Part shown: positions 1 through 64,000 of the stretch, piece after piece
How positions within the stretch are numbered: position 1 is the stretch's first letter
Layout of the letters: every line of letters begins with the position of its first letter
IMG/VR virus record: IMGVR_UViG_3300034082_003579
Origin: a virus
Taxonomy: Duplodnaviria; Heunggongvirae; Uroviricota; Caudoviricetes
Reading direction: 5' to 3' (one strand)
Length of the DNA: 64,000 nucleotides
Made by a program: the position numbers and the translations under genes
Notes under the pieces: model-generated
What the model saw: the letters and a program-made list of their open reading frames with translations, nothing else
Told to the model about the DNA's origin: nothing
Database searches by the model: none

Positions 1-12
1 AACAAAGACCCG

Positions 13-1134
13 ATGTGGCAAGGTGGTGGAATGCAATCCCAAGTTAAAGTAGTACTACGAAATCCGTTATCTCGTCGAGATTTAGTTGATTACACAATTG
101 AAGTACAAGATCATCTCTTGGCTAGAGACTGGAAAGTGGCATTAACTAAACTACTAGCATCCGGTAAACTGCTAGAAAAAAACTTTTGTTTTATGGGATT
201 TCCAAACACTGCAAGAACACTGCCTTATCTCTGCAGAGAATTAACCCAGGCCGTCGCTGTTATAAACTCTGAGTTCACAGACTATCAAATTACAGAAACA
301 TACACACCCGATACTGTTGTGGGTTTTGATTATGCTGAAAACGGAATCAATCATAACTTGTTAAACAAGTTACACAATCATTTTGAAGTTTTACAAGGCA
401 CAGTAGAAAATCTCAGTTCATGGTATACATGTGCCAGTTACGAAACCAAGTATGCTATACGACAACTCAATAATATTTGCCATGAAATGGAAAATCTCAT
501 ATTGAGTCAACGCAAAGCTGCCACTGCACCTTTTTGGGTTCGACCCAGTCAGATCACCACCTGGTTGTCTGCAGACCGTTACGACTTATTGCCCCAGCAT
601 CGGCAAGAATTTGTTACCAATGGATATGACCGTGTGCTTGGCGGGGTCTACATGCACTGGACACAGATAGGTAAAACTTTATTTGAAGTATTTAGAGACG
701 AAGGTGCACCAGTGTTGACAGATACTGTATGCAAAGCTATCACGCATCTAAGATATTACTCTGGAGAATTTGATGTAGAATGGGGCAATGACGTTGTGTA
801 TGGTGGACAAAGACCATGGCATGATCAAGAGCAAGATCGATTTCGTGCCTGGCTTGTTGACAACAATAGGGATCCTACTGATCCGAATCTGAGCCTAGGG
901 TACTTGCCCATAGCACAAGTTCTGTTGCAACAGAGTTTTGGAACAACTGATGCCCAAGAGATTTGGAATATCCTGGGTTCGCACTTAGATATATACAGTA
1001 TAGAAGTCAACGGGGTTACTCAGACATTTGATTATTGTTGGACTGACAGCAATTATAAACAACAACAAATCAATCGACTGAAACCCGGATACGACTATTC
1101 GGGCCAACAAGGAGAACACCATGCGCTGGATTAA
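13..1134 (+). CDS. hypothetical protein
   Basis: 373-aa ORF with no recognisable motif; first gene of the + strand block. Confidence 0.45.
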   Translation: MWQGGGMQSQVKVVLRNPLSRRDLVDYTIEVQDHLLARDWKVALTKLLASGKLLEKNFCFMGFPNTARTLPYLCRELTQAVAVINSEFTDYQITETYTPDTVVGFDYAENGINHNLLNKLHNHFEVLQGTVENLSSWYTCASYETKYAIRQLNNICHEMENLILSQRKAATAPFWVRPSQITTWLSADRYDLLPQHRQEFVTNGYDRVLGGVYMHWTQIGKTLFEVFRDEGAPVLTDTVCKAITHLRYYSGEFDVEWGNDVVYGGQRPWHDQEQDRFRAWLVDNNRDPTDPNLSLGYLPIAQVLLQQSFGTTDAQEIWNILGSHLDIYSIEVNGVTQTFDYCWTDSNYKQQQINRLKPGYDYSGQQGEHHALD

Positions 1135-1218
1135 AAGACTGATCGATAAAATCAAATTAGAAATACGTTACAGAAAAAAACTAAAAGAACTTCGTAAAAG
1201 AGATCCGTTTATATACAA

Positions 1219-2709
1219 ATGAAACATATATTGGGCGTCAGTGCCGGCTTCCACGATGCTGCGGTCAGCTTAATTGATGATCGCGGCCGTATTGTGTTTG
1301 CAGGTCACAGTGAACGATACAGCAAACGAAAGAATGACGCAGATATATGCCACGGCCTAGTCGCCGAGATACGCGACTATGACATAGACACTATTGCATG
1401 GTACGAAAGACCCTGGCTAAAACAGTCACGGCAATTGTACAGTGGGCAAGGTGTTGATTGGAACCGAATTACACTTAATCAAAATATTCAATACCAATTG
1501 TCGCCTTGGCTGCATCAACGTCCTGGTCGTGCAGTCAGTTATAATCATCACCTAAGTCATGCTGCTGCTGGATTTCAAACCAGTTCCTACACACGAGCAA
1601 CTGTTGTGGTTATTGACGCAATAGGAGAATGGGATACCATAAGTATTTGGGGAGCAGAATATGATCAAAAGAATCGTGCAGTATATAAAAAGCTGTGGGG
1701 ACAACGATACCCCCACTCAATCGGACTGTTTTATAGTGGAATTACTAGCCGCATTGGCCTACACCCACTAGACGAAGAATACATTACCATGGGCATGGCC
1801 GGCTGGGGTCGTGCTGTCTGGATTGATCGCATGCGGCAGGACTTAGTAGCCGATTCGGACGAAGTAAGATTTACTCAGAATTTGCATGCTGGCATCGATG
1901 ATAAATGGTTAGAATCAGCTGACAACAACGACATTGCCAGCACCGCGCAGGAACTGGCAGAACAATTAATTTACAATGTAATGAAACGTGCTCGTGCATT
2001 TAACTGGAGCAAGAACTTAGTATACATGGGCGGAGTGGCACTCAACTGCTTGGCCAATCGAAACTTGGGAGAATACTTTGATCACATTTGGATTATGCCT
2101 TGTCCCGGTGATGCTGGTAGTAGTCTTGGTGCTGCCGCTTTGGCTTTTGGTGGTCGTATTGACTGGCAGCATCCCTATCTGGGCCATGTTATACCTGGCC
2201 AGTATCCTGTCGATGCCGTTGTTGATCACCTGCTCACTGATCGTATCGTTGGCGTGGCCAGCGGCGCTGCCGAATTTGGACCGCGAGCTCTAGGTAATAG
2301 AAGTTTATTGGCTGATCCACGCGGACCCGATATCAAGGATCGAGTAAATGAAATCAAACGAAGACAAAAATTTAGACCCTTTGCCCCTGTCATCTTGGAA
2401 GAGCATGCTGATCAATACTTTGATCTTCCTCGTGGTTTCGGTAGTAGCCCTTATATGCAATCTGTCGCCCGCTGCTTGGCTCCTGAGTTGTATCCTGCTA
2501 TTGTGCATGTGGATGGCACTAGTAGAGTTCAAACAGTGGCTCCGGACTTGGCGTCAGGGATCAGACAACTGCTAGAAGCCTGGTACGCACGCACTGGTTG
2601 CCCCATGCTACTAAACACCAGTTTAAACATCAGAAGCGAACCCATGGTCAATGATCGAGCAGACGCTGACAGATTTGAAATTTTATACAATGTAAAGGTA
2701 TGTTCATAA
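1219..2709 (+). CDS. carbamoyltransferase (NodU/CmcH family)
   Basis: 496 aa; N-terminal GVSAGFHDAAVSL block and overall Kae1/YgjD-like layout typical of O-/N-carbamoyltransferases. Confidence 0.75.
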   Translation: MKHILGVSAGFHDAAVSLIDDRGRIVFAGHSERYSKRKNDADICHGLVAEIRDYDIDTIAWYERPWLKQSRQLYSGQGVDWNRITLNQNIQYQLSPWLHQRPGRAVSYNHHLSHAAAGFQTSSYTRATVVVIDAIGEWDTISIWGAEYDQKNRAVYKKLWGQRYPHSIGLFYSGITSRIGLHPLDEEYITMGMAGWGRAVWIDRMRQDLVADSDEVRFTQNLHAGIDDKWLESADNNDIASTAQELAEQLIYNVMKRARAFNWSKNLVYMGGVALNCLANRNLGEYFDHIWIMPCPGDAGSSLGAAALAFGGRIDWQHPYLGHVIPGQYPVDAVVDHLLTDRIVGVASGAAEFGPRALGNRSLLADPRGPDIKDRVNEIKRRQKFRPFAPVILEEHADQYFDLPRGFGSSPYMQSVARCLAPELYPAIVHVDGTSRVQTVAPDLASGIRQLLEAWYARTGCPMLLNTSLNIRSEPMVNDRADADRFEILYNVKVCS

Positions 2710-2710
2710 T

Positions 2711-3829
2711 ATGATAGTAGATTATATTCCTGATTTGGATCCAAAAATGCACTACATCAGGTATGCTGATCTAATAGATCAGCATCCGTTGCCTTGCATT
2801 TTACTGGATTTTAATCGTCCACAATTCAATTTTAATATCACTCAGGGGATAGACGCACTGTTGATTGAAAAGTATTCAAAGTTTCAAAAGAATCCTCCGC
2901 TGCTGATTATTCACAGTATCAACGAATCTCCTACGATTGATCGTTTTTCATTCTTACCGGCATTAAAATCATTACATCCTGGGTTGAAAATTCTTCATTT
3001 AACAACAGGTTGGGAATCACCACAGGCTGATTATACCACAATAACTGATTGTAATACATTTTTTTGGCATATCCATAACCAGTGGAAAGACTCATTTTCT
3101 TATCAAGCAACTCATCATTTTGTTGCCTTAGCTAGAATTCCGCGATTCAGTCGCACACGAGTGATTAATTCTATCTTAAACAGAAACTTGCAACATTTGG
3201 GATATTTTAGCATTGGTGCAGCAGCCGAATGTGACAATAGCAATGAATTTTTTTTAAGAAATCATACAGCCTTAGGTATTGACGAGAAAAATCTAAAATA
3301 TTTTCCTTGCTTTGTTGACGGGATTGTTGATCTAAAATCAAAACTTGCTGACAAACAATCTTTTTGTAAGTCATCTACTATAACCAATGACAAAATAAAA
3401 AATGCCTTGGTAAATGTAGTATTAGAGTCTGGATTTGAATATTCATCTGCTGTGCCCGCAGACTGGAGTTGGACCGTACCCATGCTCACTGAAAAAACAG
3501 TAAAAGCATTTGTACTTGGTCAGATTCCAATGATATTGGGACCACGTGGCCAGGTTGAAAAAACAAGACAGCAAGGTTTTGATTTATTTGACGAATTAAT
3601 TGATCATGGCTACGACAACGAACCTGACCCATTGTTACGAATAGAACAATTTGTCAGCAGCCTTGAGAAATTTATCAATCGTGTCCCATCAAATACTTTG
3701 CAAGATCTTAAAGAATCATTGATGCCAAGATTTATGTTCAATCGAGAACTTGCAAAAAAAATGTCGGACTGTGATATAAGTGTTGAGATAACAAAATTTT
3801 TAGACAGTTTGCAGCTTGAAAATTTATGA
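2711..3829 (+). CDS. hypothetical protein
   Basis: 372-aa ORF starting 2 nt after the upstream stop (translational coupling); no motif recognised. Confidence 0.45.
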   Translation: MIVDYIPDLDPKMHYIRYADLIDQHPLPCILLDFNRPQFNFNITQGIDALLIEKYSKFQKNPPLLIIHSINESPTIDRFSFLPALKSLHPGLKILHLTTGWESPQADYTTITDCNTFFWHIHNQWKDSFSYQATHHFVALARIPRFSRTRVINSILNRNLQHLGYFSIGAAAECDNSNEFFLRNHTALGIDEKNLKYFPCFVDGIVDLKSKLADKQSFCKSSTITNDKIKNALVNVVLESGFEYSSAVPADWSWTVPMLTEKTVKAFVLGQIPMILGPRGQVEKTRQQGFDLFDELIDHGYDNEPDPLLRIEQFVSSLEKFINRVPSNTLQDLKESLMPRFMFNRELAKKMSDCDISVEITKFLDSLQLENL

Positions 3830-3961
3830 AAAATATAATTGTTTTAGAGAGAGAGTTTTTGATTATCAGAGTTACAGTGATCTAATTTTGAGTATACCAT
3901 TGTTTTAATCAATAAAATAATTAAACTCATAGTTGACAAGTATGTTTAATAGGAAAGTATA

Positions 3962-5380
3962 ATGGATATCAAAGCAATGAAACAATGGAAGATTGAAAAC
4001 TTAGACAGTAAAAGTCCAAGTTTTTGTGGATCTAAATGGTACAACGCCAGCCTGTGGCTAGGTCAAGGCTGGACTACTAGTTGTCACCATAACCCTCCGC
4101 ATGCAATAGATCTCGAAGCAATCAAAACCAATCCTCGGGCCCTGCACAACACTCCGATTAAAAAACAAGAACGCAAGATGATGCAGGAAGGAAAAAAACC
4201 AAAAAATTGCCAATTTTGTTGGGTTATGGAAGAAGTTGATCCCAATGGCCTTGCCGACAGAACATGGACCTCTTGGGGCGGCCAAATGAGCAAACAACAG
4301 CTGGATAATGCATTTACTCAAAGCTGGGATGTTGACTATGATCTTACCTATTTAGAAATAGTGTTTGACAGAACCTGTAATCTGGCTTGTAGTTATTGTG
4401 CACCTACTATCAGCACTACCTGGGCCAAGGATATTAGAAAAAACGGGCCTTATTTAAATTTGCCAACAGATCATCGCAACCACTACATTGATACAGGCGA
4501 TAGTTTTATCAAATACAACTACGGAGATCAAAATCCTTATGCAGACGCATTTTTTCGTTGGTGGGAAGAAAGTTTGCACAAAACTATAAAACAGATTCGT
4601 ATATCAGGCGGCGAACCAATGATGTCTGGGCATACGTGGAAGTTGCTGTCTTGGCTGGCCGACAATGCCGGCAAAGCTGATTGCAGAATTGAGATGACCA
4701 CAAATCTGGCTTACGATCAAGATACGTTAAAACGTTTTTTAGACATGTGTAGTCGAATTAGTGTGCCTGTATGGGTGTACACCAGCGCAGAAAGCACTGG
4801 ACAAAAAATGGAATATGTAAGAGACGGCATCGATTGGGATCTATGGCATAGCAATCTAGATATGGTTCTCAACAGTGGGGTAGTTGCCAACACTGGAATT
4901 TGCGGTACATTGAGTGCCATCAGTGCCGACGGATTTGTAGATTTTCTTTACTGGTTATTGGAACGTAAAAAAACTGCACCTGCAAATTCCAACGGAACAA
5001 CCAGTCTTATGTTGAGTGTGAATCCTGTGCGATTTCCCAGCTTTCAGAACATAGTTGTATTACCAAACGAAATGAGGCAAAAGTACAGCAAAGATATACA
5101 GGAATTTTTAAACATAGACAATTTAAATAAATGGTTTTTGCCTATCGAAATTGATCACATTGATCGCTTTGCCAAGTATTTGAGTACTGTAGAAATTCCG
5201 CACCAAGAAAAACAAATACAACACGGATCTGCTGTATATGATCAAAAAGATCCAGCTCAAGATACAAAATTACTGGAAAAAGATTTTCGTAGTTTTTTTG
5301 ATCAATATGATCAACGTAGAGGTAAAAACTTTATAAATACTTTTCCTAATCTTGCAGAATGGTATCAATCAATAAAATGA
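3962..5380 (+). CDS. radical SAM domain protein
   Basis: CNLACSYC = CxxxCxxC cluster-binding motif; paralogous to the 45918..47033 ORF (CNLACRSC). Confidence 0.65.
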   Translation: MDIKAMKQWKIENLDSKSPSFCGSKWYNASLWLGQGWTTSCHHNPPHAIDLEAIKTNPRALHNTPIKKQERKMMQEGKKPKNCQFCWVMEEVDPNGLADRTWTSWGGQMSKQQLDNAFTQSWDVDYDLTYLEIVFDRTCNLACSYCAPTISTTWAKDIRKNGPYLNLPTDHRNHYIDTGDSFIKYNYGDQNPYADAFFRWWEESLHKTIKQIRISGGEPMMSGHTWKLLSWLADNAGKADCRIEMTTNLAYDQDTLKRFLDMCSRISVPVWVYTSAESTGQKMEYVRDGIDWDLWHSNLDMVLNSGVVANTGICGTLSAISADGFVDFLYWLLERKKTAPANSNGTTSLMLSVNPVRFPSFQNIVVLPNEMRQKYSKDIQEFLNIDNLNKWFLPIEIDHIDRFAKYLSTVEIPHQEKQIQHGSAVYDQKDPAQDTKLLEKDFRSFFDQYDQRRGKNFINTFPNLAEWYQSIK

Positions 5381-6153
5381 AAAAAAACATTGTTTTCGTT
5401 GGCGACAGCTATTGCAGTTCATTTAGAGGCCCAAGTCCGAACCGGCATGAGTCGAATCAACAACAACATGGTCACCCAACCTGGCTCAATGTTGCAGCAA
5501 AAGAATTGAATCTTAATCTTTACAGTTTTGGATATGCTGGGCGTAGCTGGTGGTTTAGTCGAGATCGGTTGTTTCGGCATATTCAAAAAAATCCGGACTT
5601 TGTTGAACGAATTGAAGTTATGGTATTTGTACATACTGATTACTGGAGATTTAACTCCTGCAAGTCTGAAATTGGAATGAATTTAATTTACAGCGATCCA
5701 AAACTTTTTGACTTCGAAACTCAACAACTTTCCTCTGCATTAAAAGATTGGATAAATTATCTAAGAGACGACTCCTTTCAGATTTGGGCACAAATGCAAT
5801 GGTTTGAAGAAATTAATCGTAAATTTAAATGCAGCGACTTTAAAAAAATACACTTGTTCACCCTTCCATTCAATATTGAAATCGCAGCAGGACTCGACGG
5901 AATGATAGTTGCTACACCGTTGATTCATATTTCTCTCGGAGAAGTTACCGGTACTGATTCAGAAGTGGCCGACATAACTAACGATATGAGAGCAAATCAC
6001 ATGAGTCCACACAATAACGTGGTGCTAGGGAAATACATAGTTAATGAAGTGCAAAATTACAAGCCTGGTACTATAAAACTAGACCTGTCAGATTTTGAAC
6101 GTGTAAACTTTAATGCTAGTCGTTGGCCTGAGCCGGGGTTTGGCACTAAGTAA
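5359..6153 (+). CDS. SGNH/GDSL-like hydrolase
   Basis: N-terminal IVFVGDSY block (GDS(x) motif); start overlaps the upstream gene. Confidence 0.45.
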   Translation: MVSINKMKKNIVFVGDSYCSSFRGPSPNRHESNQQQHGHPTWLNVAAKELNLNLYSFGYAGRSWWFSRDRLFRHIQKNPDFVERIEVMVFVHTDYWRFNSCKSEIGMNLIYSDPKLFDFETQQLSSALKDWINYLRDDSFQIWAQMQWFEEINRKFKCSDFKKIHLFTLPFNIEIAAGLDGMIVATPLIHISLGEVTGTDSEVADITNDMRANHMSPHNNVVLGKYIVNEVQNYKPGTIKLDLSDFERVNFNASRWPEPGFGTK

Positions 6154-6236
6154 ACTTCATCGGTGATCAGTCATTACTGCGTTGCATTTACTAGAAATTT
6201 TGAGGTGCAAGTGCAAGATTTCTTTGAAATTATAAA

Positions 6237-6977
6237 TCATTTTTTTGATAATAAATTATTGTCAATTATATAATTAAAGATATAATTTGCCCAGGCTTCC
6301 TGAGCATCTGGTTCATAGTGATACCAGCCTGGTGTAATCTCTTTGAATCCATTGTCGTGACACCAGTGTATGTAGGTTTGTGTACTGTTATACGGATGAA
6401 AATATTGTTTATTCCAATCTAGTTGATATTGTGTTTCGTTTATTCTAAAATCATGGAAGGCGTGAAAAAACAAATGCGGTATATTATGAAATTCAAAGTA
6501 CTTGTGTACATTATAAATTCGTTCATGCCAGTAATGAGACATTCCTGTTCGATAGTCGTTGTTTCTTGAGGTGCGTTCCCAATTCTCTTTGCGTAATTTA
6601 TATTCCTCTGGCGGCTGCCTCCCTACACCCAAATTATTGATTTCCCAGAATTCTGGGTAACCCTGGTCAGTAAGAAACCATTGTACTCGACAAAATTCAC
6701 TCCAGCCGATTATTACTAAATCAACATCTCGATTTTGCCTGATATACTCCATTGTAGTATCATAGATTCTGTCATTGCTACTACCACAAAGAGAAAGATT
6801 TGTTGTTCCAGTTGCTCCTAATAATTTTTCCAGGTGACTGGCTATACCTAGTGAATAATCGGTTAGCTCTTCTCCGCTCATATTGCTATCGCCGTTGAAT
6901 AATATTTTCATAGATAAGTTTCCAATCCACCACGCCGGCGGATATCTTGTGTACAGCAACTGATGCCACCGTCCCAA
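6237..6977 (-). CDS. SGNH/GDSL-like hydrolase
   Basis: KILFNGDSNMSG block near the N-terminus. Confidence 0.4.
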   Translation of the reverse strand: MGRWHQLLYTRYPPAWWIGNLSMKILFNGDSNMSGEELTDYSLGIASHLEKLLGATGTTNLSLCGSSNDRIYDTTMEYIRQNRDVDLVIIGWSEFCRVQWFLTDQGYPEFWEINNLGVGRQPPEEYKLRKENWERTSRNNDYRTGMSHYWHERIYNVHKYFEFHNIPHLFFHAFHDFRINETQYQLDWNKQYFHPYNSTQTYIHWCHDNGFKEITPGWYHYEPDAQEAWANYIFNYIIDNNLLSKK

Positions 6978-7927
6978 AAATAACTATGACGCAGTTCGCT
7001 AATGATAGGTTCGATCTTATGCTTGCGGCAAAAATCAAACACTTCTTTGTTGTAAGCACTAAAGATTACATGATTCTCGTCGAGAACCAGGCAGTTGACA
7101 TCAAAAACTGTTTCAGCTACAAATCCTGTCCATTTGCTAAGATATGTATTGACAAAGTCTGTAAATTCAGCAGTGGGAGTTTGTCCCTGCACATACCATG
7201 CTCCAGGACTTTGTTCATATTTAAATTTGCCTACTTCCATTGCTGCCCATATACTGCTATCCCAAATCTTACACACATCCCATCCTGGAAAATCTTCTGC
7301 TAAGTTCAAATTAAAATCATGCTTGCTAGAAAGAATAACGCCCGGCTTGAGAATTGCAAATACAGCATCACCGTGTCCGTCAGTAACAGCTTCGTGAATA
7401 CGATATTCGGGTGTCAGTACATTGTCCACAATCCATTGAGTTTGATCTGGTCTTAAGAAATCACTGTTGTCAAAGAAGACATCTTGTCCAACTCGTACAA
7501 TACAGCTGGCACTGGCTCCGTTGAGTATACAATCCGCGTCCCATGCACCTTTATGTGGATTGATTACTTGTCCTGGATATCGAGCACATATATTATCTAA
7601 CTCTGGCATGGCCAACACACGCAATAACTTGTTACCTAATGTGATTTGCCAATCTCTTGGAGTTAGTGGTGGCAACGGTGCTCCGCCACCTTCAGTTTGA
7701 AACCAAACAAATTGATCCTTGGATGGTAGATCCGGGCGCACTACTATTGAACCGTATTGTTCAATAGTTTTTTGTAAGTTATTGAGGTCTTCTTCGGTCT
7801 CTGACAGAATCTGCTGCAGTTGATTACGAACTTGTGCATTGTCAATGAAATCAAAGTAATCGGGACTGTAAGCACGACCCACAATGACTTCTTCAAGTGG
7901 TTGCCAGCTGGTGTAAGAATTAATCAT
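6908..7927 (-). CDS. amidinotransferase-family enzyme (AGAT/StrB-like)
   Basis: 339 aa; C-terminal GGISCCTQDIRRRG resembles the catalytic-Cys region of glycine/inosamine amidinotransferases. Confidence 0.6.
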   Translation of the reverse strand: MINSYTSWQPLEEVIVGRAYSPDYFDFIDNAQVRNQLQQILSETEEDLNNLQKTIEQYGSIVVRPDLPSKDQFVWFQTEGGGAPLPPLTPRDWQITLGNKLLRVLAMPELDNICARYPGQVINPHKGAWDADCILNGASASCIVRVGQDVFFDNSDFLRPDQTQWIVDNVLTPEYRIHEAVTDGHGDAVFAILKPGVILSSKHDFNLNLAEDFPGWDVCKIWDSSIWAAMEVGKFKYEQSPGAWYVQGQTPTAEFTDFVNTYLSKWTGFVAETVFDVNCLVLDENHVIFSAYNKEVFDFCRKHKIEPIISELRHSYFWDGGISCCTQDIRRRGGLETYL

Positions 7928-9114
7928 ATGTGTCGGAGTCTTTTAAGTAAGTTATTTAAGCGTTCATATTTACTAGCTAAAAATAATTGTTGATTATGTT
8001 CGATATCGCTGCGACAAGATTCAAACCAATTGTGCATGTCTTGCTGCTGAATCTGTAGGATTGTGTTACGACATTGTATCCATCTTTGAGTATTGTTTAT
8101 AACAGTGTCGTATGAGTTATCAATGGCATGATCAAATGTGCGATATCCTAAATTTCTCAACACAGCAAGACTACCGGGGCAACCTACAATTACAAATGGA
8201 TGCCCATGTTTTATTGCTCGGAATGTTTTTTCGGTCAAAAAGGCACCATTGGATCCATCAGCATCAAAATGTGTTTCCAATATTATACTGCAGTAGGAGT
8301 TGAGATAATGATCAGCTTGGATCATATGATGATCGTTATGTTGATCTGATGTCAATTTATCACAGCGATATGGTGTACCTGCCAAAAATTGAATTATATC
8401 TTTTCGAACATTTAAAGTATCAATCTCTATAGGGTTATTATCAATTGATTCTACCACAGAATGTTCTGTGCTGTAGCTCCAGTAAGATTTTTTCAATAGG
8501 TTGTTGCGCAGTAAATCAGTCATTACAGTAGCCCGCCACCATTTGTGTGTTCTGGACAGTACTGTAAAATTATAATCTCTTGATTCACAGTGAATAGGCA
8601 ACGACAACACGTCTTGATTTCGCTGCCAGTATAACAGTTCGTGGTCTGGAAAATAAACGAACCCAGGCACAGAATCAGCTGCTGAATTCCCACTGATTAC
8701 ACAGTAACAATTGTAAGGAATATTGTGTTGCGTACACAATGTATCTAATCGTTGTTTAATATGGTGAGGATTATCGCCTTCGTGATAGTAAAATAACACC
8801 TGCAGAGTTTGCTGACGCAATGCACCTAATACTGATAACGGCATCAAAGAAAAATAATCAACAGCAAAGTCAAAAAATCCTAACCCTACAGTGTAATAAG
8901 ATCCTGGTGGCCACCCAGAATCAACTTTGTGTAGTTGCATGGGATATTGATGCTGTTGGCAGTGTTCGTGCAGTTCTACCGGAACAGTATTTGGCCAATG
9001 CTGTACAAATTCTCGCCACCCGGGTGTGTATGGAGTTGCTTGATGCCGAGCAAGAGCTGGATAAGCCTTGTCTCTTATAATTCGATCAGCTACAAAATTA
9101 AACACGCAGTCCAT
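7924..9114 (-). CDS. hypothetical protein (possible glycosyltransferase-like)
   Basis: 396-aa ORF, translationally coupled to its neighbours; no firm motif. Confidence 0.45.
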   Translation of the reverse strand: MDCVFNFVADRIIRDKAYPALARHQATPYTPGWREFVQHWPNTVPVELHEHCQQHQYPMQLHKVDSGWPPGSYYTVGLGFFDFAVDYFSLMPLSVLGALRQQTLQVLFYYHEGDNPHHIKQRLDTLCTQHNIPYNCYCVISGNSAADSVPGFVYFPDHELLYWQRNQDVLSLPIHCESRDYNFTVLSRTHKWWRATVMTDLLRNNLLKKSYWSYSTEHSVVESIDNNPIEIDTLNVRKDIIQFLAGTPYRCDKLTSDQHNDHHMIQADHYLNSYCSIILETHFDADGSNGAFLTEKTFRAIKHGHPFVIVGCPGSLAVLRNLGYRTFDHAIDNSYDTVINNTQRWIQCRNTILQIQQQDMHNWFESCRSDIEHNQQLFLASKYERLNNLLKRLRHI

Positions 9115-10189
9115 GTAGCATTCCGGTTAATTCTTTCCATAGCACGTCTGTTAACCCACCGTTGTAAAAGTGAGCATAGTTATGCTCTACTGCAGACAAA
9201 CAGGCACGATGTATCTGTTGACGTTCTGTAACGGATAGAGTATCAAAATTCTTGAGTAAACTTACAACACGCTCGACTCTGCGTATGTCGTCAGTTTCTA
9301 AATCATAGCTTTCGTCAAACACATCTGCAAAAGTACGGAAGCCGTAGCTGCGCATGTATTCTAAGCTGCCGGCTGGTGCCATCAATACAAACGGCATTTC
9401 CAGTGCAATGGCTTTAAATGTCTTTTCGGTAATGTGCAATCTTTTTCCAAAATAAACAGTCTCAGTCGGTACATATACTAAACTGTCAGCAGCTTCGTCA
9501 AAGTTAGTAAGCCAACACGACGTCATTTGTTGTGTTGCTTCACCCGGAAACAACTTAGGTAACTCTGCTGAATCAAACACTTGCGTTATGTCTGGATACG
9601 TGTTATTATACTTGTTAGCAATCACACTTATGTCCACATTTTCGTAACTACAGGTTCTCGGAGCCGAAATCCAATTATGATCCAACTTATTCTTAAACAC
9701 ATTGTACAAAAACAAAACTCTATGATCTCGTTTGCCAGCAACTATTCTGTTTGGGCTCATAAAAGCACGGCTGGGCGCACGGTCTCGAGCACGTGGTATT
9801 AGGAAGGTTTTGTCGTATCCGCGAAACCAATCTTGACAGGCCCAACCGTGATAAAAATAGTAGTGCGCCTTCCAGCCATACTGATCGCATAACTTTTTAA
9901 CATGTTCTCCTTGTTCACTGACTATTACATGTCCTTGTGGTTTAGTCCAAATATCCTTATTGCGCTGAATCACATCATCAAACAAGGATTTGTGCAGATC
10001 TAAATGAACTGGCTCTTGATCATGAAAAAATACATAGTCATTTTCTACAACATCATCTCTGCCCAAGTTAAATAGACTATCGGGGTCACTGCGCCCAGGT
10101 GGATCACAAAAGAACATTCTTGTTCCTATCTTATTTCGGTCAATCCAGGGCCAAAAGGTATTATTATAAATCTCGTCGATTCTAATCAT
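9098..10189 (-). CDS. hypothetical protein
   Basis: 363-aa ORF overlapping the downstream gene by 17 nt. Confidence 0.45.
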   Translation of the reverse strand: MIRIDEIYNNTFWPWIDRNKIGTRMFFCDPPGRSDPDSLFNLGRDDVVENDYVFFHDQEPVHLDLHKSLFDDVIQRNKDIWTKPQGHVIVSEQGEHVKKLCDQYGWKAHYYFYHGWACQDWFRGYDKTFLIPRARDRAPSRAFMSPNRIVAGKRDHRVLFLYNVFKNKLDHNWISAPRTCSYENVDISVIANKYNNTYPDITQVFDSAELPKLFPGEATQQMTSCWLTNFDEAADSLVYVPTETVYFGKRLHITEKTFKAIALEMPFVLMAPAGSLEYMRSYGFRTFADVFDESYDLETDDIRRVERVVSLLKNFDTLSVTERQQIHRACLSAVEHNYAHFYNGGLTDVLWKELTGMLHGLRV

Positions 10190-12368
10190 GTTTGATGTAT
10201 TCTATATCGGTAAAAAACCAGGCTTGTTTGCGCATGAACGTGCAGCAGATAGTATCGAACATGCCCAGCAATTGAGTCGCACTCGATACTGTTGGGTTGT
10301 CAATTACTTATCGGACTACACAGACTGGGATTGGCTTTGGGAACCAGTGCCATGGCAAGCCAATCAACGCCATACTTGGCCTAGCCAGCATCAAAAAGAT
10401 TCCGGGACATACTTAGTTCCTAAAATGGATTACTGCGAAACACAATATCATGCTGATAGGTTTATTAAACGTTTATCAAATTGCGACAACTGGTATATTC
10501 CTGAAAATATAGATAGCTCATTTGATTTTTCTTGGCACCCGGATCCTGCTGATCCGCCTGTGACGTATTATTTCGGCACACAGTGGCAAAGAACAGGCGG
10601 CCCTGTTTTTGTCAATGGCAGTGACAATATAAAAATTATAGAATCGCCACGTGCAATTGCATTGCCAACTGCTAACAATTGGTCTGTGCTTGATTTAAGT
10701 TTTGATTATTCCTGGCACCCAGACCTGCTGGACCAAGCTTACATATATCAGTTCGGAACGCAGCATCAAAAAACAGGTGGACCTCAGTATCAAGTACCCG
10801 GGGCATCTGACATCAAGTATTGCGCCGAACCCAGATTATTAAAAACCACAGTCGATGAACATTGGAAAATACCTAACGGCCAGTTTGACGGGTTTGATTA
10901 TACATGGCATCCTGATGACACTGACGGAAAATTTATCTATCAGTTTGGAACGCAGCATCAAAAAACAGGTGGACCTCGGTATCAAGCACCCGGGGCATCT
11001 GACATCAAGTACATAGATCAAATTAAAATTAAAACAAACCGTGTGGCGTCTGCGGTATTTGAAATAGATTTCTTGGATGGTAATGCTGGACAAATTCCTG
11101 GCACTACAAAAGTTGTCAGGTATTTTGACAACTACTTAGATACTCTTAAAAGAATAGCAAAAAATGTTCAGTACGAACATGAATTTGTTTGGATATGCAG
11201 CAGCATCTGCGATTATACCGACTTTGATTTTAGCTGGCATCCAGAACAGTGGCAGGCAGGCATGCTACATGTATTCCCCAGCAACGAAGAAAAATTCGGC
11301 GACACATTTTTTATGCATGCCCCGACTTTTGCTTATCGTAGCGAACAGTGTAAGTTGTTAGATTGGTATGATTTAAATTTTGTCAAGAATCAATCAGTTC
11401 CGCGCCGTGCAATACCTGTAATACAACACTTCCAAGACTCTCATGTGGGGACAGTATCCACAGCAGAATGGTCTGGACCACTGGCAGTATTTTCAGTTGA
11501 CGGAATAGTTGATCATGTACCGACTGTGCCCATGTGGCGTGCAGAAACAAAAACCATTGTCCCACTTAGTGCCGGAGCTTCGTCTGTTGTTGTACCACGT
11601 GCTGCAATACCGTATATCAAAACACAGTTATACGATTATTCCTATATTGATAAGACAAAACAATTTCAATCTGATCGGCTGTTAGACATTGTTTTTCTCA
11701 GCAACAGCGAGCCCAATGCTGATGCCAATTGGCAACACTTGCAGACTATTACAGCAGGACGGAGCAATCGTTGTATTAGAGTCGACGGCATCAACGGACG
11801 AGGCGCAGCATACAAAGCAGCAGCCGACGCCAGCGAAACACCTTGGTTCTTTTCTGTGTTTGCCAAACTAGAAATTGATCCTGCATTTGATTTTGGTTGG
11901 CAACCAGATCGTATGCAACAGACCAAGCACTACATCTTTAATAGTAGAAATCCAGTAAATGGATTAGAGTATGGACATCAAGGCTTGATTGCGTACAACA
12001 AGAAGTTAGTGCTAGGGACCGACGAAATACGCGGTCTAGACTTTACACTAAGTCAGCCACACGGTGTAGAACCCGTACTAAGCGGAACAGCACACTTTAA
12101 TACAGATCCTTGGAGCACATGGCGTACTGCATTTAGAGAAGTTGTAAAACTGCAATACTACTACGAAACCATACCTGATGTGGAAACAGAATACAGACTA
12201 ACTACATGGCAGAAACGTGCGCAAGGCGACCATGCCGAATGGAGCTTGCGTGGTGCCAAAGATGCTGTAGAATACTATGATTCAGTGTTGGGAAATTATG
12301 ACAGCTTGTTGCTGACGTTTGAATGGGCTTGGCTAAGAGATTATTTTAATCAGCAGTACATCGTTTGA
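10188..12368 (+). CDS. large repeat-containing protein
   Basis: 726 aa with about 5 copies of a ~55-aa module (F/Y)D(F/Y)(S/T)WHPD...Y.FGTQ.Q.TGGP.Y..PG.SDIKY; two copies are near-identical at DNA level. Confidence 0.55.
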   Translation: MFDVFYIGKKPGLFAHERAADSIEHAQQLSRTRYCWVVNYLSDYTDWDWLWEPVPWQANQRHTWPSQHQKDSGTYLVPKMDYCETQYHADRFIKRLSNCDNWYIPENIDSSFDFSWHPDPADPPVTYYFGTQWQRTGGPVFVNGSDNIKIIESPRAIALPTANNWSVLDLSFDYSWHPDLLDQAYIYQFGTQHQKTGGPQYQVPGASDIKYCAEPRLLKTTVDEHWKIPNGQFDGFDYTWHPDDTDGKFIYQFGTQHQKTGGPRYQAPGASDIKYIDQIKIKTNRVASAVFEIDFLDGNAGQIPGTTKVVRYFDNYLDTLKRIAKNVQYEHEFVWICSSICDYTDFDFSWHPEQWQAGMLHVFPSNEEKFGDTFFMHAPTFAYRSEQCKLLDWYDLNFVKNQSVPRRAIPVIQHFQDSHVGTVSTAEWSGPLAVFSVDGIVDHVPTVPMWRAETKTIVPLSAGASSVVVPRAAIPYIKTQLYDYSYIDKTKQFQSDRLLDIVFLSNSEPNADANWQHLQTITAGRSNRCIRVDGINGRGAAYKAAADASETPWFFSVFAKLEIDPAFDFGWQPDRMQQTKHYIFNSRNPVNGLEYGHQGLIAYNKKLVLGTDEIRGLDFTLSQPHGVEPVLSGTAHFNTDPWSTWRTAFREVVKLQYYYETIPDVETEYRLTTWQKRAQGDHAEWSLRGAKDAVEYYDSVLGNYDSLLLTFEWAWLRDYFNQQYIV
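10749..10819 (+). repeat. 71-nt intragenic direct repeat, copy 1
   Basis: cagttcggaacgcagcatcaaaaaacaggtggacctcagtatcaagtacccggggcatctgacatcaagta; about 3 mismatches to copy 2. Confidence 0.7.
10941..11011 (+). repeat. 71-nt intragenic direct repeat, copy 2
   Basis: near-identical to 10749..10819; recent internal duplication of a protein repeat module. Confidence 0.7.
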
Positions 12369-13476
12369 CTTGAGCAGCAATGTGTTTTACTTCGCTATCA
12401 GTTAATTCAGGGTAGATAGGCAAGCTCAATACTCTGCGACTCAATGTACTAGAACAACTCAGCAACGAATTAGGCCCAGGATAACAACTGTAAATTGGTT
12501 CTTCGTGCAAAGGTCGTACATAATGTATTTTTGTTTCTATGCCGCGAGCAGCAAGATCTTGTTGCAGCTGGTGCTGATTGTCAACTTCGATGACAAATTT
12601 GTGAAAGCAATGGCTGTACATCATGTCATCGGTGATGAGAGTCTTAACTGCGGTACCTGTAAATTGTTCGTTGTAATAAGCAGCAATGTCTCGTCGTCGA
12701 TTTTGCCATTGGTGAATGTGATTGGCTTTGACCATCATTAATGCACAGTCCAATTCACTCATCCTACTGTTGGTACCAACAGTGGTGCCACCAGTCATTG
12801 AATTGCCGCGCCAATTGCGTACAAATTCTGCCAACGCACTGTCTCTTGTGACAACAGCTCCGCCATTGCCGTAGCAAGGTAAATTCTTTGTGGGATCAAA
12901 GCTGATAGCAGTAGCAGTACCAACTCGAGTACCACTGTCAGCTAACCAATGTTGAGCACCGTCTTCAATTATCAGTGTATCTCTGTATAACCAGTCTTGC
13001 CATTGTCGTTGATTGCCCATGTGTGCCACACTGGCACCGTACAAGCCCACAATAACCACAGCCTCATAATCAATCTTTTCTGGTAAACTATCAAAATTCA
13101 ACAAGCCGTATCGGTCAGTGTCGACAAATCGTATATGCCACCCTGCACGTTTGAACGCATTGGCAGTGGCTCGATAAGTCAAGGACGGGATCAATACTGT
13201 TGGTGTATAAGGAAAGTTTCGTCGGTGAAATTCAGCAATGGCCTCAAGTGCATGAGTACCCGAATGCACAGTTATTGCATAACGGCTATTGTTATATCTT
13301 GCAAGCCAAGTTTCGAACTGCTCGGTATAGCGACCATTCATCAATTGCCCCGAAGCATACACCTGAGATGCTACAGGGTCAATTTCGTTTTTTAAAGATT
13401 GATATTGACGATCAAGGCCGTTGAATGATATCATGCCTTGAGCTGCTGCTGCCAGTAAGGGGATTCTTGGAGCCAC
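12346..13476 (-). CDS. DegT/DnrJ/EryC1/StrS-family PLP-dependent sugar aminotransferase
   Basis: 376 aa; family-typical N-terminus ISFNGLDRQYQSLKNEI and overall architecture. Confidence 0.75.
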   Translation of the reverse strand: MAPRIPLLAAAAQGMISFNGLDRQYQSLKNEIDPVASQVYASGQLMNGRYTEQFETWLARYNNSRYAITVHSGTHALEAIAEFHRRNFPYTPTVLIPSLTYRATANAFKRAGWHIRFVDTDRYGLLNFDSLPEKIDYEAVVIVGLYGASVAHMGNQRQWQDWLYRDTLIIEDGAQHWLADSGTRVGTATAISFDPTKNLPCYGNGGAVVTRDSALAEFVRNWRGNSMTGGTTVGTNSRMSELDCALMMVKANHIHQWQNRRRDIAAYYNEQFTGTAVKTLITDDMMYSHCFHKFVIEVDNQHQLQQDLAARGIETKIHYVRPLHEEPIYSCYPGPNSLLSCSSTLSRRVLSLPIYPELTDSEVKHIAAQVKRCTAD

Positions 13477-14399
13477 CGATGATAAATCTCAAACCCTTCT
13501 TCCATATCCACTTGAGGATTGTATCCTAGGTCTCGTCGAGCAGCATCGATATTCAATGCGCCGCGGCTGGGAAAATCCAAGTCACGCCCTCTCACATTGA
13601 TAGAGCCACGCTTGGCAATACGAACTGCCAGTTCAGCAGCTTCCAGTAATGTCTTGCTATGGCTCTTGGTAATGTTGTAGGTCCGATTGTTAGCAACGTC
13701 TAACGTGACAGCAGCCGCAATGCCGTCAGCAGCATCGTCGACATAGGTAAAGTCTAAGGTTTCGTTTGCTCCGTTGACGTTGAGAGTTTCACCACGCATG
13801 GCAGCCAGCAAGAACTTGCTGATTACACGATCGTTCACATCTAAGGGTCCGTACACAGCACTGGGACGAATGATCACATGTGCTATGCCTGATTTTCTAG
13901 TGTAGTCTTTTACCAGCCATTCGCCTGCTAACTTTAAGATACCGTATTGCCCTTGTGGGCGGCACACAGCATCTTCGCGTACTTGATCTGCAAAGTCGCC
14001 GTAGACCATGCTGCTACTGATATAAACAAACTTCTTTACTTGATGACGGACAGACAGTTCCAACAAATTTAACAGGCCTTCGCTCATGGTCTGACTGCCC
14101 AATTGTGGATTTACATTTACAACTTTTTGTCGCGGAAAACTGGCCAAGTGAACAACAGTGTCAATTTGATTTTGTTCTATTATATTGTTCATGGCCTCAG
14201 ACACAATGTCCGTGCGATAAATCTGATTGGTGGCGATTTTCTTTTGACGTTCAGCAAACAAATAGTCAATTTCGTCCCAGGGAATAAGATCGTAGTTGGT
14301 ACAAACATCAACAATAACAACATGGTGTCCTTGTGATTCTAATCGTTGAACTACATTGTGACCGATAAGACCCAGACCGCCTGTTACTAGTATTTTCAT
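13431..14399 (-). CDS. NAD-dependent nucleotide-sugar epimerase/dehydratase
   Basis: MKILVTGGLGLIGHNVV Rossmann GxxGxxG; SDR-extended family layout. Confidence 0.75.
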   Translation of the reverse strand: MKILVTGGLGLIGHNVVQRLESQGHHVVIVDVCTNYDLIPWDEIDYLFAERQKKIATNQIYRTDIVSEAMNNIIEQNQIDTVVHLASFPRQKVVNVNPQLGSQTMSEGLLNLLELSVRHQVKKFVYISSSMVYGDFADQVREDAVCRPQGQYGILKLAGEWLVKDYTRKSGIAHVIIRPSAVYGPLDVNDRVISKFLLAAMRGETLNVNGANETLDFTYVDDAADGIAAAVTLDVANNRTYNITKSHSKTLLEAAELAVRIAKRGSINVRGRDLDFPSRGALNIDAARRDLGYNPQVDMEEGFEIYHRWLQESPYWQQQLKA

Positions 14400-14719
14400 T
14401 GGAATTTCAACTTAAAAAATAATTCGTTTTGTTCTGTTAATCTTGCTGCAATACAGTACCGATATCCATACGTGTACTGATCAACTCGACGATGCCATTG
14501 CGGCAGCTCTACACTGTGTTCCATAACCCACATACCAGCTTCGCTGTGCTGCCACGCCAGTAATGGGTCAGCAGCATAGATATCAGGATCCTCTACATCG
14601 CCTATGGAAAATTCGTGTACAATAACGGTAGATATCTTAACTGGTTTGTCGTCTACAAGTTGCCACTGAGTCTCATTGTTAACAACGGCGTAGGTAGGAA
14701 ACTGCTTGATACGAGCCAT
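14396..14719 (-). CDS. hypothetical protein (C-terminus ELFFKLKFQ, related to the small-ORF family)
   Basis: 107-aa ORF, translationally coupled. Confidence 0.4.
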   Translation of the reverse strand: MARIKQFPTYAVVNNETQWQLVDDKPVKISTVIVHEFSIGDVEDPDIYAADPLLAWQHSEAGMWVMEHSVELPQWHRRVDQYTYGYRYCIAARLTEQNELFFKLKFQ

Positions 14720-14746
14720 GTGTTTATATTAACACAGTTAACACAA

Positions 14747-15433
14747 TTATTCTACTGAAACAAGTTTTGCAGCCATGGGGAAAATCTCCGAAATGACCTG
14801 AGCACATGCCAGTGCAACCAATTGATGTTCCTTCTGTGTGCCATTTGCACTGCGCAATTCGATAAAATGAATCCAGGATCGTAAAGAACCATTCATGTAC
14901 AATCGACTCACTGTGTTACCTTCAGGCAATACTGCACGGGCCTGTTCTTTGGCAATGCCGTTTCGAACAGCCCAGGTATAAGCTTCTCGAGCAGCTCTAA
15001 TCACATCCTGTTGTTTCTCTATCCAAATTCGATTGGTTTCCCGATTGCCAGCATCAGTTAAATCTAGCTCAACACTGTTCTGTCTGTTTTTGGTGTCTTG
15101 CATACGTGCTTCACGAATTTCAAAATCCAAGTCCTTGGTCGGATCAGCATAACGCTGACTGAACTCTTGAAAAGCAAAGCTGCGATGTCGCAAGATTTGG
15201 CGAGCAATATCACGTGTGGTTGTGATTTCGACACAGGCCGAAACCATTTCCAAGGGCGACCAATGAGCATGTTTGACCAGGTAATTGATCAGTTTTTCGC
15301 TGGTTTCGGTGTTGAGTTGATTTGAAGGATTGCTGACACGGGCACAAAATGCAATAAGTTCTTGCACGTTGTCGATCCCGGCGTCAGCAAACTCAGCTGT
15401 GGGAGCCGAGCTTGAGACTAGACGTACTTGCAT
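14747..15433 (-). CDS. thyX: flavin-dependent thymidylate synthase ThyX
   Basis: ILRHRSFAFQEFSQRY = ThyX RHRxxxxxxxS signature. Confidence 0.85.
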   Translation of the reverse strand: MQVRLVSSSAPTAEFADAGIDNVQELIAFCARVSNPSNQLNTETSEKLINYLVKHAHWSPLEMVSACVEITTTRDIARQILRHRSFAFQEFSQRYADPTKDLDFEIREARMQDTKNRQNSVELDLTDAGNRETNRIWIEKQQDVIRAAREAYTWAVRNGIAKEQARAVLPEGNTVSRLYMNGSLRSWIHFIELRSANGTQKEHQLVALACAQVISEIFPMAAKLVSVE

Positions 15434-15735
15434 TAAATTCCTTTAAGTAGTTTGTCGGTTTCGGGTTGAATAATTTCGGCCACTGCTTCAACATCCAGCA
15501 CCAGTTCCATTGAAGCAATTAAGCCATCGTTCTCACTGATATAAACCGATACAGCTTGTTCGATACTGTCGTTGTTGAATCCTTGCTTGCGCAGTTGACG
15601 CAGGTTGATGGTTTTTTGTTTACGATCGGTAGTTTTAAAAACTACCTTCTTGACACATTCTATTGGACAGTGATTTTTGTCAACGTCGTTAACAATTTGT
15701 TCCCATCTTTGTAAAAAGTCTCGATCAAGCTGCAT
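15433..15735 (-). CDS. hypothetical protein
   Basis: 100-aa ORF, coupled to thyX. Confidence 0.4.
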   Translation of the reverse strand: MQLDRDFLQRWEQIVNDVDKNHCPIECVKKVVFKTTDRKQKTINLRQLRKQGFNNDSIEQAVSVYISENDGLIASMELVLDVEAVAEIIQPETDKLLKGI

Positions 15736-16528
15736 CAGCAGTTTTCACCTTCTTCTGCCGTCCACGTTTGGGTTTTGGTGCTCCGCCAGCCATGGCTTCG
15801 GCCTCGGCCTTGAGTCTGGCACTTTCAGCCAACAATCCACGAGCTTCGACTTCCATACGAGTGGCCTGTGCCATTCGATCCTTTGCCAAATGTGCATCGT
15901 CTAGTGCCTTGGCAGCATCTGACCCTGCTACTTCGGCCATGCGTTGTGGAACTGGAGCACCAACTTCGCGACCGTAATCATCACGACGTCTAGCTTTGCC
16001 GGTGTAACCTTTGTTGGCATCGAGATTGGCCATTTCTTGAATAGCTTCGTTTCCCATTTTCATCTTGCGAATGATCTCATTCATCTCTGCCAGATTAACA
16101 GAGCTGCTGGGTGTAGGAGTAACTGTGACTTGTTTGGCCTGTACTTTTTTAATCATTCCTTCTGAGTGCAAGGTCTGTAGCATGGGACGACCGTCCGGCA
16201 GTAGACTACGGAATAGCGCATCTCCAAGATTTTCTGCAGCCTGCCCTTCAGGAGATTCGATCACTCGCATGATAGCATCGTGCATGTGTACAGCCAATGT
16301 CTGAGGATAGATGACCAAGGTCATGTGGTCTTCGCCGGGTACTTCTCTAAATATAATAGCAACCTTTCGATCGCCGTGTTTGCCAATGTGCTTGATCATT
16401 CTGCTTCTCCTGGTTGAGATTGAGCTGCTTCTGCTTGTGCAACAACTGTTTCTAAAAATCCTGTGAGCTTTTCGTAAAGCTCGCCCACTGTACGCATTTC
16501 CTCTGCACGGAATGCACCGCGCTGGCAA
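15725..16528 (-). CDS. hypothetical protein with Lys/Arg-rich C-terminus
   Basis: 267-aa ORF; C-terminal GAPKPKRGRQKKVK. Confidence 0.45.
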   Translation of the reverse strand: MPARCIPCRGNAYSGRALRKAHRIFRNSCCTSRSSSISTRRSRMIKHIGKHGDRKVAIIFREVPGEDHMTLVIYPQTLAVHMHDAIMRVIESPEGQAAENLGDALFRSLLPDGRPMLQTLHSEGMIKKVQAKQVTVTPTPSSSVNLAEMNEIIRKMKMGNEAIQEMANLDANKGYTGKARRRDDYGREVGAPVPQRMAEVAGSDAAKALDDAHLAKDRMAQATRMEVEARGLLAESARLKAEAEAMAGGAPKPKRGRQKKVKTADAA

Positions 16529-16611
16529 GCAACATCAATGAGATTTTTAATAACAGCAAGATCCTGTAGTGTGATTTGGGTTTCGGGTGTGTTCATAGTA
16601 ATATTTAACAA
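16396..16611 (-). CDS. hypothetical protein
   Basis: 71-aa ORF. Confidence 0.3.
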   Translation of the reverse strand: MLNITMNTPETQITLQDLAVIKNLIDVACQRGAFRAEEMRTVGELYEKLTGFLETVVAQAEAAQSQPGEAE

Positions 16612-16675
16612 ATAATTACCGTGGAAAATAAAAATTGCCCTGTTTTCAGGGCAATTTATATTGATTTAGGTTAAA

Positions 16676-17947
16676 TTAGTTTTCTTCGTACAAGGCCCAA
16701 ACACCAAATGGTGGGTCGGGATTCTTGTCGCCGTGGATAACCCAAGTAGTATCGCAGTAGTTGGGATCACCCCATGAGCCGCACGGGTAGCCGTCTGTGA
16801 ACACAATCAACTTCTTGGGTTCAATAGCTTGGGCTTTGAGGAAGTTGAATATGGCATCAAAGTCAGTGCCACCACCGCCTTGCAAGTCATACTCGCTGAT
16901 ATCGTCCAAGTTATCGCTGGTAAACAAGTGCAGGTTGTACACTTCGGTATCAAAACAGGCAACATGGATACGATAGTCTTCAAACGTTTCCATGATACCT
17001 TTGATTTCACTTAGGAAGTCGCGGCCTTGTTCGGTTGAGATCGATCCCGACAGGTCGATAAACACAGCAATGTCAATGGCTTCTTGTGTTTTCATACCAG
17101 GCATGACAGCATCCATGTCCCAGCCCTTGCGACCCGACTTCATCCACGTATAGTCGCTCTTGACTGTGCTTTGGATTTGCTGCATGATCAGTTCGCGCCA
17201 GTTCAACTTGTGCTCAGTCAAATTCTGAATCAAACGCTTGACACCAGCTGGCAAGTTACCAGCATCACATGTCTGAGCGGCGCTCAACATGGCTTCCTTG
17301 ATCTCATCGCGGATGGCAGCACGTTCTTCATCAGTAAGACGAGGACGTCCTTTGCTGTTGCCGTCACGGCCAGTACCGCTTTCGGTGTCACCGTCGTCTT
17401 CCATGTGATCGTCCAACATCTTGTTGACAAGATCTTCAATGTCAATTTTTTCGGCGTTTGCGTACAAGTCGTCGTAGACTTCTTCGGCACTCATACCATC
17501 GTACTTGACATCATACAGGCAAGGAACCGACGTAATGAATTCACCAATGCGGTGCTTTTTCAAGTCAGCATTATTGCAGTAGTCGCCGGCCACGTTCCAC
17601 AGCTTGGGATGACGATCACCGCAGCGACCAAAATGGTCATAGATCACATGCAGGATTTCGTGTCCAAACAAGAATTCAACTTCCTTGGGACGCAGCATTT
17701 TGATAAAGCGAGTGTTGTAATAAAAGTTTCTACCGTCGGTAGCAGCAGTAGCACACCATTCGTCGGCATTGACCAACTTTAGTCTAGTGGCCAAGTTACC
17801 AAAGAAACTGGCACGAAGCAACATGCCAACTCGTGCTGTAATAAGAATTTCACGAACTTCGCGATCTACTTTTGGGTCTGTTGGGCCAATCAAATCAGCA
17901 AAACGCTTGGCGTCATTTTTGTTGGCAGTGTCTGTTGCTGTAGTCAT
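16676..17947 (-). CDS. VWA-domain protein with HExxH metallopeptidase-like motif (MoxR partner)
   Basis: HEILHVIYDH motif; MIDAS-like DLSGSIS; sits next to a MoxR-type ATPase. Confidence 0.65.
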   Translation of the reverse strand: MTTATDTANKNDAKRFADLIGPTDPKVDREVREILITARVGMLLRASFFGNLATRLKLVNADEWCATAATDGRNFYYNTRFIKMLRPKEVEFLFGHEILHVIYDHFGRCGDRHPKLWNVAGDYCNNADLKKHRIGEFITSVPCLYDVKYDGMSAEEVYDDLYANAEKIDIEDLVNKMLDDHMEDDGDTESGTGRDGNSKGRPRLTDEERAAIRDEIKEAMLSAAQTCDAGNLPAGVKRLIQNLTEHKLNWRELIMQQIQSTVKSDYTWMKSGRKGWDMDAVMPGMKTQEAIDIAVFIDLSGSISTEQGRDFLSEIKGIMETFEDYRIHVACFDTEVYNLHLFTSDNLDDISEYDLQGGGGTDFDAIFNFLKAQAIEPKKLIVFTDGYPCGSWGDPNYCDTTWVIHGDKNPDPPFGVWALYEEN

Positions 17948-17977
17948 TTATATAACTCCGTGTTTTCAGTATAATAC

Positions 17978-18006
17978 ATTATAGCATGACCTGAATTACC
18001 GGTCAA
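17978..18006 (-). promoter_or_regulatory. sigma70-like phage promoter TTGACC-N17-TATAAT
   Basis: minus-strand TTGACCggtaattcaggtcatgcTATAAT upstream of the VWA gene. Confidence 0.6.
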
Positions 18007-18388
18007 TCGGATTTGCCAGTTGAAAGAACACAAGTTCCGGGTCAGACTTGACGTAGATACGTAAGTCACTGTAACCATTGGTCCACGACCAATAAGGATT
18101 ACAACTGACAGGAAGATCTGGTGCAGCTGGTATACCCAAGGGGTGATTATTACCAAACTTCTTGATCATTCGTTGGGTTATGTTTTGATTCATACCAACC
18201 CAACGGTGCATATCAGAGTATTGGCGTATTTCAGCTGACCAACCGTATGTTTGTATAAACCATTGCAGGCAATGGTCAAAGTTCAAGGGACCTTGATCGT
18301 TGCTCATCTGATGGCTGAAACCAATATAGTATTGGAACCAATTGCAATAAGAGAATCTACCGTCGAGACGTTGTATAGTGTATTTCAT
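17996..18388 (-). CDS. hypothetical protein (small-ORF family-like C-terminus)
   Basis: 130 aa; C-terminal ELVFFQLANPIDR. Confidence 0.4.
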   Translation of the reverse strand: MKYTIQRLDGRFSYCNWFQYYIGFSHQMSNDQGPLNFDHCLQWFIQTYGWSAEIRQYSDMHRWVGMNQNITQRMIKKFGNNHPLGIPAAPDLPVSCNPYWSWTNGYSDLRIYVKSDPELVFFQLANPIDR

Positions 18389-18711
18389 CTTGAGTATTTA
18401 AGACCAAAAATGATAGCGTCTTCGATATCTCTAAAGTGAAAATCTAATATCCAGACGTTTGGTTCGTTTTCGTCTGGAACCAAATATCTCCACCGCTTCT
18501 TGTCCCGCCACTTGGGAAATTCTCGCCTAATTTTTACAAGGAAATCTTGCACTTGGTCATGATTGTACGGGTCAAAAGTAACCCTTACACGGTGAGGTTG
18601 GGGAGGGGGCTGACACCCCTCTTCCCTGAGTACTGCTTTAATGTCAGCCCCCATACTCTTACGAGTTAGCACCCAAAATGTATTTTCCGTAACGCTGATG
18701 GAATTCATCAA
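18385..18711 (-). CDS. hypothetical protein (small-ORF family member)
   Basis: 108 aa; C-terminal EDAIIFGLKYSR. Confidence 0.4.
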   Translation of the reverse strand: MMNSISVTENTFWVLTRKSMGADIKAVLREEGCQPPPQPHRVRVTFDPYNHDQVQDFLVKIRREFPKWRDKKRWRYLVPDENEPNVWILDFHFRDIEDAIIFGLKYSR

Positions 18712-19747
18712 AATTCTTCAGCTTGGTTGGCTGGAACGGCAGCTGGTATGTGGTCAGTGCAATTCTAGCACCCATAACAACCAACTCGGTTTCGAAGTTC
18801 TTCATCATGTAAGCAAAGAAGTTGTCGGCCATTTCGTGGAACTCTTTGTCTGTGACCTTGCGCTCAATAGCAGACTTGAGCTCGTAGCACAAGCTGATGA
18901 CCAGGCTGTACATGGCACTGACTTCTTTGACATCCAACTCCTTGGCCTTGCCCGACAAGATATCTTCGGGCTTGGGCAAGCGTCCGGCAATCTTGCGATG
19001 TGCCATGTACTTGACAGCAAGACCTTCGCCAATGGTACCGGCAATAAGGTCAGTTGCAGTAGAGTCATCAATGTCGTTGTCTTCCATCAACTGGCTGACA
19101 AAGCTCCACGAACGCGGTGTAGCAAAAGCACGTGAGCTGGACTTGGCATCAAAATCGTACAAGTCCTGCTTGGCGAAGGTCAAGTAACCAACAACATCCT
19201 TGTGGATATTGTTTAACACTGCCCATTCTTGCCAGCTAGGGAAGTCCACCTTCATTTCAACGTGAACAAAACGGTTTGCCAACGGAGTAGGCATACGATA
19301 AGTAACACCCTTGTCGCTTTCGCGGTTGCCAGCAGCAATCATGACCACATTGTCAGGCAACACATACTTGCCCATTCTGCGATTCAGTACCAGCTGATAA
19401 GCAGCAGCCTGCACACCCGGAGGAGCTGAGTTCATTTCGTCCATAAACAGGACTATGATGGGATACTGACTGGCAAGTTCTGCATCTGGCAGGTCGATCG
19501 GAGGTGCCCAATCCATCTTGCCCAGTTCCTTGTTGTAAAACGGAATACCACGAATGTCTGTGGGATCCATCTGACCCAGGCGCAAGTCAATCATGAATCC
19601 GCCTAGCTCTCGAGCAATATCAGCAACAACTTCGCTCTTGCCGATGCCTGGAGGACCCCACAAGAACAAAGGACGCTGAGATTTAAAACACTTGACGATA
19701 GCGCGACGAGCTTGTTGCGCAGTAACGGTACGATTGTCTGCTGACAT
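18659..19747 (-). CDS. MoxR/CobS-like AAA+ ATPase
   Basis: Walker A LFLWGPPGIGKSEV; 362 aa MoxR-size; paired with the VWA protein. Confidence 0.8.
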   Translation of the reverse strand: MSADNRTVTAQQARRAIVKCFKSQRPLFLWGPPGIGKSEVVADIARELGGFMIDLRLGQMDPTDIRGIPFYNKELGKMDWAPPIDLPDAELASQYPIIVLFMDEMNSAPPGVQAAAYQLVLNRRMGKYVLPDNVVMIAAGNRESDKGVTYRMPTPLANRFVHVEMKVDFPSWQEWAVLNNIHKDVVGYLTFAKQDLYDFDAKSSSRAFATPRSWSFVSQLMEDNDIDDSTATDLIAGTIGEGLAVKYMAHRKIAGRLPKPEDILSGKAKELDVKEVSAMYSLVISLCYELKSAIERKVTDKEFHEMADNFFAYMMKNFETELVVMGARIALTTYQLPFQPTKLKNFDEFHQRYGKYILGANS

Positions 19748-19802
19748 AATGTTTCCTTAGGAAGAGGGATAAAATTAAATTCTGTACTGCTAATGAAATA
19801 CT

Positions 19803-19831
19803 ATTATAGCGTGTCGTGAATTACTGGTCAA
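19803..19831 (-). promoter_or_regulatory. sigma70-like phage promoter TTGACC-N17-TATAAT
   Basis: TTGACCagtaattcacgacacgcTATAATagt upstream of the MoxR ATPase. Confidence 0.65.
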
Positions 19832-20026
19832 CTAGACCTGGTCTGTCTCGGTCTGTTCAATGTAATTGGCTAGCGTATTAACAACCACCATGACCGCTGT
19901 CATTACAGCCGCTGGATTGTCTGTGCCCCGGGCAATACTATAAGCATAGTCCAAAGCGTCATCAAAGTTGTCACGGTCGGCAAACAGGCGATTACGGATG
20001 GATTCAGCAAGTGCGTGTGGTGTCAT
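19832..20026 (-). CDS. hypothetical protein
   Basis: 64-aa ORF between two copies of the conserved promoter. Confidence 0.35.
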   Translation of the reverse strand: MTPHALAESIRNRLFADRDNFDDALDYAYSIARGTDNPAAVMTAVMVVVNTLANYIEQTETDQV

Positions 20027-20027
20027 A

Positions 20028-20249
20028 TTAGGCCTCTACTGGTAGGTCTGTCATGTTGGGAAAGCGACCGGTGGCCTTGTAGGTGTTGACAGCTGAGTAT
20101 CCAGCTTCCAGGGCATAGTCGGCATCGGGGAAAATTGCAGCACTGGTAAACACAGCAATGCCACCACGTTCATCAAACACCTCAATGGAGACTTCGTACT
20201 TGTCCAGATTTTCGTTCAATTTTACTTGGGTAACTTGGGCTTGGTACAT
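20028..20249 (-). CDS. hypothetical protein
   Basis: 73-aa ORF directly downstream of a conserved promoter. Confidence 0.35.
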   Translation of the reverse strand: MYQAQVTQVKLNENLDKYEVSIEVFDERGGIAVFTSAAIFPDADYALEAGYSAVNTYKATGRFPNMTDLPVEA

Positions 20250-20278
20250 TTAATTTCTCCGTTTCGCTAGTGTATGTA

Positions 20279-20307
20279 CTATTATAGACGAAATGCTATT
20301 TCTGGTC
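20279..20307 (-). promoter_or_regulatory. sigma70-like phage promoter TTGACC-N17-TATAAT
   Basis: TTGACCagaaatagcatttcgtcTATAATagt. Confidence 0.65.
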
Positions 20308-20310
20308 AAC

Positions 20311-20466
20311 TGTTTCCAATTCGCGGATTTGGTCTTGGATGCGGTAAAAGCCATCAAATGTAATAGAAGCTTCGTAGCTACCGTCTTGCATGGGTCGATC
20401 TTTCCACCAAGCATTGGCAGCTAAGATGCGATCGCGTTCTTGTTTCAGTTGTTCTAATGTCATCAT
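20311..20466 (-). CDS. small hypothetical protein (51 aa, not in ORF track)
   Basis: MMTLEQLKQERDRIL...; AAGGA RBS; its stop lies inside the downstream promoter -35 (ttgaccagaaaTAG). Confidence 0.3.
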
Positions 20467-20479
20467 TTTTCCTTTTCAA

Positions 20480-20782
20480 TTAACGTACTGGAACCCAGTA
20501 AGCTGGTTTCAACTTCAATTTGTGAACTCGACCATTTCTCCAATCCCACCAATCAGGATCATTTCCGTCTGCATCACCAAAGTGATTCCAAATTTGACCA
20601 GTACCATGCTTCTTCACATGAACGTTAACTGCTTTGGCCATATCTGGAGTGATGCCTAGTTTATAGTACTTGAATTCTTTTTTGATGCGGTCCATATCTT
20701 TAGTTGCATCTTTATTAGAGATATCGTATACGGCTGAGTTGTCTACTGCCGGGACTACAGGGACTGCTTTTGCTTTTCTCAT
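20480..20782 (-). CDS. hypothetical protein
   Basis: 100-aa ORF. Confidence 0.4.
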   Translation of the reverse strand: MRKAKAVPVVPAVDNSAVYDISNKDATKDMDRIKKEFKYYKLGITPDMAKAVNVHVKKHGTGQIWNHFGDADGNDPDWWDWRNGRVHKLKLKPAYWVPVR

Positions 20783-20912
20783 TTCCTGCTCCTACTTGCT
20801 AAGTGCTTGGGTTAATTTGGCGCGAAGCTGGGCGCGGATTACTTGTGCTTCTGGAGTCTGCGGAAGTGTAAACTGTGCTACACGTCTACGCTGTACTAAC
20901 ATCACTTTAACT
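20781..20912 (-). CDS. small hypothetical protein (43 aa, not in ORF track)
   Basis: MRTVKVMLVQRRRVAQF...; GGAG RBS; immediately downstream of a conserved promoter. Confidence 0.3.
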
Positions 20913-20950
20913 GTACGCATCACCTGCTCCTGTTTTGCTACTGTATAACT

Positions 20951-20979
20951 ATTATAGCCGATTTAGGGTTTCTGGTCTA
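20951..20979 (-). promoter_or_regulatory. sigma70-like phage promoter TAGACC-N17-TATAAT
   Basis: TAGACCagaaaccctaaatcggcTATAATagt. Confidence 0.6.
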
Positions 20980-21002
20980 CCAGAAGAAAGCCCCAATTGC
21001 AG

Positions 21003-21030
21003 GGCTTTTTGATGTTGCAAAAAAACAACA
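21003..21030. terminator. terminator-like hairpin
   Basis: gaaagccccaattgcagggctttttg. Confidence 0.4.
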
Positions 21031-21191
21031 GTTGTCTATGCAAGGTATAAATATATTTGTTAACGCCGATTATTACAATTGACGTAGAATATATCAAAAC
21101 GCCTGGTACATTATACCTTTACTGTAGTGTTGCTACAGAACGCCAACAAAATAAATTGTATTATCAATTACATCTAATATAAAATCATTTA

Positions 21192-22520
21192 ATGATAGAG
21201 TCATTTGTTTTTTGGACGATAGGAATACTGTCAGGAATCGCAACCGGGATTCTACCTGGCTTCGGGCCTCTGGCTTTAGTAATACTTTTTTATCCTGTAC
21301 TGATATCTACTGATGTGCTATCAATTATGCTTTTCTATAGCGGCATGTTAGTGGCATCGCAATACACCGGTGCTGTCATTGGAGTGGTAGCTGGGGTACC
21401 AGGTGAAATATCGTCAACCGTGTCAGCAACATCTGGACATAAATTATTTAAAAAAGGAAAAGGGTTTGAAGCCTTGGGAATTTGTGCCATTGGTGGCACA
21501 ATGGCATCATTGATTGCTGTTTTTCTTGTCCCAACAATTGCAAATTTGTTTTACAACAATGCTAAGTTTTACAGTATTTTCGTTCAAGTCTTTATATTTT
21601 TGTCTATTATTATTTTGATGATTGTTTACAACAAAAATTATCTTATCAATCTGATATTAATAGTAACTGGATTTACCGTTGGATTGATTGGATATCATCC
21701 AAATTTTGGATCCATACTGACATTTAATTCAGTGATCCTAGATCCAGGTGTATCTGTAACAGTTTTTTTATTTTGTATTTTTATTGTGCCTCAGTTGTTA
21801 ATGTTTGGTCGAATTAAATTTAACACAGCTAATTTGGCTAGCAAACATCGTATGAGTCAGACTGTAAAACTTGCAGCCAATCGATACCAATCTATTGTAA
21901 GAGGTTCGTTTCTAGGAGTTTTGTTAGGACTAATACCTGCTGTAGGTACATCTATTTGTAGCAATGTCTCGGCATTTGTTGAGAAAAGAATTAATCGTCA
22001 ACAATCCAAGCAGTTGGCATCTGCAGAAGCAGCCAATAATTCTTCTGTAATCAGCAGTATGATTCCTTTGATAGCATTTGGGATTCCGATTACTGCGTCC
22101 GAAATGGTAATTTACAATGTAATCAGTACCAGTACTCCGTCGTTTGGATATTCATGGTTTGAGTCATTGGCATTTGGAAATTTCACTAACTTAAATATCT
22201 TGTTATGTAGCCTTGTAGTAGGTTCCGGTATCATGACTTTTGTTGCTTGGAATTGTGCATCAACTATTATTAAAATAATATCTAAAATTTCTTTTTTACA
22301 TTTATACTCAACTGTTGTTATAATTATCGTAGGTGCTATAATCTATCAAGCAATTGATCAATATCGTGTGTTTACTGATTTTATTTCTTTGTTAGTGTTG
22401 TTACCCATTGGATGGATTTGTTACAAGAAAAATATTGACACACTGCCAGCAGTATTAACTTTTATGATAGCTAAGCCATGCTTGTCGGCAGTATCTGTTG
22501 CAGTTCAATTACTAAATTAA
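21192..22520 (+). CDS. tctA: TctA-family transporter membrane subunit
   Basis: 442 aa polytopic; GILPGFGP and YTGAVIGVVAGVPGEISSTVSATSGHKLFKKGKGFEALG match the TctA conserved core. Confidence 0.65.
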   Translation: MIESFVFWTIGILSGIATGILPGFGPLALVILFYPVLISTDVLSIMLFYSGMLVASQYTGAVIGVVAGVPGEISSTVSATSGHKLFKKGKGFEALGICAIGGTMASLIAVFLVPTIANLFYNNAKFYSIFVQVFIFLSIIILMIVYNKNYLINLILIVTGFTVGLIGYHPNFGSILTFNSVILDPGVSVTVFLFCIFIVPQLLMFGRIKFNTANLASKHRMSQTVKLAANRYQSIVRGSFLGVLLGLIPAVGTSICSNVSAFVEKRINRQQSKQLASAEAANNSSVISSMIPLIAFGIPITASEMVIYNVISTSTPSFGYSWFESLAFGNFTNLNILLCSLVVGSGIMTFVAWNCASTIIKIISKISFLHLYSTVVIIIVGAIIYQAIDQYRVFTDFISLLVLLPIGWICYKKNIDTLPAVLTFMIAKPCLSAVSVAVQLLN

Positions 22521-22535
22521 AGGGAAATTTTTATA

Positions 22536-23414
22536 ATGAAAAAATTAATTATTGCGTTTTTTATCACAGCATCATCAGTGGTTGGTGCTGCAGATTTAAC
22601 CTACTATCAGCTGTCGTCGCGTACTGAGCCCACTGTGCTAATTCAGGATGCATGGATTGATAGCTTGGAATCCAAGGGCATCTCAGTCACTGCCAAGCGA
22701 GGAATGGGTTGCGGAGGCATGACAGCTTACCAAGCTGATCCTGCAGCTAAGTTGGTGTACTTTTCAGGCGGCCGTTACTGGCTCAGTCTGCAAAAAAATG
22801 AAAAAGCTTGCGTGATTGACTTAGACTCAATTGAATGGGTGGCCACTGTTTCTGATCCGTATCTAATGTGCTCACTTGCAGATTCTGCAATTCAGGATAG
22901 TAATTCTTTTAGACAAAAAAAGCAATTGACTATTGGCAGCACCGGTGCTGCGCCATTCAGTAGTTGGATCAGCGATTACAACCGCAAAAATCACACAACT
23001 CACAAATCTATTTCTTTTGGTAACAGCACCGAGGCAGCAATGGCCTTACTGGCCAAAGATATACAAGTGGCTGTGTTACAGGCCATTGCTGCCAAAAAAC
23101 ACATATCAAGTGGAAAAATAAAGTGCTTTGCTTCAACAGCAACTGCGTCTGCCCTGGCAAATTTCTCCAGTCTGCACCCCACTGGGGACAAGGTAATAAA
23201 TGAATATACCTCGACATTTGCATTGGGAGCAGTTGGATTATCGCACGATATGTTATCACGTGTGAGACAAGCAATAAGCAACACATCGGTTGATGTTAGT
23301 ACAACCGGTTTCGAAATTCGTTATGTCACAACCGACAAAGAACAACAGGATGGCAAAAAAATGATTAAATCATTGATCACTGACGTGTTGCAAATTACGA
23401 AGACAAGCAGATGA
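22536..23414 (+). CDS. secreted/periplasmic solute-binding-like protein
   Basis: signal peptide MKKLIIAFFITASSVVGA; 292 aa; follows tctA. Confidence 0.4.
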   Translation: MKKLIIAFFITASSVVGAADLTYYQLSSRTEPTVLIQDAWIDSLESKGISVTAKRGMGCGGMTAYQADPAAKLVYFSGGRYWLSLQKNEKACVIDLDSIEWVATVSDPYLMCSLADSAIQDSNSFRQKKQLTIGSTGAAPFSSWISDYNRKNHTTHKSISFGNSTEAAMALLAKDIQVAVLQAIAAKKHISSGKIKCFASTATASALANFSSLHPTGDKVINEYTSTFALGAVGLSHDMLSRVRQAISNTSVDVSTTGFEIRYVTTDKEQQDGKKMIKSLITDVLQITKTSR

Positions 23415-24505
23415 AATACGGATATTATGAAGTAGCTGGTAAACAGTATGCCAGCAAATTGCAAGCAATAGAAGAGGCTACCCCAAATGGCTGGTGGCCT
23501 CATTGGAATTTCTATGAAAAATATTTTTCGTTGGTTGACTGGTCTGTTGAACCAGAGGAATCTCTGTCGGTATTATATCAACGTCGTGCGAAAGAAATTA
23601 GAGAACAACACAGTCGTGTGTATCTGCACTACAGCGGCGGATCAGACAGCTGGCAGGTTGCATATTCTTTCCTGACTGCTGGATTGAAAATTGATCGGTT
23701 AATTTACCGATCGTATGAATTTGTAAAAGATTTTAAAACAATAGGAGCAGAAAATTTAAACGCCGAAGGCAAACTATCAGCTTATCCATCCTACAAGGCC
23801 TTGCTAGAACTAGATCCTACTCTCAAATGGGAAACTTGGGAAACAGGCGATGACATGATAAAATTATGGGCAAACACAAAGCTTGATACAACTTTATTGA
23901 ATATTCCGCAACCATCAATTATTTCCAGATTGAATTTGATCGAAAATTCGTTTAATTTAACAGACCAATCGACTGCCAACATATATGGCATTGAAAAACC
24001 AAATCTACATTACGAAAATGGCAATTTTTATCTGTTTTTTCCAGACCATGCAGTGAACTTTCAGTGCTTCAATGAAAACAATCAAAACAATATTTTGTTT
24101 TTTTGGGACAACACTCCGGCAACAATTGACATATTAAAAAAACAAGTACACTTGGTTAAAAAATGGTTTTTAAAAAATCCACAACATATACCCAAGATTT
24201 CAAATCGTAAATCTCGAGATGCCGATTGGTATAATCGTGTTGTTTCTAATATTGTTTATCCAGATTACAAATTGCCCTGGCAAACAAAAAAACCTGCTCG
24301 AACCGTTAAAATTGAAACCACTAATTGGTTTTATCAAATAAGCCCAGACCAGCCAGAATGGAAGGCGTATCAAGCATGGCGTAGATATGTAGTTGAACAA
24401 AGCGACCGTATAAAAATAGCCATGAAAGACTTTCCTGAATTTCAGAAGAAAGAGGAAGATTTAAACGTTCTTCCTACGTCGTGGAGTAAGTTGTATAAAA
24501 TATAG
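23411..24505 (+). CDS. hypothetical protein
   Basis: 364-aa ORF, start overlaps the upstream stop. Confidence 0.45.
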   Translation: MKYGYYEVAGKQYASKLQAIEEATPNGWWPHWNFYEKYFSLVDWSVEPEESLSVLYQRRAKEIREQHSRVYLHYSGGSDSWQVAYSFLTAGLKIDRLIYRSYEFVKDFKTIGAENLNAEGKLSAYPSYKALLELDPTLKWETWETGDDMIKLWANTKLDTTLLNIPQPSIISRLNLIENSFNLTDQSTANIYGIEKPNLHYENGNFYLFFPDHAVNFQCFNENNQNNILFFWDNTPATIDILKKQVHLVKKWFLKNPQHIPKISNRKSRDADWYNRVVSNIVYPDYKLPWQTKKPARTVKIETTNWFYQISPDQPEWKAYQAWRRYVVEQSDRIKIAMKDFPEFQKKEEDLNVLPTSWSKLYKI

Positions 24506-24535
24506 GATAAGCAATTCTATTACGGCCCTGCTGTA

Positions 24536-25138
24536 TTACATGGCAGGGCCGTTGCCGTATTGGAACCCAACTCGACCGCCTTCGGCTTCGATCCGTTTGA
24601 TAACATCTTCAAAAAGAATAGGAGCAAAGTCGGTTTGCTCAACACAAACACAATGGTAGCGTGTATCAATCTCATCGCTGTATAAGATTTCACCGGTACG
24701 AGCATCTACTCCGCGCGGTTTCACGACACGGTTTGCATGAAGATGACCGTGTATGTTAACGCCAAAGCGACCGAGACTTGCTTCATGTAAAGGGATATGA
24801 CTAAGAATCATTCCGTTAAGAACGTGGTATGCACGAAGTTCGCGGAAGTGCTGTCTGTATTCGTCATCACGGAAGATGTCATGGTTGCCGCGGATAAGAA
24901 CCTTATCACCGTTGAGACGCCGCATGATACCCAGTGCTTTGCGATTAATTACTACATCGCCCAGGTGGTACACTTTGTCATTTGGGCGAACAGTATCGTT
25001 CCAACGCCGGACCATTTCTTCGTCCATTTCGTCTGCGGTGTCCCATGGGCGAAGTTTGGTCTCGCCATCATTACGCATGAAATGACAGACACCGTTGTGC
25101 CCGAAGTGCGTGTCGCTTACAAGAAATACTGCTGGCAT
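24536..25138 (-). CDS. calcineurin-like metallophosphoesterase (phage Ser/Thr phosphatase-like)
   Basis: VSDTHFGH, GNHD, GHLH metallophosphatase motifs. Confidence 0.7.
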   Translation of the reverse strand: MPAVFLVSDTHFGHNGVCHFMRNDGETKLRPWDTADEMDEEMVRRWNDTVRPNDKVYHLGDVVINRKALGIMRRLNGDKVLIRGNHDIFRDDEYRQHFRELRAYHVLNGMILSHIPLHEASLGRFGVNIHGHLHANRVVKPRGVDARTGEILYSDEIDTRYHCVCVEQTDFAPILFEDVIKRIEAEGGRVGFQYGNGPAM

Positions 25139-25216
25139 AGTTGTCTCCTTTATGCTTTAATCCATTCATCACTGTCACAGAACTCAAGGCTTTCGAGGCC
25201 ATTGTATCTGGTAATC

Positions 25217-25417
25217 TTACACCATTTGTTCGTAGAAGCCGTACTTAGCTGAGTAAGCATCTAATGATTCAAGTTCACGAACTAGTGTGCATCGACCTGT
25301 TCCGTGCATGCGTTTACGAAATCCGTGTACAGACTTATGGTAGTCTGACAAAATTTCAGCTAGATCAGCATCACTGTATTGACTCTTAAACCAATCAAGT
25401 TTGTTTGATGACTGCAT
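25217..25417 (-). CDS. hypothetical protein
   Basis: 66-aa ORF. Confidence 0.3.
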   Translation of the reverse strand: MQSSNKLDWFKSQYSDADLAEILSDYHKSVHGFRKRMHGTGRCTLVRELESLDAYSAKYGFYEQMV

Positions 25418-25438
25418 TGCATTTCTCCTGGTCCGAGA

Positions 25439-25897
25439 TTAGACAGCGACTTCGTCGCTGTCTTGAGCAACCTTGCTCAAAGGGTTGGGGTAGTAGGCCA
25501 TGGCACCGTTACCTACTGGGAAGGCGATAAACTGTAGAGCAGCCAATTCCTTGGCAGTCAGCTCACGTGGCTCGGGAGTCTTGCTTTTTTTGGCTTTAGA
25601 CATCTTTACTTTAACACGGACTTCTTTTTTGGCTTTGGGAGCCTTAGCAAAAGGATTCTCGTCTTTGACTTGTGCAGTCAAAAATGCTGTGACTTCTGCT
25701 TCGGCATTGCCGTACAATTGCAACACTGCCTTAACAGCTTCATTTTTTGTGGCAACTGGTGCGGCCAGTTTGATGATGTTGATGTCAGTGTCGCCCAGCT
25801 TGGCCAACTGCTCAATACGCTTTTCGTCGGTAGCAGTACGGAATTTGAGCTCACCTGCTACACGGCTATAACCTGCAAAAGAGATTAACTTAGACAT
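25439..25897 (-). CDS. Lys/Ala-rich basic protein (histone H1-like tail)
   Basis: 152 aa with an AKAPKAKKEVRVKVKMSKAKKSK segment; downstream of a conserved promoter. Confidence 0.4.
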   Translation of the reverse strand: MSKLISFAGYSRVAGELKFRTATDEKRIEQLAKLGDTDINIIKLAAPVATKNEAVKAVLQLYGNAEAEVTAFLTAQVKDENPFAKAPKAKKEVRVKVKMSKAKKSKTPEPRELTAKELAALQFIAFPVGNGAMAYYPNPLSKVAQDSDEVAV

Positions 25898-25927
25898 TTA
25901 CTGCTCCTGTTTTGTTAGTGTATATAC

Positions 25928-25956
25928 ATTATAGCCGAAATGGCATTTCTGGTCTA
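25928..25956 (-). promoter_or_regulatory. sigma70-like phage promoter TAGACC-N17-TATAAT
   Basis: TAGACCagaaatgccatttcggcTATAATgt upstream of the basic-protein gene. Confidence 0.6.
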
Positions 25957-26076
25957 CCAAAATATGCCAAAAAGCAACATAAAAACTAGCAAAAATTCAA
26001 CGAATCCCATTAAAAAAAACGTAGTAAAATTGCGTAATGCGCTGGGAGGATTTGGATGTGATTTTATCATACTGTT

Positions 26077-26105
26077 AGTATAACAAATCTGGTATTTTTG
26101 GTCAA
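26077..26105 (-). promoter_or_regulatory. sigma70-like promoter TTGACC-N17-TATACT
   Basis: TTGACCaaaaataccagatttgtTATACT, just downstream of a terminator hairpin. Confidence 0.5.
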
Positions 26106-26111
26106 TAAAAA

Positions 26112-26140
26112 AGCCCCAGTTTGGGGCTTGATTTTTGTTG
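26112..26140. terminator. bidirectional rho-independent terminator
   Basis: aaaaaagccccagtttggggcttgattttt: stem gcccca/tggggc with flanking A/T runs, right after the 26154..26489 gene. Confidence 0.6.
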
Positions 26141-26153
26141 TATTTTTACAACA

Positions 26154-26489
26154 TTATTGCTCGGTTATAACAGTACCCAAATAAGTCCAACCGGCTGCTG
26201 AATCGGCAGCAAGAGCAGCATCTGAATCGTATCCAAATGATGTTCTTACTGCTTCGTATTCATCGCCGCTAACTACATGCTTATTAATAGATAAAGTAAA
26301 AATTTCCTGATCCCAATTGTACGTAATTGGCTCTAACAAAACTCCGTCAGCAAGTGCAGCATTATTGCCTTCTGTTACAGATAGTTCTAGTTCAGCTGGA
26401 TATAAAGAATTTTTATTGGCATACGCTTCGTTGCCATCTACAAAGGTTGCATTATTTTTTTCGTATTGTACTTTTAATAATTGTGACAT
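26154..26489 (-). CDS. hypothetical protein
   Basis: 111-aa ORF followed by a terminator hairpin. Confidence 0.4.
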   Translation of the reverse strand: MSQLLKVQYEKNNATFVDGNEAYANKNSLYPAELELSVTEGNNAALADGVLLEPITYNWDQEIFTLSINKHVVSGDEYEAVRTSFGYDSDAALAADSAAGWTYLGTVITEQ

Positions 26490-26557
26490 AGAATATCCTT
26501 AGCAGTGTTATGAAATTATTTATGATTGATGCAATAAAGAAAACTGACACGTTGTTT

Positions 26558-26977
26558 TTATTTTGTTCTTTCGATAATGTCTCGGTACCCACTCCAGCTG
26601 GGGTGAATCCCATCTTTTTGCAGTCCGTGAATAGGCAATATAGTATCACCGTATTCAGCAGCTACAGTTTTTACATAATCTTGTATTGTTTCAATTGGCA
26701 CTTCGCTGCCTTTTAAGTTGCCAGCAGGTAGTACCCAAAAGACTCGATTGCTCGAGACACGAGCTCGCATCTTACGCAATTCCTGTGGAGTCTTGATGTA
26801 TTTGTGGTCGTTGGTGGCCAAACTGATGATCACAACACCGGCTGTTAAATTGGCAGTGGGATACATGTTATTCCACTGCCATGTATTGATGCCGCCTTTT
26901 CCGACCAGTTCACACTGTGGTGCAAATTGTTTGGTACCTACTGCAATTGAGTCACCTAATATTAAACATTCCAACAT
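26558..26977 (-). CDS. SGNH/GDSL hydrolase
   Basis: ILGDSIA block I and DGIHPS (DxxH) block V. Confidence 0.5.
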   Translation of the reverse strand: MLECLILGDSIAVGTKQFAPQCELVGKGGINTWQWNNMYPTANLTAGVVIISLATNDHKYIKTPQELRKMRARVSSNRVFWVLPAGNLKGSEVPIETIQDYVKTVAAEYGDTILPIHGLQKDGIHPSWSGYRDIIERTK

Positions 26978-27024
26978 AATCGTTCCTTCTAAGCATTAAA
27001 AACTATATTATAACACAATAGAAA

Positions 27025-27048
27025 AAGGGCCGTCAAGGCCCTTTTTCA
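27025..27048. terminator. bidirectional terminator downstream of the rubrerythrin gene
   Basis: aaaaagggccgtcaaggcccttttt. Confidence 0.6.
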
Positions 27049-27072
27049 CCGTTAACAACAGTTAGACTACAA

Positions 27073-27513
27073 TTACTCTTGTTCTGCTTTGTATGCGTCC
27101 AATGCTCGCTGATAGCGATTGGCATGTGAGCGTTCTGCTTTGGCCAATGTCTCAAACCAATCAGCAACTTCGTCAAAGCCTTCGTCGCGAGCAGTTTTAG
27201 CCATGCCTGGATACATATCTGTGTACTCATGGGTTTCGCCATGAATAGCTGCTTCCAATGCTTCCTGTGGTGTTGTGCCTGGCATACCTGTTCCGGGTTC
27301 GCCAGCTCCGCCGTTGATCAAGAATTCCATGTGACCGTGAGCATGTCCTGTTTCACCTTCGGCAGTGGAACGAAACAAGGCAGCTACATCGGGCGCACCT
27401 GCTACATCGCACAAGTTTGCAAAATACAAATAACGGCGATTGGCCATTGACTCACCTGCAAATGCTTCTTTTAGACATTCTGCGGTTTTACTTCCTTTTA
27501 GACTTTCTGACAT
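27073..27513 (-). CDS. rubrerythrin/ferritin-like diiron protein
   Basis: [13 protein letters not shown] and ERSHANRYQ diiron ligands; start set at MSESLK with AAGGAG RBS (the ORF track extends to 27585). Confidence 0.65.
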
Positions 27514-27718
27514 GTAATACTCCTTTCGATGTAAAATGTGTATATCAGTGTTTGTACTGACTTGAACTATTATATATGATTTCAATACTATAAGTCAACG
27601 TATTTTTATAGGGTTTTCCTATTGTATTTTTTAATAGTCGGCATTGATGTTTTCTATACCCACTGAAGACAAATTGGTGTTGACTAAATATTAATGGAGC
27701 ACTTAAAAAGAGAATAAT

Positions 27719-28000
27719 ATGAACGAAATATTTAAACTGATATCCGATCTGGGATTTCCAATTGCCGCTGCCATTACCGGCGGTTATTTTGTATACTTAA
27801 CTATTAAATTATTGTTAGCTGGCGTACTTTCGGCAGTAAAAGGCATGGCCGGAATTATCACTGCTTTAGATAATCGTGTCAAAACCATGAATCACGACGT
27901 GGTCCGAATTGACGCCGTGGTATCAAATGCCTTGGGTCTCAAACCAGATGTTGAGCGTATTGCTCGAGCTGACGGCAAAAACGACGCAAGGAGAGATTGA
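27719..28000 (+). CDS. small membrane protein, putative holin-like
   Basis: 93 aa, N-terminal TM helix then charged tail; paralog of 28179..28478. Confidence 0.35.
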   Translation: MNEIFKLISDLGFPIAAAITGGYFVYLTIKLLLAGVLSAVKGMAGIITALDNRVKTMNHDVVRIDAVVSNALGLKPDVERIARADGKNDARRD

Positions 28001-28179
28001 TGCGCTTTTATGACTACGAGTGGGATTTATACCCAGATAGCATAGTGTTTGATCGAGAACTAGACATTGAAAAAATAGGATGGGAAGTCGGCGATGTTTT
28101 TAGATTGGTCAAGGAAAACGGTCGCATGAAGTTAATAAAAATAGATCCACTAGAAAAATTTATAAGGAGCAAAGACTGA
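27997..28179 (+). CDS. hypothetical protein
   Basis: 60-aa coupled ORF. Confidence 0.3.
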   Translation: MMRFYDYEWDLYPDSIVFDRELDIEKIGWEVGDVFRLVKENGRMKLIKIDPLEKFIRSKD

Positions 28180-28478
28180 TGGGCGACATAGCAGAACTAA
28201 TCAGCAAGTACGGATTTCCTATTGTGGCTGCAGCGGGAATGGGCATGATGATCAAGTATGTGTGGACCTGGGCCACAACCGAAATCAAGCCAGTTATCAG
28301 TGATGCCAATACAGTTTTGATCGCTCTTATTGATCGTATCCGTATGTTAGATAACGATTTAATCAGACTCAATCAGAAAGTCAATACTGTGCTACACTTG
28401 CGTGGCAAAACTATTGAACATGAGCGTGTGGAAGCCGAAGACAAAATTAATCAAAAGATAATCGAAGATAAAAAATGA
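28179..28478 (+). CDS. small membrane protein, paralog of 27719..28000
   Basis: shared (D/E)LISxxGFPIxAA...D(N/R)(R/I)...L motif. Confidence 0.35.
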   Translation: MGDIAELISKYGFPIVAAAGMGMMIKYVWTWATTEIKPVISDANTVLIALIDRIRMLDNDLIRLNQKVNTVLHLRGKTIEHERVEAEDKINQKIIEDKK

Positions 28479-28816
28479 AATATCTTGCCGCAGCGTTGAT
28501 AGCCGTGACTTTAACTGGATGTAGCTTACTACCGCGAGCACATGATCCTGTTATGTTCGGACAATTGGTAGTATTGAGCCTACAAGTTGAACAGGTAGAT
28601 TGCGATCGACCCAATTGGCAACCGGCTATGCAGCAGTCGCAGGCCTTGTCACGGTATACAGCCTGGCGCCATGATCCGCAGGCTGACAATCTTGCAGGGC
28701 TATATAAACACGTAGAACGCATGAATCAAGGTGGTAGCAAGACATTCTGCGAACTGGGAAAGAGAACAGCAGCAGGAAGAATTTCAGCAGCACGGACAGC
28801 ATGGGAAGGAAGATGA
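28475..28816 (+). CDS. lipoprotein
   Basis: signal with lipobox LTGC. Confidence 0.4.
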   Translation: MKYLAAALIAVTLTGCSLLPRAHDPVMFGQLVVLSLQVEQVDCDRPNWQPAMQQSQALSRYTAWRHDPQADNLAGLYKHVERMNQGGSKTFCELGKRTAAGRISAARTAWEGR

Positions 28817-29055
28817 TAAATTCAATTGACGTATTAGAACAACTCAAACTGGTAGATCCAGTGTTTACTGGTATTGCAACAGAAATGCAAGCAATCGAAG
28901 ATGCTTATGCTCGTGGCGACCTATCCGCCCAAGAACGCCATCATTTAATGTCTGAAATACGTGATATCCGTGCTGCTGAAGTTTGTGCCGGTAACGAAAT
29001 TGCATTCCGTCACTTGGTACAAGTCTGCACACTGATATTAAGCATGGTCAAGTAA
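28801..29055 (+). CDS. hypothetical protein
   Basis: 84-aa ORF. Confidence 0.3.
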   Translation: MGRKMINSIDVLEQLKLVDPVFTGIATEMQAIEDAYARGDLSAQERHHLMSEIRDIRAAEVCAGNEIAFRHLVQVCTLILSMVK

Positions 29056-31146
29056 TCACTTGGTTGTAGCTATAAAAATTCCAGACCAGTCGGCTGGTAA
29101 CTTTTGTGTCTTTTGGAACTCGCAGCGTTCAATCCACATGTCATAGTAATCGGTCATTTGACCATCGAACTCTGATTTAAGTTCTTGACAAAGATCGATA
29201 GCTTGATCAAATTCCTGTGCTCGATACAGACGATGCATTTCGTCGTGTGTTGTCTGTGCCATTAAGTATTCTGTCATGGCACCTGCATCAGTATCTAATA
29301 CTGTGTGTATACCAACTCCGACTGATTTGCCTTTGACAGCCAAGTCATCAATCTTGAGAAACAAGAACGAATCGCCGCATTGCTTGACTGTGTTCTCTCC
29401 AACTAACAGTACACAACCATATTCTTTACACTTGCTTTCAATACGAGCTGCAGTACTTACAGCGTCACCCAACACATCATAACTGTGTCGTGCAGTTGAT
29501 CCCATTTCGCCGATGTAGCCTAGGCCTGTGTTGATACCTGCACCCATCTTGACCCCAGGGCGTCCTTTGGCTTCTAATTCTTGACTGAACTCTTTGACTG
29601 CTTGAACCATCTTGAGTCCCACTGCCACAGCAGTCTTTGCATGATCCGGATCATCTATAGGAGCGTTGTGTATGTGCATACTTGCATCACCAATGTACTT
29701 GATGATCATACCGTTGGCTTCTAGTATTGGTCGAGTGATAGCATCCATGTAGCCGTTCATGACTTCTGTTAGGCCTTTGACATCGTCCCCAAAACTTTCT
29801 CCCAGGGGTGTAAAGCCACGCAGGTCACTGAAGCAGATTGATACTTCTTTCTTGACACCGTCTTTGATTAGACTGGGATTCTCTTGCAGCAGTCGAACCA
29901 CAGTAGGTGAAGCATAGCCAGCAAACTGTTTCTTAATAGCCTGCTTCTGCAAAAACTCACTTACAAACTTAACACCATAAGCATGCAGAAGAACAAGACC
30001 CAAGCCCACAGCGATAGCACTACTATCCACGAGCCAACTATAAGCAGAAAACAAATATAAGCTACTACCGACACTGCCAGCAAGCACGACAACAGCAGAA
30101 ATAATTCCAACATAAACCCACCTTGTTAATATTAATAATATGATACTCAACACGACCAGTGCTACGATTTCAGCACCGTCTGCCCAGTCTGGTCTTTGGA
30201 TTGCAACACCGTTTAACAGGGTGCCTACCACTGCGGCCTGTACTGCATGAGGATGAACAGCACCTAAACTGGTTGCCACTGGATTACTGATACCAGCTGC
30301 AGTTGGACCTACAATGACCAGGGCACCATCAAACGATTCAGGTAACGTAGTTATAGTGGTTGAATGTGCAGTTTGGCTCCAATCAATCCATACCCGACCC
30401 AGGCTGTCAGTAGCAACAGGACCAAACTTGGGAATACGTATGCGTTCTACTCCTGACTCATTCAGTTTGACTTGAAATGTAGTATCAGATGCAGCCACTC
30501 GCATGATTTCAAATGCCAAGCTAGGGTACAAGTTATCGCCTACAGCAATCACCAACGGCATGCGTCTATTGACACCGTCTAATTCTGGCAAGGTATGAAC
30601 AGTTCCTACTCCCCGTGCCGATCGTTCTAATTCTAGGATGTTGGCGATCATGCCAGGATATGACACAATGCGATCCAAGTATTGCGATCCAATCACAGCA
30701 GATCCAGGTCTACGTGGAGTATTTTTATTTTGTTCAGCTGGAATATTAGGTAAGATTACCAGGTGCTTTTGCATTACAGACGACAATGCAGCATCGCCGC
30801 CGGCACGATCTGTTTCTGGCATCAGTACATTGAATACCACCAGACCAGCATCTCGGCGATACAGTTCTTCGATCAACTCAGCATATATTGTTCTGGGAAA
30901 GGGCCATTGGCCATGTTTGTTGATTGCAGCTTCGTCTATGTCCACAGTCCAAATTTCGTTGACAGTGGGAGACTGATTAACAATAAGTGTATCAAAATAT
31001 CGCAAGCGAACGCTTTCAACAAATGCAGGATCGGCCGCACGAATGCCTACAATCAAGGCCAGAGTAACAACCGCAGTCCAGGGACTTAGCAAGATCTTTT
31101 TTATCATAGGTTTATTTTGTAGTAGAGTCGCCAAACACGTACACAC
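29056..31146 (-). CDS. CHASE2 sensor-domain class III adenylate/guanylate cyclase
   Basis: 696 aa; N-terminal periplasmic domain plus TM helices; C-terminal ICFSDLRGFTPL...KYIGDASM cyclase homology domain. Confidence 0.7.
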   Translation of the reverse strand: MCTCLATLLQNKPMIKKILLSPWTAVVTLALIVGIRAADPAFVESVRLRYFDTLIVNQSPTVNEIWTVDIDEAAINKHGQWPFPRTIYAELIEELYRRDAGLVVFNVLMPETDRAGGDAALSSVMQKHLVILPNIPAEQNKNTPRRPGSAVIGSQYLDRIVSYPGMIANILELERSARGVGTVHTLPELDGVNRRMPLVIAVGDNLYPSLAFEIMRVAASDTTFQVKLNESGVERIRIPKFGPVATDSLGRVWIDWSQTAHSTTITTLPESFDGALVIVGPTAAGISNPVATSLGAVHPHAVQAAVVGTLLNGVAIQRPDWADGAEIVALVVLSIILLILTRWVYVGIISAVVVLAGSVGSSLYLFSAYSWLVDSSAIAVGLGLVLLHAYGVKFVSEFLQKQAIKKQFAGYASPTVVRLLQENPSLIKDGVKKEVSICFSDLRGFTPLGESFGDDVKGLTEVMNGYMDAITRPILEANGMIIKYIGDASMHIHNAPIDDPDHAKTAVAVGLKMVQAVKEFSQELEAKGRPGVKMGAGINTGLGYIGEMGSTARHSYDVLGDAVSTAARIESKCKEYGCVLLVGENTVKQCGDSFLFLKIDDLAVKGKSVGVGIHTVLDTDAGAMTEYLMAQTTHDEMHRLYRAQEFDQAIDLCQELKSEFDGQMTDYYDMWIERCEFQKTQKLPADWSGIFIATTK

Positions 31147-31522
31147 GCATCGGTGTACCCGACTTCAAGGCCCGGGCACTTCTGTGGTGTCCGTCTAATA
31201 TATAAAGTCTATTGTTTTTTTTGTAAACTACTGGCAAATCTTCATACTCATCAAACAAAGCACCATCACTACCGTAGTTGCTGAGCCAGTCTTGTGTGGC
31301 AAACAGCTGAGCAGGATTTACTGTAGCTACTTCAGGTTCAACTCCGGCTGCTATCTGTGCTTCTGCAGCCTGATGCAGTAGTCCGGCATCTAAATAATCG
31401 TCGGCCTTTTCGAATTCAGCAGTGTTGGGATCTAAATATTGACCTATGCGCAAATTAGTGCGCCATATGTTGGGATCTTGGGCAATTTCTGTTATTCTCA
31501 TAGTAGTAATATTTAGCCACAA
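31112..31522 (-). CDS. ParB/Srx-like nuclease-domain protein
   Basis: YILDGHHR motif; 3' end overlaps the cyclase start. Confidence 0.4.
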   Translation of the reverse strand: MWLNITTMRITEIAQDPNIWRTNLRIGQYLDPNTAEFEKADDYLDAGLLHQAAEAQIAAGVEPEVATVNPAQLFATQDWLSNYGSDGALFDEYEDLPVVYKKNNRLYILDGHHRSARALKSGTPMRVYVFGDSTTK

Positions 31523-31565
31523 AGAAGCCCCTGACGGGGCTTCGTACTCTGACTAATTGTGTTGT

Positions 31566-32366
31566 TTATTTCCCAATCATCAACCCAGTCATATTGCTAG
31601 GCACAATAATGGTCTGTACCTTACCGTTCTTGACACCTTCGGAGATGTTAAGTGCTGCTTGTGCATTCATGTAAGCAATACTAGCCGAGCTTTGATTTGT
31701 AAGTGCTGCCATACGACGTGATTCTGCTTCGGCTGTTTTAACTTCAACTTCTTTTTGCAACAGCTCATTCTTAGCACGAACTAACTCGTTAGCACTAGCA
31801 ACCACCGAATCTGCAGGAGTAATCTGACGGATTAATACTTGTGTAATAGTAACCGAACCGTTGAGCTTTTCATCAGCAAGAGTTTGTGTGATAATGTCAC
31901 GCATTTCTTGTTCCATTGCAGCACGACTGTCGTTCATGGTCAGTGCATCATATCGACGTGCGGCCTTATAGGCAGCATTACGTGCGGCCTGTGCGATATA
32001 ATTGTACATCAAAAAGGTATCGCCGTTTTTATCGGTAGCATGGAAGCTGCGATTCTTTGTAGTGTAGAGTTCGCTAACTTGATTTGGATTGATGTTATAG
32101 ATAACAGTAACATCCATATCCTTCATTGTTGAATTGTCTTTGGCCAGCGGTGTCATATCGTTGACTGGGACAGACACATCGCGAACTGGGAACGTAAGAA
32201 CATCGCCGACCAGCGTTTGATTGAATGATCCTGGCATCAATTCGCCAGGTTTAACTTGTTTGTCAAAGCCAACACGTACACCAACTTCACCTGTTTCAAT
32301 TCGAGTGCAGCCAACAGTGGCAGCAACGAGACCAACAATAAGAGCCAATTTAAAAGTACGATTCAT
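31566..32366 (-). CDS. SPFH/band-7 (prohibitin/HflK-like) lipoprotein
   Basis: band-7 core; start set at MNRTFKLALIVGLVAATVGC lipoprotein signal (the ORF track extends to 32426). Confidence 0.65.
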   Translation of the reverse strand: MNRTFKLALIVGLVAATVGCTRIETGEVGVRVGFDKQVKPGELMPGSFNQTLVGDVLTFPVRDVSVPVNDMTPLAKDNSTMKDMDVTVIYNINPNQVSELYTTKNRSFHATDKNGDTFLMYNYIAQAARNAAYKAARRYDALTMNDSRAAMEQEMRDIITQTLADEKLNGSVTITQVLIRQITPADSVVASANELVRAKNELLQKEVEVKTAEAESRRMAALTNQSSASIAYMNAQAALNISEGVKNGKVQTIIVPSNMTGLMIGK

Positions 32367-32629
32367 ACGATTCCTTAGAATAAGATTACAATTGAGATTA
32401 AGACAGCCAATGCCAGTACAGAACAAAGTATACTATAGGCTGCAATTTTGGTCAACCGCCATTTTTCTTTACCTGTGGTCTTGCGAAATGCAGCGATACC
32501 AAACCAAAATAGGGCAGTTAAGATTAGAAAAGCCAGGAAAACTCGGATCATTATAGCCTCAAAGTTACTAATGAGCCTATATTATAGCAAAGATAAAGGG
32601 ACTGGTCAAGTCCCTTTGATAAAACATTA

Positions 32630-33622
32630 TTATTTTTTAATCAAGTTAGATTGAAATATTTGCCAGCAATTTTCCCAGGTCCATTTGTCGCCACTGGCTC
32701 TTACTATATCTCTGTTGAGCTGTAGTGCAAGGTCAATGGCAGTTGCTAAGTCATCGTGCATGTAACCGTTTATGCCCGGCTCTATTACATCCACAGGTCC
32801 AGTCACTGGATAGGCCGCAACCGGTGTCCCTAAACTGATGGCCTCAATCATCACAATGCCAAATGTGTCAACACGGCTGGGAAAAGCAAACACATCTGCT
32901 TGAACATAATAGTCGGCCAAGTCAGTGCCTTTCTTGTATCCCACAAACTCGACAGCAGGATATTGACGTTCTAAGCGCACACGATCAGGTCCATCGCCGA
33001 CTACAACCACACGATAGCGATCGCCCAACCGACACAGATCATCTAGTCCCTTTTCTACACTGACACGACCAGCATATAAAACCACAGGAACAGTATTGAT
33101 TGTATGTTCCAATGTGGCTTTTAGATGCATCCGATCTACTCCGCGTGTCCATGGTATCATATCCCAGGTAAATCCGTTTGCTTGCAATTCATCGACCATA
33201 GACTGGGTGGTAGTTAAGACTCGCCCACTGTGCTTGTGAAACCATCTCAAGTACCAGTATGTCCATTCAGTAGGAATACCGTAAATTTCATTTAAGAACT
33301 CTGGAAACTTGGTGTGGTAGCTGGTGTTATATCTGAGACCTTTGCGCCAGCAATAGTTACTACCGGCAACACCAATAGGTCCTTCAGTGGCAATGTGAAT
33401 ATAATCAGCGCCGCTGTCTTGGATCATTTGACCAATACCCCATGGCCAGGACAGTTTTACTTCTGCATATCCAGGACATCTGACATGGGGGAAACGACTG
33501 GGATCAATAAATTCAACTGTGTATCCGTTTTTGTGTGCTTGCTTTTCTAAATTATTAAATGTTGTTACTACACCATTCACTTGGTCGCAAAGATTGTCAG
33601 TGATGATTAAGATTTTTTGCAT
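32630..33622 (-). CDS. GT4-family glycosyltransferase
   Basis: 330 aa; GT-B layout with E..(7)..E region near the C-terminus. Confidence 0.7.
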   Translation of the reverse strand: MQKILIITDNLCDQVNGVVTTFNNLEKQAHKNGYTVEFIDPSRFPHVRCPGYAEVKLSWPWGIGQMIQDSGADYIHIATEGPIGVAGSNYCWRKGLRYNTSYHTKFPEFLNEIYGIPTEWTYWYLRWFHKHSGRVLTTTQSMVDELQANGFTWDMIPWTRGVDRMHLKATLEHTINTVPVVLYAGRVSVEKGLDDLCRLGDRYRVVVVGDGPDRVRLERQYPAVEFVGYKKGTDLADYYVQADVFAFPSRVDTFGIVMIEAISLGTPVAAYPVTGPVDVIEPGINGYMHDDLATAIDLALQLNRDIVRASGDKWTWENCWQIFQSNLIKK

Positions 33623-33700
33623 TTGCCTACTACCTTGAAGTTATCAAATTTAATCCAATATGTAAAATTGGATTTGGCCAGTTCACAAGCTGTTTGAGTC

Positions 33701-34543
33701 TCAAACGGAATCTCTACCCTGGCCGGTATGTCCTGCGAGTTGTTCACATGCACTGCTATCAACAATAGTATCCACATTGTCCTTCTCCTGCGTCCAAGTT
33801 ATGATTTCCCAACGACCGTCGTGATGTTCCACAAGTGCTGTACATGATTCAACCCAGTCACCGTCGTTCATGTATGTGATGCCATCTACCTGTTTAATTT
33901 CAGCATGATGAATGTGTCCGCATATGACTCCGTCGAACCCACGCTTCCGGCAGTACGTTGCTAAATTTTGTTCAAACTGAAATATAAAATCAATGGCTTT
34001 TTTAACACGCTTCTTTAGATACTGGCTGAGACTCCAATAACCAAATCCCATCTTGTGTCGGATCCAGTTGAAGCGGCTATTAATGCTGAGAACAATGTCG
34101 TAGGCTCGATCGCCTAAGAAACTGATCCACGGTGCCAGTCTAGTAATACCGTCAAACAGATCTCCGTGTGTGACCAGGTATCGTTGACCGTCAATACCTA
34201 CATGTGTTGCTTGATTTACAATTTCAATCTCACCGAAGCCAATACCATACGGTATCAGTGGGCGTAGAAACTCGTCATGATTTCCTGCTATGTATACTAT
34301 GTGTGTACCACGTTTGGCGTGACCTAGTATGCGACGAATCACATTACTATGACTTTGACGCCATCGCCAACGGTTTTGTTGTATCTTCCAAGCGTCAATA
34401 ATATCGCCTACAAGATACAGGGTTTCACAGGTGTTGTGTTTGAGAAAGTTGTTTAATTGATTGGCTTTACAATCTTTGGTACCTAAGTGGACGTCAGAAA
34501 TAAAAATTGATCTATAAGTTATTTCTAACATCCATTTTTCCAA
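33701..34543 (-). CDS. metallophosphoesterase (LpxH-like)
   Basis: ISDVHLG ... LVGDIID.W ... GNHDE. Confidence 0.55.
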   Translation of the reverse strand: MEKWMLEITYRSIFISDVHLGTKDCKANQLNNFLKHNTCETLYLVGDIIDAWKIQQNRWRWRQSHSNVIRRILGHAKRGTHIVYIAGNHDEFLRPLIPYGIGFGEIEIVNQATHVGIDGQRYLVTHGDLFDGITRLAPWISFLGDRAYDIVLSINSRFNWIRHKMGFGYWSLSQYLKKRVKKAIDFIFQFEQNLATYCRKRGFDGVICGHIHHAEIKQVDGITYMNDGDWVESCTALVEHHDGRWEIITWTQEKDNVDTIVDSSACEQLAGHTGQGRDSV

Positions 34544-34599
34544 AAAGGTGCTGGTTACGAGTTCCAGCGTGTACTCTATCGTGTACCCGGTTTACTTGA

Positions 34600-35610
34600 T
34601 TACTTTGCGATCTTGGTCCAAACTTTGTTACGAATTTGGTCAGTTAACGTGTCTGGCAGTGCTACATAGTCCAGCTCTGATGCCATGGTCTTACCGTTCT
34701 TAAATGCCCAGTCAAAAAACTCGATGACTTCAGCTGAGGCTTTTGGATCAGCAGGTTTGGCATATACTAATATAAAACTGGCACCGGCAATAGGCCAACT
34801 CTTAGCACCGGCAGCATCTATAATACTGATACCCATACCTGGCTTACTGAACCAATCAGCGTCGGCTGCTGCAGCGGCAAATGATTCTTCGTTGGGATTT
34901 ACATAGTGTCCATCACGATTCTGCAATTGAAGGTATTTGATATTGTTCTTTTTAGCATAGGCGTATTCCACATAGCCAATAGCACCTTTAACTCGCGTCA
35001 CGTTAGCAGCGACACCTTCGTTGCCTTTACCACCAACTGAACTGGCTGCAGGCCATTTGACAGCATTGCCTTTGCCAACACTGTCTGCCCAGGATTTGCT
35101 GACTGTAGTCAAATAGTCAGTGAAGTGATAGGTAGTGCCGGATCCGTCAGCACGATGTACCACTGTGATATTTTGATCGGGCAGTCTCTTGCCTGGATTT
35201 AGTGCTGCTATCTTAGCGTCATTCCATTTTGTGATTGTGCCTTGATAAATGTCAGCTAACACTGGTCCAGTTAGTCTCAGTTCGCCTTGCTTGAAACCGT
35301 CCAAGTTAGCAATTGGAACGACTCCGCCAAGAATGGCTGGAAACTGTAGTAAGCCATTCTTGTCCAACGCATCACCTGATACAGGAGCATCACTTGCACC
35401 AAACATTACAGTCTTGTTGACAATTTGTCTAACACCACCGGAACTGCCAATTGATTGATAATTGAATCTGATACCTGTTTCTTTGTTGTAAACTTCTGCC
35501 CATTTGGCATAGATGGGATATGGAAATGTTGCACCGGCGCCTGTGATTTGTTGTGCCGATGCTGCGAATGTGGATGCTGCTAGTAATAGTAATGCCAATA
35601 TCTTTTTCAT
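34600..35610 (-). CDS. pstS: phosphate-binding protein PstS
   Basis: signal peptide; QITGAGATFPYPIYAKWA and ADGSGTT blocks typical of PstS. Confidence 0.85.
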   Translation of the reverse strand: MKKILALLLLAASTFAASAQQITGAGATFPYPIYAKWAEVYNKETGIRFNYQSIGSSGGVRQIVNKTVMFGASDAPVSGDALDKNGLLQFPAILGGVVPIANLDGFKQGELRLTGPVLADIYQGTITKWNDAKIAALNPGKRLPDQNITVVHRADGSGTTYHFTDYLTTVSKSWADSVGKGNAVKWPAASSVGGKGNEGVAANVTRVKGAIGYVEYAYAKKNNIKYLQLQNRDGHYVNPNEESFAAAAADADWFSKPGMGISIIDAAGAKSWPIAGASFILVYAKPADPKASAEVIEFFDWAFKNGKTMASELDYVALPDTLTDQIRNKVWTKIAK

Positions 35611-35682
35611 TGTATCTCCTTGTGAAAAGTATTTACAATAATAGTAGCATATTATTATTACAGTTGTGTGACAGTGTTGTCT

Positions 35683-36774
35683 TTATTTTTGTACAATTGT
35701 AATTACTGTATTGCCGCCTTGGTTTACTTGTTGTTTGACTTGTACTCCGCCTTGATTGATATTGATCACAGCATTGGACTCTGTGCTGACAGTGACTTCG
35801 GCAATATGACCCGGTCGCCGATATAGAGTAATTTTACTTTTGTCATCGTTGAAGTAATATCCGATGTTGGTGGCAGGATTATAATTGGGCAGAATATTTT
35901 TTTCGAAAGCATTGCCCAGTGTTGTTTTATTCTGTGCCGACAATTCGTCTGTTTCAGCTAGAGCCAATAGATCGACTTCTAAGTCATTGCGATCGATTGC
36001 GTTCTTTTCGTCTAACTCATTCTTATCCAACTCTTTAAATGCCAACAAATCCACGTCAAGCTCATTCTTATCCAACTCAGTCTTGTCCGACCGATACGCA
36101 GTTTCTTTAATTTCCGCCGGCGGACTTACAATCAACATGTTGTTGATGTTGGCCTGATCAATTGAAATCACGGCAGGGGTAGACGGAGCCGAATTCAAAC
36201 TGTTGACCACTGTAGCTTGATAGGCCACATCCAACAACACACTTCCTGCTTCGTTGGAAACTAAGATGGCACCAGTCACACACCCTTTTTTATCGCAGCT
36301 GGGCAATAACATAACCAAACTACGACCCAATTCATCCACGGTCATGGAAAAGTCTGTGCCACGCACTGCTACAGTAGCAGTGGGAGTTCGTACGTTGACT
36401 GCCTGTGGATTATTTTTAGCAATCTGGCCAGACGCATAGCGTGCTGTGCCCAGTGCAACTCGCATGGCCAACTTGCCTGTGCCTTTTGAAGCGTCGTATA
36501 CAAAGTCATCAATCACCAACTTACTCTGCTCAGTTATTTTGACCGTGGTTTTATCGTCAAACGACAAAGTAACACGACTTTTAGCAGTGGTCACTGTGTC
36601 CTGCATCTCAACTGCTGTGTTGATCGAACTCTCAACACTTTTTTTGTTTCTTAGAATTTCTGTAGGGCCAGTCTGCTCAGTTACTCGCCCTACAGGAGCT
36701 GCAGAATTAATTGGACTGAGTAACAGTAATAGCGTTGTTGTTACCAGTCGAAGTAATAGTTGCTTGTTGTGCAT
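35683..36774 (-). CDS. FecR-domain secreted protein
   Basis: signal peptide; ATVAVRGTDFSMTV FecR-type motif. Confidence 0.45.
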   Translation of the reverse strand: MHNKQLLLRLVTTTLLLLLSPINSAAPVGRVTEQTGPTEILRNKKSVESSINTAVEMQDTVTTAKSRVTLSFDDKTTVKITEQSKLVIDDFVYDASKGTGKLAMRVALGTARYASGQIAKNNPQAVNVRTPTATVAVRGTDFSMTVDELGRSLVMLLPSCDKKGCVTGAILVSNEAGSVLLDVAYQATVVNSLNSAPSTPAVISIDQANINNMLIVSPPAEIKETAYRSDKTELDKNELDVDLLAFKELDKNELDEKNAIDRNDLEVDLLALAETDELSAQNKTTLGNAFEKNILPNYNPATNIGYYFNDDKSKITLYRRPGHIAEVTVSTESNAVININQGGVQVKQQVNQGGNTVITIVQK

Positions 36775-37318
36775 TGGTTCCGCCTTGTGTCAAGCTGATG
36801 GTATTGCCACCGAGTGCTATTCCGCCAGTGACAGTTATGATTCCAGAATGTGCACCAGAACCTGACGTGGTATGTGTCACTGTGTTCTCATCTCCAGTGA
36901 TCAAGATCTCACTGTGTTGAGTAGCAGATGCAACCAAGTTTTGTGTCACTGTGTTGTTGTCACCAGTGACTTGTTGTTTGATGAAACTGCTGCCGCATGT
37001 GGCACTGTTGGCAGTGCCACAATTGATCACCTGTGTGTTGTTACTGCCAGTGGTGGTCACAGTTGCAGTGATTGCAGCACCATTGATGATCATGTCCAAG
37101 GTATTAGAGCTACCAATTTGATCAATAGTTACTATATTGGCATCGCCTTTGATTATAGAAGGCGTGCCTTCGTCACCTACACGATTACTGCTGCCATCCT
37201 GCGTTATAGTAACAGTGGCACCAGACCCTACTTGTTCTATATAAACATCATTTGCTTGAGCTGTAGTCACCCAAGCCAGGGCAGCGATTACTGCCATTAT
37301 TCCAAAACGTTTAAGCAT
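36707..37318 (-). CDS. curlin-repeat (CsgA/CsgB-like) secreted protein
   Basis: signal peptide then tandem S/N/Q/G/T-rich ~22-aa repeats of curlin type; adjacent to csgG/csgF homologs. Confidence 0.45.
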   Translation of the reverse strand: MLKRFGIMAVIAALAWVTTAQANDVYIEQVGSGATVTITQDGSSNRVGDEGTPSIIKGDANIVTIDQIGSSNTLDMIINGAAITATVTTTGSNNTQVINCGTANSATCGSSFIKQQVTGDNNTVTQNLVASATQHSEILITGDENTVTHTTSGSGAHSGIITVTGGIALGGNTISLTQGGTNAQQATITSTGNNNAITVTQSN

Positions 37319-37334
37319 TTCTTGCTCCTTTTTA

Positions 37335-38117
37335 TTATTTCTTAAAGCGCCATAGACCTGAACGTTCCCCGCTCATGATCATTTCATACACAGCTTGCTC
37401 GATGGCCACACGTACTGCATAAGTTGTGGGTTCATTTAAGGTTGCACCGTTTTCTAATTCTATGCTTTTGGTAGCAGAGTCAAAGAATTTAAGTGCGCCC
37501 AGGCTATGAGCTGTACTGTATATTGTTTTGGAGATACTGTTGCTGATCAACACTTCTCCCGAGTTAACTGATATGAGTCTAATGCTCACTACTACTTCGT
37601 CAACTCGATACTGTTGGCTTCCGCCTATGCCCATAATTCTGGCACCGTTGCCGCCTGTTCTAATGTTGCTGTCATATCCAATGATACCACCTTCGATTAT
37701 GAGTCCGGCAACTGTCATAGGCTTGAGAGGCTTGGCATCTTTACCTTCGTAAATTTCTCGTTGATTACGTATCAACTGACGTTCCTTGATAAGGTTGTCT
37801 AGACCCACCCGCTCAACCACACGAAACCATCCTGGCACATCCTTTAGGCTCTTGATCAAGAACACTTCGGCACCTTGTGTCACTGCCTTGCTGAATACAG
37901 CCAACTTTTCATTGGGTTTCAACTGTCCTGTCTTGTCTGAGAAGCCGTATACTGCCACAGTGATTACAGGACCATCTAGCGGAGGAATCTTTTCAATCAG
38001 ACTCACTCGTGGTTTAATTTCTACAGGCTCCTCACGAGCTGCATTCATGTGAATCTGAGCGCACCCGCTGACTAAAGCAAGTACAAGTATGGCTAAGATA
38101 CGCATGTTAAAACGCAA
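37335..38117 (-). CDS. csgG: curli production/transport lipoprotein CsgG
   Basis: lipobox LVSGC; ITVAVYGFSDKTGQ matches the CsgG hallmark block. Confidence 0.8.
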   Translation of the reverse strand: MRFNMRILAILVLALVSGCAQIHMNAAREEPVEIKPRVSLIEKIPPLDGPVITVAVYGFSDKTGQLKPNEKLAVFSKAVTQGAEVFLIKSLKDVPGWFRVVERVGLDNLIKERQLIRNQREIYEGKDAKPLKPMTVAGLIIEGGIIGYDSNIRTGGNGARIMGIGGSQQYRVDEVVVSIRLISVNSGEVLISNSISKTIYSTAHSLGALKFFDSATKSIELENGATLNEPTTYAVRVAIEQAVYEMIMSGERSGLWRFKK

Positions 38118-38556
38118 AGCTCGCTATTGGAACAGTGATCTCTGTTCTATTGCCGTTGGCTTCTATTACAGTCAAGGTCACTGTGCTGCCATTCTTAAAC
38201 CAAGTAATGCTACTACCTTGAAAATCCAACGTTCCGGTATCTCGACCAGATTCTCCAAACATGTTGTCAGCCAACTGTTTACTCAACTGAGCATAAATTC
38301 TTGATTCTAAGTTTACAATAAACTTTGACAAGGTTGTATTTTTAGCATCACGTTCGGCCTTGTCTCGGGCTGCTTGTTCAGCATCGTTAATTTTTTGTCG
38401 ACGTTGCGATTCTAATTGTTCTATGGTCAACACATGTGCTGAATAGCCCTGGCCTGAAAAGGCAGGGCTAGAAAATTGATGCACCAATTCGCTGGCCTGT
38501 GTACTGCCGCCTACGACCGTTAGTGCCAGCATGACTGCTGTCAATACGGTTCTCAT
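38107..38556 (-). CDS. csgF: CsgF-like curli assembly protein
   Basis: signal peptide; ELVHQFSSPAFSG N-terminus resembles the CsgF QFRNPNFGG block; overlaps the csgG start. Confidence 0.45.
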   Translation of the reverse strand: MRTVLTAVMLALTVVGGSTQASELVHQFSSPAFSGQGYSAHVLTIEQLESQRRQKINDAEQAARDKAERDAKNTTLSKFIVNLESRIYAQLSKQLADNMFGESGRDTGTLDFQGSSITWFKNGSTVTLTVIEANGNRTEITVPIASFAF

Positions 38557-38643
38557 TGTAAACGCTCCTGTTATTTTTTTTACCTGCTTTATATTTAATC
38601 ATACCTCAAAATTAGTTATGTACACACAAAGAAAAATCCTACC

Positions 38644-38668
38644 GAAGTAGGATTTTTCTTGTACGCTA
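38644..38668. terminator. terminator downstream of the ompA-like gene
   Basis: aaaaatcctaccgaagtaggattttt. Confidence 0.6.
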
Positions 38669-38680
38669 AAGAGTGTACGC

Positions 38681-39229
38681 TTACTTGATTGCAGTGATGA
38701 CTACTCGTCGGTCTGGTGCCAGACATGATTTGAAACGTTCAAAGTTTTTCATTCCAGTACAAAGTTTTGTACCTTCGGTTGGCTGTGTTGCTCCAACACC
38801 TTGAGTGACAAATTTAGATTTGAATCCAGACTTGGCATTCAGATAATCGCCTACCGCACCTGCACGTTGCTGACTCAATCGAAGATTGTAAGCAGCAGTG
38901 CCAATACGATCAGTGTGACCAACCACGGTCACTGTGCTGCCTGGAGCGATGGTTGATGCCAACTGATCCAGTGCTGCACGACCTGCTGGTGTAAGTGCTG
39001 CTGAATCAAACTCAAACAACACATCACCATTGATAGTGACAGGCGCACGTTCTGCAACAGGATCACATCCCTTGACTGCATCAGCAGCGGTATAAGTTCC
39101 TGTATGCAAGCAAAGTCCGGAACCTGTCTTGACAATCTCACCTGAACCATCTGTTACATATCCTGGCCGGCCTTGAGCAATGGCCAGGATTGTGACAGCG
39201 GATAACATGACGGCTAATAATGCTTTCAT
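38681..39229 (-). CDS. OmpA-family peptidoglycan-associated protein
   Basis: VTVVGHTDRIGTAAYNLRLSQQRA OmpA C-terminal domain signature. Confidence 0.7.
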   Translation of the reverse strand: MKALLAVMLSAVTILAIAQGRPGYVTDGSGEIVKTGSGLCLHTGTYTAADAVKGCDPVAERAPVTINGDVLFEFDSAALTPAGRAALDQLASTIAPGSTVTVVGHTDRIGTAAYNLRLSQQRAGAVGDYLNAKSGFKSKFVTQGVGATQPTEGTKLCTGMKNFERFKSCLAPDRRVVITAIK

Positions 39230-39243
39230 TGTTATCCTTTAGA

Positions 39244-40407
39244 TTAGAACTGGTGACGCAAGCCAACACCGACTACAGTGCTCTTGGCAGTGTCAACAGT
39301 AGCCAGGTTATCCATGTAACTCACGTAAGCATACGCATTGGTGCGCTTGGTGAAATCATATGTATAGCCCAGGTTGTAAGCTGACTGATTCTGTGCATTG
39401 TAAACATCTTTCATGTTGGTGTTGGGAGTCAACAAGGTCCAGCTGACCATGACACGGCTTGTGGCGTTGACTGGAACTGTGGCACCCAGCAAGTAGCTGT
39501 TGTAACCCATGTTCTGATCAAAGATCACTTCGCCTGTGTTGTTGGATGGATTGCCATTCAAGTTAACACCAGCACCGGTAGCACCGTTGCCCTGACCCAG
39601 AATGTAACCACCGCGTGTCTGACCGTAAGCTGCTGACAATTTAACAACTTTCAGATCATATGCACCACCCAAGTTCCATGAACTGGGGTTGCTCTGACTG
39701 ATTGATGCCGAAGGTGCATAAATCTTGTCATAGGACAAAGCAGCGTAAACAGGGCCATTGGTGTAGTTGGCACCCAATGACAGCTGGCGAACGTTGTTGT
39801 TGGTTTCAAAGTTGTAACCACTGGAACCGGCTACTGCACTAGCACCGTCGATTGCTGTGTTGCTCATGCCATTAGCAAATGAGTAAGCAGCACCTGCACG
39901 GAATCCTGCCATCGAGGGTGACTGATATTTGACAGCATTGCTCATGCGCAAGGTATTGGCTGCACCGAATGCTGCACCAATGTTGGCTTGTCCAAAGCCT
40001 TGACTGAACGGGTCAACTGCACCAAAATAGTCAGTGGCCAAGTTGTATTGACGACCGATACGGGCCAAGCCCCAAGCATCGTTTTCCACACCCAAGTAAG
40101 CCTGACGACCAAACAGTCGATTAGATTGACCGTTGGTACCATTACCTAATTCAAATCCGTTTTCTAAAACAAAAGTAACGCGGTTACCGTTGCCAATGTC
40201 TTCAACGCCACGCAGACCAAAACGGTTGCCACTTTGTACGCCGTATGCTGCACCAAAGTTTGATGCAGACGCACCTTGCAAGCTCACTGTTTGATAACGA
40301 ATTCCAGCATCTAGAATGCCGTACAAGGTAACAGATGATTGAGCTGTAGCTGCAAAGCTCAGGCCCATTGTGGCCGTTAGTACTGCTAGTTTATGAGTAA
40401 CTTTCAT
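39244..40407 (-). CDS. Gram-negative porin
   Basis: signal peptide; beta-strand-alternating composition; C-terminal ...GLRHQF (terminal Phe). Confidence 0.6.
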   Translation of the reverse strand: MKVTHKLAVLTATMGLSFAATAQSSVTLYGILDAGIRYQTVSLQGASASNFGAAYGVQSGNRFGLRGVEDIGNGNRVTFVLENGFELGNGTNGQSNRLFGRQAYLGVENDAWGLARIGRQYNLATDYFGAVDPFSQGFGQANIGAAFGAANTLRMSNAVKYQSPSMAGFRAGAAYSFANGMSNTAIDGASAVAGSSGYNFETNNNVRQLSLGANYTNGPVYAALSYDKIYAPSASISQSNPSSWNLGGAYDLKVVKLSAAYGQTRGGYILGQGNGATGAGVNLNGNPSNNTGEVIFDQNMGYNSYLLGATVPVNATSRVMVSWTLLTPNTNMKDVYNAQNQSAYNLGYTYDFTKRTNAYAYVSYMDNLATVDTAKSTVVGVGLRHQF

Positions 40408-40504
40408 TACTTCTCCTTTAAAGTTTTAAAAATGTGTATATATTTATAGACAAGTAAGTATATAACAAAATAACAGGGTTGTCAAATATTTCGAACACAC
40501 AAGG

Positions 40505-40535
40505 AAAAAAAGCCCACCGAAATGGGCTTGGTGGT
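40505..40535. terminator. terminator-like hairpin upstream of the porin gene
   Basis: aaaaaagcccaccgaaatgggcttggtggtttt. Confidence 0.45.
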
Positions 40536-40766
40536 TTTAGTTACAAGGTATTTCCTACCCCGGTAGTGATCACGCCGCTAGACGTTCTGCTACAAAGCTA
40601 TCTTCGTTTGCTTTTATTGGTTTTTTACTTTTAACGACTATCTGTGTCGAGTTGTCCATGCCGTTACTTGTTGCCCAATCGAAACCTGGTCAGCCCCATC
40701 AGAAGCATTCTAAACTCTTTCTCATCTCTTGAACAATCGTCATCAGTTACTTGAGGAGAATGCTTT

Positions 40767-40800
40767 TGGTGGAGCTGGAGGGAATCGAACCCTCGTCTTG
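40767..40800 (-). other. tRNA 3'-half-like fragment (T-arm + acceptor + CCA), no 5' partner
   Basis: revcomp reads gagggttcgattccctc-cagctcc-a-cca; no complementary 5' acceptor strand found within 350 nt. Confidence 0.3.
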
Positions 40801-40833
40801 AACACTTTTCTCTTTACTTCATACAACAATTCT

Positions 40834-41046
40834 TTACAGTAAAAAAACCGCCGAACCCAGCAACACAATCAACACTGCAATAACTACAGCAAGTCGAATT
40901 GCATTTTTAAATTCTTTGTCGGGCATGGAAACTTCTTCCACTGCAGGTTTTTCCACCTGAGTTTTTACAGGTTCAGCATCAGCAGTTAGAGAAAGATACA
41001 CAAGATAAACTGCTGCTAATATTCCTAATATGATAAAGATCTTCAT
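40834..41046 (-). CDS. small membrane protein
   Basis: 70 aa, two hydrophobic helices. Confidence 0.3.
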   Translation of the reverse strand: MKIFIILGILAAVYLVYLSLTADAEPVKTQVEKPAVEEVSMPDKEFKNAIRLAVVIAVLIVLLGSAVFLL

Positions 41047-41050
41047 AAAA

Positions 41051-41293
41051 TTATTTATTCTCTACTTCCGGCGGACGTTCACGACGATCCAAGGTCCTGG
41101 GTTTGAGCAGATAATCACGACCAATATTGCCTGCTTCGATTTCTCTAATGGCAGTAACCACAAGATCGTTTTTGCACTGCACTGTAGGAAACCATCCGCG
41201 TTTGAGTTCACGTACACGTCTAGCAGCAATTAACACTAGATCATACTGGTTGCCTACAGCTAGAGCAGCTCGCTGACTGGTAATTCTGGCCAT
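41051..41293 (-). CDS. rpoZ: RNA polymerase omega subunit homolog
   Basis: MARITSQRAALAVGNQYDLVLIAARRVRELK aligns with E. coli RpoZ [31 protein letters not shown]; start set at the internal Met of the longer track ORF. Confidence 0.7.
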   Translation of the reverse strand: MARITSQRAALAVGNQYDLVLIAARRVRELKRGWFPTVQCKNDLVVTAIREIEAGNIGRDYLLKPRTLDRRERPPEVENK

Positions 41294-41352
41294 GATATTT
41301 CCTTGTTTATGAGTGGTTAATATATGTATTGTACAGCAGTTTTTGATGTGTG

Positions 41353-41592
41353 TCAACTCCAGGAGATGACAAATAAGGTACGGTCTTGGTCCCAACGAAA
41401 CGCTACACCAAGTTGGTACGTAGTACCGCTGTCGGCCCAGGCCCAGTGTGTGAAATGACCACCCACACGATTGTTTAGCCAATGCTCTACAGTTCTGATA
41501 CCCAACTCCCAATCTAACTGAGCCTGCTCAAAACTGGGCCAAGGTACAGAAGCTGAATATTCAAATGAGTGTCGGTCTATCAGCATCCGCAT
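41353..41592 (-). CDS. hypothetical protein (small-ORF family; C-terminus TLFVISWS)
   Basis: 79 aa. Confidence 0.4.
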   Translation of the reverse strand: MRMLIDRHSFEYSASVPWPSFEQAQLDWELGIRTVEHWLNNRVGGHFTHWAWADSGTTYQLGVAFRWDQDRTLFVISWS

Positions 41593-41616
41593 GTGTGTAT
41601 TTACACCGCATGCGGA

Positions 41617-42492
41617 TTATTCCTCCCAGGATGGATCAAATGTGACTGTTCCGTCAATGCCGATATTAAACCCTTTAGTAGTCCAATGATTAGCACGACT
41701 TTCGTATCCGTGATAACCACGTGGATTACACAGTACGGTAGTTTCACCAATTTGATACTTGAACTCGTCATGTGTATGACCATGTGTCCAAACTCGAATC
41801 TCAGGATGATCCAGCATAAGTTGGCTCAGATCACTAGAGTATCCACCATTCATCAACGTATCATGTTCGTACATGGGTTTGATACTGAGCTTGCTTGGTG
41901 CCATATGCGTAACCATAACAACCGGACGCGGAGTTTCGCGCTCTTTGTTGTTACGCAATACCTGCACGATATATTCCTTGGTACGCATGTGCTCTTCGGC
42001 TGTACGTTCTGGAGTTAGCTTGTGATAGATGTTGCCGTTTTTCATTGTAATGATACGGTAATCGTTCATGCCCGACTTGAGATGGAACATGGTCAAGCCG
42101 TCACCTTTATTGCAATCAGTCCACAGCGTAGCACCAACAAACAGTACTCCGTCGATTTCTACAGTTTCTTTTTCTAGTAGCTGTACATGATCCGGTAAAT
42201 TGTCTCGAATTTGATCGTATGTCTTGTCGAAGCGGCCACCGTAATGCTCGTGATTGCCCATGACCAAAATGGTTTTGCGATACTTGGCACATTCTTCTTC
42301 AAAGAACCTGTAGAAACGACCTTTCTTTCGACGCGGATCTTCAAATGCAAAATGTACAGTGTCAGGCCCGTAGGCACTTTTGTCCAAGTAACGAGCTTCA
42401 CAAGCATCACCTGAAATGATCAGGATATCGCCACCTGGTAACGTTAAATCTCCAAACTCTAAATGTAGGTCAGAACAAAGGTCTACACGCAT
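41617..42492 (-). CDS. calcineurin-like metallophosphoesterase
   Basis: DLHLEFG, GNHEHY, GHTH motifs. Confidence 0.75.
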   Translation of the reverse strand: MRVDLCSDLHLEFGDLTLPGGDILIISGDACEARYLDKSAYGPDTVHFAFEDPRRKKGRFYRFFEEECAKYRKTILVMGNHEHYGGRFDKTYDQIRDNLPDHVQLLEKETVEIDGVLFVGATLWTDCNKGDGLTMFHLKSGMNDYRIITMKNGNIYHKLTPERTAEEHMRTKEYIVQVLRNNKERETPRPVVMVTHMAPSKLSIKPMYEHDTLMNGGYSSDLSQLMLDHPEIRVWTHGHTHDEFKYQIGETTVLCNPRGYHGYESRANHWTTKGFNIGIDGTVTFDPSWEE

Positions 42493-42995
42493 TTTATTTC
42501 TCCAAAATACTCAGTAGAAACACTGAGTTTGTGCTTTCGCAGCATAAATACTTTCATAGTAGAAACCATGAGTTGTACTATATTTTACAAGGAAAGACAC
42601 ACAATGTCAATAGCAATATTACTCGAACGCCTGGCCGAAATGTTTCCAAAGCAAGATTATCACTCACGCATGGATCGTTATATCTCTTTAAGACAACCTA
42701 AATCTACCGCTGATGTAGAAAACCTACAAAAACAGTTTGAACAACAAAACCACCGAGGACTAATACTATGAAAGCTATTTTTACCGCAATCATCAACTAT
42801 ATGCAACGCCTAGAAGAATATCGCGTTGGACAAATTGTACGCACAAGAGGATGGGAATAAACTATGAAAATTTTAACTGCAATCTGGAATTTTTTTGAAG
42901 AACTTGCTGTAGCAAGAGCAGCTGGTATATTAGCAAGACAAGGTCGAAAGCAAGAAGCCGTCGACCTTATGAAAAATGCTAAAATTATCTAACAG

Positions 42996-43355
42996 TTAGG
43001 GTTGTTCGCCGTACTTGTTCTGACCGGGGTTGGGAGGAATGAATGCCAATGCAATTGCTATGGCAAATCCAACGTAGGGAATAAGATACAAAAATACCCA
43101 ACATCCGCTTTGACCAAAGTCACGAATTCGCTGTGCCGAAACAATCATGCCCATAACATATAATGCAATAAATGCCGGGATCATGATGACGAGACTAAGT
43201 CCGTAAGACAAGAATGCAAAAACGGCACCTACAATTGCTACTGCAATTGCCAATGCAACCAATGCCACGTTGGCCAATACATAGCTCTTTCGACCGCGAC
43301 GTCCTTCAAATTTAAACATGCTACCAAAAAAAGATTGTGCTTGAATGGTGTCCAC
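42996..43355 (-). CDS. DUF805-family inner-membrane protein
   Basis: GRRGRKSY motif followed by 3 TM helices. Confidence 0.45.
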   Translation of the reverse strand: MDTIQAQSFFGSMFKFEGRRGRKSYVLANVALVALAIAVAIVGAVFAFLSYGLSLVIMIPAFIALYVMGMIVSAQRIRDFGQSGCWVFLYLIPYVGFAIAIALAFIPPNPGQNKYGEQP

Positions 43356-43388
43356 TGTGGGATCTCCTGATTAAGTTAATGTATGTGT

Positions 43389-43417
43389 ATTGTACTGTGT
43401 GATGTATTACTGGTCAA
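43389..43417 (-). promoter_or_regulatory. sigma70-like promoter TTGACC-N17-TACAAT
   Basis: TTGACCagtaatacatcacacagTACAAT upstream of the DUF805 gene. Confidence 0.55.
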
Positions 43418-43432
43418 CTGCTTAGGTGATAT

Positions 43433-43507
43433 TGGTGCCCCCACCCGGAATCGAACTGGGATTTGATGATTACAAGTCAACTGTAATAGCCGTTATACTA
43501 TAGGGGC
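43433..43507 (-). tRNA. tRNA-Thr(TGT) (tentative)
   Basis: acceptor gcccctA/tgggggc, anticodon loop cuUGUaa, T-loop ttcgatt, CCA encoded; one mismatch each in the anticodon and T stems. Confidence 0.55.
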
Positions 43508-43517
43508 GTGGAACTGT

Positions 43518-43724
43518 TTACTCAACTGATTCGACAGCTACAACTTTTTCGATGTAGCCTTTTCGACTTGTTACAATACGAATACGATTGAGAATCTTTG
43601 CCTTGATCTTTTTCTTACCTTCTTTTTCTACCAAGGTAGTAAGTTGGGCCACTGTCAATCCACCTAGTCTGGTCTTGCCAGACTTGGTCTTGTTTGGATC
43701 TCTAACTTGATTACGTTGTGCCAT
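43518..43724 (-). CDS. small basic protein
   Basis: 68 aa, Lys/Arg-rich. Confidence 0.35.
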   Translation of the reverse strand: MAQRNQVRDPNKTKSGKTRLGGLTVAQLTTLVEKEGKKKIKAKILNRIRIVTSRKGYIEKVVAVESVE

Positions 43725-43742
43725 TTGATTCCTTTAAAATTT

Positions 43743-43832
43743 TGGCGGAGCGTCAGGGAGTCGAACCCTGTGAGCGTATTACTACACTCTACAGATTAGC
43801 AATCTGCTGCCTTACCATCCGGCCCACGCTCC
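43743..43832 (-). tRNA. tRNA-Ser(GCT)
   Basis: perfect acceptor ggagcgt/acgctcc, anticodon stem gcaga/tctgt, loop uuGCUaa, long variable arm, T-loop ttcgact. Confidence 0.75.
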
Positions 43833-44278
43833 AATTGTTCTACTTCAATACCGCACGACTTTAAAAACTGTACTCCGGCGTTGTCTCTATAGGCCGATCC
43901 AAAATACACACGACGGATACCGCTTTGATATATCAGTTTAGCGCAGTCGATACAAGGAGCGTGAGTGATAAACATAACACTGCCGTCTCCGGATTCACTG
44001 CTGCGAGCCAACTTCGAAATTGCGTTTGATTCTGCATGCAACACCTCTGGTTTGGTTTTTAGTACTATCCTATGTATAGAACCTTCAAATCCTGCATACG
44101 GTTCCACGCTTTCATCTTCACAGTTGTTATCCCAACCTGCTGGCATACCGTTGTAGCCAATGCTAATGATACGATCATCTTTGACCACAATGGCACCAAC
44201 ATGCAATCGCCTGGCGTGGCTGAGTTCTGCAAATGTCTCTGCAGTCCGCATGTAAGCTTCAAGTAAATTGGGTTTCAT
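43796..44278 (-). CDS. dCMP (deoxycytidylate) deaminase
   Basis: HAESNAI and PCIDCAKLI zinc-binding CDA motifs; 3' end overlaps tRNA-Ser(GCT). Confidence 0.8.
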   Translation of the reverse strand: MKPNLLEAYMRTAETFAELSHARRLHVGAIVVKDDRIISIGYNGMPAGWDNNCEDESVEPYAGFEGSIHRIVLKTKPEVLHAESNAISKLARSSESGDGSVMFITHAPCIDCAKLIYQSGIRRVYFGSAYRDNAGVQFLKSCGIEVEQLERGPDGKAADC

Positions 44279-44439
44279 CTGCCTCGACCTGCTGATTTTG
44301 CTGGTGGCTTTTTGACCGACGTGACTGCGCCAGTTTTCTTTGCTTTCTTTTCTACTGCAGGAGCACCATCAGGCTCAACGTGATGAATACCTTTTTTCTT
44401 TTCCAGTGCTGCCTTGAGTGTATCAGTTAGCTTGGACAT
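44275..44439 (-). CDS. small hypothetical protein
   Basis: start reassigned to MSKLTD with AAGGA RBS; Lys-rich. Confidence 0.35.
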   Translation of the reverse strand: MSKLTDTLKAALEKKKGIHHVEPDGAPAVEKKAKKTGAVTSVKKPPAKSAGRGR

Positions 44440-44633
44440 TATAACAGTTCCTTGAGATTCTTCAGTTGCAATGGACTCAACAACAAGCGATATTGAATCT
44501 GTTCGCGGCCATCTCGTCGGGCTCCGACCCATTCGGTGGAGAATTTTAATTCTGAATAACCTTGTGGGTGTAGCACTGATTTAATTTCTACTAGGGTTTT
44601 GAATCCGTCTGTTTCGCTGACAATAGTCTTCAT
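44439..44633 (-). CDS. hypothetical protein
   Basis: 64-aa ORF; its stop overlaps the downstream start. Confidence 0.35.
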   Translation of the reverse strand: MKTIVSETDGFKTLVEIKSVLHPQGYSELKFSTEWVGARRDGREQIQYRLLLSPLQLKNLKELL

Positions 44634-44659
44634 TGTGTCCTCACGTTAATTTGCTTTGA

Positions 44660-44732
44660 TGCAGGAACTGGATTCGAACCAGCGACCTCCAGGTTATGAG
44701 CCTAGCGGGATGACCAACTTCCCTACCCTGCG
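44660..44732 (-). tRNA. tRNA-fMet-like initiator (CAT) with C1:A72 mismatch
   Basis: cgcaggg...acceptor with C1-A72 unpaired, anticodon loop cuCAUaa, T-loop ttcgaat; CCA not encoded. Confidence 0.65.
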
Positions 44733-44835
44733 TCAAAACAAACTAAATGGAGCGGGAGGCGAGAGTTGAACTCGTCTATTTCTGCTTGGAAGGCAGACGT
44801 GTAACCACAAACACTTCACCCGCTTTGTTCTTAAA

Positions 44836-45531
44836 TTACTGTATACCAAATTCTTTGGCAGCAGCCTGTTTGAATTTTTCGTTGTTGGAAAAGATTCTAA
44901 CGCCGCTGTTGTCGAAACCAACAATGTTGGCTCCAGTTTCTGCATACTGTTGTGCCCATTCAAATATCTGTTCAGTTGGCATGCGCCCTGCATAAGATAA
45001 TCTAAGATAACGTTGATTTTCTAAGTATCTAATCAGTATTATAATACCACTTTTGGCTGGAGTCAACCAGTCTGGAATCTGTGTATTTTCTTTCCAATGA
45101 CACACAAAAGTCTTGCAAGGTGAATCGGGTCTAATGGGATAGATGCTGCAACCACTGCGATTGGCAAAGTAACAGGGCTTACCGGGACTAAAATCATGCC
45201 CGTAAGCAGACCCTGACAACCAACCATCGCAGCACTTGGTACAAGTACCGCAGGCACGATCAGCCTTTTTAGTAGTTTCTAATGCAAGAGGTATAATCAT
45301 ACTGTAATTATACCAGATCTCGACCTTGACATACAAAATATTGGGTATGGTAACGCTCTGATCAAGCAAGGGCGTGTGACCATTGCACTTGATCAGTGAT
45401 ACCATATTGAAATACACTAAATCTATTGTATCGTCAAATACAACTTTGCCCGGTTGACGCCGGACCGCCGGGTAGTGAATTAATCCACTACCGGTAGAGG
45501 ATTCTACATGGTGGCGTTTAATGTACTTCAA
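44836..45531 (-). CDS. YkgJ/UPF0153-like Cys-cluster protein
   Basis: CGTCTKCCDGW (CxxCxxCC) putative Zn/Fe-chelating domain; the true start may be internal. Confidence 0.45.
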   Translation of the reverse strand: MKYIKRHHVESSTGSGLIHYPAVRRQPGKVVFDDTIDLVYFNMVSLIKCNGHTPLLDQSVTIPNILYVKVEIWYNYSMIIPLALETTKKADRACGTCTKCCDGWLSGSAYGHDFSPGKPCYFANRSGCSIYPIRPDSPCKTFVCHWKENTQIPDWLTPAKSGIIILIRYLENQRYLRLSYAGRMPTEQIFEWAQQYAETGANIVGFDNSGVRIFSNNEKFKQAAAKEFGIQ

Positions 45532-45803
45532 TATGGTGTAGGCTAAATCGTCCCCGACTCCCCTACTTGAGTTGTCTACCCTGTCCGAATGATTTCTTTT
45601 ATATGGGCGTGATCATCAACACCCTACGATTTCTCCAGGCTCCCTCCATCGGGACTCTGAGGTAGATCGTAAGCACCCTTAACTTTATCGTGGAGTTAAT
45701 TCACGCCCTGTGAGTAACGGCTAGGGACGCCGGGATTCTTGAAAGTTCCGATATAACCCATCGTCACTTACAACCGTTGGACATATTGCTATGTCGTTTG
45801 ACC

Positions 45804-45888
45804 TGGTGGAGTATCCTGGGATCGAACCAGGCGTGCGCAAGCGCGGCGGATTTACAGTCCACTGCATCACCGTTGATGCTTCTACTCC
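45804..45888 (-). tRNA. tRNA-Tyr(GTA)
   Basis: acceptor ggagtag/ctactcc (wobble), anticodon stem gtgga/tccgc, loop cuGUAaa, long variable arm, T-loop ttcgatc. Confidence 0.75.
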
Positions 45889-45917
45889 ATTGACCATTTA
45901 AATATTAAATCATATTT

Positions 45918-47033
45918 TTGATGCTTATAAATAAATTTTTAATTGGTGACAAAATGTCTTTTATATGTAAAGCGCCGTGGACTAGTATTGCTTTTCAACC
46001 AACCGGTGTTGCTCCTTGTTGCATGTATCAGCTTGATGAACTAGAAGAATTCCGCAGCGACGGGAAACTTTTCCAAAAAATACGAGATTCATTTACTGAC
46101 GGAATTGTTCCCACTGGTTGCGTTCGATGTTCTAGTCGAGTAAATCAAGGAAATGAAGAATCGGCTTACTTCAAATCATTTAATCATTACACAACCAATT
46201 TTTCTACTCAGTCTATTCAAGAAATAAATCTAAGGTCAAATAATTTTTGTAATTTAGCATGCCGAAGTTGCGGCCCACATTTTAGTTCTAAGTGGGAAAA
46301 AGAATTTAAAGAAACAATCGTTATTACCAAAGACTCGGACGTATTTTCTAAGATTGATACTTTAGATCTATCTGTACTCAAAACTATAGTATTCGCCGGC
46401 GGCGAACCAACTATTGTACCTGAGCATGTCCAACTGTTGAAAAAACTAATATCTATTAATCATACTCGGGTTAATATTCGAGTAGCTACAAATTTACAAA
46501 CATTAACAAACAAGAATGTTAACTTAATTGACTTATGGAAGAATTTTCCAAATCTTATATTACATATAAGCATTGATGCAGTCGGTAATAATGCCGTTAA
46601 TATTAGATCAGGAACCAATTGGGAGACAATGGTATCTAACATAGAAAAAGTTAGTAAAAATAATATAGATTTTAATTTTGCTATTACTGTAAGTGCATTG
46701 AATATCTGGTTTCTAGAAAAAACGCTTGACTATCTAACAGAAACATTTCCAAAAAACAATAAATTATTACAATTACTTAATACACCAGACATATTAGATA
46801 TCTCGGTTATTCCGCCAAAATACCGAGACTCGATAAATCAAATGCTTAAATCATGCCAGCAAAAAAAATACGAAGTTAATCACATTAAACATTATTTTGA
46901 TAATAATGATACCTCTCAATTTTGGCAAAATTTTTTAACCTATAATCTATTTTTAGATGTAAATCGCCAAGAAAATTTTTGTCAATCTTTGCCGATATAT
47001 GATCAACTGATGATAGACTGGGTACATCTTTAA
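45918..47033 (+). CDS. radical SAM domain protein (paralog of 3962..5380)
   Basis: CNLACRSCGP CxxxCxxC motif; embedded in the tRNA island. Confidence 0.6.
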   Translation: MMLINKFLIGDKMSFICKAPWTSIAFQPTGVAPCCMYQLDELEEFRSDGKLFQKIRDSFTDGIVPTGCVRCSSRVNQGNEESAYFKSFNHYTTNFSTQSIQEINLRSNNFCNLACRSCGPHFSSKWEKEFKETIVITKDSDVFSKIDTLDLSVLKTIVFAGGEPTIVPEHVQLLKKLISINHTRVNIRVATNLQTLTNKNVNLIDLWKNFPNLILHISIDAVGNNAVNIRSGTNWETMVSNIEKVSKNNIDFNFAITVSALNIWFLEKTLDYLTETFPKNNKLLQLLNTPDILDISVIPPKYRDSINQMLKSCQQKKYEVNHIKHYFDNNDTSQFWQNFLTYNLFLDVNRQENFCQSLPIYDQLMIDWVHL

Positions 47034-47062
47034 TTTAATTAAATGTAATCTACTGCATGATT

Positions 47063-47136
47063 TGGCGTATCCCCGAGGACTCGACCCTTGACTAGCGGTT
47101 TTGGAGACTGATATGCTGCCATTACATTAGAGACAC
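47063..47136 (-). tRNA. degenerate tRNA-Trp-like (CCA anticodon loop), possible pseudogene
   Basis: anticodon region cagtctccaaaaccgc is homologous to the Trp gene at 54559 but its 5' stem is mutated (3/5 pairs); T-loop gtcgagt. Confidence 0.35.
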
Positions 47137-47142
47137 AAAAAT

Positions 47143-47217
47143 TGGCGACTCGTGGGAGGATCGAACTCCCGTGACCGGATAGACAATCCAGCGTAATAAC
47201 CATTATACGAACGAGCC
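47143..47217 (-). tRNA. tRNA-Asp(GTC) (tentative)
   Basis: acceptor ggctcgt/acgagtc, anticodon stem ctgga/tccgg, loop uuGUCua (U37 unusual), T arm gggag-ttcgatc-ctccc. Confidence 0.6.
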
Positions 47218-47225
47218 ATAAACTT

Positions 47226-47302
47226 TGGGGTGACTACTGGGTAACGATCCCAGTCTACAACTTTCACAGAGTTGGGTGCGGAACCTTTACACTATAGCCA
47301 CC
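47226..47302 (-). tRNA. tRNA-His(GTG)
   Basis: extra G-1 opposite C73, anticodon stem caact/agttg, loop cuGUGaa; unusual T-loop atcgtta. Confidence 0.7.
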
Positions 47303-47311
47303 ACGGAAACT

Positions 47312-47386
47312 TGGTACTCGGTAGGGGAGTTGAACCCCTCTTGCAGGAATGAAAATCCTGAGTCCTAACCGATAGACGAACCGAGT
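47312..47386 (-). tRNA. tRNA-Glu(TTC)
   Basis: perfect acceptor actcggt/accgagt, Glu-like D-arm ttcgtcta, anticodon stem cagga/tcctg, loop uuUUCau, T-loop ttcaact. Confidence 0.65.
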
Positions 47387-47392
47387 ATAACT

Positions 47393-47433
47393 TGGTGGAG
47401 TATCCTGGGCTCTACCATTGAACTACAGCCACC
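47393..47433 (-). pseudogene. chimeric tRNA fragment (His-like 5' half fused to Tyr-like 3' end)
   Basis: 41 nt: ggtggctgtagttcaatggtagagc + ccaggatactccacca; 17 nt identical to the 3' end of tRNA-Tyr at 45804; lies 22 nt upstream of the HNH gene. Confidence 0.5.
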
Positions 47434-47454
47434 ATTGTTACTACAATAAATATT

Positions 47455-47730
47455 TTGATGAATAAAGAACGAATTCCAGTTAATATGCGCCGCATCGTAA
47501 TTGAACGAGACGGATTACGCTGTGTATATTGCGGAGTTGATTTGCTTAGTAATGAAGTACACTTAGATCATGTAGTACCTGAATCCCAAGGCGGTCCGAC
47601 TTCTGTCGGTAATTTGCAAGTTACCTGCGGTAAATGTAATCTTGAAAAAGGTATACTAACCGAAAGCGAATTTGAAAATAAACTTCGTACACGAGCGTTA
47701 AACATACTAAACAGAATTGGTTACAAATAA
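47455..47730 (+). CDS. HNH endonuclease
   Basis: CVYCGV...HLDHVVP...GN...CNLEKG: HNH motif with zinc-finger cysteines. Confidence 0.75.
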   Translation: MMNKERIPVNMRRIVIERDGLRCVYCGVDLLSNEVHLDHVVPESQGGPTSVGNLQVTCGKCNLEKGILTESEFENKLRTRALNILNRIGYK

Positions 47731-47744
47731 ATTAACACAATATT

Positions 47745-48052
47745 GAAACATACTTAATAGGGAAGGACAGATATTCTAGCTCGGCTCGTCTCCCGAGATA
47801 TCAAATTCATTCTCATTACTCTCGCCTGTTATATCCGCCATACCCCGATTCAGCCCATACGGTAACCGTGGCTGACGTTGTAGTCCATGTTTCGTATGAG
47901 CAACATCTGCGACCAGACATTTACACCCATACTAACCTAACGGAAGCGATAACCCTATTGTGCTCACACGGGCGGTCGATATCAGGGTTTCGTCTTTTAG
48001 CCGTCCCTGAGTCACTTACCCACATGCTCACAAAAATATGCTTCAATATTGC
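47745..48052. repeat. long inverted-repeat hairpin element copy 1 (14-bp arms aatattgaaacata / tatgcttcaatatt, ~290-nt insert)
   Basis: arms nearly perfect complements; the right arm plus ~100 nt downstream (including a promoter) is repeated at 48147..48300. Confidence 0.6.
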
Positions 48053-48097
48053 GTCTAGTTTTTAAAGAACATTTAATGCATTTCTTACTATACAACT

Positions 48098-48126
48098 ATT
48101 ATACTGCTGAAACTATTTCTGGTCAA
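48098..48126 (-). promoter_or_regulatory. sigma70-like phage promoter TTGACC-N17-TATAAT
   Basis: TTGACCagaaatagtttcagcagTATAATagt; transcribes into hairpin element copy 1. Confidence 0.6.
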
Positions 48127-48146
48127 CTCGTTTGTGCGATTTAACA

Positions 48147-48225
48147 ACACAATATTGAAGCACACTACCCCGGACAACTCTTCGGACTGGGCTGTTTCAC
48201 CAGCTAAAATGTGTTTCAATATTGC
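48147..48225. repeat. long inverted-repeat hairpin element copy 2 (arms aatattgaagcacac / gtgtttcaatatt)
   Basis: same arm family as copy 1 with a ~45-nt loop; followed by the same gcgtYKagtttttaaagaac tail and promoter. Confidence 0.6.
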
Positions 48226-48270
48226 GTTGAGTTTTTAAAGAACGTTTTGTGCATTACTTACTATAAAACT

Positions 48271-48299
48271 ATTATAGCAACATGTTGATTGTTGGTCAA
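48271..48299 (-). promoter_or_regulatory. sigma70-like phage promoter TTGACC-N17-TATAAT
   Basis: TTGACCaacaatcaacatgttgcTATAATagt; transcribes into hairpin element copy 2. Confidence 0.6.
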
Positions 48300-48443
48300 C
48301 TGCTATTTGTGTTGTTGTAAAAACGCAACATACTATTTTCATCATCGATTCTATTTTTAATATACCACTATTATAACTCTGAAGCCGTTGCCGATCAACC
48401 CAATTTTTGGATAAATATCAATACAAAACGAATAGGAGCAGGT

Positions 48444-48896
48444 ATGGCAAACAAAGACTATAAAGAAATGAGCGCAAGCGAAAAGAAAAAAGAAGATTGG
48501 ATGAATTCAAAATGGCGTCCAATGATGGGTTGGATGTACATGGCAGTGTGTATGGCTGACTTTGTGCTGTTTCCAGTTCTCTGGAGCCTGGTACAAGCAG
48601 CACACGGCGGCAGTGTACAAACACAATGGAGTCCAATTACCTTGCAAGGCGCAGGATTATTCCACATGGCCATGGGTGCTATTTTGGGTATCGCAGCATT
48701 CGGACGCACACAAGAAAAAATAGCCGGTGCCAACAATGGCGGAATGGCTGCAGCACCTGCGGTCAGTTCGTTCTCTGCACAACCAACAAACAGTTTTAGC
48801 GCATCTGCACCTACCATAGCACCTGTGAGTTTCAGCAGCGGCGGAATTGCAGCAGGCAAAGCTCGTCCAGCTGAATTTGATCATCCGGCAATTTAA
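48444..48896 (+). CDS. membrane protein, putative holin
   Basis: 150 aa with 2-3 TM helices, immediately upstream of the endolysin. Confidence 0.4.
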   Translation: MANKDYKEMSASEKKKEDWMNSKWRPMMGWMYMAVCMADFVLFPVLWSLVQAAHGGSVQTQWSPITLQGAGLFHMAMGAILGIAAFGRTQEKIAGANNGGMAAAPAVSSFSAQPTNSFSASAPTIAPVSFSSGGIAAGKARPAEFDHPAI

Positions 48897-49137
48897 TAAG
48901 GAAAACAAAATGAAATTAATATACTCAACTATTTTAGCACTGAGCCTTGTTGCTGGTGCTCACGCACAAGACACCAAACCTGCCGAAAACAAAGGCGAAA
49001 AGAAAGAAGTCTGTACTGATGTCAAAGACAAGGCCGGTGCTGTGGTCAAGAACAAAGACGGCACGGTCAAACAGTCTTGCAAAACTATCACTGTGCGCAA
49101 GAAATACGAAGGTACTGCAGTGCCTGACAAAAAATAA
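48847..49137 (+). CDS. secreted small Lys-rich protein
   Basis: signal peptide MKLIYSTILALSLVAGAHA. Confidence 0.35.
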   Translation: MQQAKLVQLNLIIRQFNKENKMKLIYSTILALSLVAGAHAQDTKPAENKGEKKEVCTDVKDKAGAVVKNKDGTVKQSCKTITVRKKYEGTAVPDKK

Positions 49138-49150
49138 GGAGTACTAATAC

Positions 49151-50005
49151 ATGGCTTTTAATTTTAATTTTACTCAACAACAACTGGCACAACTGATTCC
49201 GGGTAATCCTTATGTGGCACAATGGTATTCTGCACTGAGCATGATCTTGCCTGACTATGGTATTGATACTGTGCCACGTGTGGCAGCGTTTGTTGCACAA
49301 TGTGCGCACGAAAGTGCCAACTTCAAGTTCCTGAAAGAAAACTTGAACTACAAGGCCGAAAGTCTAATGCGTGTCTGGCCCAGTCGGTTCCCTTCAATGG
49401 ATGTTGCTCGTCAATATGCCATGCAGCCAGAGAAGATCGCCAACAAGGTCTATGGTGGACGCATGGGCAATGGTACAGAAGAAACTGGTGACGGATGGCG
49501 TTATGCTGGCAAAGGTCTTATTCAGTTGACCGGTAAAGACAACTACACACGCTTTGCTGAAAGTATTGACACACCCGTGGAAGAAATTCCTGAATACCTA
49601 CAGACATTCGAAGGTGCTGTGCAATCAGCTTGCTGGTTTTGGGAAGTCAACAACCTCAATCAATGGGCTGATGCCGGCGATATCCTGACCTTAACCAAAC
49701 GCATCAACGGTGGTGTTATCGGTCTTGAAGATCGCAAAAAACACTATGCACATGCTTTACATGTGTTAGGTGGCGATTCAGCACATCATGTTGCAGAAAG
49801 TTCTGCTGCTGTCAACACAGCTCAAGTACTGCGTCGCGGTAGTCGTGGTGATACTGTGGCTGCTATGCAGATCAGACTAGGCCTATCCGGTGACGGCGAT
49901 TTTGGTCCAGCAACAGAACGTGCCTTAATGGGATGGCAACGTGAAAACGGATTAGAACCCGACGGCGTCGCTGGTCCAGCAACACTAGCTAAGTTGTTGG
50001 CATAA
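49151..50005 (+). CDS. endolysin: GH19 glycoside hydrolase with C-terminal peptidoglycan-binding domain
   Basis: CAHESANF...GKGLIQLTGKDNY GH19 catalytic blocks; C-terminal PG_binding_1-like repeat ...GDGDFGPATERAL. Confidence 0.75.
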   Translation: MAFNFNFTQQQLAQLIPGNPYVAQWYSALSMILPDYGIDTVPRVAAFVAQCAHESANFKFLKENLNYKAESLMRVWPSRFPSMDVARQYAMQPEKIANKVYGGRMGNGTEETGDGWRYAGKGLIQLTGKDNYTRFAESIDTPVEEIPEYLQTFEGAVQSACWFWEVNNLNQWADAGDILTLTKRINGGVIGLEDRKKHYAHALHVLGGDSAHHVAESSAAVNTAQVLRRGSRGDTVAAMQIRLGLSGDGDFGPATERALMGWQRENGLEPDGVAGPATLAKLLA

Positions 50006-50009
50006 TATC

Positions 50010-50450
50010 ATGTGGCAAATCATGTGGATACTGAATTTAATACCAGCTTGGCTATGGCACATACTACTGGGAGTTTCCCTGGTGACCATAGCTGCCACAT
50101 ATTTTCTACGCATGATTCCATTCTTTGGCACAAACGCAATTCAGTTGCGTTTTGCGGCTACCTTGATATTGATTTTTACTGTCTGGATGGAAGGCGGCAT
50201 AGCTAACGAAGCTAAATGGCAACAACGTATTCAGGACTTGGAAGCCCGAGTGGCTGAAGCCGAAAAAGCAGCTGCCGAAACCAATACCAAAATTGAAACA
50301 GTTTATGTTGATCGAGTCGAAGTGGTCAAAGAAATACAGTATGTGGTTCGCAAAGATATTGAACGTGCTGCCACTGAACTGGATGCCAACTGTCGTGTTT
50401 CGCCTCGCGCCATTGAACTATTAAATCAAGCCACAGGTGCTAAGAAATGA
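50010..50450 (+). CDS. i-spanin-like protein
   Basis: N-terminal TM, then coiled-coil QQRIQDLEARVAEAEKAAAE; follows the endolysin. Confidence 0.5.
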   Translation: MWQIMWILNLIPAWLWHILLGVSLVTIAATYFLRMIPFFGTNAIQLRFAATLILIFTVWMEGGIANEAKWQQRIQDLEARVAEAEKAAAETNTKIETVYVDRVEVVKEIQYVVRKDIERAATELDANCRVSPRAIELLNQATGAKK

Positions 50451-50704
50451 AATTTGTCGCCATTGCTGTTCTACTAGCGTTGACTGGCTGTGTTGCTCCA
50501 GTCAAACGAGAATTTCCTGCCATACCGCCCAGCTTGGAAAAGCCCTGCAGTCCTTTACTGGAAGTACCAAAAACTACCAAGCTCAGTGAAGTGTTAAAAG
50601 TAGTTACTGAAAACTACGCACTTTATGGTGCTTGTCAGATCAAAAATGAAACTTGGTTGGATTGGTATCAGAAACAAAAGAAAATATTTGACTCTGTAAA
50701 ATAA
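50447..50704 (+). CDS. o-spanin-like lipoprotein
   Basis: lipobox LTGC; start overlaps the i-spanin stop. Confidence 0.5.
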   Translation: MKFVAIAVLLALTGCVAPVKREFPAIPPSLEKPCSPLLEVPKTTKLSEVLKVVTENYALYGACQIKNETWLDWYQKQKKIFDSVK

Positions 50705-50705
50705 T

Positions 50706-50782
50706 TGGTGCGCAGTGACGGACTCGAACCGCCGACATCCCACTTGTAAGGAGGGCACTCTAACCAACTGAGTTAACCGCGC
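50706..50782 (-). tRNA. tRNA-Val(TAC)
   Basis: acceptor gcgcggt/actgcgc, D-arm actc..gagt, anticodon loop cuUACaa (one U-U in stem), T-loop ttcgagt. Confidence 0.65.
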
Positions 50783-50787
50783 ATGTT

Positions 50788-50871
50788 TGGTGCTCCAGGT
50801 CGGACTCGAACCGACACGCCTTTCGGCACTAGTTCCTAAGACTAGCGTGGCTACCATTACACCACCGGAGC
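50788..50871 (-). tRNA. tRNA-Leu(TAG)
   Basis: acceptor gctccgg/ctggagc, perfect anticodon stem ctagt/actag, loop cuUAGga, long variable arm, T arm gtcgg-ttcgagt-ccgac. Confidence 0.75.
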
Positions 50872-50901
50872 TTTATAAATATAACTCTTAGAGGAATACT
50901 T

Positions 50902-51342
50902 ATGAAAAAATTATTACTTGCATTACTATTTGTACCTGCGATTGCTGTATCTCAAACACCGAAAGAACCTGTGGGCGTCACATACGATGCTCAAATTATC
51001 CGCGTCAGCGATGGCGACACCATTGTGATTGCTGCACCATTCTTGCCTGCGCCCTTGAAACCCGAGTTAGCTGTGCGCATCTACGGAGTTGACACTCCGG
51101 AAAAAGGACACAGAGCACAATGTCCACAAGAAGCTGCACGTGCCGAACGAGCGTCGGCCTGGACCAATCAGCTGGTTGCCAGTAGTGCCAAGCGTCAAGT
51201 AATCTTATACAAGTGGGACAAGTTTGGCGGGCGTGTTATCGGTGACATTATCATCAACGGACAAAGTGTACGACGCGGACTTATTGCCAACGGACTGGCA
51301 CGTGAATATTACGGCGACGCAAAACAAAGCTGGTGTAACTAA
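50902..51342 (+). CDS. SNase-like (thermonuclease) secreted nuclease
   Basis: signal peptide; RVSDGDTIV...VRIYGVDTPEK = SNase Ca-binding/catalytic blocks. Confidence 0.65.
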   Translation: MKKLLLALLFVPAIAVSQTPKEPVGVTYDAQIIRVSDGDTIVIAAPFLPAPLKPELAVRIYGVDTPEKGHRAQCPQEAARAERASAWTNQLVASSAKRQVILYKWDKFGGRVIGDIIINGQSVRRGLIANGLAREYYGDAKQSWCN

Positions 51343-51566
51343 TCTCTGCGCTTGCGCCAAGTATAAGTTTGACCACTTGGCAACTGCCCATCACGAACAC
51401 TGTCTACACCCATTGCACCTACTTGATTAGGATTTTCCCCAACCATTGCAACATAGGCTCGACCTTGAGTTCGTAAATGGTTGGCTTCGGTTAGGGCCTC
51501 TACCATTTCTACATAATCTTTGCTGCATGCAGCACCGTCTGATGCTGTCCAATAAACTTTATACAT
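51339..51566 (-). CDS. hypothetical protein
   Basis: 75-aa ORF. Confidence 0.3.
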   Translation of the reverse strand: MYKVYWTASDGAACSKDYVEMVEALTEANHLRTQGRAYVAMVGENPNQVGAMGVDSVRDGQLPSGQTYTWRKRRD

Positions 51567-51590
51567 GTCTCTCTTCTCGTTACATTAAAT

Positions 51591-51666
51591 TGGTACCGAC
51601 TCGCGGTTTCGATCCGCGCCCTCGTGCTCTTCAGGCACACGCTTCCACCAGGTTAGCTTAGTCGGC
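51591..51666 (-). tRNA. tRNA-Phe(GAA)
   Basis: acceptor gccgact/agtcggt, anticodon stem tgtgc/gcacg, loop cuGAAga; unusual T-loop atcgaaa. Confidence 0.6.
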
Positions 51667-51674
51667 ATTAAAAT

Positions 51675-51748
51675 TGGTAGGTTCTAAAAGAATCGAACTT
51701 TTGTCTGCTGGATGTCGACCAGCAATTCTCCCATTGAACTAAGAACCT
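51675..51748 (-). tRNA. tRNA-Val(GAC) (tentative; C33)
   Basis: perfect acceptor aggttct/agaacct, perfect anticodon stem gctgg/ccagc, loop ucGACau, T arm aaaag-ttcgatt-ctttt. Confidence 0.5.
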
Positions 51749-51754
51749 AAAAAT

Positions 51755-51847
51755 TGGCGGGCAGCAGAGGAGTCGAACCCCATCCCCATTACAGAGAACC
51801 CAGTTTTCAAGGCTGGTCGCCGGACCATCCCAGCTGCATTGCTACCC
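51755..51847 (-). tRNA. tRNA-Ser(TGA)
   Basis: class II, 93 nt; acceptor gggtagc/gctgccc, anticodon loop cuUGAaa identical to E. coli Ser(UGA), long variable arm, T-loop ttcgact. Confidence 0.65.
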
Positions 51848-51856
51848 ATAAAAGGT

Positions 51857-51983
51857 GAACGAAGATATCTTCACTGCCACGCCCAGATAATGTTACTCAA
51901 CGGCAGGGGTACGCCACTTGGCGGTTAGGAAAGGTAACCCGTGTGCATTTCGCACTGCTCGGATATCTTCGTTCATTGATTGG
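51857..51983. repeat. 14-bp inverted repeat (tgaacgaagatatc / gatatcttcgttca) enclosing ~100 nt between tRNA-Ser and tRNA-Met
   Basis: perfect complementary arms; interior has a further hairpin cgccacttggcg. Confidence 0.5.
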
Positions 51984-52056
51984 TGGTGAAAGAGGGACTC
52001 GAACCCCCGACCTTGTCCGTATGAAGGACCTGCTCTACCAACTAAGCTATATCACC
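51981..52056 (-). tRNA. tRNA-Met(CAT), elongator type
   Basis: acceptor ggtgata/tttcacc, D-arm gctt..gagc, anticodon loop uuCAUac, T arm ggggg-ttcgagt-ccctc. Confidence 0.6.
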
Positions 52057-52144
52057 ATATTGAAGTACACTCTTGTAACTATCTCACACTCTAGAAATGC
52101 TTCACGAGACCAACGTCAGGGGTTGGCGAATGTACTTCAATATG
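52057..52144. repeat. long inverted-repeat hairpin element copy 3 (atattgaagtacac / gaatgtacttcaatat)
   Basis: 13-bp perfect stem beginning 1 nt from the 5' end of tRNA-Met(CAT). Confidence 0.6.
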
Positions 52145-52318
52145 CCCCCTGTCCCTAAACAAGGCGGAATATTGTCTTGTTATTCGGACGACAGTCCTCA
52201 GGCCTTGATAAGGATACTGACACTCAGCCACTTGTGCATGTATTTTTCGCCAGTTTGAGGATAACAGAATAGGGATAAACTGTCAGAGCCCTGGCACCCC
52301 GTGTTATGGTATAGACTA

Positions 52319-52387
52319 CCATATTGAAACACACTACTCTCTTTTTGGGTGCTGTCTAGAACAACGTCGCAATGTGTTTCAATATGG
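52319..52387. repeat. long inverted-repeat hairpin element copy 4 (ccatattgaaacacac / aatgtgtttcaatatgg)
   Basis: 15-bp perfect stem, 7 nt from the 3' end of tRNA-Lys. Confidence 0.6.
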
Positions 52388-52393
52388 TAACTG

Positions 52394-52470
52394 TGGTAGG
52401 GGCACTGAGACTCGAACTCAGAAAGCCGGATTAAAAGTCCGGTATGATAGACCAATTTCATCATACCCCC
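52394..52470 (-). tRNA. tRNA-Lys(TTT)
   Basis: acceptor gggggta/tgcccct, D-stem atga/tcat, perfect anticodon stem ccgga/tccgg, loop cuUUUaa, T arm ctgag-ttcgagt-ctcag. Confidence 0.7.
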
Positions 52471-52605
52471 GTTGCTTGACTTGCCGACGCATGGCCTTGT
52501 TGGGCTTGCGATGACTGCCTGCCCCTGTCTTTTTAAGTACCAAACAAACGAAGGGGTTACGTTTGGGTACGGTCAGTTTAGACTTCATGTCTAGCTCCTT
52601 AAAAA

Positions 52606-52920
52606 TTATGTTACTTTTTGTTTGTTTTTAACAGCACTAAACAACATTGACGCACGTTTGAGATCAAAGTTTTTGTGGCGGTACATGTAATCTTTTTTAC
52701 GCTCCGCTACTACTAGAGCTTGAGCTAACATGTACTTCTCGTTAAAATCCATGGACTTCATCATGGCGTCTTGCATGTCCATGACGTCTAGTGCATACTC
52801 CAGCCACTTCTCTGTTGCTTTAATGCTGTCGTAAGTGCTAAAGCCTGCGGACTTGTTGCTGGCGTTATACTTGTTAATAAAGTTGCGAGCTTGCATAATA
52901 AACTCCTTATTGATTAACAA
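52606..52920 (-). CDS. hypothetical protein
   Basis: 104-aa ORF inside the tRNA island. Confidence 0.4.
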   Translation of the reverse strand: MLINKEFIMQARNFINKYNASNKSAGFSTYDSIKATEKWLEYALDVMDMQDAMMKSMDFNEKYMLAQALVVAERKKDYMYRHKNFDLKRASMLFSAVKNKQKVT

Positions 52921-52984
52921 GTAAGTATTATAGCAAACAGCGAATTAACAGTCAAGTTGACTGTGGTATTTCTACAACACTATG

Positions 52985-53058
52985 TGGCAGGCCCACAAGG
53001 GTTCGAACCTTGACTGACAGAATCAAAATCTGTAGTGCTACCATTACACTATGGACCA
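52985..53058 (-). tRNA. tRNA-Gln(TTG)
   Basis: perfect anticodon stem acaga/tctgt, loop uuUUGau, D-arm gtgt..gcac, T arm caagg-ttcgaac-ccttg; 1-72 unpaired (U.U). Confidence 0.65.
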
Positions 53059-53064
53059 ACTGAT

Positions 53065-53141
53065 TGGCTCCCCGGGCTGGGCTTGAACCAGCGACATCGG
53101 CATTAACAGTGCCGCGCAACTACCAACTGTGCTACCGAGGA
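53065..53141 (-). tRNA. tRNA-Asn(GTT)
   Basis: acceptor tcctcgg/ccgggga, perfect anticodon stem cggca/tgccg, loop cuGUUaa, T arm gctgg-ttcaagc-ccagc. Confidence 0.7.
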
Positions 53142-53162
53142 ATAAAACTTTACTATACTGCT

Positions 53163-53191
53163 ATTGTAACTGAGACTGTATTACTGGTCAA
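53163..53191 (-). promoter_or_regulatory. sigma70-like promoter TTGACC-N17-TACAAT
   Basis: TTGACCagtaatacagtctcagtTACAAT upstream of tRNA-Asn/Gln. Confidence 0.55.
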
Positions 53192-53192
53192 C

Positions 53193-53666
53193 CTACTGGT
53201 AGTACTGATTGACATGCTGTTGTATCTTATCGTGGCTGATTTTGTAGTGATGATGCCCAGGACTGTGTTGTCCACGTCCGGAAGCATCAAACCAATTATC
53301 GTACGGAATTCCAAATCGATCAAAGTTGACATCAACTGAATGATACGCTCCTACAGTTATCGCATACACCGGCTTGACAGTGACCTGCGTTAACACTTGC
53401 CTGACTGCAACAGCACCAGCACTAAAGCCGTAAAGTTCATATGGTTGATTCACTTGCTGAACAAACTCAACTGCTGCTGCAGATTCGCGCCAGTTGTATA
53501 CTTGAGAACAAGCTGACTTGCGTTCGGCATATTGATCAAATGCAGCTTGATCAAACACACCACCGGCACCACGAAATCCAATGACATATAGATTACAGTC
53601 TGTGTCGGGTACAGCTGGTGCAGCCGCAGAGAAAAACCATAAGAACACAGTGAGAAAAATATCCAT
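53193..53666 (-). CDS. secreted alpha/beta-hydrolase-like protein
   Basis: signal peptide; GFSAG (GxSxG) nucleophile elbow. Confidence 0.45.
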   Translation of the reverse strand: MDIFLTVFLWFFSAAAPAVPDTDCNLYVIGFRGAGGVFDQAAFDQYAERKSACSQVYNWRESAAAVEFVQQVNQPYELYGFSAGAVAVRQVLTQVTVKPVYAITVGAYHSVDVNFDRFGIPYDNWFDASGRGQHSPGHHHYKISHDKIQQHVNQYYQ

Positions 53667-53679
53667 GTGTTATTTAACT

Positions 53680-53755
53680 TGGCCGGTCCTGAGAGACTCG
53701 AACTCCCAACCTCCAGTTTCGAAGACTGGCACTCTATCCATTGAGTTAAGGACCG
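53680..53755 (-). tRNA. tRNA-Arg(TCG)
   Basis: perfect acceptor cggtcct/aggaccg, D-arm actc..gagt, perfect anticodon stem ccagt/actgg, loop cuUCGaa, T-loop ttcgagt. Confidence 0.7.
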
Positions 53756-53760
53756 TGTTG

Positions 53761-53855
53761 TGGTAGTAGCGTAGAGATTCGAACTCTATCGTTGCAGCCC
53801 ATCTGACCGCTCTCCCGGGTTTATAAAACCCAGCCGCATACCAATGCTCGCTACC
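53761..53855 (-). tRNA. noncanonical 95-nt tRNA-like gene (anticodon loop uuUAUaa; identity unclear)
   Basis: good acceptor ggtagcg/cgctact and T arm tagag-ttcgaat-ctcta, but D-stem gcat/atgc has a 4-nt loop and the variable region is 26 nt; best anticodon stem tgggt/acccg gives UAU. Confidence 0.4.
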
Positions 53856-53866
53856 ATTAAAACTTT

Positions 53867-53944
53867 TGGAAGTAAGGGTGGGATTCGAACCCACGGTTTT
53901 TGCGCTTTGCAGGCGCATGCATTGGACCACTCTGCCACCTTACT
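53867..53944 (-). tRNA. tRNA-Cys(GCA)
   Basis: perfect acceptor agtaagg/ccttact with U73 discriminator, perfect anticodon stem tgcgc/gcgca, loop cuGCAaa, T arm gtggg-ttcgaat-cccac. Confidence 0.75.
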
Positions 53945-53949
53945 ATTGT

Positions 53950-54025
53950 TGGTGCTGATGGTGAGGATTGAACTCACGACCTCATCCTTACCAAGGATGC
54001 GCGACTACCACTGTGCTACACCAGC
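53950..54025 (-). tRNA. tRNA-Thr(GGT)
   Basis: acceptor gctggtg/catcagc, perfect anticodon stem catcc/ggatg, loop uuGGUaa, T arm gtgag-ttcaatc-ctcac. Confidence 0.7.
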
Positions 54026-54031
54026 GAACCT

Positions 54032-54517
54032 TTATGCTGCTTTTGCCTGCATGTCTAACACTTCTTTTAAACGGTCGGCAGCATAACTTGCAGCAAAAGC
54101 TTGTGGCTTAACAAAGGGTACAACATTACACATACCTTTGATGTAGCCAATGGCTTCGTTTACCACGCATGAACTACCGTGCAGTTCACTTGGGTTGATG
54201 TCCAAGTGAACTTCCACAATACGATCTTCCAACACATCCTGCAGCTTTAAATACAACTCTGCAATCTTGTACACTTCTGTCATTAGTCGCATGCGTGGTT
54301 TGTCTTTCTTGCTATCCCAATCACGTTCACGTTGTACTTCACCGAAAATCTTACAACCGTTGTTGCCATTGATGTGAACAACGATGGCCAAGGTGTAATC
54401 GGCAAACCATGCTCCATCCACGGAGAATCGAGAACTGTCACCCCCGATGTAAATTCTAGTACCGGGACCTTGAGCTTCGATGAACTGCCGTACTTCATCA
54501 ATGTCGATCTTACGCAT
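54032..54517 (-). CDS. hypothetical protein
   Basis: 161-aa ORF between tRNA-Thr and tRNA-Trp. Confidence 0.4.
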   Translation of the reverse strand: MRKIDIDEVRQFIEAQGPGTRIYIGGDSSRFSVDGAWFADYTLAIVVHINGNNGCKIFGEVQRERDWDSKKDKPRMRLMTEVYKIAELYLKLQDVLEDRIVEVHLDINPSELHGSSCVVNEAIGYIKGMCNVVPFVKPQAFAASYAADRLKEVLDMQAKAA

Positions 54518-54558
54518 TATAACCTCTTGTTTGTTAGCGTACTTTTAACTACAAAAAC

Positions 54559-54634
<76 letters not shown>

Positions 54635-54641
54635 ATAAACT

Positions 54642-54717
54642 TGGTGCGGGGTACAGGGTTCGAACCTGCGACCTGAACGTTGGCAACGTTCCGCTCTACC
54701 AGCTGAGCTAACCACGC
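54642..54717 (-). tRNA. tRNA-Gly(GCC)
   Basis: D-arm gctc-agctggta-gagc, perfect anticodon stem gaacg/cgttc, loop uuGCCaa, T-loop ttcgaac. Confidence 0.75.
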
Positions 54718-54735
54718 ATTATAACTATTTAACCT

Positions 54736-54810
54736 TGGTGGACCGTGGGAGAATCGAACTCCCGCTTCATGCTTGCAAAGCACATGTGCTACCACTATCA
54801 CTAACAGCCC
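54736..54810 (-). tRNA. tRNA-Ala(TGC)
   Basis: G3:U70 wobble identity pair present, anticodon loop uuUGCaa, T arm gggag-ttcgatt-ctccc. Confidence 0.75.
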
Positions 54811-54819
54811 ATTAAAACT

Positions 54820-54895
54820 TGGTCTCCATACGAGGATTTGAACCTCGACCACATGGTCCCAAACCATGCACGCTACCAGATTACGCCATACGGAG
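54820..54895 (-). tRNA. tRNA-Pro(TGG)
   Basis: acceptor ctccgta/tatggag, perfect anticodon stem catgg/ccatg, loop uuUGGga, T arm cgagg-ttcaaat-cctcg. Confidence 0.75.
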
Positions 54896-54904
54896 ATAAA
54901 AACT

Positions 54905-54993
54905 TGGTGGACGAAGGTAGGACTCGAACCTACTACAAAGCTACGAAGGCAGCATAACTCATGCTACGAGCCGTTTCCTAACGGCGTTCGCCC
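54905..54993 (-). tRNA. noncanonical ~89-nt class II-like tRNA-like gene (anticodon unresolved; possible pseudogene)
   Basis: acceptor gggcgaa/ttcgtcc + A + CCA and T arm gtagg-ttcgagt-cctac are intact, but the only 5-bp stem in anticodon position has loop ugaguua (G33); internal direct repeat tcgtagc x2 and no variable-arm hairpin. Confidence 0.35.
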
Positions 54994-55002
54994 ATTAAAA
55001 CT

Positions 55003-55077
55003 TGGTACTGCATACGGGTTACGATCCCGTCTGGTCACCTTGAAAGGGTGATGACCTCACCAGAAGTCGAATGCAGC
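55003..55077 (-). tRNA. tRNA-Glu(TTC), second copy
   Basis: acceptor gctgcat/atgcagt, D-stem gact/ggtc, perfect anticodon stem tcacc/ggtga, loop cuUUCaa (E. coli Glu-like); unusual T-loop atcgtaa. Confidence 0.6.
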
Positions 55078-55083
55078 ATTAAC

Positions 55084-55159
55084 TGGCACCGTAGACGGGA
55101 ATCAAACCCGCTGCGATCTGATAGACAGTCAGATATCACCATCAGGTGGACTCTACGGT
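55084..55159 (-). tRNA. tRNA-like with GTC anticodon loop and noncanonical D-arm (possible Asp paralog/pseudogene)
   Basis: perfect acceptor accgtag/ctacggt, anticodon stem tctga/tcaga, loop cuGUCua; D-stem cacc/ggtg shifted with a 4-nt loop; T-loop tttgatt lacks C56. Confidence 0.4.
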
Positions 55160-55165
55160 ATAACT

Positions 55166-55241
55166 TGGTACCTAGTACTGGGCTTGAACCAGTGACCTAT
55201 GCGTTATCAACACATTGCTCTACCAACTGAGCTAACTAGGC
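55166..55241 (-). tRNA. tRNA-Ile(GAT)
   Basis: D-arm gctc-agttggta-gagc, anticodon stem atgtg/cgcat, loop uuGAUaa, T arm actgg-ttcaagc-ccagt. Confidence 0.7.
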
Positions 55242-55246
55242 ATTAA

Positions 55247-55327
55247 CAATTTATTGAGCACACTACCCGATTAAACCTTTGCAATGCCATTGCTGATTCG
55301 GGTTCGTATAATGTACTCAATAAATTG
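55247..55327. repeat. long inverted-repeat hairpin element copy 5 (caatttattgagcacac / gtactcaataaattg)
   Basis: left arm and loop start (..gagcacactaccc..) homologous to copy 2; 6 nt from the 5' end of tRNA-Ile(GAT). Confidence 0.55.
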
Positions 55328-55689
55328 TAGTGGTTGTCCCACTACTGTCCATCTTACTCTTGCTGTTACCGCCAGCAATTTCACATCCGGAACCCCGCCC
55401 ATTCGAGCATGTTTAGCGTGGGCTCAAGGTTCTCGTTACCTATTCCACGTACTGCTGAAAACAAAAAACCCTAGGGTTTAGCCTAGGGTCTGTGTAGTTT
55501 TGGATATTAGCTATGTAGCTTAACTATCCCTATCTCCACGGACCCGACTTGTTCCCTCTGGTGTGCGATCACTTGTAATATTCATGCCCGCAAACGCACA
55601 CGCTGACCAATAGGCGACTGTGCCTAGTTTGGGCTGTTGTGAGGATATTTGCGAGAGATGGTTATGTGTGTTCATTTTCATATTAAAGT

Positions 55690-55718
55690 AATTGTACTGC
55701 AAAGACCAGTAATGGTCA
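55690..55718 (-). promoter_or_regulatory. tandem promoter 1 TTGACC-N17-TACAAT
   Basis: TTGACCattactggtctttgcagTACAAT; first of two ~80-nt tandem copies upstream of the tRNA cluster. Confidence 0.55.
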
Positions 55719-55772
55719 ACCTGTATTTCTATTTAGTCCTAAGAAATCACTTGTTTAATTTCTTAAAACATA

Positions 55773-55801
55773 ATTGTACTGCAAAGACAGTTTCCTGTCT
55801 A
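55773..55801 (-). promoter_or_regulatory. tandem promoter 2 TAGACA-N17-TACAAT
   Basis: TAGACAggaaactgtctttgcagTACAAT; second tandem copy. Confidence 0.5.
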
Positions 55802-55814
55802 CCGGTATTTCTAT

Positions 55815-56093
55815 TTAGTCTTTCCTAAAAATGTTGCTCCATTGATGCAGCTTTTCTATTTTTCTTTCGGCAGCAGCTTCCAACCCATCAGCCGAAATGA
55901 CATCTTCATCAATTAACAACTTCATCATTGCCATGACATCGCCTAACTCTTGTTCCAACATTTCTCTATGCGGAACGTTAGTCTTGTAATGTTGTGAGTC
56001 TATGCCAAACCTGCGGCACTTGCTGACTTCGACAATGACCTCTGCACATTCTTCCTGCAGGATGTCTAATATTTCTTGTACTCTTTCTTTCAT
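55815..56093 (-). CDS. MazG-like nucleotide pyrophosphohydrolase
   Basis: EQELGDVMAMMKLL matches the MazG EExxE/ELGD motif. Confidence 0.55.
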   Translation of the reverse strand: MKERVQEILDILQEECAEVIVEVSKCRRFGIDSQHYKTNVPHREMLEQELGDVMAMMKLLIDEDVISADGLEAAAERKIEKLHQWSNIFRKD

Positions 56094-56103
56094 TTTAACC
56101 TTA

Positions 56104-56187
56104 TGGTACGGGATACCAGAGTCGAACTGGTACGCATTGCGCGGCGAGTTTTAAGCCCGCTGGGTCTACCGATTCCCCCAATCCCGC
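56104..56187 (-). tRNA. tRNA-Leu(TAA)
   Basis: class II, 84 nt; acceptor gcgggat/atcccgt, 3-bp D-stem with long loop, anticodon stem gcggg/ctcgc, loop cuUAAaa, variable hairpin cgcgcaatgcg, T-loop ttcgact. Confidence 0.7.
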
Positions 56188-56195
56188 ATTATTAT

Positions 56196-56270
56196 TGGTC
56201 CGGCGTGCAGGAATCGAACCCACATTCAGCGGGTAGAAGCCGCTTGTATTATCCATTATACTAACGCCAG
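56196..56270 (-). tRNA. tRNA-Arg(TCT)
   Basis: D-stem gtat/atac, perfect anticodon stem agcgg/ccgct, loop cuUCUac, T-loop ttcgatt. Confidence 0.7.
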
Positions 56271-56275
56271 ATTAT

Positions 56276-56351
56276 TGGTGCCCCCGGAGGGATTTGAACC
56301 CCCGACCAAGCGATTATGAGTCGCCTGCTCTCACCACTGAGCTACAGGGGC
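56276..56351 (-). tRNA. tRNA-Ile2(CAT), lysidine type
   Basis: gcccctgtagctcagtggtgagagcaggcgactCATaatcgcttggtc... is near-identical to E. coli ileX through the D- and anticodon arms. Confidence 0.75.
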
Positions 56352-56382
56352 GGAACTTTACTTATGCTCTGACTAAAAATAC

Positions 56383-56411
56383 ATTATACGGAATTTTCTG
56401 TTACTGGTCAA
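56383..56411 (-). promoter_or_regulatory. sigma70-like phage promoter TTGACC-N17-TATAAT
   Basis: TTGACCagtaacagaaaattccgTATAAT upstream of tRNA-Ile2/Arg/Leu. Confidence 0.6.
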
Positions 56412-57303
56412 CTGGTGGATGATTTAAGCCACGCCAGTGAACAACATGCAAGCGCATAGCTTCACCGTTGTCCATGAGCCACTCTGTTCCGTCCCAATAC
56501 AGTCGTTGATCGGGCCAAACAGTGCTGGCAACCTGACAATCATAGTAGCCCACATGTACTGGATTGTGATCTACTGTAGCATGCCACGGACCCAGCTCGC
56601 TTTCGTCGATTAGTCGTTGAGCTTGCATTTCTTCACCTTCTAAGACTTCAACAGACTCGTCTTGGACATACAGCTCGTAATTAGAACTTTTGCCTGTGGT
56701 GCTGTAAGCGTCCTGGCCGTCGAGATCTTCATCCCTATAAGACACACCGTTACAAACACGCCATCCGTCGTAAGTGCTGAATCCAAATTTTAACTGAGCA
56801 GGATCAAACGGTTCTGTGATTTCTATTTCGGTTTCAAAGAACAAGCCCTTTTCAAAGTTTTGTCCTACAAACACAGCCCGGGTTGGACTAAGTTCAACTT
56901 CGATTGATTCAAACTCTTCTATGCCGATTCCTGCTGTATCCAGAATCTCAGGATCCAGTTCGATCTCCAGCAGTTCTTTTCCAGTCATGTTGTCAGTAAC
57001 ACGCAACCAACAGCCTATACTCATTTCTACACCACAACTGTGTGCTAGGTCGTCGCATTCGTACCAACTGCCATCTCTGATGAATCTAAATTCTTCGGGC
57101 ACATCAGCAAAGTTGCCTTCGTCGTCGTCCCAAGATGTAACATATTCTTCAAAGTCATCACGTGCCCGCCAATAACGTGCGACTACAGGATCCACAGTAC
57201 CCATCACAATTTCGCCGCCATAGCCGCTGAGTGAGATTGTGATATTTCTGGGTGTAAACCGTAAGGTCTGCATCAATTGTTCTTTTTGTTTGCGGGTGGC
57301 CAT
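56401..57303 (-). CDS. hypothetical acidic protein
   Basis: 300-aa ORF. Confidence 0.45.
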   Translation of the reverse strand: MATRKQKEQLMQTLRFTPRNITISLSGYGGEIVMGTVDPVVARYWRARDDFEEYVTSWDDDEGNFADVPEEFRFIRDGSWYECDDLAHSCGVEMSIGCWLRVTDNMTGKELLEIELDPEILDTAGIGIEEFESIEVELSPTRAVFVGQNFEKGLFFETEIEITEPFDPAQLKFGFSTYDGWRVCNGVSYRDEDLDGQDAYSTTGKSSNYELYVQDESVEVLEGEEMQAQRLIDESELGPWHATVDHNPVHVGYYDCQVASTVWPDQRLYWDGTEWLMDNGEAMRLHVVHWRGLNHPPVDQ

Positions 57304-57536
57304 TATACAATACGTCCTAAACCGTTGTAAATAAGTTGATCCAGTTCTTGCTCAAACCTCTGACCAGTACGGCGTTTTTGAAAGATCAATTTCAGCAATT
57401 CAAGATTGTCGCCGGGACTTGCTACTGCTGCCCCAAGACCCCGACGTTCCATTTCTTCCAGGATGTCATCATCCTCGAAGTCATCCATGTCGACATCGAT
57501 GTCGACATATTTTTCAACACTAACGTATCTTGCCAT
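57303..57536 (-). CDS. hypothetical acidic protein
   Basis: 77 aa with DIDVDMDDFEDDDILEE. Confidence 0.35.
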   Translation of the reverse strand: MARYVSVEKYVDIDVDMDDFEDDDILEEMERRGLGAAVASPGDNLELLKLIFQKRRTGQRFEQELDQLIYNGLGRIV

Positions 57537-57635
57537 TATTGCTCCCAGAGTTTACGAGCCACTGTGCCTATTACAATTTCACCACCGTAGCCACAGTGGG
57601 ATTCTTCCTAGCAGATGGTAAATTGTTTATTACGC

Positions 57636-57812
57636 CGGAAACACTGAACGAATGTTGACTTCAGTATCTCCACGTTCATACATGGCTTTGACTTGTTTTT
57701 CGGCATAGTAGCGGCCACCATCGCAGGTGACAGTCTGTGTGCCTTCTACCAATACTTCGCCGGAGTTTTTACGCTGTACAATATAACTTACATTGAATGT
57801 TTGCATTTTGCA
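57636..57812 (-). CDS. small hypothetical protein (58 aa, not in ORF track)
   Basis: MQTFNVSYIVQRKNSGEVL...; AGGA RBS; downstream of a conserved promoter. Confidence 0.3.
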
Positions 57813-57837
57813 TTCCTGTTATGTTTAAACAACTGCT

Positions 57838-57866
57838 ATTATATAGAATGTGGTATTAACGGTCAA
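57838..57866 (-). promoter_or_regulatory. sigma70-like phage promoter TTGACC-N17-TATAAT
   Basis: TTGACCgttaataccacattctaTATAATagc. Confidence 0.6.
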
Positions 57867-58137
57867 CTGATTTGTTCTCGTTCTTTAGTTCTCGGATGAT
57901 ACGATTTTGTTCCATTTGGTAGACCGCACGGCTGAATCGATACCAAGCCAGGGTGGCATCAATGAATGTCATGGCAATGCCTGCTGACAATACATAAAAA
58001 GGCCACGGTGCTGGACATCCTGCTACCAACATAACAACAGCCGAAATCACTGTGACAAAGCCCCAGAAACTCAAGCTCTTGTGACAATCCCGAAACTGCC
58101 AACGAAGGTAACTCATATTTGTTTGCTTTTCCATCAT
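57856..58137 (-). CDS. small membrane protein
   Basis: 93 aa with two TM helices; perfect TTGACA-N17-TATAAT promoter upstream. Confidence 0.4.
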   Translation of the reverse strand: MMEKQTNMSYLRWQFRDCHKSLSFWGFVTVISAVVMLVAGCPAPWPFYVLSAGIAMTFIDATLAWYRFSRAVYQMEQNRIIRELKNENKSVDR

Positions 58138-58165
58138 TTAACTCCTATTGATTAACTTATAAACA

Positions 58166-58194
58166 ATTATACTGCATTTCGCTATAGCTGTCAA
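58166..58194 (-). promoter_or_regulatory. consensus sigma70 promoter TTGACA-N17-TATAAT
   Basis: TTGACAgctatagcgaaatgcagTATAATtg upstream of the 57856..58137 gene. Confidence 0.65.
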
Positions 58195-58197
58195 CGA

Positions 58198-58222
58198 AAA
58201 AGCGGGCCGAAGCCCGCTTTGT
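58198..58222 (-). terminator. rho-independent terminator after groEL
   Basis: minus sense aaagcgggcttcggcccgcttttt: GC stem plus T-run, 18 nt after the groEL stop. Confidence 0.65.
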
Positions 58223-58239
58223 GGTGCAAAAACAACAGA

Positions 58240-60188
<1,949 letters not shown>

Positions 60189-60283
60189 GAAAAGTGTGTT
60201 GCGATCTCAGTCGAGCACCGCAAGGTTACTATTTATATTAATTCTCACTCAGTGAACTAATATAACATAGATTTTACAGCATG

Positions 60284-60628
60284 TCAACGCCAAGTCCTAT
60301 GTCTTTCGGCAATCCACTCGTGTCCGTCGTACTCTTGTATGATCCAGTCCACATCGGCTGGAACTTCTACAATTTTGAGTTGAGCAAAAGAATCTTCGGC
60401 TCGTTCGCCCCATTCTTCGATCAATCGCACCAGATAAGGATCGTCGCGATCAATGTCTTGATCGGTAAAATCAGGATCTTCGATGCAGGCCATGCGCTTG
60501 TATTCTTCTACTGCTGCTTCACTGAGGCCATAGCCACCAAAACAGTCGTTGATAACAATCTTGCGTATACCACGCAGGTGCTGCATTAATCGTTCTTTGT
60601 CCAGATTGCTTATTGTGGCCATTTGCAT
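60284..60628 (-). CDS. hypothetical protein
   Basis: 114-aa ORF, first of the tandem small-ORF array. Confidence 0.4.
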   Translation of the reverse strand: MQMATISNLDKERLMQHLRGIRKIVINDCFGGYGLSEAAVEEYKRMACIEDPDFTDQDIDRDDPYLVRLIEEWGERAEDSFAQLKIVEVPADVDWIIQEYDGHEWIAERHRTWR

Positions 60629-60792
60629 ACAAATAAAAAACTGTCTCGTTTGTTTTGAAAAACAAAAGTGGTCATGTCAGCAGAGAATTTTACTTGCCAT
60701 GTTCCGGCTCGCAAATTTTGCTTACACCACAACATCATGTCTTGTACTGCGTTATCATTGTAGCGATTTACTATGACATCGGTCATACCCAC
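60610..60792 (-). CDS. small-ORF family member
   Basis: C-terminus DSFLFVCKWPQ. Confidence 0.35.
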   Translation of the reverse strand: MGMTDVIVNRYNDNAVQDMMLWCKQNLRAGTWQVKFSADMTTFVFQNKRDSFLFVCKWPQ

Positions 60793-61010
60793 CTCAACGC
60801 AAACATGGTATAATCTTCATCTAGCATGTATACTTCTCCCAGTTGATTCATTGGCATTACATATACATTTATGCCGTACCATTCCTGCATCCACAGTTTA
60901 ATGTGATACGAACCAACTGCAGCACTAGGATCGATGTGCTTGTTTATGCGGGCAGTTATGTCTAGCCAAAATTTAGGGTACAACATGAGATTGACACGTT
61001 TCATGACCAC
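60783..61010 (-). CDS. small-ORF family member
   Basis: C-terminus DYTMFALRWV. Confidence 0.4.
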   Translation of the reverse strand: MVMKRVNLMLYPKFWLDITARINKHIDPSAAVGSYHIKLWMQEWYGINVYVMPMNQLGEVYMLDEDYTMFALRWV

Positions 61011-61243
61011 CTTAGAAAAAATAGCGTTAACAGTTCCGGAGTATCAAATTCCACAATCATGCCTATTCGTTTGGCTCCGGGATTGTTAGCACACCAAGCG
61101 TCCAACTTTTCAACATGCTCAGACCAGAAGGCAATGTCGGTTAGATATACTGTATTGTCCTTATCTACGTCATGTTCGGTCACAATAAACCTCTGCTTTT
61201 TCCAGTCAGCAAATATGTCATCTTGATATTGATTAACGGTCAT
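61001..61243 (-). CDS. small-ORF family member
   Basis: C-terminus PELLTLFFLRWS. Confidence 0.4.
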   Translation of the reverse strand: MTVNQYQDDIFADWKKQRFIVTEHDVDKDNTVYLTDIAFWSEHVEKLDAWCANNPGAKRIGMIVEFDTPELLTLFFLRWS

Positions 61244-61517
61244 TCTGCACGTATTCGTTGTACTTCAGTATGAAAAAAGTTCTTTTGACTTCATCATACC
61301 AGTCAAGATAGACGCAGTTTCGATAGTAGCCGTCTCGGCGGTGAACAGAAACAACTTCGTTAGGTCCAGGTATGTGCCATTTGGCATGTTGCCTGACTGT
61401 AAAGCCCAGTTCTCTGCGCATGACAGATCTTATCATCAAATGACTAGGCGGATGATCTTGACTCAAGCGTTGGTGTAGATTGTTCCATTGTCCTGTTGTT
61501 AATCGAGTGGGTTTCAC
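61233..61517 (-). CDS. small-ORF family member (extended C-terminus)
   Basis: ..TFFILKYNEYVQNDR. Confidence 0.4.
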   Translation of the reverse strand: MKPTRLTTGQWNNLHQRLSQDHPPSHLMIRSVMRRELGFTVRQHAKWHIPGPNEVVSVHRRDGYYRNCVYLDWYDEVKRTFFILKYNEYVQNDR

Positions 61518-61520
61518 AAA

Positions 61521-62072
61521 TTACTCCGGCAACTTTTCCAACATGTCATTGAATATCTCAGCACTCATGTCAAACGCCAGTAGTGCTTCGTCTAAGATCG
61601 ACATTGTGAGTTTGGCATCTAATGCCTTTATCAGTGCGGGACAATCATTGAATTGGTAACACTTGCCCTTTCCAGGTATTTTTTTGGCTAAAATTTTACC
61701 GCCATACAAATCTCTCATGTGCCGAACATAGATGTGGGCTAGAATCTGATCCCCGTGTCCGGAGTAATACAGTTTCATAATGTGTTCTCGGTATCGCTGT
61801 GTGCTGGGCAATACTTCTTCTAGACTAGGTATGTTGTGTCCCAGTTCTGCAAGATCTTCTGCAATTCCGTCTTTTCTTTTGATGCCAGGCAGATCGTGCA
61901 ACAACCCTAAGGTCTCTGCAAAGTACTCAATCTCTCTATAAACAATATAAAACTGTTTGAGAAACAAAACATATTGTTCTTTGGTAATTTCTCCAGTCAG
62001 CATCAACTGAACAAAAGGATTGGCTTCAACTGCTCGGTGTTTCTCATTTGTGTAATTTCTTAATATGCTCAT
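61521..62072 (-). CDS. heme-oxygenase-like / TenA-fold protein
   Basis: KHRAVEANPFVQLMLTGEITKEQYVLFLKQFYIVYREIE resembles the HO N-terminal helix pattern (H..E..F......Y...L.Q.Y.VY..LE). Confidence 0.4.
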   Translation of the reverse strand: MSILRNYTNEKHRAVEANPFVQLMLTGEITKEQYVLFLKQFYIVYREIEYFAETLGLLHDLPGIKRKDGIAEDLAELGHNIPSLEEVLPSTQRYREHIMKLYYSGHGDQILAHIYVRHMRDLYGGKILAKKIPGKGKCYQFNDCPALIKALDAKLTMSILDEALLAFDMSAEIFNDMLEKLPE

Positions 62073-62106
62073 TTTGTTGTTCCTGTACTGTTATTAAACA
62101 AACACT

Positions 62107-62310
62107 TTACGACCATCTCAATTGAAATATTACAGCGTCTTCGGGATTTTCAAATTCTACCCAAGGGTAAAAACTGTGGCGTTTTGCAGGAAACACTCCT
62201 TGCGTATATAGCCAATAACTAAATGCTTCGTTATCGCGGTTGCAATTAGCCAGCCACCATTCAGCAGCATTAACCCAGTAAGGTTCTATGGGTAATCGAG
62301 TCATGACCAT
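62107..62310 (-). CDS. small-ORF family member
   Basis: C-terminus EDAVIFQLRWS. Confidence 0.4.
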   Translation of the reverse strand: MVMTRLPIEPYWVNAAEWWLANCNRDNEAFSYWLYTQGVFPAKRHSFYPWVEFENPEDAVIFQLRWS

Positions 62311-62465
62311 CTCAATGTAAATAATAATGCATCTTGATCATTTTTAAACCAATATCCTTCGGCAGTATGATCCCAGTCATTTAACAATAAGGTATCACGA
62401 CACCATATAAAGACTTGAATATCAGAGGCACAGTCGAGAATAAAAGTCCATGATTCATTTCTCAT
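62301..62465 (-). CDS. small-ORF family member (about 50 aa, not in ORF track)
   Basis: ..NDQDALLFTLRWS; shares a 40-nt near-identical 3' segment with 62462..62719; ATGA start-stop overlaps on both sides. Confidence 0.35.
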   Translation of the reverse strand: MRNESWTFILDCASDIQVFIWCRDTLLLNDWDHTAEGYWFKNDQDALLFTLRWS

Positions 62466-62719
62466 GAGCATCTCAATGTAAATAATAATGCATCTTGTTC
62501 GTGATCAAAGCAGAATGTATACGATGCCAGACCGCCTCCATCCCATGTACATTGCCATGTTCCGTCACGCCCGAAAGTTTCGCGATCTGTGATGCTAAAT
62601 CTCTTTCCAAATTGGTCATGGCACCATTGACACATTCGTTCGATCTCGACCGCAGATGTTTGATGCATTATAACTTTATGTTCTAACCTGTGTTGTTTGT
62701 TAACTACGATCATGCCCAC
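62462..62719 (-). CDS. small-ORF family member
   Basis: C-terminus EQDALLFTLRCS. Confidence 0.4.
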   Translation of the reverse strand: MGMIVVNKQHRLEHKVIMHQTSAVEIERMCQWCHDQFGKRFSITDRETFGRDGTWQCTWDGGGLASYTFCFDHEQDALLFTLRCS

Positions 62720-63153
62720 CTCAGCAAAAACATTAGATAATCTCGTTCGTTTTTAAATGCAGCAAAAACCAAATCTTGACCACTGATTTCATTTATATCC
62801 CAATCGTATGTGCCCATTCGATTGTGATCAAATTTGTTTACACGATGAAAATCAAATCTTACTTTATCTTGACTATGCTCTTCAGCCCACTTATGAACTA
62901 CATTATGTCCGTATCTACAACCACCTGGACCGTAATCGGCTATCATTTGATAAATGTAATGGTTGTGATTTTCAAAACAGTAAACATGCGGATAGCCGTG
63001 ATAAAAGTCACGTATACAACAGGCACGAATGTTGTAGTCAGGATCATATATTCTATGATATTCTGCCCAAGAGGCGCATCCGTGTCGTTTTAAGAATCGC
63101 CGATCCTGCCATGCCTGCCACCGTTGTTTCAACCGTTGGAACATTACGCCCAT
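62710..63153 (-). CDS. small-ORF family member (147 aa)
   Basis: C-terminus ERDYLMFLLRWA. Confidence 0.4.
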   Translation of the reverse strand: MGVMFQRLKQRWQAWQDRRFLKRHGCASWAEYHRIYDPDYNIRACCIRDFYHGYPHVYCFENHNHYIYQMIADYGPGGCRYGHNVVHKWAEEHSQDKVRFDFHRVNKFDHNRMGTYDWDINEISGQDLVFAAFKNERDYLMFLLRWA

Positions 63154-63395
63154 CTCAACTGAAATAACACCGCATCCTGTTCAGTTTCAAACCAAAAGGA
63201 ATTGCCGGTCCATGTATAGTGATCCTGGCCGTACTGCTGAATACACCATTGGTGTGCAGGTTCCCACCGTGTTCGTAGTCCAATGTTCACTGGATACCAG
63301 CCGCCCTGCTTGAGATAGCTATACCAATCAAATAACTGTTCTTCGCTTGATTCAAGCGGGGCCAGGTCGATAAATTCTCGTATGCTCATGACCAC
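63144..63395 (-). CDS. small-ORF family member
   Basis: C-terminus EQDAVLFQLRWA. Confidence 0.4.
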   Translation of the reverse strand: MVMSIREFIDLAPLESSEEQLFDWYSYLKQGGWYPVNIGLRTRWEPAHQWCIQQYGQDHYTWTGNSFWFETEQDAVLFQLRWA

Positions 63396-63622
63396 GATAA
63401 CGCAAACAGCAATTTTGTATCCTCGTCCACGTGCTCGTTGAGTTCAATAGAGAATTCCGGCAACCGGAGGTGCCAATCGTCAGAATAATACTTTACCCAA
63501 CATTGCCATCCTTCTCCTCTTATTACAGTACCGACCGCACCGGATTGTTGTGGTCCTACATTTGTCATCAGCCACTGTACAGCACCACGAGCACGAACAG
63601 CATCGTATAATTTAATTTTCAC
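63386..63622 (-). CDS. small-ORF family member
   Basis: C-terminus EDTKLLFALSWS. Confidence 0.4.
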   Translation of the reverse strand: MKIKLYDAVRARGAVQWLMTNVGPQQSGAVGTVIRGEGWQCWVKYYSDDWHLRLPEFSIELNEHVDEDTKLLFALSWS

Positions 63623-63986
63623 GTTTTATTGTCAGTTCGTCGAACTTGAGTATTTCGTTGAATTTAGGTCCCATGATCATTTGGGTCTCGTTTATCACAA
63701 AGATATGTTGGGGGAAACGCTGTTCCAGCACAGCAACAATTTCATCGTGGTCACGTCCCTGTGCCAAAAATGTATCGTCGTCATTGTCAAACCAATATAT
63801 GATATCGTTGATAATTTCTTGCTTGACCACATGCACAAGTTGTTCTAATTGTGCAATCTGCTGTTCTTCGCGATCTTGACGAGCCTGCAGAAGAGGCAAA
63901 ACTAGCCAGCGTAGCGCCATGCGTCCTGCAACAACGCCTACTAGAAACCAACCAATGGTACTTAAAATGTTTTCTAAAATATCCAT
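63612..63986 (-). CDS. membrane-anchored hypothetical protein
   Basis: 124 aa with an N-terminal TM helix. Confidence 0.4.
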   Translation of the reverse strand: MDILENILSTIGWFLVGVVAGRMALRWLVLPLLQARQDREEQQIAQLEQLVHVVKQEIINDIIYWFDNDDDTFLAQGRDHDEIVAVLEQRFPQHIFVINETQMIMGPKFNEILKFDELTIKREN

Positions 63987-64000
63987 GCCGTTCCTTACAG

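Follow-up and report, generated by a model that had tools for sequence, protein, structure and literature searches.

A tRNA island with a two-piece tmRNA as a probable translation-support module in a T4-like freshwater phage

The region from 40479 to 56351 of a 64,000-nt stretch of phage DNA (the window) encodes 32 minus-strand tRNA genes, covering all 20 amino acids, and a permuted tmRNA at its low end. This region is probably a translation-support module, serving mainly for codon compensation, that would be transcribed, processed and charged by the host machinery. Large tRNA islands are ordinary in such phages and of an already known kind. The unusual part is a 95-nt tRNA whose anticodon is UAU, of a widespread type that seems to be undescribed.

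The tRNA genes and the two-piece tmRNA

The RNA features are listed below; each was found with ARAGORN and Rfam unless another basis is given.

40479..40877, minus: two-piece (permuted) tmRNA (ARAGORN tmRNA*; Rfam RF04321, RF01850)
43433..43507, minus: tRNA-Thr(UGU)
43743..43832, minus: tRNA-Ser(GCU), class II, discriminator G73
44660..44732 (ARAGORN: 44658-44732), minus: initiator-like tRNA(CAU) (ARAGORN; Rfam 56.4 bits)
44748..44823, minus: tRNA-Gly(UCC)
45804..45888, minus: tRNA-Tyr(GUA), class II, A73 (Rfam 33.5 bits; ARAGORN at 80% threshold)
47063..47136, minus: degenerate tRNA-Trp(CCA)-like copy (Rfam 37.8 bits)
47143-47217, minus: tRNA-Asp(GUC), third transcribed in cluster 47143..47386
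47226-47301, with G-1 at 47302, minus: tRNA-His(GUG), second in that cluster
47312-47386, minus: tRNA-Glu(UUC), first in that cluster
47400..47445, minus: truncated remnant, tRNA-His 5' half joined to a 3' end (sequence comparison)
50706-50782, minus: tRNA-Val(UAC)
50788-50871, minus: tRNA-Leu(UAG)
51591-51666, minus: tRNA-Phe(GAA)
51675-51748, minus: tRNA-Val(GAC)
51755-51847, minus: tRNA-Ser(UGA), class II, G73 (Rfam Sec-model match, 33 bits; manual parse)
51981..52056, minus: elongator tRNA-Met(CAU) (ARAGORN; Rfam 63.5 bits)
52394-52470, minus: tRNA-Lys(UUU)
52985-53058, minus: tRNA-Gln(UUG)
53065-53141, minus: tRNA-Asn(GUU)
53680..53755, minus: tRNA-Arg(UCG)
53761..53855, minus: 95-nt class-II-shaped tRNA, UAU anticodon (ARAGORN, direct parse, family analysis)
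53867-53944, minus: tRNA-Cys(GCA, U73)
53950-54025, minus: tRNA-Thr(GGU)
54559..54895, minus: tRNA-Trp(CCA), Gly(GCC), Ala(UGC, G3:U70) and Pro(UGG)
54905..54993, minus: tRNA-like element (minimum-free-energy fold; ARAGORN only at 80% threshold)
55003-55077, minus: tRNA-Glu(UUC)
55084-55159, minus: atypical Asp(GUC)-like gene (including permissive runs)
55166-55241, minus: tRNA-Ile(GAU)
56104-56187, minus: tRNA-Leu(UAA) (including a permissive Rfam pass)
56196-56270, minus: tRNA-Arg(UCU)
56276..56351, minus: tRNA-Ile2, gene anticodon CAU, ileX-like (Rfam 72.3 bits)

A preliminary description had counted about 30 minus-strand tRNAs, parsed by hand and covering all 20 amino acids. ARAGORN, which it had proposed as a check, called 28 tRNA genes at default settings, every one of them minus-strand and within 43433-56351, together with the permuted tmRNA. 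The Rfam tRNA model (gathering score 29) matched 25 of the 28 at 37.8-72.3 bits, with His, Leu(UAA) and Tyr gained in a more permissive pass. The default ARAGORN genes cover 19 amino acids; below the default thresholds, Tyr(GUA) and Ser(UGA) are credible, and the claim of a complete set holds because this Tyr gene is counted in. Its cloverleaf is the minimum free energy fold and it is 81% identical to the Tyr(GUA) gene of a relative (L015), while the Ser(UGA) gene is 71% identical to that of another (L028). Two atypical copies, the Trp-like and Asp-like genes, bring the total to 32. An intact cloverleaf, identity elements and encoded CCA were found for 30 genes, and the 3' CCA is encoded in all of the 32 except the initiator-like gene. 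The genes form three sub-clusters (43433-44823, 45804-47386 and 50706-56351), split by plus-strand modules of which the lysis module is the largest.

The three distinct CAU tRNAs of the preliminary description lie at coordinates that agree with ARAGORN. Direct reading confirmed the C1xA72 of the initiator-like gene, which also has G2:C71, C3:G70 and G11:C24. It differs from a canonical bacterial initiator in having U73, no encoded CCA, and A29:U41 beside G30:C40 and G31:C39, so that two of the three anticodon-stem pairs are G:C. The elongator tRNA-Met has A5:U68, A73 and the anticodon loop UUCAUAC, a loop class that recurs in relatives. Ile2 has C4:G69 and C5:G68 and shares 88-89.5% identity along its entire length with E. 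coli genes that are listed as tRNA-Ile in RefSeq. The bacterial-type identity elements reported earlier, G-1 opposite C73 in tRNA-His, G3:U70 in tRNA-Ala and U73 in tRNA-Cys, could likewise be read directly off the sequence.

Several elements are aberrant. The Trp-like copy, 82% identical to the Trp genes of relatives, has a broken anticodon stem and the T loop GUC. In the truncated remnant, a stretch of 37 nt matches the tRNA-His 5' half of relative L001 at 100% identity and the 3' end is identical to that of tRNA-Tyr. The tRNA-like element has an acceptor stem, a canonical T arm and ACCA, with an aberrant core and no Rfam match. The degeneracy of these three indicates that part of the island is decaying and not under selection. 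The Asp-like gene has a 4-nt D loop and the T loop UUUGAUU, and is kept in relatives L116 (91%) and L151 (83%). Both Asp genes carry U37, an example of the non-host-like anticodon loops seen in several phage tRNAs.

The low end of the island, unrecognised as such in the preliminary description, is a permuted tmRNA, scoring 119.9 bits with RF04321 (gathering 47) and 101.2 bits with RF01850 (gathering 84). The acceptor piece comes first and the coding piece, with the tag peptide ANEDSFVAERLAA*, after it; the tRNA-like domain has G3:U70. Position 40767, given earlier as the start of the tRNA island, is the approximate CCA end of the acceptor piece and not a tRNA. A "Tyr with intron" at 40767-40867, called by ARAGORN only at 80% of threshold, was rejected, the site being tmRNA by both default ARAGORN and Rfam. 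Two-piece tmRNAs are known from Melnitz-like and other aquatic phages (PMC9004378).

Interleaved genes, promoters and lineage

Profile matches bore out each of the interleaved genes named earlier, namely rpoZ, dCMP deaminase, HNH, the lysis cassette and a nuclease. They are listed below together with further protein genes and one promoter of the region:

41051..41293, minus: rpoZ-like RNA polymerase omega subunit, 80 aa, MARITSQ... (PF01192 7.6e-11)
41617..42492, minus: metallophosphoesterase (phrog_1649 1e-51; PF00149)
43796..44278, minus: dCMP deaminase, ComEB-like (PF00383 1e-22; TIGR02571 1e-23, under its cutoff)
45918..47033, plus: Twitch-domain radical SAM protein (NF033640 6.5e-71; PF04055)
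47455..47730, plus: HNH endonuclease (PF01844, PF14279; motifs visible in translation)
48444-48896, plus: holin of the lysis cassette 48444..50704 (PHROGs, Pfam)
49151-50005, plus: endolysin of the cassette (PHROGs, Pfam)
50010-50450, plus: i-spanin of the cassette (PHROGs, Pfam)
50447-50704, plus: o-spanin lipoprotein of the cassette (PHROGs, Pfam; lipobox visible in translation)
50902..51342, plus: secreted staphylococcal-nuclease-like protein, SNase (PF00565 7.6e-10; phrog_452)
54032..54517, minus: DUF458/PF04308 RNase H-like protein (PF04308 1e-14)
55815..56093, minus: MazG-like NTP pyrophosphohydrolase (phrog_4856 6e-20; PF03819)
56383..56411, minus: sigma70-like promoter TTGACC-17-TATAAT, directly upstream of the Ile2-Arg-Leu cluster

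At its 3' end, the dCMP deaminase CDS overlaps tRNA-Ser(GCU) by 37 nt. The phage also has GroEL/GroES. The repeated sigma70-like promoters described earlier were recovered as 48 sites, against 32.1 +/- 4.8 in shuffles, recurring on the minus strand. Of the sites with at least 10 of 12 matching positions, 17 of 18 are on that strand; nine minus-strand sites, including 56383..56411, match at 11 of 12. The strongest lie directly upstream of clusters, at 56411, 55351, 53191, 48299 and 45066.

The source of the window is a T4-like myophage of freshwater bacteria, with Methylophilales phage Melnitz, Pelagibacter phage HTVC008M and Stenotrophomonas phage DLP6 as distant cultured relatives. Its host is probably a freshwater bacterium from the Burkholderiales: the phage porin has its nearest bacterial homologues, at 59-61% amino acid identity, in Sheuella, Alcaligenaceae and Burkholderiaceae (50-51% GC). 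The DUF458 protein accompanies tRNA islands in T4-like phages (120 IMG/VR relatives), and is 62% identical to a homologue sited within the DLP6 island. That island has the same architecture as the present one, with a metallophosphoesterase, like the one at 41617..42492 here, at its edge. Most of the 80 IMG/VR loci retrieved with the DUF458 protein have 20-32 tRNAs, and several reach 20 amino acids already at default ARAGORN settings. Between relatives the gene order is shuffled, as is the content; the three CAU types and other functional classes are retained over dozens of divergent loci. The island is thus conserved in a large lineage and in DLP6, not peculiar to this genome.

Codon compensation and its alternatives

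Codon usage was compared with a proxy host lineage (about 12,000 host codons), picked through homologues of the porin, a single gene that was possibly acquired horizontally. Against this proxy, ATA is the most enriched codon (15.3 per 1000 in the phage versus 2.6, or 5.1-fold), and AGA, CTA, GTA, TTA and CGA are enriched 2.1-2.4-fold; GC content is 43% in the phage versus ~50% in the proxy lineage. Each of the most enriched codons is matched by a phage U34 tRNA or by Ile2, so that anticodon supply, which the preliminary description had proposed to compare with codon usage, fits the phage-enriched codons as judged from the proxy.

From the genes, structures, conservation, promoter-like sites and codon statistics, we infer how the island would be expressed, processed and charged, and why it would be selected. 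Host RNA polymerase would transcribe the clusters from the repeated promoters into polycistronic precursors that include small ORFs. These would be cut by RNase P and the 3' processing enzymes of the host, with CCA pre-encoded in 31 of the 32 genes, and the tRNAs, with their bacterial identity elements, would be charged by host aminoacyl-tRNA synthetases. The set, minimal and rich in U34 anticodons, should be able to read all 61 sense codons. Its main effect would be to supply decoders for A/U-ending codons, far commoner in the phage than in the host lineage, with AUA the clearest case. Secondarily, late translation would rely less on the host tRNA pool, and stalled ribosomes would be rescued by the tmRNA.

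Much of the set, including the Trp, Met, Phe and Asp tRNAs, decodes codons without phage enrichment, and this suggests that autonomy or counter-defence is an additional or alternative role. The set might mainly replace host tRNAs degraded in infection or cut by anticodon nucleases or other tRNA-targeting defences, with the codon match secondary. A set for all 20 amino acids with both initiator and elongator Met goes beyond the need of codon bias, and the tmRNA, GroEL/GroES and omega subunit alongside the tRNAs suggest a broad take-over of gene expression. Autonomy would also fit the recurrence of complete sets among relatives and non-host-like anticodon loops such as U37. However, the U34 decoders of A-ending codons and the two AUA decoders closely follow the codon differences between phage and host, a match expected under compensation but not needed for replacement alone, and we regard replacement as an unlikely main role.

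Evolutionary baggage, in which slowly decaying tRNA genes from past hosts are moved by homing endonucleases and have little present function, could account for the pseudogene-like copies (the Trp-like gene, the His-Tyr fusion and the element at 54905-54993), the HNH endonuclease within the island and the shuffling among relatives, but it is very improbable given the 30 intact genes, stems that covary among relatives, with compensatory changes, instead of decaying, and the retention of the three CAU types and the other functional classes over dozens of divergent loci.

AUA decoding and the 95-nt tRNA(UAU)

AUA means Ile in this phage. In alignments, ATA codons fall on Ile (60%), Val (16%) and Leu (14%), similar to ATT and ATC, and in PDB alignments of DegT-family transaminases they coincide with conserved Ile residues. 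The codon is served twice, by the ileX-like tRNA, which requires host TilS, and by the TilS-independent tRNA(UAU). The preliminary description had taken Ile2 to imply dependence on host TilS or a phage equivalent; the ileX-like CAU gene stands and no TilS gene is encoded within the window, but the second AUA decoder needs no lysidine.

The tRNA(UAU) has a 7/5 acceptor/T configuration, G1:U72, A73, CCA, a very small D arm and, as its "variable arm", a hairpin with the loop CAGAUGG. Its family, also found in four cultured phages, has more than 110 distinct sequences among viral contigs. The hairpin covaries across the family and has the 7-nt loop YAGAUNR, similar to the anticodon arm of tRNA-Ile(GAU); A73 is invariant, and U12:A23 is conserved, as is UACCA at the 3' end. 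When the UAU arm was deleted, ARAGORN called tRNA-Ile(GAU) in 54 of 113 family members, whereas genuine Leu, Ser and Tyr tRNAs gave calls of any kind in 25 of 317. Judging from these sequences, the second, anticodon-like arm may act as an identity surrogate for IleRS.

Alternatively, this could be a class II tRNA charged by LeuRS (through A73) or SerRS, which would put Leu or Ser at AUA. It has the long extra arm and invariant A73, neither synthetase checks the anticodon, and ATA codons align to Leu at 14% versus 7% for ATT/ATC. There are precedents in the nematode nev-tRNAIle(UAU), which is charged with Leu (PMC3333845), and in the bacterial allo-tRNAs, among whose predominant anticodons is UAU (PMC5389517). 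Such charging is nonetheless rather doubtful, since AUA is located at conserved Ile positions and the arm deletions indicate the geometry of an anticodon arm, not of a class II variable arm. The body is also tRNA-Ile-like, U12:A23 and UACCA are conserved, and the best non-member matches of the family covariance model are tRNA-Ile(GAU) genes. Moreover, allo-tRNAs are 8/4 or 9/3, in contrast to the 7/5 tRNA(UAU).

Gene content of the tRNA island

With default settings, ARAGORN returned 28 tRNA genes between 43433 and 56351, every one on the minus strand. Covariance models placed 25 tRNAs above the Rfam gathering score (37.8–72.3 bits, against 29), and a more permissive Rfam pass over the island gained the His, Leu-UAA and Tyr genes. 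The default ARAGORN set covers 19 amino acids, with Tyr absent; together with a sub-threshold tRNA-Tyr(GUA) gene, it makes up the minus-strand island serving all 20 amino acids that the preliminary description had proposed. That observation was confirmed, and its interpretation largely stands with three corrections, which concern a tmRNA, a second AUA decoder and a non-canonical initiator. The main features, apart from the default tRNA genes, are as follows.

Features of the island (coordinates, strand, description)
40479–40877, minus: two-piece (permuted) tmRNA (ARAGORN tmRNA* 40479–40859; Rfam 40507–40877)
41051–41293, minus: rpoZ-like RNA polymerase omega subunit, 80 aa (PF01192)
43796–44278, minus: dCMP deaminase (PF00383 at 1e-22, direct scan of the ORF)
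45804–45888, minus: tRNA-Tyr(GUA) (Rfam 33.5 bits; ARAGORN at 80% threshold)
47063–47136, minus: Trp-like copy with a broken anticodon stem
51755–51847, minus: second serine tRNA, Ser-UGA, with G73
54032–54517, minus: DUF458/PF04308 RNase H-like protein
55084–55159, minus: Asp(GUC)-like copy; D loop of 4 nt without GG, T loop UUUGAUU
Other proteins with profile matches: HNH endonuclease; holin, endolysin and spanins; SNase-like nuclease; metallophosphoesterase; twitch radical SAM protein; MazG

The minimum-free-energy fold of the tRNA-Tyr gene is a class II cloverleaf, and its identity to the tRNA-Tyr of L015, one of the related viral loci in IMG/VR, is 81%. The tRNA-like genes total 32. All are on the minus strand, 31 encode a 3' CCA, and spacers inside the clusters measure 5–18 nt. 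Between them they have 27 distinct anticodons, a minimal set rich in U34 that in principle reads all sense codons. The identity elements named in the preliminary description could be read directly off the sequence: an encoded G-1 (47302) faces C73 in tRNA-His, tRNA-Ala carries G3:U70 and tRNA-Cys carries U73. With the D and T loops of the Asp-like copy, the D/T-loop contact loses both of its partners; this copy is kept in two other viral contigs (91% in L116, 83% in L151). Position 37 is a U in both Asp genes of the window.

Two further minus-strand elements are tRNA-like in part. The 107-nt gap separating the Pro and Glu genes holds an element (54905–54993) with a good acceptor stem, a canonical T arm and ACCA, together with a D-like hairpin (6 bp, 4-nt loop) and without a proper anticodon loop; its matches in other loci are limited to the T-arm part. 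At 47400–47445, the 5' half of a tRNA-His is joined to a 3' end, cccaggatactccacca, that the window tRNA-Tyr also has, and the 37-nt His part is 100% identical to the tRNA-His of another related locus, L001. This chimeric remnant is evidence that tRNA genes have recombined here.

The tmRNA, the interleaved genes and related islands

The preliminary description had started the island at 40767. A feature is present there, but it belongs to the tmRNA and not to a tRNA: the acceptor piece has its CCA end at this coordinate. The full RF04321 tmRNA_permuted model is matched at 119.9 bits (gathering score 47), and RF01850 beta_tmRNA at 101.2 bits. The acceptor piece (T arm, 3' acceptor strand and CCA) comes first and the coding piece second. 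GGGGCUG pairs with CAGCUCC, giving the G3:U70 alanine identity pair, and the tag reading frame, ANEDSFVAERLAA*, closes with a hydrophobic ..AA stop. Homologous tmRNA pieces were found in six related loci (L027, L028, L031, L100, L145 and L158). The scan of window ORFs did not turn up an SmpB; the host SmpB is presumed to serve.

The earlier claim that rpoZ, dCMP deaminase, HNH, lysis cassette and nuclease genes are interleaved with the tRNAs held for each of them by profile search. The rpoZ-like gene has a sigma70-like promoter at 41356–41328 and homologues in 21 related loci. The proposed series of sigma70-like promoters also found support, with 48 sites against 32.1 ± 4.8 in shuffles, several of them directly upstream of clusters; where at least 10 of the 12 positions match, 17 of 18 sites lie on the minus strand. 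The end of the dCMP deaminase CDS overlaps tRNA-Ser(GCU) (43743–43832, minus) by 37 nt on the same strand. The DUF458 protein is found inside tRNA islands across T4-like phages, including DLP6 (Stenotrophomonas phage vB_SmaS-DLP_6, KU682439.2), KVP40-like Vibrio phages, Cronobacter S13 and roseophages, and could be a tRNA-processing or tRNA-repair factor.

When the island was searched by megablast in a set of 50,697 phage records, the matches were of tRNA size only and no DNA-level relative emerged. An exact 29-mer search of IMG/VR did not retrieve the source contig. Through the DUF458 protein, 120 relatives were found in IMG/VR. The 36 loci examined mostly have 20–32 tRNAs around the same DUF458 gene, several covering all 20 amino acids, and the annotated tRNA island of DLP6 has the same make-up as that of the window. 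With such homologous islands in relatives, that of the window is a trait of the lineage and of a kind already known. Like DLP6, other T4-like tRNA clusters (KVP40-like Vibrio phages, Cronobacter S13, LPCS28) have tens of same-strand tRNAs amid small ORFs. DLP6 also shares with the window the DUF458 protein (62% identity), the metallophosphoesterase and a 92–95-nt tRNA-Ile-TAT; GroEL and GroES are encoded in the window, and GroES in the DLP6 stretch examined. However, nucleotide-level similarity to DLP6 is confined to tRNAs, and the window island differs in embedding the two-piece tmRNA, rpoZ and the lysis cassette, in having Arg-UCG in place of Arg-ACG and in having no suppressor tRNA. Genes for tRNA(CUA) resembling amber suppressors, some of them long-armed, occur in four related loci (L016, L022, L045 and L046) and in DLP6 (KU682439.2, 113763–113834), and none occurs in the window.

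A second line of relatedness leads to Methylophilales phage Melnitz and Pelagibacter phage HTVC008M, with 49% and 36% identity, respectively, to the window's 696-aa cyclase-like protein. The curli genes CsgG and CsgF are common to these phages and the window, and a two-piece tmRNA occurs in their lineage (PMC9004378). The tRNAs of Melnitz number only 4, and its tmRNA is accompanied by a glutamine riboswitch (PMC9004378), whereas the window has about 32 tRNAs and the Rfam pass over the island gave no match to such a riboswitch at the tmRNA. The flanks of the island (1–40407 and 56401–64000) are dense in auxiliary genes of host-like type: a porin, an OmpA-domain protein, CsgG and CsgF, a PstS-like protein, a TctA transporter, a FecR-domain protein, a MoxR-like AAA and VWA pair, Band 7, GT4, a DegT aminotransferase, a carbamoyltransferase, two twitch radical SAM proteins, ThyX, heme oxygenase, rubrerythrin and GroEL/GroES.

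CAU tRNAs, codon usage and the role of the island

The three CAU genes lie where the preliminary description had placed them, at 44660–44732, 51981–52056 and 56276–56351. The first had been described as initiator-like, with an unpaired C1xA72. This mismatch is present, and together with G2:C71 and C3:G70 it supplies the formylation determinants; in other respects the gene is non-canonical. Its anticodon stem (A29:U41, G30:C40, G31:C39) has two of the three G:C pairs of an initiator, and the G:C run is as weak or weaker in the initiator-like genes of relatives. The D-stem pair G11:C24 has the initiator orientation with bases unlike the A11:U24 of E. coli. At the 3' end (...GCA-U-CAAAG) the discriminator is U73, and alone among the 32 genes this one does not encode CCA. 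Initiator-like genes in relatives likewise have unusual 1:72 combinations (A:A, U:U, G:A).

The second CAU gene has a loop of the UUCAUAC class, which recurs in relatives beside the other two CAU classes, and is assigned as elongator Met by elimination and from its A5:U68 pair and A73. Searched against E. coli genomes with BLAST, the initiator-like and elongator genes gave weak matches or tRNA-Thr and tRNA-Ile bodies; their classes therefore rest on structure and on the classes recurring in relatives.

The third gene has 88–89.5% full-length identity to E. coli genes annotated as tRNA-Ile. Its D and anticodon arms are near-identical to those of E. coli tRNA-Ile2 (ileX/ileY, with k2C34 after TilS action), while the acceptor and T stems are unlike. 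The acceptor stem (GCCCCUG/CGGGGGC) provides C4:G69 and C5:G68, which are reportedly determinants for the E. coli TilS. Window ORFs of 70 aa or more gave no match to TilS (PF01171), so lysidine modification of this tRNA would need the host TilS, which is presumed. The preliminary description had taken this gene to imply dependence on host TilS or a phage equivalent. The ileX-like Ile2 gene is indeed present, but the window has a second AUA decoder, with a UAU anticodon (53761–53855, minus), which needs no lysidine.

Codon usage was compared with a proxy host lineage, defined by the nearest bacterial homologues of the phage porin (59–61% identity; Sheuella, Alcaligenaceae, Burkholderiaceae; about 50% GC). 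ATA is the codon most enriched in the phage relative to this lineage (15.3 against 2.6 per 1000, 5.1-fold), followed by AGA, CTA, GTA, TTA and CGA (2.1- to 2.4-fold). Each of these six codons has a phage tRNA reader, and AUA has two dedicated genes, which fits compensation for codon usage relative to the proxy host lineage as the main function of the island. The complete tRNA set, the tmRNA, the omega subunit and GroEL/GroES together suggest that the phage additionally gains autonomy from the translation apparatus of the host. We infer that the island tRNAs are probably expressed, processed and charged. The island adds a further well-annotated, near-autonomous decoding set with a tmRNA, in an uncultured freshwater T4-like lineage and with a clear codon-usage rationale.

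The class-II shape of the UAU tRNA led us to consider reassignment of AUA. This was rejected, as ATA aligns like ATT and ATC in relatives and falls on conserved Ile positions in DegT homologues; in the phage proteome, AUA codons behave as Ile codons. The GroEL, porin and endolysin genes of the window contain no AUA codons.

A tRNA(UAU) family with two anticodon-like arms

The UAU gene at 53761–53855 is 95 nt long and has a long extra arm. ARAGORN recovered 15 more distinct homologues from the first 80 related loci, and BLAST located a 92-nt copy in DLP6 (KU682439.2, 104738–104829), annotated as tRNA-Ile-TAT. A motif scan of IMG/VR extended the family to at least 120 loci, with about 10 estimated by chance, and gave 103 new distinct sequences among the matches listed. 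Copies are also present in Sinorhizobium phage Phosso and Synechococcus phages S-SRM01 and S-SKS1, making four cultured phages with DLP6. More than 110 distinct family sequences, 90–100 nt in length, are now available from viral contigs, and the anticodon is UAU in all 113 members.

Covariation is seen in the acceptor, T and extra-arm stems of the motif-independent alignment, where 14 of 15 predicted pairs have compensatory changes. For a full-cloverleaf seed of 23 sequences, pairing was seen in 96.9% of cells (36–49% in slid controls) and compensatory changes in 22 of 24 pairs. G18 and G19, U33-UAU-A37, A73-CCA and the AGAU of the extra-arm loop are invariant in the motif-independent alignment; the motif-scan matches had ACCA imposed, and the invariance of A73 was judged on the 15 motif-independent sequences and the DLP6 copy. 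The extra arm has a stem of 3–5 bp and a 7-nt loop, YAGAUNR (CAGAUUA, CAGAUAA, CAGAUGG and similar), which is the anticodon loop of tRNA-Ile(GAU) with A instead of U33. The window copy ranks with the most diverged members: its D arm is tiny, the 29:41-equivalent is G:U and the loop reads CAGAUGG. This family of phage tRNAs with two anticodon-like arms is widespread and, apparently, without earlier description; the literature, in a search of incomplete coverage for long-armed phage tRNA-Ile(UAU), yielded nematode and allo-tRNA analogues only.

Several known classes were considered for the window gene. Membership in the allo-tRNAs and in tRNA-Sec was rejected on the 7/5 structure and on a score of only 25 bits with the Rfam Sec model. 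An allo-tRNA would have a 12-bp acceptor branch of 8/4 or 9/3 type, and covariation supports an acceptor stem of 7 bp with a T stem of 5 bp. A class II tRNA (Leu, Ser or Tyr) would account for the long arm, but not for an anticodon that is UAU without exception.

Several observations support an origin of the family from tRNA-Ile. When the 17-nt UAU arm was deleted in silico, ARAGORN called a canonical tRNA-Ile(GAU) in 54 of the 113 members, while the same deletion in genuine Leu, Ser and Tyr tRNAs left any call at all in 25 of 317. Of the members whose D arm is canonical, seven matched tRNA-Ile(GAU) best out of 826 tRNAs once the UAU arm was deleted, and tRNA-Ile(GAU) genes are also the top-scoring non-members with the family covariance model. 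One member's extra arm aligns by BLAST to the anticodon arm of the tRNA-Ile(GAU) of Cronobacter phage LPCS28. U72-A73-CCA, with which E. coli tRNA-Ile1 also ends, predominates at the 3' end of the family. The Ile identity set of E. coli comprises A73, U12:A23, C29:G41, G/L34, A35, U36, A37 and A38, with C4:G69 and D-loop positions (PMC9976931). In the family, A73 is invariant across the motif-independent sequences and the DLP6 copy, and 22 of the 23 seed sequences have U12:A23. Position 34 of the real anticodon arm is U and its 29:41 pair is G:C; the extra arm carries G-A-U, with C:G at the 29:41-equivalent in 22 of 23.

The best reading, still tentative and as a whole possible rather than probable, is that the family derives from tRNA-Ile(GAU) by addition of a UAU arm. 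In this scenario, a tRNA-Ile(GAU) would have gained a second anticodon arm with UAU directly upstream of the original arm, which would have changed U33 to A, had its stem cut to 3–5 bp and come to lie in the place of the variable arm. AUA would be read on the ribosome through the UAU arm, while the retained GAU loop, with its invariant AGAU and often C:G at the 29:41-equivalent, would be recognized by an unaltered host IleRS as an identity surrogate. An unaltered IleRS otherwise rejects U34; with the E. coli enzyme, charging of a UAU variant falls 360-fold below that of the lysidine (LAU) form (PMC3575796). Such a tRNA would allow AUA decoding without TilS in any host; the hosts in which the family occurs range over Cyanobacteria and Alpha-, Beta- and Gammaproteobacteria. 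Across islands, tRNA(UAU) and Ile2 show no anti-correlation (both in 11, UAU only in 4, Ile2 only in 13, neither in 7).

By analogy with the nematode nev-tRNAIle(UAU) (PMC3333845), the window tRNA may instead be charged by LeuRS. Both this tRNA and the bacterial allo-tRNA(UAU) (PMC5389517) combine a long extra arm with a UAU anticodon, like the phage family. These are tRNA-Leu-derived or tRNA-Sec-like (8/4 or 9/3) and accept Leu or Ser (PMC3333845, PMC5389517), whereas the phage family has a 7/5, tRNA-Ile-like body and an extra arm resembling an Ile anticodon arm, and AUA stays Ile in the phage proteome. A further parallel is tRNA-Ile(UAU) of Mycoplasma mobile, which likewise decodes AUA without TilS through an unmodified UAU anticodon (PMC3575796). 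There, charging is solved through an altered IleRS (Arg865) (PMC3575796); the phage tRNA must suit an unaltered host IleRS, and differs in having the extra GAU-loop hairpin.

We consider the tRNA(UAU) family a more valuable outcome than the island itself, and it merits separate follow-up. If the surrogate idea is true, it would represent a natural separation of the decoding element and the identity element inside one tRNA, would explain lysidine-free AUA decoding by phages in unrelated hosts and would have direct application in the engineering of orthogonal or recoded tRNAs. With members in the cultured phages DLP6, Phosso, S-SRM01 and S-SKS1, the idea is already open to test.

Follow-up and report, generated by a model that had tools for sequence, protein, structure and literature searches.

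Phage tRNA islands are usually read as stores of tRNAs for codon supply or anti-defence. In the 64,000-nucleotide stretch of viral DNA analysed here (IMGVR_UViG_3300034082_003579, hereafter the window), long inverted repeats lie against the ends of several tRNA genes, raising the question of whether they release tRNAs, move as DNA elements or encode RNAs of their own. A first-pass annotation had described five such hairpins and weighed RNase III processing signals, MITE-like mobile elements and stable small RNAs. All five were found in their described places, together with a sixth copy (c6) outside the annotated range, at 45401-45537.

Six hairpins on the tRNA strand of the window

All six copies fold on the minus strand, which is the tRNA strand. 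Copy c6 (45401..45537) carries a 21-bp clamp (ACCAUAUUGAAGUACAUUAAA / UUUAGUGUAUUUCAAUAUGGU; 19 Watson-Crick and 2 G·U pairs) around a 95-nt insert with four branches (MFE -61.1, z -7.5), and c1 (47734..48055) a 22-bp clamp (18 Watson-Crick, 4 G·U) around a 278-nt multibranched insert (MFE -112, z -4.5). The inserts are shorter in c2 (48145..48229; 37 nt; 19 Watson-Crick, 3 G·U, 2 mismatches; z -5.3), c3 (52054..52146; 55 nt; 16 Watson-Crick, 2 G·U, 1 mismatch; z -3.7) and c4 (52314..52392; 31 nt; 19 Watson-Crick, 4 G·U, 1 mismatch; z -7.3). A diverged member, c5 (55246..55328; 21 Watson-Crick, 3 G·U, 1 mismatch; z -5.7), has a core shortened by one deleted base pair (UUAUUGA-G / C-UCAAUAA) and still carries the inner ACAUU/AGUGU signature with its U·G pair. 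No shuffled sequence was as stable as these folds, whose z-scores range from -3.7 to -7.5. The arm motif itself is enriched in the window (15 matches versus 5.1±2.0 expected), and allowing no more than one mismatch leaves 12 matches, every one an arm of c1-c4 or c6.

The arms had been described as perfect and 13-16 bp long. Minus-strand folding gives longer helices, at 19-25 pairs per stem, and only the 17-bp core of c4 is perfect; the other stems contain G·U pairs. On the plus strand each of the 18 G·U pairs of the minus-strand RNAs would turn into an A·C mismatch, and this identifies minus as the functional strand. Covariance model scores were 17.8 bits on the minus versus 16.1 on the plus strand for c2, and 33.2 versus 28.4 bits for c4.

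The closeness of c3, c4 and c5 to tRNA-Met, tRNA-Lys and tRNA-Ile is as originally described, with all three tRNAs on the minus strand. The 5' end of tRNA-Met (CAU; 51981..52056) forms the boundary of c3, whose core 3' end at 52057 abuts the tRNA's 5' nucleotide at 52056. The CCA end of tRNA-Lys (UUU; 52394..52470) precedes c4, whose extended stem begins 1 nt downstream of that end (52394), with the perfect 52317-52389 arms 4 nt downstream and the ATATTGAA core 8 nt from the tRNA. tRNA-Ile (GAU; 55166..55241) lies directly downstream of c5, which ends 4 nt upstream of it. Copies c1 and c2 each follow a sigma-70-type promoter on the minus strand, TTGACC-N17-TATAAT, as had been noted: the promoter for c1 (48098..48126; 11/12 match) belongs to repeat family D2, and that for c2 (48271..48299, with TG) to repeats D2 and D9. 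A third promoter lies at 48370-48398. The flank that c1 and c2 were said to share is 87% identical over 71 nt (repeat D9).

The inserts of the window copies are unrelated to one another. That of c1 has no Rfam match, no homologue among the 120 loci compared and, in agreement with the first-pass annotation, only short ORFs. A homologue of c6 in a related locus (L079) carries compensatory changes in two inner helices, and the c4 insert has at least eight orthologues in IMG/VR, with a covarying inner hairpin. A search of the window against Rfam 15 (E<=5) gave no match on any hairpin.

The clamp-stem family in phage tRNA arrays

Searches of IMG/VR returned at least 120 loci for each of two patterns, nearly all in tRNA arrays; the carrier phage contigs span 4-400 kb. 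The first 121 sequences scanned, the window and 120 loci, held 1498 tRNAs, and a following set of 115 loci held 1836. Among 596 Gb of bacterial and archaeal genomes we found about six real matches, all on tRNA-array MAG contigs, and no carrier was found among cultured phages. These hairpins are a large RNA family found only in the tRNA arrays of uncultured phages, where they sit in spacers and leaders on the tRNA strand. Rfam searches of 14 related loci returned tRNAs, a permuted tmRNA and one group I intron only; the family was not found in Rfam 15 or in the literature searched, and is currently missed entirely by Rfam and automated annotation. The tRNA islands of a large group of uncultured phages hence also hold a modular family of small structured RNAs. 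GOLLD and ROOL are likewise structured non-coding RNAs next to phage tRNA islands (PMC12286853), but clamp-stem elements are unrelated to them in sequence and structure, being small (about 35-320 nt), modular and multi-copy within a genome. An assignment to CRISPR- or TIGR-type arrays was rejected, as the arms form inverted rather than direct repeats, at irregular intervals and with tRNAs between one unit and the next.

The clamp has the consensus 5'-(N)CCA UAUUGAA RYAYAUU ... AGUGURY UUCAAUA UGG(N)-3', with two conserved wobble pairs. Its helix measures 20.3±2.2 bp across 160 distinct copies and is bulge-free with few mismatches, the outer 8 bp being A/U-rich and the inner 7 bp higher in G-C. 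Pairing holds in 97.3% of cells, with double changes at 7 pairs, values reached by 0/500 shuffles, and the compensatory changes couple the arms on either side of the insert rather than those on either side of a tRNA. The positions of the wobbles are fixed (148 distinct copies): U20·G33 occurs in 49/64 aligned copies, alongside G15·U38, and a second subfamily conserves an A·C mismatch in the clamp. Conservation exceeds the needs of pairing: the inner part keeps CACAUU/AGUGUG, the U·G and G·U pairs stay in place, and a C that faces G or A never varies. Several outer-core variants occur within one genome, and the outer clamp variants are not genome-specific.

In long stems the inner signature was found 221 times in tRNA sense and never antisense, and the nearest tRNA lay on the same strand in 141 cases versus 14 on the opposite one (127 versus 8 in the second-subfamily set). 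Clamp pairing is therefore conserved on the transcribed strand, and the earlier expectations that the hairpins act at the RNA level, tied to tRNA ends, and that arm pairing is maintained by compensatory changes in related phages were both borne out.

Phasing with the tRNAs is often exact to the base. Very often the 3'-terminal A of the CCA of the upstream tRNA is also where the stem starts: in 47/180 copies it doubles as the first A of AUAUUGAA, and 102 of the 135 second-subfamily copies begin at the upstream CCA end. Several copies that have no called upstream tRNA come after another RNA ending in CCA. The stem end is often the first base of the next tRNA, with 19/180 copies directly abutting it and 39/135 of the second subfamily ending there. 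Base-exact placement on both sides at once is confined to a minority of copies. The discriminator base covaries with the base opposite (A-U 34, G-C 6, C-G 2, G·U 9).

Variable inserts and optional junctions

Inserts range from 4 to about 290 nt and fall into 109 clusters among 180 elements, the smallest element being an 'empty' one of 35 nt with a tetraloop only. Insert structures are maintained by compensatory changes, with 4 doubly compensated pairs inside an insert. GGUUCGAAUCC T-arm-like hairpins stacked beside the 3' arm occur in 10/107 insert types versus 0.4 expected, and this module is absent from all six window copies.

At any given tRNA junction, clamp-stem elements are optional. In related arrays 1088/1210 adjacent tRNA pairs have no hairpin, the median spacer being 9 nt, and tRNA pairs identical to those flanking a hairpin are separated in relatives by hairpin-free spacers of 4-9 nt. 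One junction can be empty or hold different inserts: Leu(UAG)->Ala(UGC) is empty in three loci, filled by three different inserts in five others, and occupied by an unrelated 20-nt spacer in a fourth locus without hairpin. The order of tRNAs also varies among relatives. As roughly 90% of junctions are hairpin-free and the same junction is variable, the elements are optional passengers and are not needed as signals for tRNA release.

Proposed excision by tRNA-end processing and competing explanations

Stable small RNAs, which the first-pass annotation had offered as an alternative, give the best fit, their stability being our own deduction. We posit that clamp-stem elements are small RNAs excised by tRNA-end processing, a reading of excision and stability that we regard as about evenly balanced between right and wrong. 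The elements would be co-transcribed with the tRNAs, the 3' side of each cut by RNase P and the 5' side by an RNase E- or RNase Z-type activity directly behind the CCA, yielding an RNA with paired, exonuclease-resistant ends in which the clamp may act as a shared stabilising handle and the insert as the working part. A precedent comes from E. coli, where RNase E cuts directly behind the CCA and so takes off a downstream hairpin (PMC5291269). The ends of the clamp-stem elements often coincide with tRNA ends, which predicts release by RNase P and tRNA 3'-end endonucleases.

Non-tRNA RNAs placed beside or between tRNAs in one transcript are also found in the E. coli 3'ETS-leuZ sponge RNA, in mitochondrial tRNA punctuation and in synthetic tRNA-gRNA arrays. 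The stable RNAs 'species 1 and 2' of the T4 tRNA cluster are further spacer-derived RNAs. Unlike these, clamp-stem elements are multi-copy, restricted to uncultured phages and joined by one closing helix shared among more than 100 inserts; in the precursor the clamp pairs with the tRNA's own NCCA, and a shared clamp is not described for the known examples. Should excision prove correct, this would be, to our knowledge, the first natural bacterial-virus counterpart of tRNA-punctuated release and of engineered tRNA-guide-RNA arrays, and would offer a ready-made stabilising scaffold for RNA expression.

Several observations count against excision. Copies c1 and c2 follow promoters of their own rather than a tRNA; the exact abutment on both sides noted above is seen in a minority of copies only; pairing of the CCA within a stable helix could make RNase E-type cleavage harder rather than easier; and the conservation of the clamp across more than 100 insert types, including its wobble pairs and the second-subfamily A·C, is left unexplained. 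This conservation suggests either that a protein or nuclease recognises the clamp specifically or that the elements arose by copy and paste.

We also put forward, tentatively and with rather low confidence, a wider version of the excision model, in which the clamp is a portable natural scaffold: a conserved 18-20-bp handle docked on the tRNA CCA, with which large uncultured phages would express, excise and stabilise more than 100 small structured RNAs from their tRNA operons. Cassettes would be acquired as well as swapped at tRNA 3' ends, and a protein would read the wobbles. The inserts, tRNA mimics among them, would target the host in trans, perhaps by sponging RNAs or by decoying defences that attack tRNAs. 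The family provides more than 100 conserved RNA structures, and the clamp a defined sequence handle for finding the protein or nuclease that recognises it.

That the stems are instead RNase III signals, with host RNase III predicted to cut the duplex of about 20 bp and so separate neighbouring tRNAs, seems unlikely to us. RNase III needs a duplex of about two turns; the clamp, tied to tRNA ends, has this length and is free of bulges, so that it is compatible with the enzyme. In this scheme the AU-rich outer stubs would melt to admit RNase P and exonucleases and the GC-richer inner half would cap the insert, in keeping with the base composition of the two halves and with the existence of the empty tetraloop element. 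A blunt hairpin on a tRNA 3' end would be expected to block exonuclease trimming, so that some endonuclease would be required. RNase III stems such as T7 R1.1, the flanks of 16S/23S rRNA and the 23S intervening sequences likewise bound an RNA segment of a polycistronic stable-RNA transcript with a long near-perfect duplex of about two turns, and the 23S intervening sequences share the sporadic occurrence and variable interior. However, the many hairpin-free junctions, the identical pairs with short spacers among them, show that tRNA release does not need the hairpins. Cleavage by RNase III also leaves several features unaccounted for: the phasing, exact to the base, with the CCA and with the 5' end of the following tRNA, the conserved sequence, the fixed wobble positions and the selection on insert structures. 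Clamp-stem elements further differ from RNase III stems in their conserved sequence, fixed wobbles and CCA start, and in enclosing a variable insert instead of a tRNA. No RNase III gene was found among the window ORFs scanned.

The presence/absence polymorphism at junctions such as Leu(UAG)->Ala(UGC) could also be produced by selfish palindromic insertions at tRNA 3' ends, which would spread without a transposase, through recombination or microhomology (ACCA ... UGG), would carry functionless inserts and would be tolerated because tRNA processing removes them. We judge this quite unlikely, even though it would accommodate the many insert clusters, the coexistence of several outer-core variants in one genome, the start almost always at CCA and the restriction to phage tRNA arrays. 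MITEs and palindromic repeats resemble clamp-stem elements in having terminal inverted repeats, many dispersed copies and variable occupancy. In contrast to MITEs, the interiors are unrelated, and direct repeats of 2-6 nt flanking 155 elements were at shuffled-control level; with neither target-site duplications nor shared interiors, the MITE-like origin raised earlier fails in its classical form. No transposase linked to the hairpins was found, and a neighbouring HNH gene is not hairpin-linked in other loci. The asymmetry of the arms matches the strand that is transcribed, something a DNA-level element has no need of, and the compensatory substitutions that maintain insert helices point to selection on interior structure.

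Clamp sequence conserved beyond pairing and the excess of T-arm-like hairpins would both be expected of a protein-binding handle of the Y RNA/YrlA kind, in which a phage or host protein recognises the clamp and its wobbles and the inserts, some tRNA-like, serve as decoys or adaptors, for instance against tRNA-targeting defences. YrlA RNAs (RF02553) also close on a long stem of their 5' and 3' ends and are reported in phages near tRNAs, and some clamp inserts hold a T-arm-like hairpin. We nevertheless find this account very doubtful: the clamp lacks the bulged Ro-binding helix, tRNA-like inserts make up only about 10% of the total, none of the hairpins is matched by the Rfam YrlA model, and the outer clamp variants are not specific to particular genomes. 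Identity with YrlA was rejected, the only match (18.8 bits, E 4.7) overlapping a tRNA. Neither a Ro/TROVE protein nor an rsr gene was found among the window ORFs scanned, and the only conserved array-embedded protein is a DUF458 RNase H-like protein, which is also present in the tRNA array of phage DLP6, a phage without clamps.

DNA recombination modules like the PeSL (promoter-early stem-loop) cassettes of T4, whose arms would shuffle tRNA genes between co-infecting phages, are hardly plausible: hundreds of phages do have tRNA genes flanked by near-identical 18-bp arms, relatives arrange their tRNAs in different orders and a repeated promoter is linked to c1 and c2, but compensatory changes span the insert and not the tRNA, the wobbles are asymmetric in a strand-specific way that tracks transcription, and a promoter accompanies just two of the six copies in the window.

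One further hairpin of the window shares the architecture of c1-c6 with a different clamp sequence. Located at 51856..51975 on the minus strand (repeat I22, z -3.3), it has 14-bp perfect arms (UGAACGAAGAUAUC) around a 92-nt insert and takes up the spacer that separates tRNA-Met from a tRNA-like gene, with partial homologues in two related loci (L020 and L104).

Clamp hairpins in the window and in related loci

The first-pass annotation had reported a family of five long hairpins in the window. All five (c1-c5) were found where it had placed them, and a single further copy, c6 (45401-45537), outside its range, came up both in an unrestricted inverted-repeat scan and in a fuzzy family scan. Folded on the minus strand, each copy has a structured interior closed by a long helix, with z-scores of -3.7 to -7.5 and no shuffle folding as well. 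We refer to the conserved ~20-bp closing stem as the clamp and to the variable RNA enclosed by it as the insert. The window has 15 matches to the arm motif, well above the 5.1±2.0 expected, the best 12 being the arms of c1-c4 and c6; c5 is an outer-clamp variant with one base pair deleted. The helices of the six copies comprise 18-25 pairs, including 18 G·U pairs in total on the minus strand; as these would be A·C mismatches on the plus strand, the structure is selected in the RNA of the tRNA strand. The described adjacency of c3, c4 and c5 to tRNA-Met, tRNA-Lys and tRNA-Ile also held, as did the promoter preceding each of c1 and c2 and the flank that these two share (71 nt at 87% identity). 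A covariance model of the clamp recovers just the two copies with short inserts, since it penalises long ones, and fuzzy and anchor-based scanners were used in its place.

The observation proved far larger than could be seen from the window. The pattern ATATTGAARYAY-N35-65-RTRYTTCAATAT occurs in at least 120 IMG/VR loci, and the first 121 sequences scanned (120 loci and the window) carry 1498 tRNAs. A second core variant, UAUAAAA...UUYUAUA, spotted in these loci, occurs in at least 120 IMG/VR loci, 115 of them new, with 1836 tRNAs; the related contigs, which come from lake samples, span 4-400 kb. Across 596 Gb of bacterial and archaeal genomes the first pattern gave 44 matches, of which 38 lack both a nearby tRNA and the inner signature described below and were taken as chance in AT-rich DNA. 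The remaining ~6 are tRNA-array contigs in MAGs (Planktophila, Aquiluna, Crocinitomicaceae and Polynucleobacter among the taxa) and are most likely of phage origin. Searches of cultured phages with megablast and blastn returned only tRNAs and chance matches, and the element is in no cultured phage record; the window itself comes from an uncultured phage without a close cultured relative, its megablast matches being tRNAs only. No Rfam 15 family matches the hairpins in the window, and in 14 related loci Rfam 15 finds tRNAs, a permuted tmRNA, one group I intron (L019, 13185-13378, 53.4 bits, within that related phage's tRNA array) and nothing else. A full-text literature search returned no description of clamp hairpins. 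The family thus appears to be undescribed, being in neither Rfam 15 nor the papers searched, and we place it among spacer-derived or tRNA-punctuated RNAs with processing stems.

Over 148 distinct copies, oriented by tRNA strand, the consensus 5' arm is 5'-A C C A U A U U G A A (G/a)(C/u) A (C/u) A U U and the 3' arm A G U G U (G/a)(U/c) U U C A A U A U G G U-3'. Helix length, taken over 160 distinct copies, is 20.3±2.2 bp. Conservation of arm pairing in relatives, whose absence the annotation had named among its refuting conditions, is borne out: 97.3% of clamp cells are paired, seven pairs show compensatory changes on both sides, 0 of 500 shuffles reached the observed pairing values, and the signal was lost when partner columns were slid. 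The three outermost pairs covary (CC/GG, UU/AA, GC/GC and others). Two wobbles are fixed: a U·G near the stem top (49/64) and, where the consensus has R, a G·U (30 copies, against 18 A-U and 15 G-C). Among the long stems of these loci, taken with no sequence filter, the inner signature RYAYAYU/AGURURY at the insert side of the clamp occurs 221 times in tRNA sense and 0 times in antisense. The outer 8 nt take two main forms, AUAUUGAA and AUAUAAAA, the latter placing an A opposite an invariant C, and many minor forms whose changes are compensated. Different forms coexist in one genome; genome-specific variants arising by concerted evolution were rejected on a weak signal (0.34 within loci vs 0.25 between). 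The existence of an 'empty' 35-nt element, the shortest, consisting of clamp and tetraloop, marks the clamp as the core unit. The conserved clamp sequence with its fixed wobbles suggests either that a specific protein reads it or that it arose by copy and paste.

Other long clamp hairpins with unrelated stems fill tRNA spacers in the window (51856-51975, minus strand) and in three related loci (L005, L006 and L009), among them an arm UGAACGAAGAUAUC with a 92-nt insert and an arm UUUUUAUAGUCAAGCAUCGA with a 113-118-nt insert, indicating that the clamp-plus-insert design is more general than the AUAUUGAA family.

Phasing to tRNA ends and insert turnover

The nearest tRNA lies on the same strand for 141 elements and on the opposite strand for 14 in the first set (core UAUUGAA), and for 127 and 8, respectively, in the second (core UAUAAAA). 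The stem starts at the terminal A of a tRNA's CCA in 47/180 elements of the first set and 102/135 of the second, and ends at the 5' end of the next tRNA in 19/180 and 39/135; several elements exactly fill a tRNA-tRNA spacer. The tRNA's NCCA pairs within the stem, and the discriminator covaries with the base facing it. Where ARAGORN called no upstream tRNA, NCCA still flanks ~55% of distinct copies (67/123), often as the end of an uncalled tRNA or of another CCA-ending structured RNA.

The content of one tRNA junction varies among relatives. Between Leu(UAG) and Ala(UGC), three loci have a 9-nt spacer and a fourth an unrelated 20-nt spacer, and in five others the space is exactly filled by a hairpin, the inserts being of three kinds and the clamp variants compensated. 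Moreover, 1088 of 1210 adjacent tRNA pairs have no hairpin (median spacer 9 nt). Such junctions show that the hairpins are dispensable for tRNA release.

Inserts are diverse, forming 109 clusters among 180 elements. The six in the window are mutually unrelated, and orthologues were found in the sampled loci only for c4 and part of c6. Those that can be compared retain their structure: the c4-type insert keeps its inner hairpin via UA/CG exchanges, c6 is separated from its L079 orthologue by compensatory changes and the gain or loss of an entire hairpin module, and a type linked to Gln/Lys combines four doubly compensated pairs with an invariant UUAUCG loop, one of several conserved insert loops (a AAAGAGAG tract is another). 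Ten of 107 insert types (0.4 expected) contain T-arm-like GGUUCGAAUCC hairpins, usually stacked beside the 3' arm. Taken together, the hairpins are RNA-level components of tRNA transcripts; they are in phase with tRNA ends and optional, and their interiors are under selection.

Adjoining c6, a non-coding ~260-nt stretch (45538-45805, minus) runs from tRNA-Tyr and ends in ...GUAGCCUACACCA right at the clamp. It has 86-87% identity over 192 nt in L002 and L079, has no Rfam match and by eye resembles a 190-300-nt spacer RNA (...CCGUUAC...GGACAGNGUAAC..CUCA...) that recurs in many loci.

Proposed excision, possible mobility and candidate partner genes

We infer that the hairpins are passengers, cut out when the tRNA ends are processed. 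Their 3' end would come from RNase P cleavage at the downstream tRNA and their 5' end from an endonucleolytic cut directly after CCA; RNase E of E. coli cuts immediately after CCA in this manner, removing hairpins downstream of proline tRNAs (PMC5291269). The product, with paired ends, would be expected to resist exonucleases and 5'-end-dependent decay. Participation of RNase III is credible, as the helix spans about two turns with an AU-rich outer half, but it leaves the tRNA-end phasing and the conservation of clamp sequence unexplained. A purely selfish element is possible: gain/loss polymorphism and insert turnover would fit, whereas the absence of target-site duplications and of a linked transposase, together with selection on RNA structure, argues against it. 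The annotation's suggestion is partly right: the elements are RNA hairpins tied to tRNA processing, possibly stable RNAs, and are neither obligatory release signals nor classical MITEs. An integron attC site (no R'/R'' boxes), a terminator (no U-tract after the stems) and CRISPR-repeat or anti-CRISPR RNA mimicry, raised by a AUUGAAAC-like string (that position varies as R, Y and the repeats are inverted), were rejected.

Two genes were considered as candidate partners. A DUF458/YkuK RNase H-like protein (54032-54517, minus; PF04308, phrog_11311) is encoded inside the tRNA array, and in most of 26 related loci its gene is flanked by same-strand tRNAs 14-28 nt upstream and 6-30 nt downstream. 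It is likewise tRNA-flanked in the array of cultured Stenotrophomonas phage DLP6 (62% identity), which has no clamp hairpins; the gene is therefore specific to tRNA arrays rather than to hairpins, which suggests a tRNA-related nuclease and not a dedicated hairpin nuclease. The free-standing HNH endonuclease gene beside c1 (47455-47730, plus, opposite the tRNAs) was judged incidental, its homologues in 15 other loci not lying beside hairpins. Adjoining it is a chimeric tRNA fragment (47393-47436), in which a tRNA-Tyr 3' piece, 17 nt identical to the 3' end at 45808-45824, is joined to a 5' acceptor and D-arm from a different tRNA; it looks like the footprint of endonuclease-mediated recombination in the array.

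Gene content around the array

ARAGORN made 29 calls in the window (28 tRNAs, one permuted tmRNA), every one of them on the minus strand, which also carries strong TTGACC-N17-TATAAT promoters. The two-piece, circularly permuted tmRNA (40507-40877, minus) is of beta-proteobacterial type with tag ANEDSFVAERLAA, and L002 has a related one. A ~230-nt RNA without an ORF (55460-55720, minus) has tandem promoters at 55801 and 55719 and a strong intrinsic terminator at 55491-55466, and has no Rfam match; a wider query (55329-55680) has BLAST matches in 13 related loci at ~70-79% identity.

Accessory genes identified by Pfam encode radical SAM enzymes, a carbamoyltransferase, a TctA transporter, a CHASE2 cyclase and an SNase nuclease; from reading translations only, PstS, a porin, GroES/GroEL and a lysis cassette are putative additions. 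The probable lysis cassette (48444-51342, plus) lies mid-array on the opposite strand, with the gene for the secreted SNase-family nuclease inserted alongside, and by its translations would comprise a membrane protein, a small lipoprotein, an endolysin-like protein with an apparent peptidoglycan-binding domain, and spanin-like ORFs.

Five tRNA or tRNA-like genes on the minus strand escaped ARAGORN (45807-45888, 47066-47136, 51754-51855, 54905-54996 and 55087-55160). They are a tRNA-Tyr (Rfam 33.5 bits), a second tRNA scoring 37.8 bits, two RNAs that resemble the Sec model and have long variable arms (33 and 31 bits, short of the gathering score) and a fifth RNA that shows a clear acceptor stem, a T-arm and CCA and has no Rfam match. 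The gene at 51754-51855 is conserved at ~90% identity across 11 loci.

Follow-up and report, generated by a model that had tools for sequence, protein, structure and literature searches.

Near one end of a 64-kb stretch of phage DNA (64,000 nucleotides, hereafter the window), a run of small minus-strand open reading frames (ORFs) closes with almost the same few residues directly before the stop codon. What keeps such an ending fixed? The original prediction saw in it a hypervariable body on a fixed C-terminal anchor. We find that the array genes form a previously unannotated small-protein family (minimal size about 54 aa) of uncultured large phages, and we propose that their ending serves both as the last helix of a whole domain and as the start signal of the next gene. 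Taken as a whole, this explanation, which joins a coupled array, a new family, a dual-coded ending, cassette-like behaviour and an inferred role in binding, is in our judgement probably correct.

The C-terminal pattern F.[LIMC][RKS][WC].{0,2}-stop occurs in 11 of the 1160 six-frame ORFs of the window, ten of which are the claimed members, whereas residue shuffles yield it 0.49 times on average and 4 times at most; the similarity of the endings thus survives comparison with shuffled controls. Nine array genes at 60610-63622, together with a solo gene at 41353-41592, belong to one family by profile match over the whole domain, which includes the F..F...DA..F.L(R/K)W ending as well as the helix-1 Trp. 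When each member was left out of the profile in turn, it ranked first among the non-training ORFs of the window, with 8 of the 10 at E<0.01; the weakest, member 1, scored E 0.77 yet was still top-ranked. Iterating the HMM over 33 related IMG/VR loci brought the ten members to E values between 1e-18 and 5e-5 and recovered 338 ORFs, every one on the bait strand and in one frame, with zero in the other five. These results support the proposal that the genes are paralogous. Each locus carries 2-23 copies on the same strand, although the loci were recovered with the member-3 subfamily as bait and the copy numbers therefore come from a biased sample. An exhaustive HMMER search of metagenomes returned 1,916 cluster representatives (50% identity) at E<=1e-3, nearly all of 48-160 aa. 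As expected from the earlier statement that no named domain has this signature, profile searches of Pfam, NCBIfam and PDB sequences gave no match to the family, PHROGs gave none under E 0.03, and PADLOC gave two isolated weak matches only (E 0.003-0.005, one member each).

The ORF read-out of the window contains all of the listed minus-strand ORFs with their endings, and the JGI/NCBI gene calls, made independently, agree with the array ORFs and their ATGA starts. With the ATG taken as start codon, six junctions show an ATGA overlap; others overlap by 10-11 nt, and two have no overlap and are separated by gaps of 34 nt and 3 nt. The array had been described as eleven consecutive, overlapping paralogues; the ORFs, their endings and most of the overlaps stand, but the count does not, as it included a heme oxygenase gene and a 94-aa ORF to which the family HMM gives no match, and two junctions are gapped.

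Read along the minus strand, the array begins with member 1 (63386..63622, 78 aa, ending ..LLFALSWS, family HMM E 5.5e-6), which has a GTG start and an 11-nt overlap with the upstream stop, and whose orthologues P0023 and P0027 begin MKIKLYD. Member 2 (63144..63389, ending ..EQDAVLFQLRWA, HMM E 6e-13) has 81 aa from the ATG of its ATGA overlap, its longest ORF reaching 63395, and is 86% identical to its orthologue in the related strain L037 (dN/dS 0.38). Member 3 (62710..63153, 147 aa, HMM E 1.6e-11) carries an N-terminal extension, conserved in its subfamily as RRFLKRHGC..YDPD..DFYHGYPYVYCFENH.H, ahead of the family domain; another possible start at 63144 would give 144 aa. Members 4 to 6 all have ATGA starts. 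Member 4 (62462..62713, 83 aa, ending ..QDALLFTLRCS) has the best HMM score (E 1.2e-18), and member 5 (62301..62465, ending ..QDALLFTLRWS, HMM E 1.6e-10) is the minimal form of 54 aa, confirming the small member that had been proposed below the ORF-track cutoff at about 50 aa. Member 6 (62107..62304, 65 aa, ending ..EDAVIFQLRWS before TAA, HMM E 3.8e-8) is 88% identical to its L037 orthologue (dN/dS 0.12) and is followed by the 34-nt gap. Then come the heme oxygenase-like gene, a non-member (61521..62072, 183 aa, Pfam PF01126 E 8.7e-18), and the 94-aa gene (61233..61517, ending ..DWYDEVKRTFFILKYNEYVQNDR), both on the same strand. The family resumes with member 7 (61001..61243, 80 aa, ending ..LLTLFFLRWS, HMM E 5.2e-5), which has an ATG start and overlaps the upstream stop by 11 nt, and closes with members 8 (60783..61004, 73 aa, ending ..DYTMFALRWV, HMM E 3e-5) and 9 (60610..60786, 58 aa, ending ..SFLFVCKWPQ, HMM E 7.9e-10), both with ATGA starts. 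Member 8 is identical to P0005, which is present on 15 contigs, NCBI records among them; the orthologue of member 9 is P0002, and its L037 copy is only 51% identical.

Four dispersed members had also been proposed. The solo gene on the minus strand at 41353..41592 (79 aa, ending ..TLFVISWS TGA) is solid, with an HMM E of 1.5e-7 and a leave-one-out E of 4.4e-6; it has no coupled downstream gene, and its final codons, ATC TCC TGG AGT TGA, lack the AGG/ATGA signature described below. The minus-strand gene at 18385..18711 (108 aa, ending ..FHFRDIEDAIIFGLKYSR) is a borderline relative (HMM E 0.0035 among 9,892 ORFs) that matches the family in the C-terminal strand and helix only (hhalign probability 81%, last 21 columns). 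Membership is unsupported for the ORFs at 14396-14719 and 17996-18388, whose family HMM E values are 0.36 and 1.9, respectively. Within the array, the 94-aa gene gave no family HMM match in the window scan and an hhalign probability of 73% over 20 columns only; it is retained in L037 at 95% identity with a dN/dS of 0.18, and may be distantly related to the family, with only the last strand and helix in common.

Conservation in the family covers the entire domain of about 50-65 residues. Its conserved columns include Trp24 (93%), Phe50 (79%), Phe59 (89%), Leu61 (92%) and Trp63 (88%), and conservation extends to two strands and a helix with the pattern W[CL]..N.G; the bodies are therefore not unrelated, and the notion of a hypervariable body on a fixed anchor is not supported in that form. 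AlphaFold2 models of members 4 and 5 share a beta-alpha-beta-beta-alpha arrangement of moderate overall confidence (pLDDT 62.9 and 70.2, respectively), the C-terminal helix being the most confident segment in both (local pLDDT 75-82). We describe the family as a predicted small whole domain in which the Trp of helix 1 is near-invariant and the final strand and helix supply core Phe, Leu and Trp residues; the ..F.F..E.DA..F.L(R/K)W(S/A) ending corresponds to this modelled strand and amphipathic helix. Such proteins would consist of a conserved hydrophobic scaffold with a variable surface and variable loops. Foldseek returned no PDB match for the family. Membership of the ferredoxin-like, ACT or DCoH (pterin-4a-carbinolamine dehydratase-like) folds was considered and rejected, as identity is 5-12% and the final ferredoxin-like strand is missing. 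The resemblance to two-layer alpha/beta sandwich domains says nothing on function, because this architecture is very common.

The same ending carries a second pattern in its nucleotides. At 60783..60797 (minus strand) the junction reads TTGAGGTGGGTATGA, in which the codons for L-R-W-V hold a Shine-Dalgarno (SD)-like GAGGTGG; behind it, an ATG shares bases with the TGA stop. Equivalent minus-strand junctions lie at 61001-61015, 62301-62315, 62462-62476, 62710-62724 and 63386-63400; the window junctions recur as direct-repeat families D2 and D4, and the family-wide consensus is TTGAGGTGGTCATGA. Across all loci, 127 of 225 family members have an ATGA junction, and 267 of 338 end exactly at the end of the HMM. 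Codon usage was counted in 294 non-redundant members from 33 loci, at protein identities of ~20-30%. Arg at position -3 is encoded by AGG in 115 of 159 cases, compared with 93 of 971 Arg codons (9.6%) in gene bodies. The AGG share at this position is 82% with an overlapping start, 55% with a gap of 0-10 nt and 43% with a gap of 11-60 nt; when no start lies within 60 nt it is 0/11, and the position is then divided about evenly between Arg and Lys. Leu at -4 has a G-ending codon in 86% of ATGA-coupled members vs 35% in bodies. The last residue varies (S, A, T, L, E, Q, V) and is nevertheless encoded by NNA throughout the ATGA junctions, and this constraint is therefore on the nucleotides and not on the peptide. 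The protein is constrained too, because uncoupled members keep Arg or Lys and the Trp, those without a downstream start keeping Arg through CGN codons.

Predicted pairing with the anti-SD tail, assumed to be the canonical GAUCACCUCCUUA, from which the 16S 3' end of the host may differ, averages -9.5 kcal/mol; when the same peptides are recoded synonymously, the mean is -4.7 (p = 7e-36), and the consensus TTGAGGTGGTC pairs with this assumed tail at -14.1 kcal/mol. Other genes of the window have AAGGAG 5-7 nt ahead of their ATG, and the family junction SD stands at equal aligned spacing. At the same loci a 5-mer SD is found in 62% of family ATGA junctions vs 19% of non-family ones, and since so few of the latter carry it, an SD is not generally needed at ATGA junctions. 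Judging from these statistics, the LRWS-stop codons, with the consensus TTG AGG TGG TCA TGA, appear to double as the SD and start of the next gene, and much of the fixity of the ending would sit at the nucleotide level, which the original prediction had left out of account. In the arrays the protein usually stops one residue past the Trp, and the nucleotides would be held as (T/C)TG AGG TGG NCA TGA, with GAGGTGG acting as a strong SD and the ATG overlapping TGA starting the next gene. The arrangement is thus the one predicted for translational coupling, with ATGA or 10-11-nt overlaps and an embedded SD, and we infer that paralogues stand here in a polycistronic tandem array with translational coupling.

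Comparison with L037 shows how the array changes. In this one strain pair GroEL is 97.6% identical, yet whole genes differ: members 4 and 5 have no orthologue in L037, and the body of member 7 is missing there, homology resuming only in its last ~20 nt. The breakpoints sit in the conserved 30-45-nt 3' ends; window positions 63192-63150 match two L037 stretches (10205-10246 and 10580-10622), and 62348-62305 match L037 11015-11058. The heme oxygenase gene is missing in L037, where the genes on either side of it meet in an ATGA overlap; it is an insertion exactly at a junction of the array. Within the window, 62301-62336 and 62462-62497 match at 35/36 nt (86% over 51 nt), despite the unalignable bodies of members 4 and 5 to which they belong. 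The 3' segment reported as 40 identical nucleotides is therefore real, with its first coordinate slightly off, and the near-identical tract and strain-differing gene content indicate that the array, proposed to be still duplicating, is still being reshaped. From this one strain comparison, the ~30-45-nt 3' ends would act as direct repeats at every boundary, between which whole genes are gained and lost, and the array would behave as a set of self-expressing cassettes. The dN/dS of family genes between the window and L037 is 0.12-0.56, compared with 0.04-0.05 for GroEL/GroES; the family genes evolve faster than their neighbours and are under purifying selection.

Could the ending instead be a functional tag, such as a degron, a packaging or injection signal or a docking motif, on unrelated hypervariable bodies? 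In favour of a tag, no other part of the proteins is as conserved, the stop comes exactly one residue past the Trp in about 80% of members, similarity to the family is confined to the last ~20 columns in the N-terminally different genes at 61233-61517 and 18385-18711, and uncoupled members still hold the basic residue and Trp. The bodies, however, are homologous, as the conserved helix-1 Trp and strand Phe attest, leave-one-out detection succeeds on whole sequences, and the models place the ending in the fold's own helix. Moreover, the synonymous bias linked to the downstream start accounts for much of the fixity of RW-x-stop, and the freedom of the last residue within NNA codons is not that of a peptide signal. 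We regard a tag as unlikely.

We give a similarly low probability, marginally lower still, to the idea that the junctions are conserved through gene conversion, unequal crossing-over or a recombination hotspot, with the SD-like sequence incidental. The 97% identical 36-nt tract shared by two neighbours with unalignable bodies, the gains and losses bounded by conserved 3' ends and the lack of an SD at most non-family ATGA junctions would all fit. The AGG/NNG bias, on the other hand, spans members and loci diverged far past any conversion tract, grows when a downstream start is present and close, and favours those bases that maximise pairing with the assumed anti-SD tail. The SD model leaves room for recombination at the repeats, which forms part of the best explanation, and some of the nucleotide conservation could come from gene conversion between 3' ends. 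Finally, the ORFs, of only 54-85 aa, are very short and lack annotation in databases, and their 3' ends behave as DNA repeats, so that they might not be genes at all, or their ending a by-product of repeated non-coding DNA read in frame. This reading is largely refuted and very improbable, given the purifying selection against L037, the confinement of all 338 HMM matches to one strand and frame, the CGN-encoded Arg of members without a following start, the hydrophobic pattern retained by about 1,900 diverged clusters and the same ORFs from independent gene callers.

Returning to a coupled array of whole-domain proteins, we note that these are mildly acidic (median pI 5.7; 70% net negative). 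By analogy with small phage proteins that likewise evolve fast, they would most likely serve as diversified binders that target proteins of the host or of rival phages during infection, in an accessory, host-takeover or anti-defence role. In the Pfam, NCBIfam, PHROG, PADLOC and PDB comparisons, no sequence or fold kinship of the family to characterised phage inhibitors was found, and no adjacent marker gene, such as an aca-type regulator, was identified near the array. We speculate, with more doubt than conviction, that the 3' end (C-terminal helix codons, GAGGTGG and ATGA) is a portable cassette junction that gives immediate translation of the unit behind it and homology for unequal crossing-over, by which large phages might shuffle, amplify and replace diversified binders and capture foreign genes such as heme oxygenase in their arms race with host defences. 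If so, these phages would have a counterpart of an integron-like cassette array that is driven by recombination and placed inside the protein's own C-terminus.

Tandemly amplified accessory families are familiar in large viruses, as in the 'genomic accordions' of poxviruses and in T4-like phages, whose hyperplastic regions hold clusters of small, non-essential early genes. The present array resembles them in its same-strand tandem paralogues with strain-differing copy number and content, in the faster divergence of its members than of flanking core genes and in indels bounded by repeats. It differs in that the family is another, unannotated one and the bounding repeat is a coding 3' end with translation signals instead of an intergenic sequence. 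In general character the proteins also recall small phage-encoded inhibitors (anti-CRISPR, anti-restriction and host-takeover early proteins), being small (about 54-150 aa), mildly acidic, fast-evolving, phage-restricted, clustered and strain-variable. Coupled genes are well known to overlap by -4 and to have the downstream SD within the coding sequence of the upstream gene (review, PMC12548453; genome survey, PMC2784483). As in those operons, start and stop share ATGA, the SD lies in the last upstream codons and local synonymous choice is shaped by it; unlike in them, the SD here coincides with the family-defining Leu-Arg-Trp of a domain and recurs at each boundary in arrays of up to 23 paralogues. 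Even compared with other ATGA junctions of the same genomes, the family junctions carry a far stronger SD.

On the minus strand, a run of small ORFs extends from 63622 down to 60610, and the C-terminal endings that the original prediction quoted for it are present there. The shared ending exceeds chance: among 1160 six-frame ORFs in the window, 11 carry the pattern F.[LIMC][RKS][WC], followed by 0-2 residues and a stop, and ten of them are the claimed genes, as against a mean of 0.49 matches and a maximum of 4 in residue shuffles. We built a family profile from ten genes, nine in the array and a solo copy at 41353-41592 (-); when each gene was left out in turn, it ranked first among all other window ORFs in 10/10 cases, with E<0.01 in 8/10. 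The near-identical 3' repeat reported for two neighbours was also recovered (62301-62336 and 62462-62497, 1 mismatch in 36 positions, the remainder of both genes being unalignable). The proposal of eleven consecutive, overlapping members holds in part. The run does consist of small family ORFs, but the count includes a heme oxygenase of 183 aa (61521-62072, -; Pfam E 9e-18) and a 94-aa gene to which the family profile gives no match, and two array junctions do not overlap. Among four dispersed candidates, the profile returned 41353-41592 as solid and 18385-18711 as borderline, the latter resembling the family weakly and at its C-terminus only; it gave no support to 14396-14719 or 17996-18388.

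The original prediction saw hypervariable bodies on a fixed C-terminal anchor. We replace this reading with one in which the ending is the predicted terminal helix of a small domain, and its codons probably double as the ribosome-binding site and start of the next gene. The family appears to be a whole domain rather than a tag on unrelated bodies. In alignments, W[CL]..N.G, a block lying in a helix 25-45 residues before the ending, is conserved too, as are aromatic positions in two short strands. Across 338 family ORFs (294 non-redundant), conservation reaches 93% at Trp24, 79% at Phe50, 64% at Asp55, 89% at Phe59, 92% at Leu61 and 88% at Trp63, while Arg62 is kept in 64%, with Lys the next commonest residue. 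Insertions cluster before helix 1, in the loop from helix 1 to the strand and in the hairpin loop. AlphaFold2 models of the 85-aa ORF 62462-62719 and the 54-aa gene 62301-62465 (input alignments of 115 and 144 sequences) both gave beta-alpha-beta-beta-alpha, with pLDDT 62.9 and 70.2 and the C-terminal helix as the most confident segment. Foldseek against the PDB yielded no match to the predicted fold, and matches in BFVD were confined to uncharacterised proteins of uncultured phages, evidently homologues of the family; the outcome of fold comparison was generic only.

Several members carry more than the single domain. The 147-aa subfamily (62710-63153, -) is extended at its N-terminus by a strongly conserved segment with many His, Cys and Tyr residues (RRFLKRHGC, YDPD, DFYHGYPYVYCFENH.H); no known domain corresponds to this segment, which could be a metal-binding or separate functional module. 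Four metagenomic relatives (P0275, P0293, P0297, P0318) hold two domain copies in one polypeptide of 143-160 aa, as expected from occasional in-frame fusion at a junction where the next start overlaps the stop (ATGA). At two IMG/VR loci, L012 (8946-9461, +) and L021 (11167-11610, +), the N-terminal extensions contain a Walker-A-like segment (GRQTGKS/QYTGKS) that by eye appears similar to how a terminase or another ATPase begins; it may be a piece of a captured gene. The search for fusions to known domains produced only a few long N-terminal extensions, none matched to a known domain.

The absence of a named domain was borne out: Pfam, PHROGs, NCBIfam, PADLOC and PDB sequences contained nothing meaningful for the family. 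In word-indexed searches of 5.8 billion proteins, all matches were metagenomic proteins labelled 'hypothetical', and some of these lie on contigs of 120-515 kb. HMMER, run exhaustively on 1.84 billion cluster representatives (50% identity), found 1,916 with E<=1e-3. Among the 150 HMMER matches listed, nearly all are 48-160 aa long, most are matched to the very C-terminus, and a few are two-domain fusions. With the 147-aa subfamily as bait, 33 IMG/VR loci with the family were retrieved, and the iterated profile converged on the 338 ORFs in these loci and the window, all on the strand of the bait gene and zero in the other five frames. Copies lie head to tail, 2-23 per locus and up to 23 within about 20 kb, counts that represent a biased sample because the loci were fetched with one subfamily. 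No match was found among GenBank phages by megablast of the region or by tblastn of two family members, neither search having turned up a cultured phage relative; a GTDB scan (one genome per species) for the 147-aa subfamily gave no confirmed match, so a bacterial chromosomal origin is unlikely. The distribution points to phages. Nothing specific was found in the literature on a described family or on tandem small-protein arrays in phages. The finding is real and statistically robust, and the family large, unannotated, phage-restricted and named by no curated library.

What the ending encodes at the nucleotide level is apparent from junctions read directly. The typical last codons are TTG AGG TGG TCA TGA or near variants, in which GAGGTGG complements the 3' tail of canonical 16S rRNA and the ATG of the next gene arises where the base that closes the last sense codon meets the TG of the stop; JGI and NCBI gene calls independently use these overlapping starts. 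The stop falls exactly at the profile end in 267/338 members and within two residues of it in 321/338, and 127 of the 225 exact-ending, non-redundant members have ATGA. The Arg before Trp is encoded by AGG in 115/159 cases, compared with 93/971 Arg codons in gene bodies. In ATGA-coupled members AGG rises to 85%, G closes the preceding Leu codon in 86% (35% in bodies), and any amino acid that has an NNA codon can stand last, TCA being the commonest such codon. The predicted energy of pairing between the 17 nt that precede the ATG and GAUCACCUCCUUA, the canonical 16S tail, which may not be that of the host, averages -9.5 kcal/mol, as against -4.7 when the same peptides are recoded synonymously with family codon usage (Mann-Whitney p = 7e-36). 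These family-wide codon statistics support a constraint at the nucleotide level.

The dependence of AGG on the distance to the next start is the decisive control. Where the downstream start overlaps, Arg occupies position -3 in 129/159 members and AGG makes up 82% of the Arg codons; with a gap of 0-10 nt the values are 11/27 and 55%, and with 11-60 nt they are 7/12 and 43%. Where no start follows within 60 nt, Arg (11/25) or Lys (9/25) is still found, and AGG is used in 0/11, mostly being replaced by CGA. The solo copy at 41353-41592 fits this pattern, ending ATC TCC TGG AGT TGA ahead of a non-coding spacer. Since the basic residue and Trp are kept without a downstream start and AGG is tied to the presence of one, two constraints are superimposed: the last helix would need a basic residue and Trp at its end, and the mRNA would need GAGGTGG..ATGA wherever another gene follows. 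Other genes in the window have AAGGAG 5-7 nt ahead of ATG, and judging from the known 16S tail, the spacing in GAGGTG-GTC-ATG should be equivalent once both are aligned to the anti-Shine-Dalgarno sequence.

Comparison with a closely related strain (L037) suggests how such arrays change. GroEL and GroES are 97.6% and 97.9% identical between the two, as against 51-92% for the family members they have in common, and dN/dS is 0.12-0.56 for the latter versus 0.04-0.05 for the chaperonins. Selection on the family is therefore purifying but weaker, and these values argue that its ORFs are real genes. Two members (68 and 58 aa) occur only in L037; 62462-62713, 62301-62465, 61001-61243 and the heme oxygenase occur only in the window. 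Homology between the two strains breaks off at the conserved 3' ends: window 63192-63150 has two counterparts in L037, 10205-10246 and 10580-10622, which flank the two extra genes of that strain, and 62348-62305 matches L037 11015-11058. In this single strain pair, such breakpoints are the footprint that would be expected of unequal recombination between repeated 3' ends. The heme oxygenase of the window sits exactly where, in L037, the two flanking genes are joined by an ATGA overlap, and looks like a recent cassette-like insertion. That the junction serves as the boundary of a self-expressing recombination cassette is a more interesting reading, and the less likely one.

Structural phage genes were not found within the window, so its assignment to a large uncultured phage genome stays an inference. 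It mixes phage-type nucleotide-metabolism genes with many auxiliary genes, content that is typical of very large phages, including ThyX thymidylate synthase, dCMP deaminase, a carbamoyltransferase and two radical SAM proteins (14747-15433, -; 43796-44278, -; 1219-2709, +; 3962-5380, +; 45918-47033, +). A MoxR/CobS-like AAA ATPase (phrog_1297, E 5e-100), closest (51%) to that of jumbo Pseudomonas phage PA5oct, and a CobT-like DUF2201 metallopeptidase/VWA protein (16676-19747, -) flank 17996-18388 and 18385-18711. A curli-related and envelope set (36707-38117, 39244-40407, 34600-35610 and 35683-36774, all -) comprises CsgG (PF03783, E 4e-52), a curlin-repeat protein, a Gram-negative porin (E 4e-47), a PstS-like phosphate-binding protein and a FecR-domain protein; to our knowledge, phages seldom carry genes for porins or curli secretion, and these could point to the envelope type of the host. 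Just downstream of the solo family member, a small ORF (41051-41290, -) matches RNA polymerase omega/Rpb6 (PF01192, E 1e-10), a subunit that, as far as we know, is uncommon in phages, and 29056-31146 (-) encodes a 696-aa signalling protein in which a CHASE2 sensor domain is fused to an adenylate/guanylate cyclase domain. Internal promoter and terminator counts do not exceed shuffled expectation, except for one strong promoter-like site ahead of groES (60287-60259, -; near-consensus sigma-70-type, TTGACA-17-TATATT with a TG extension, 11/12 positions), which falls within the end of a 114-aa gene. GroES and GroEL follow at 58240-60188 (-), GroEL being ~68% identical to gammaproteobacterial GroL. 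In L035 and L037, the region just upstream of the array (beyond window end 64000) holds a phosphoribosyltransferase, a cytidylyltransferase-like nucleotidyltransferase, a 5'-3' exonuclease and a MazG/PRA-PH pyrophosphatase, and looks like a nucleotide/NAD-type metabolism block.

Gene context gives no clue to function: outside close relatives, the array is not accompanied by GroES/GroEL, heme oxygenase or the flanking 114- and 124-aa genes. Most conserved positions appear to belong to the hydrophobic core, and the variable ones to loops and the surface; the proteins tend to be mildly acidic (median pI 5.7, 70% net negative), and no signal peptide or transmembrane character was seen in the family sequences read. 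By analogy with other small, clustered, fast-evolving phage proteins, our tentative best guess, itself somewhat doubtful, is that they may be a diversified set of small binders that target proteins of the host or of competitors during infection. Should they prove to inhibit host systems, the family would offer a wealth of new binders.

The junctions offer a clean natural example of a conserved protein motif kept in place jointly by protein folding and by the signals for translating the gene that follows, and a testable model of how accessory gene arrays in large phages grow and remain expressed. They also carry a warning for conserved C-terminal 'motifs' in operonic small proteins, whose conservation can be partly RNA-level. 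Each ingredient is known in its own right: accessory genes in tandem arrays, -4 overlaps and embedded Shine-Dalgarno sequences. The latter two, with the Shine-Dalgarno sequence inside the upstream gene, are established features of coupled genes (PMC12548453, PMC2784483). At the same loci, a 5-mer Shine-Dalgarno sequence is found in 62% of family ATGA junctions versus 19% of other ATGA junctions; one possible reason for this excess is that initiation at each cistron is high or independent. Unusually, the Shine-Dalgarno sequence of this family coincides with its signature residues and recurs at every unit boundary.
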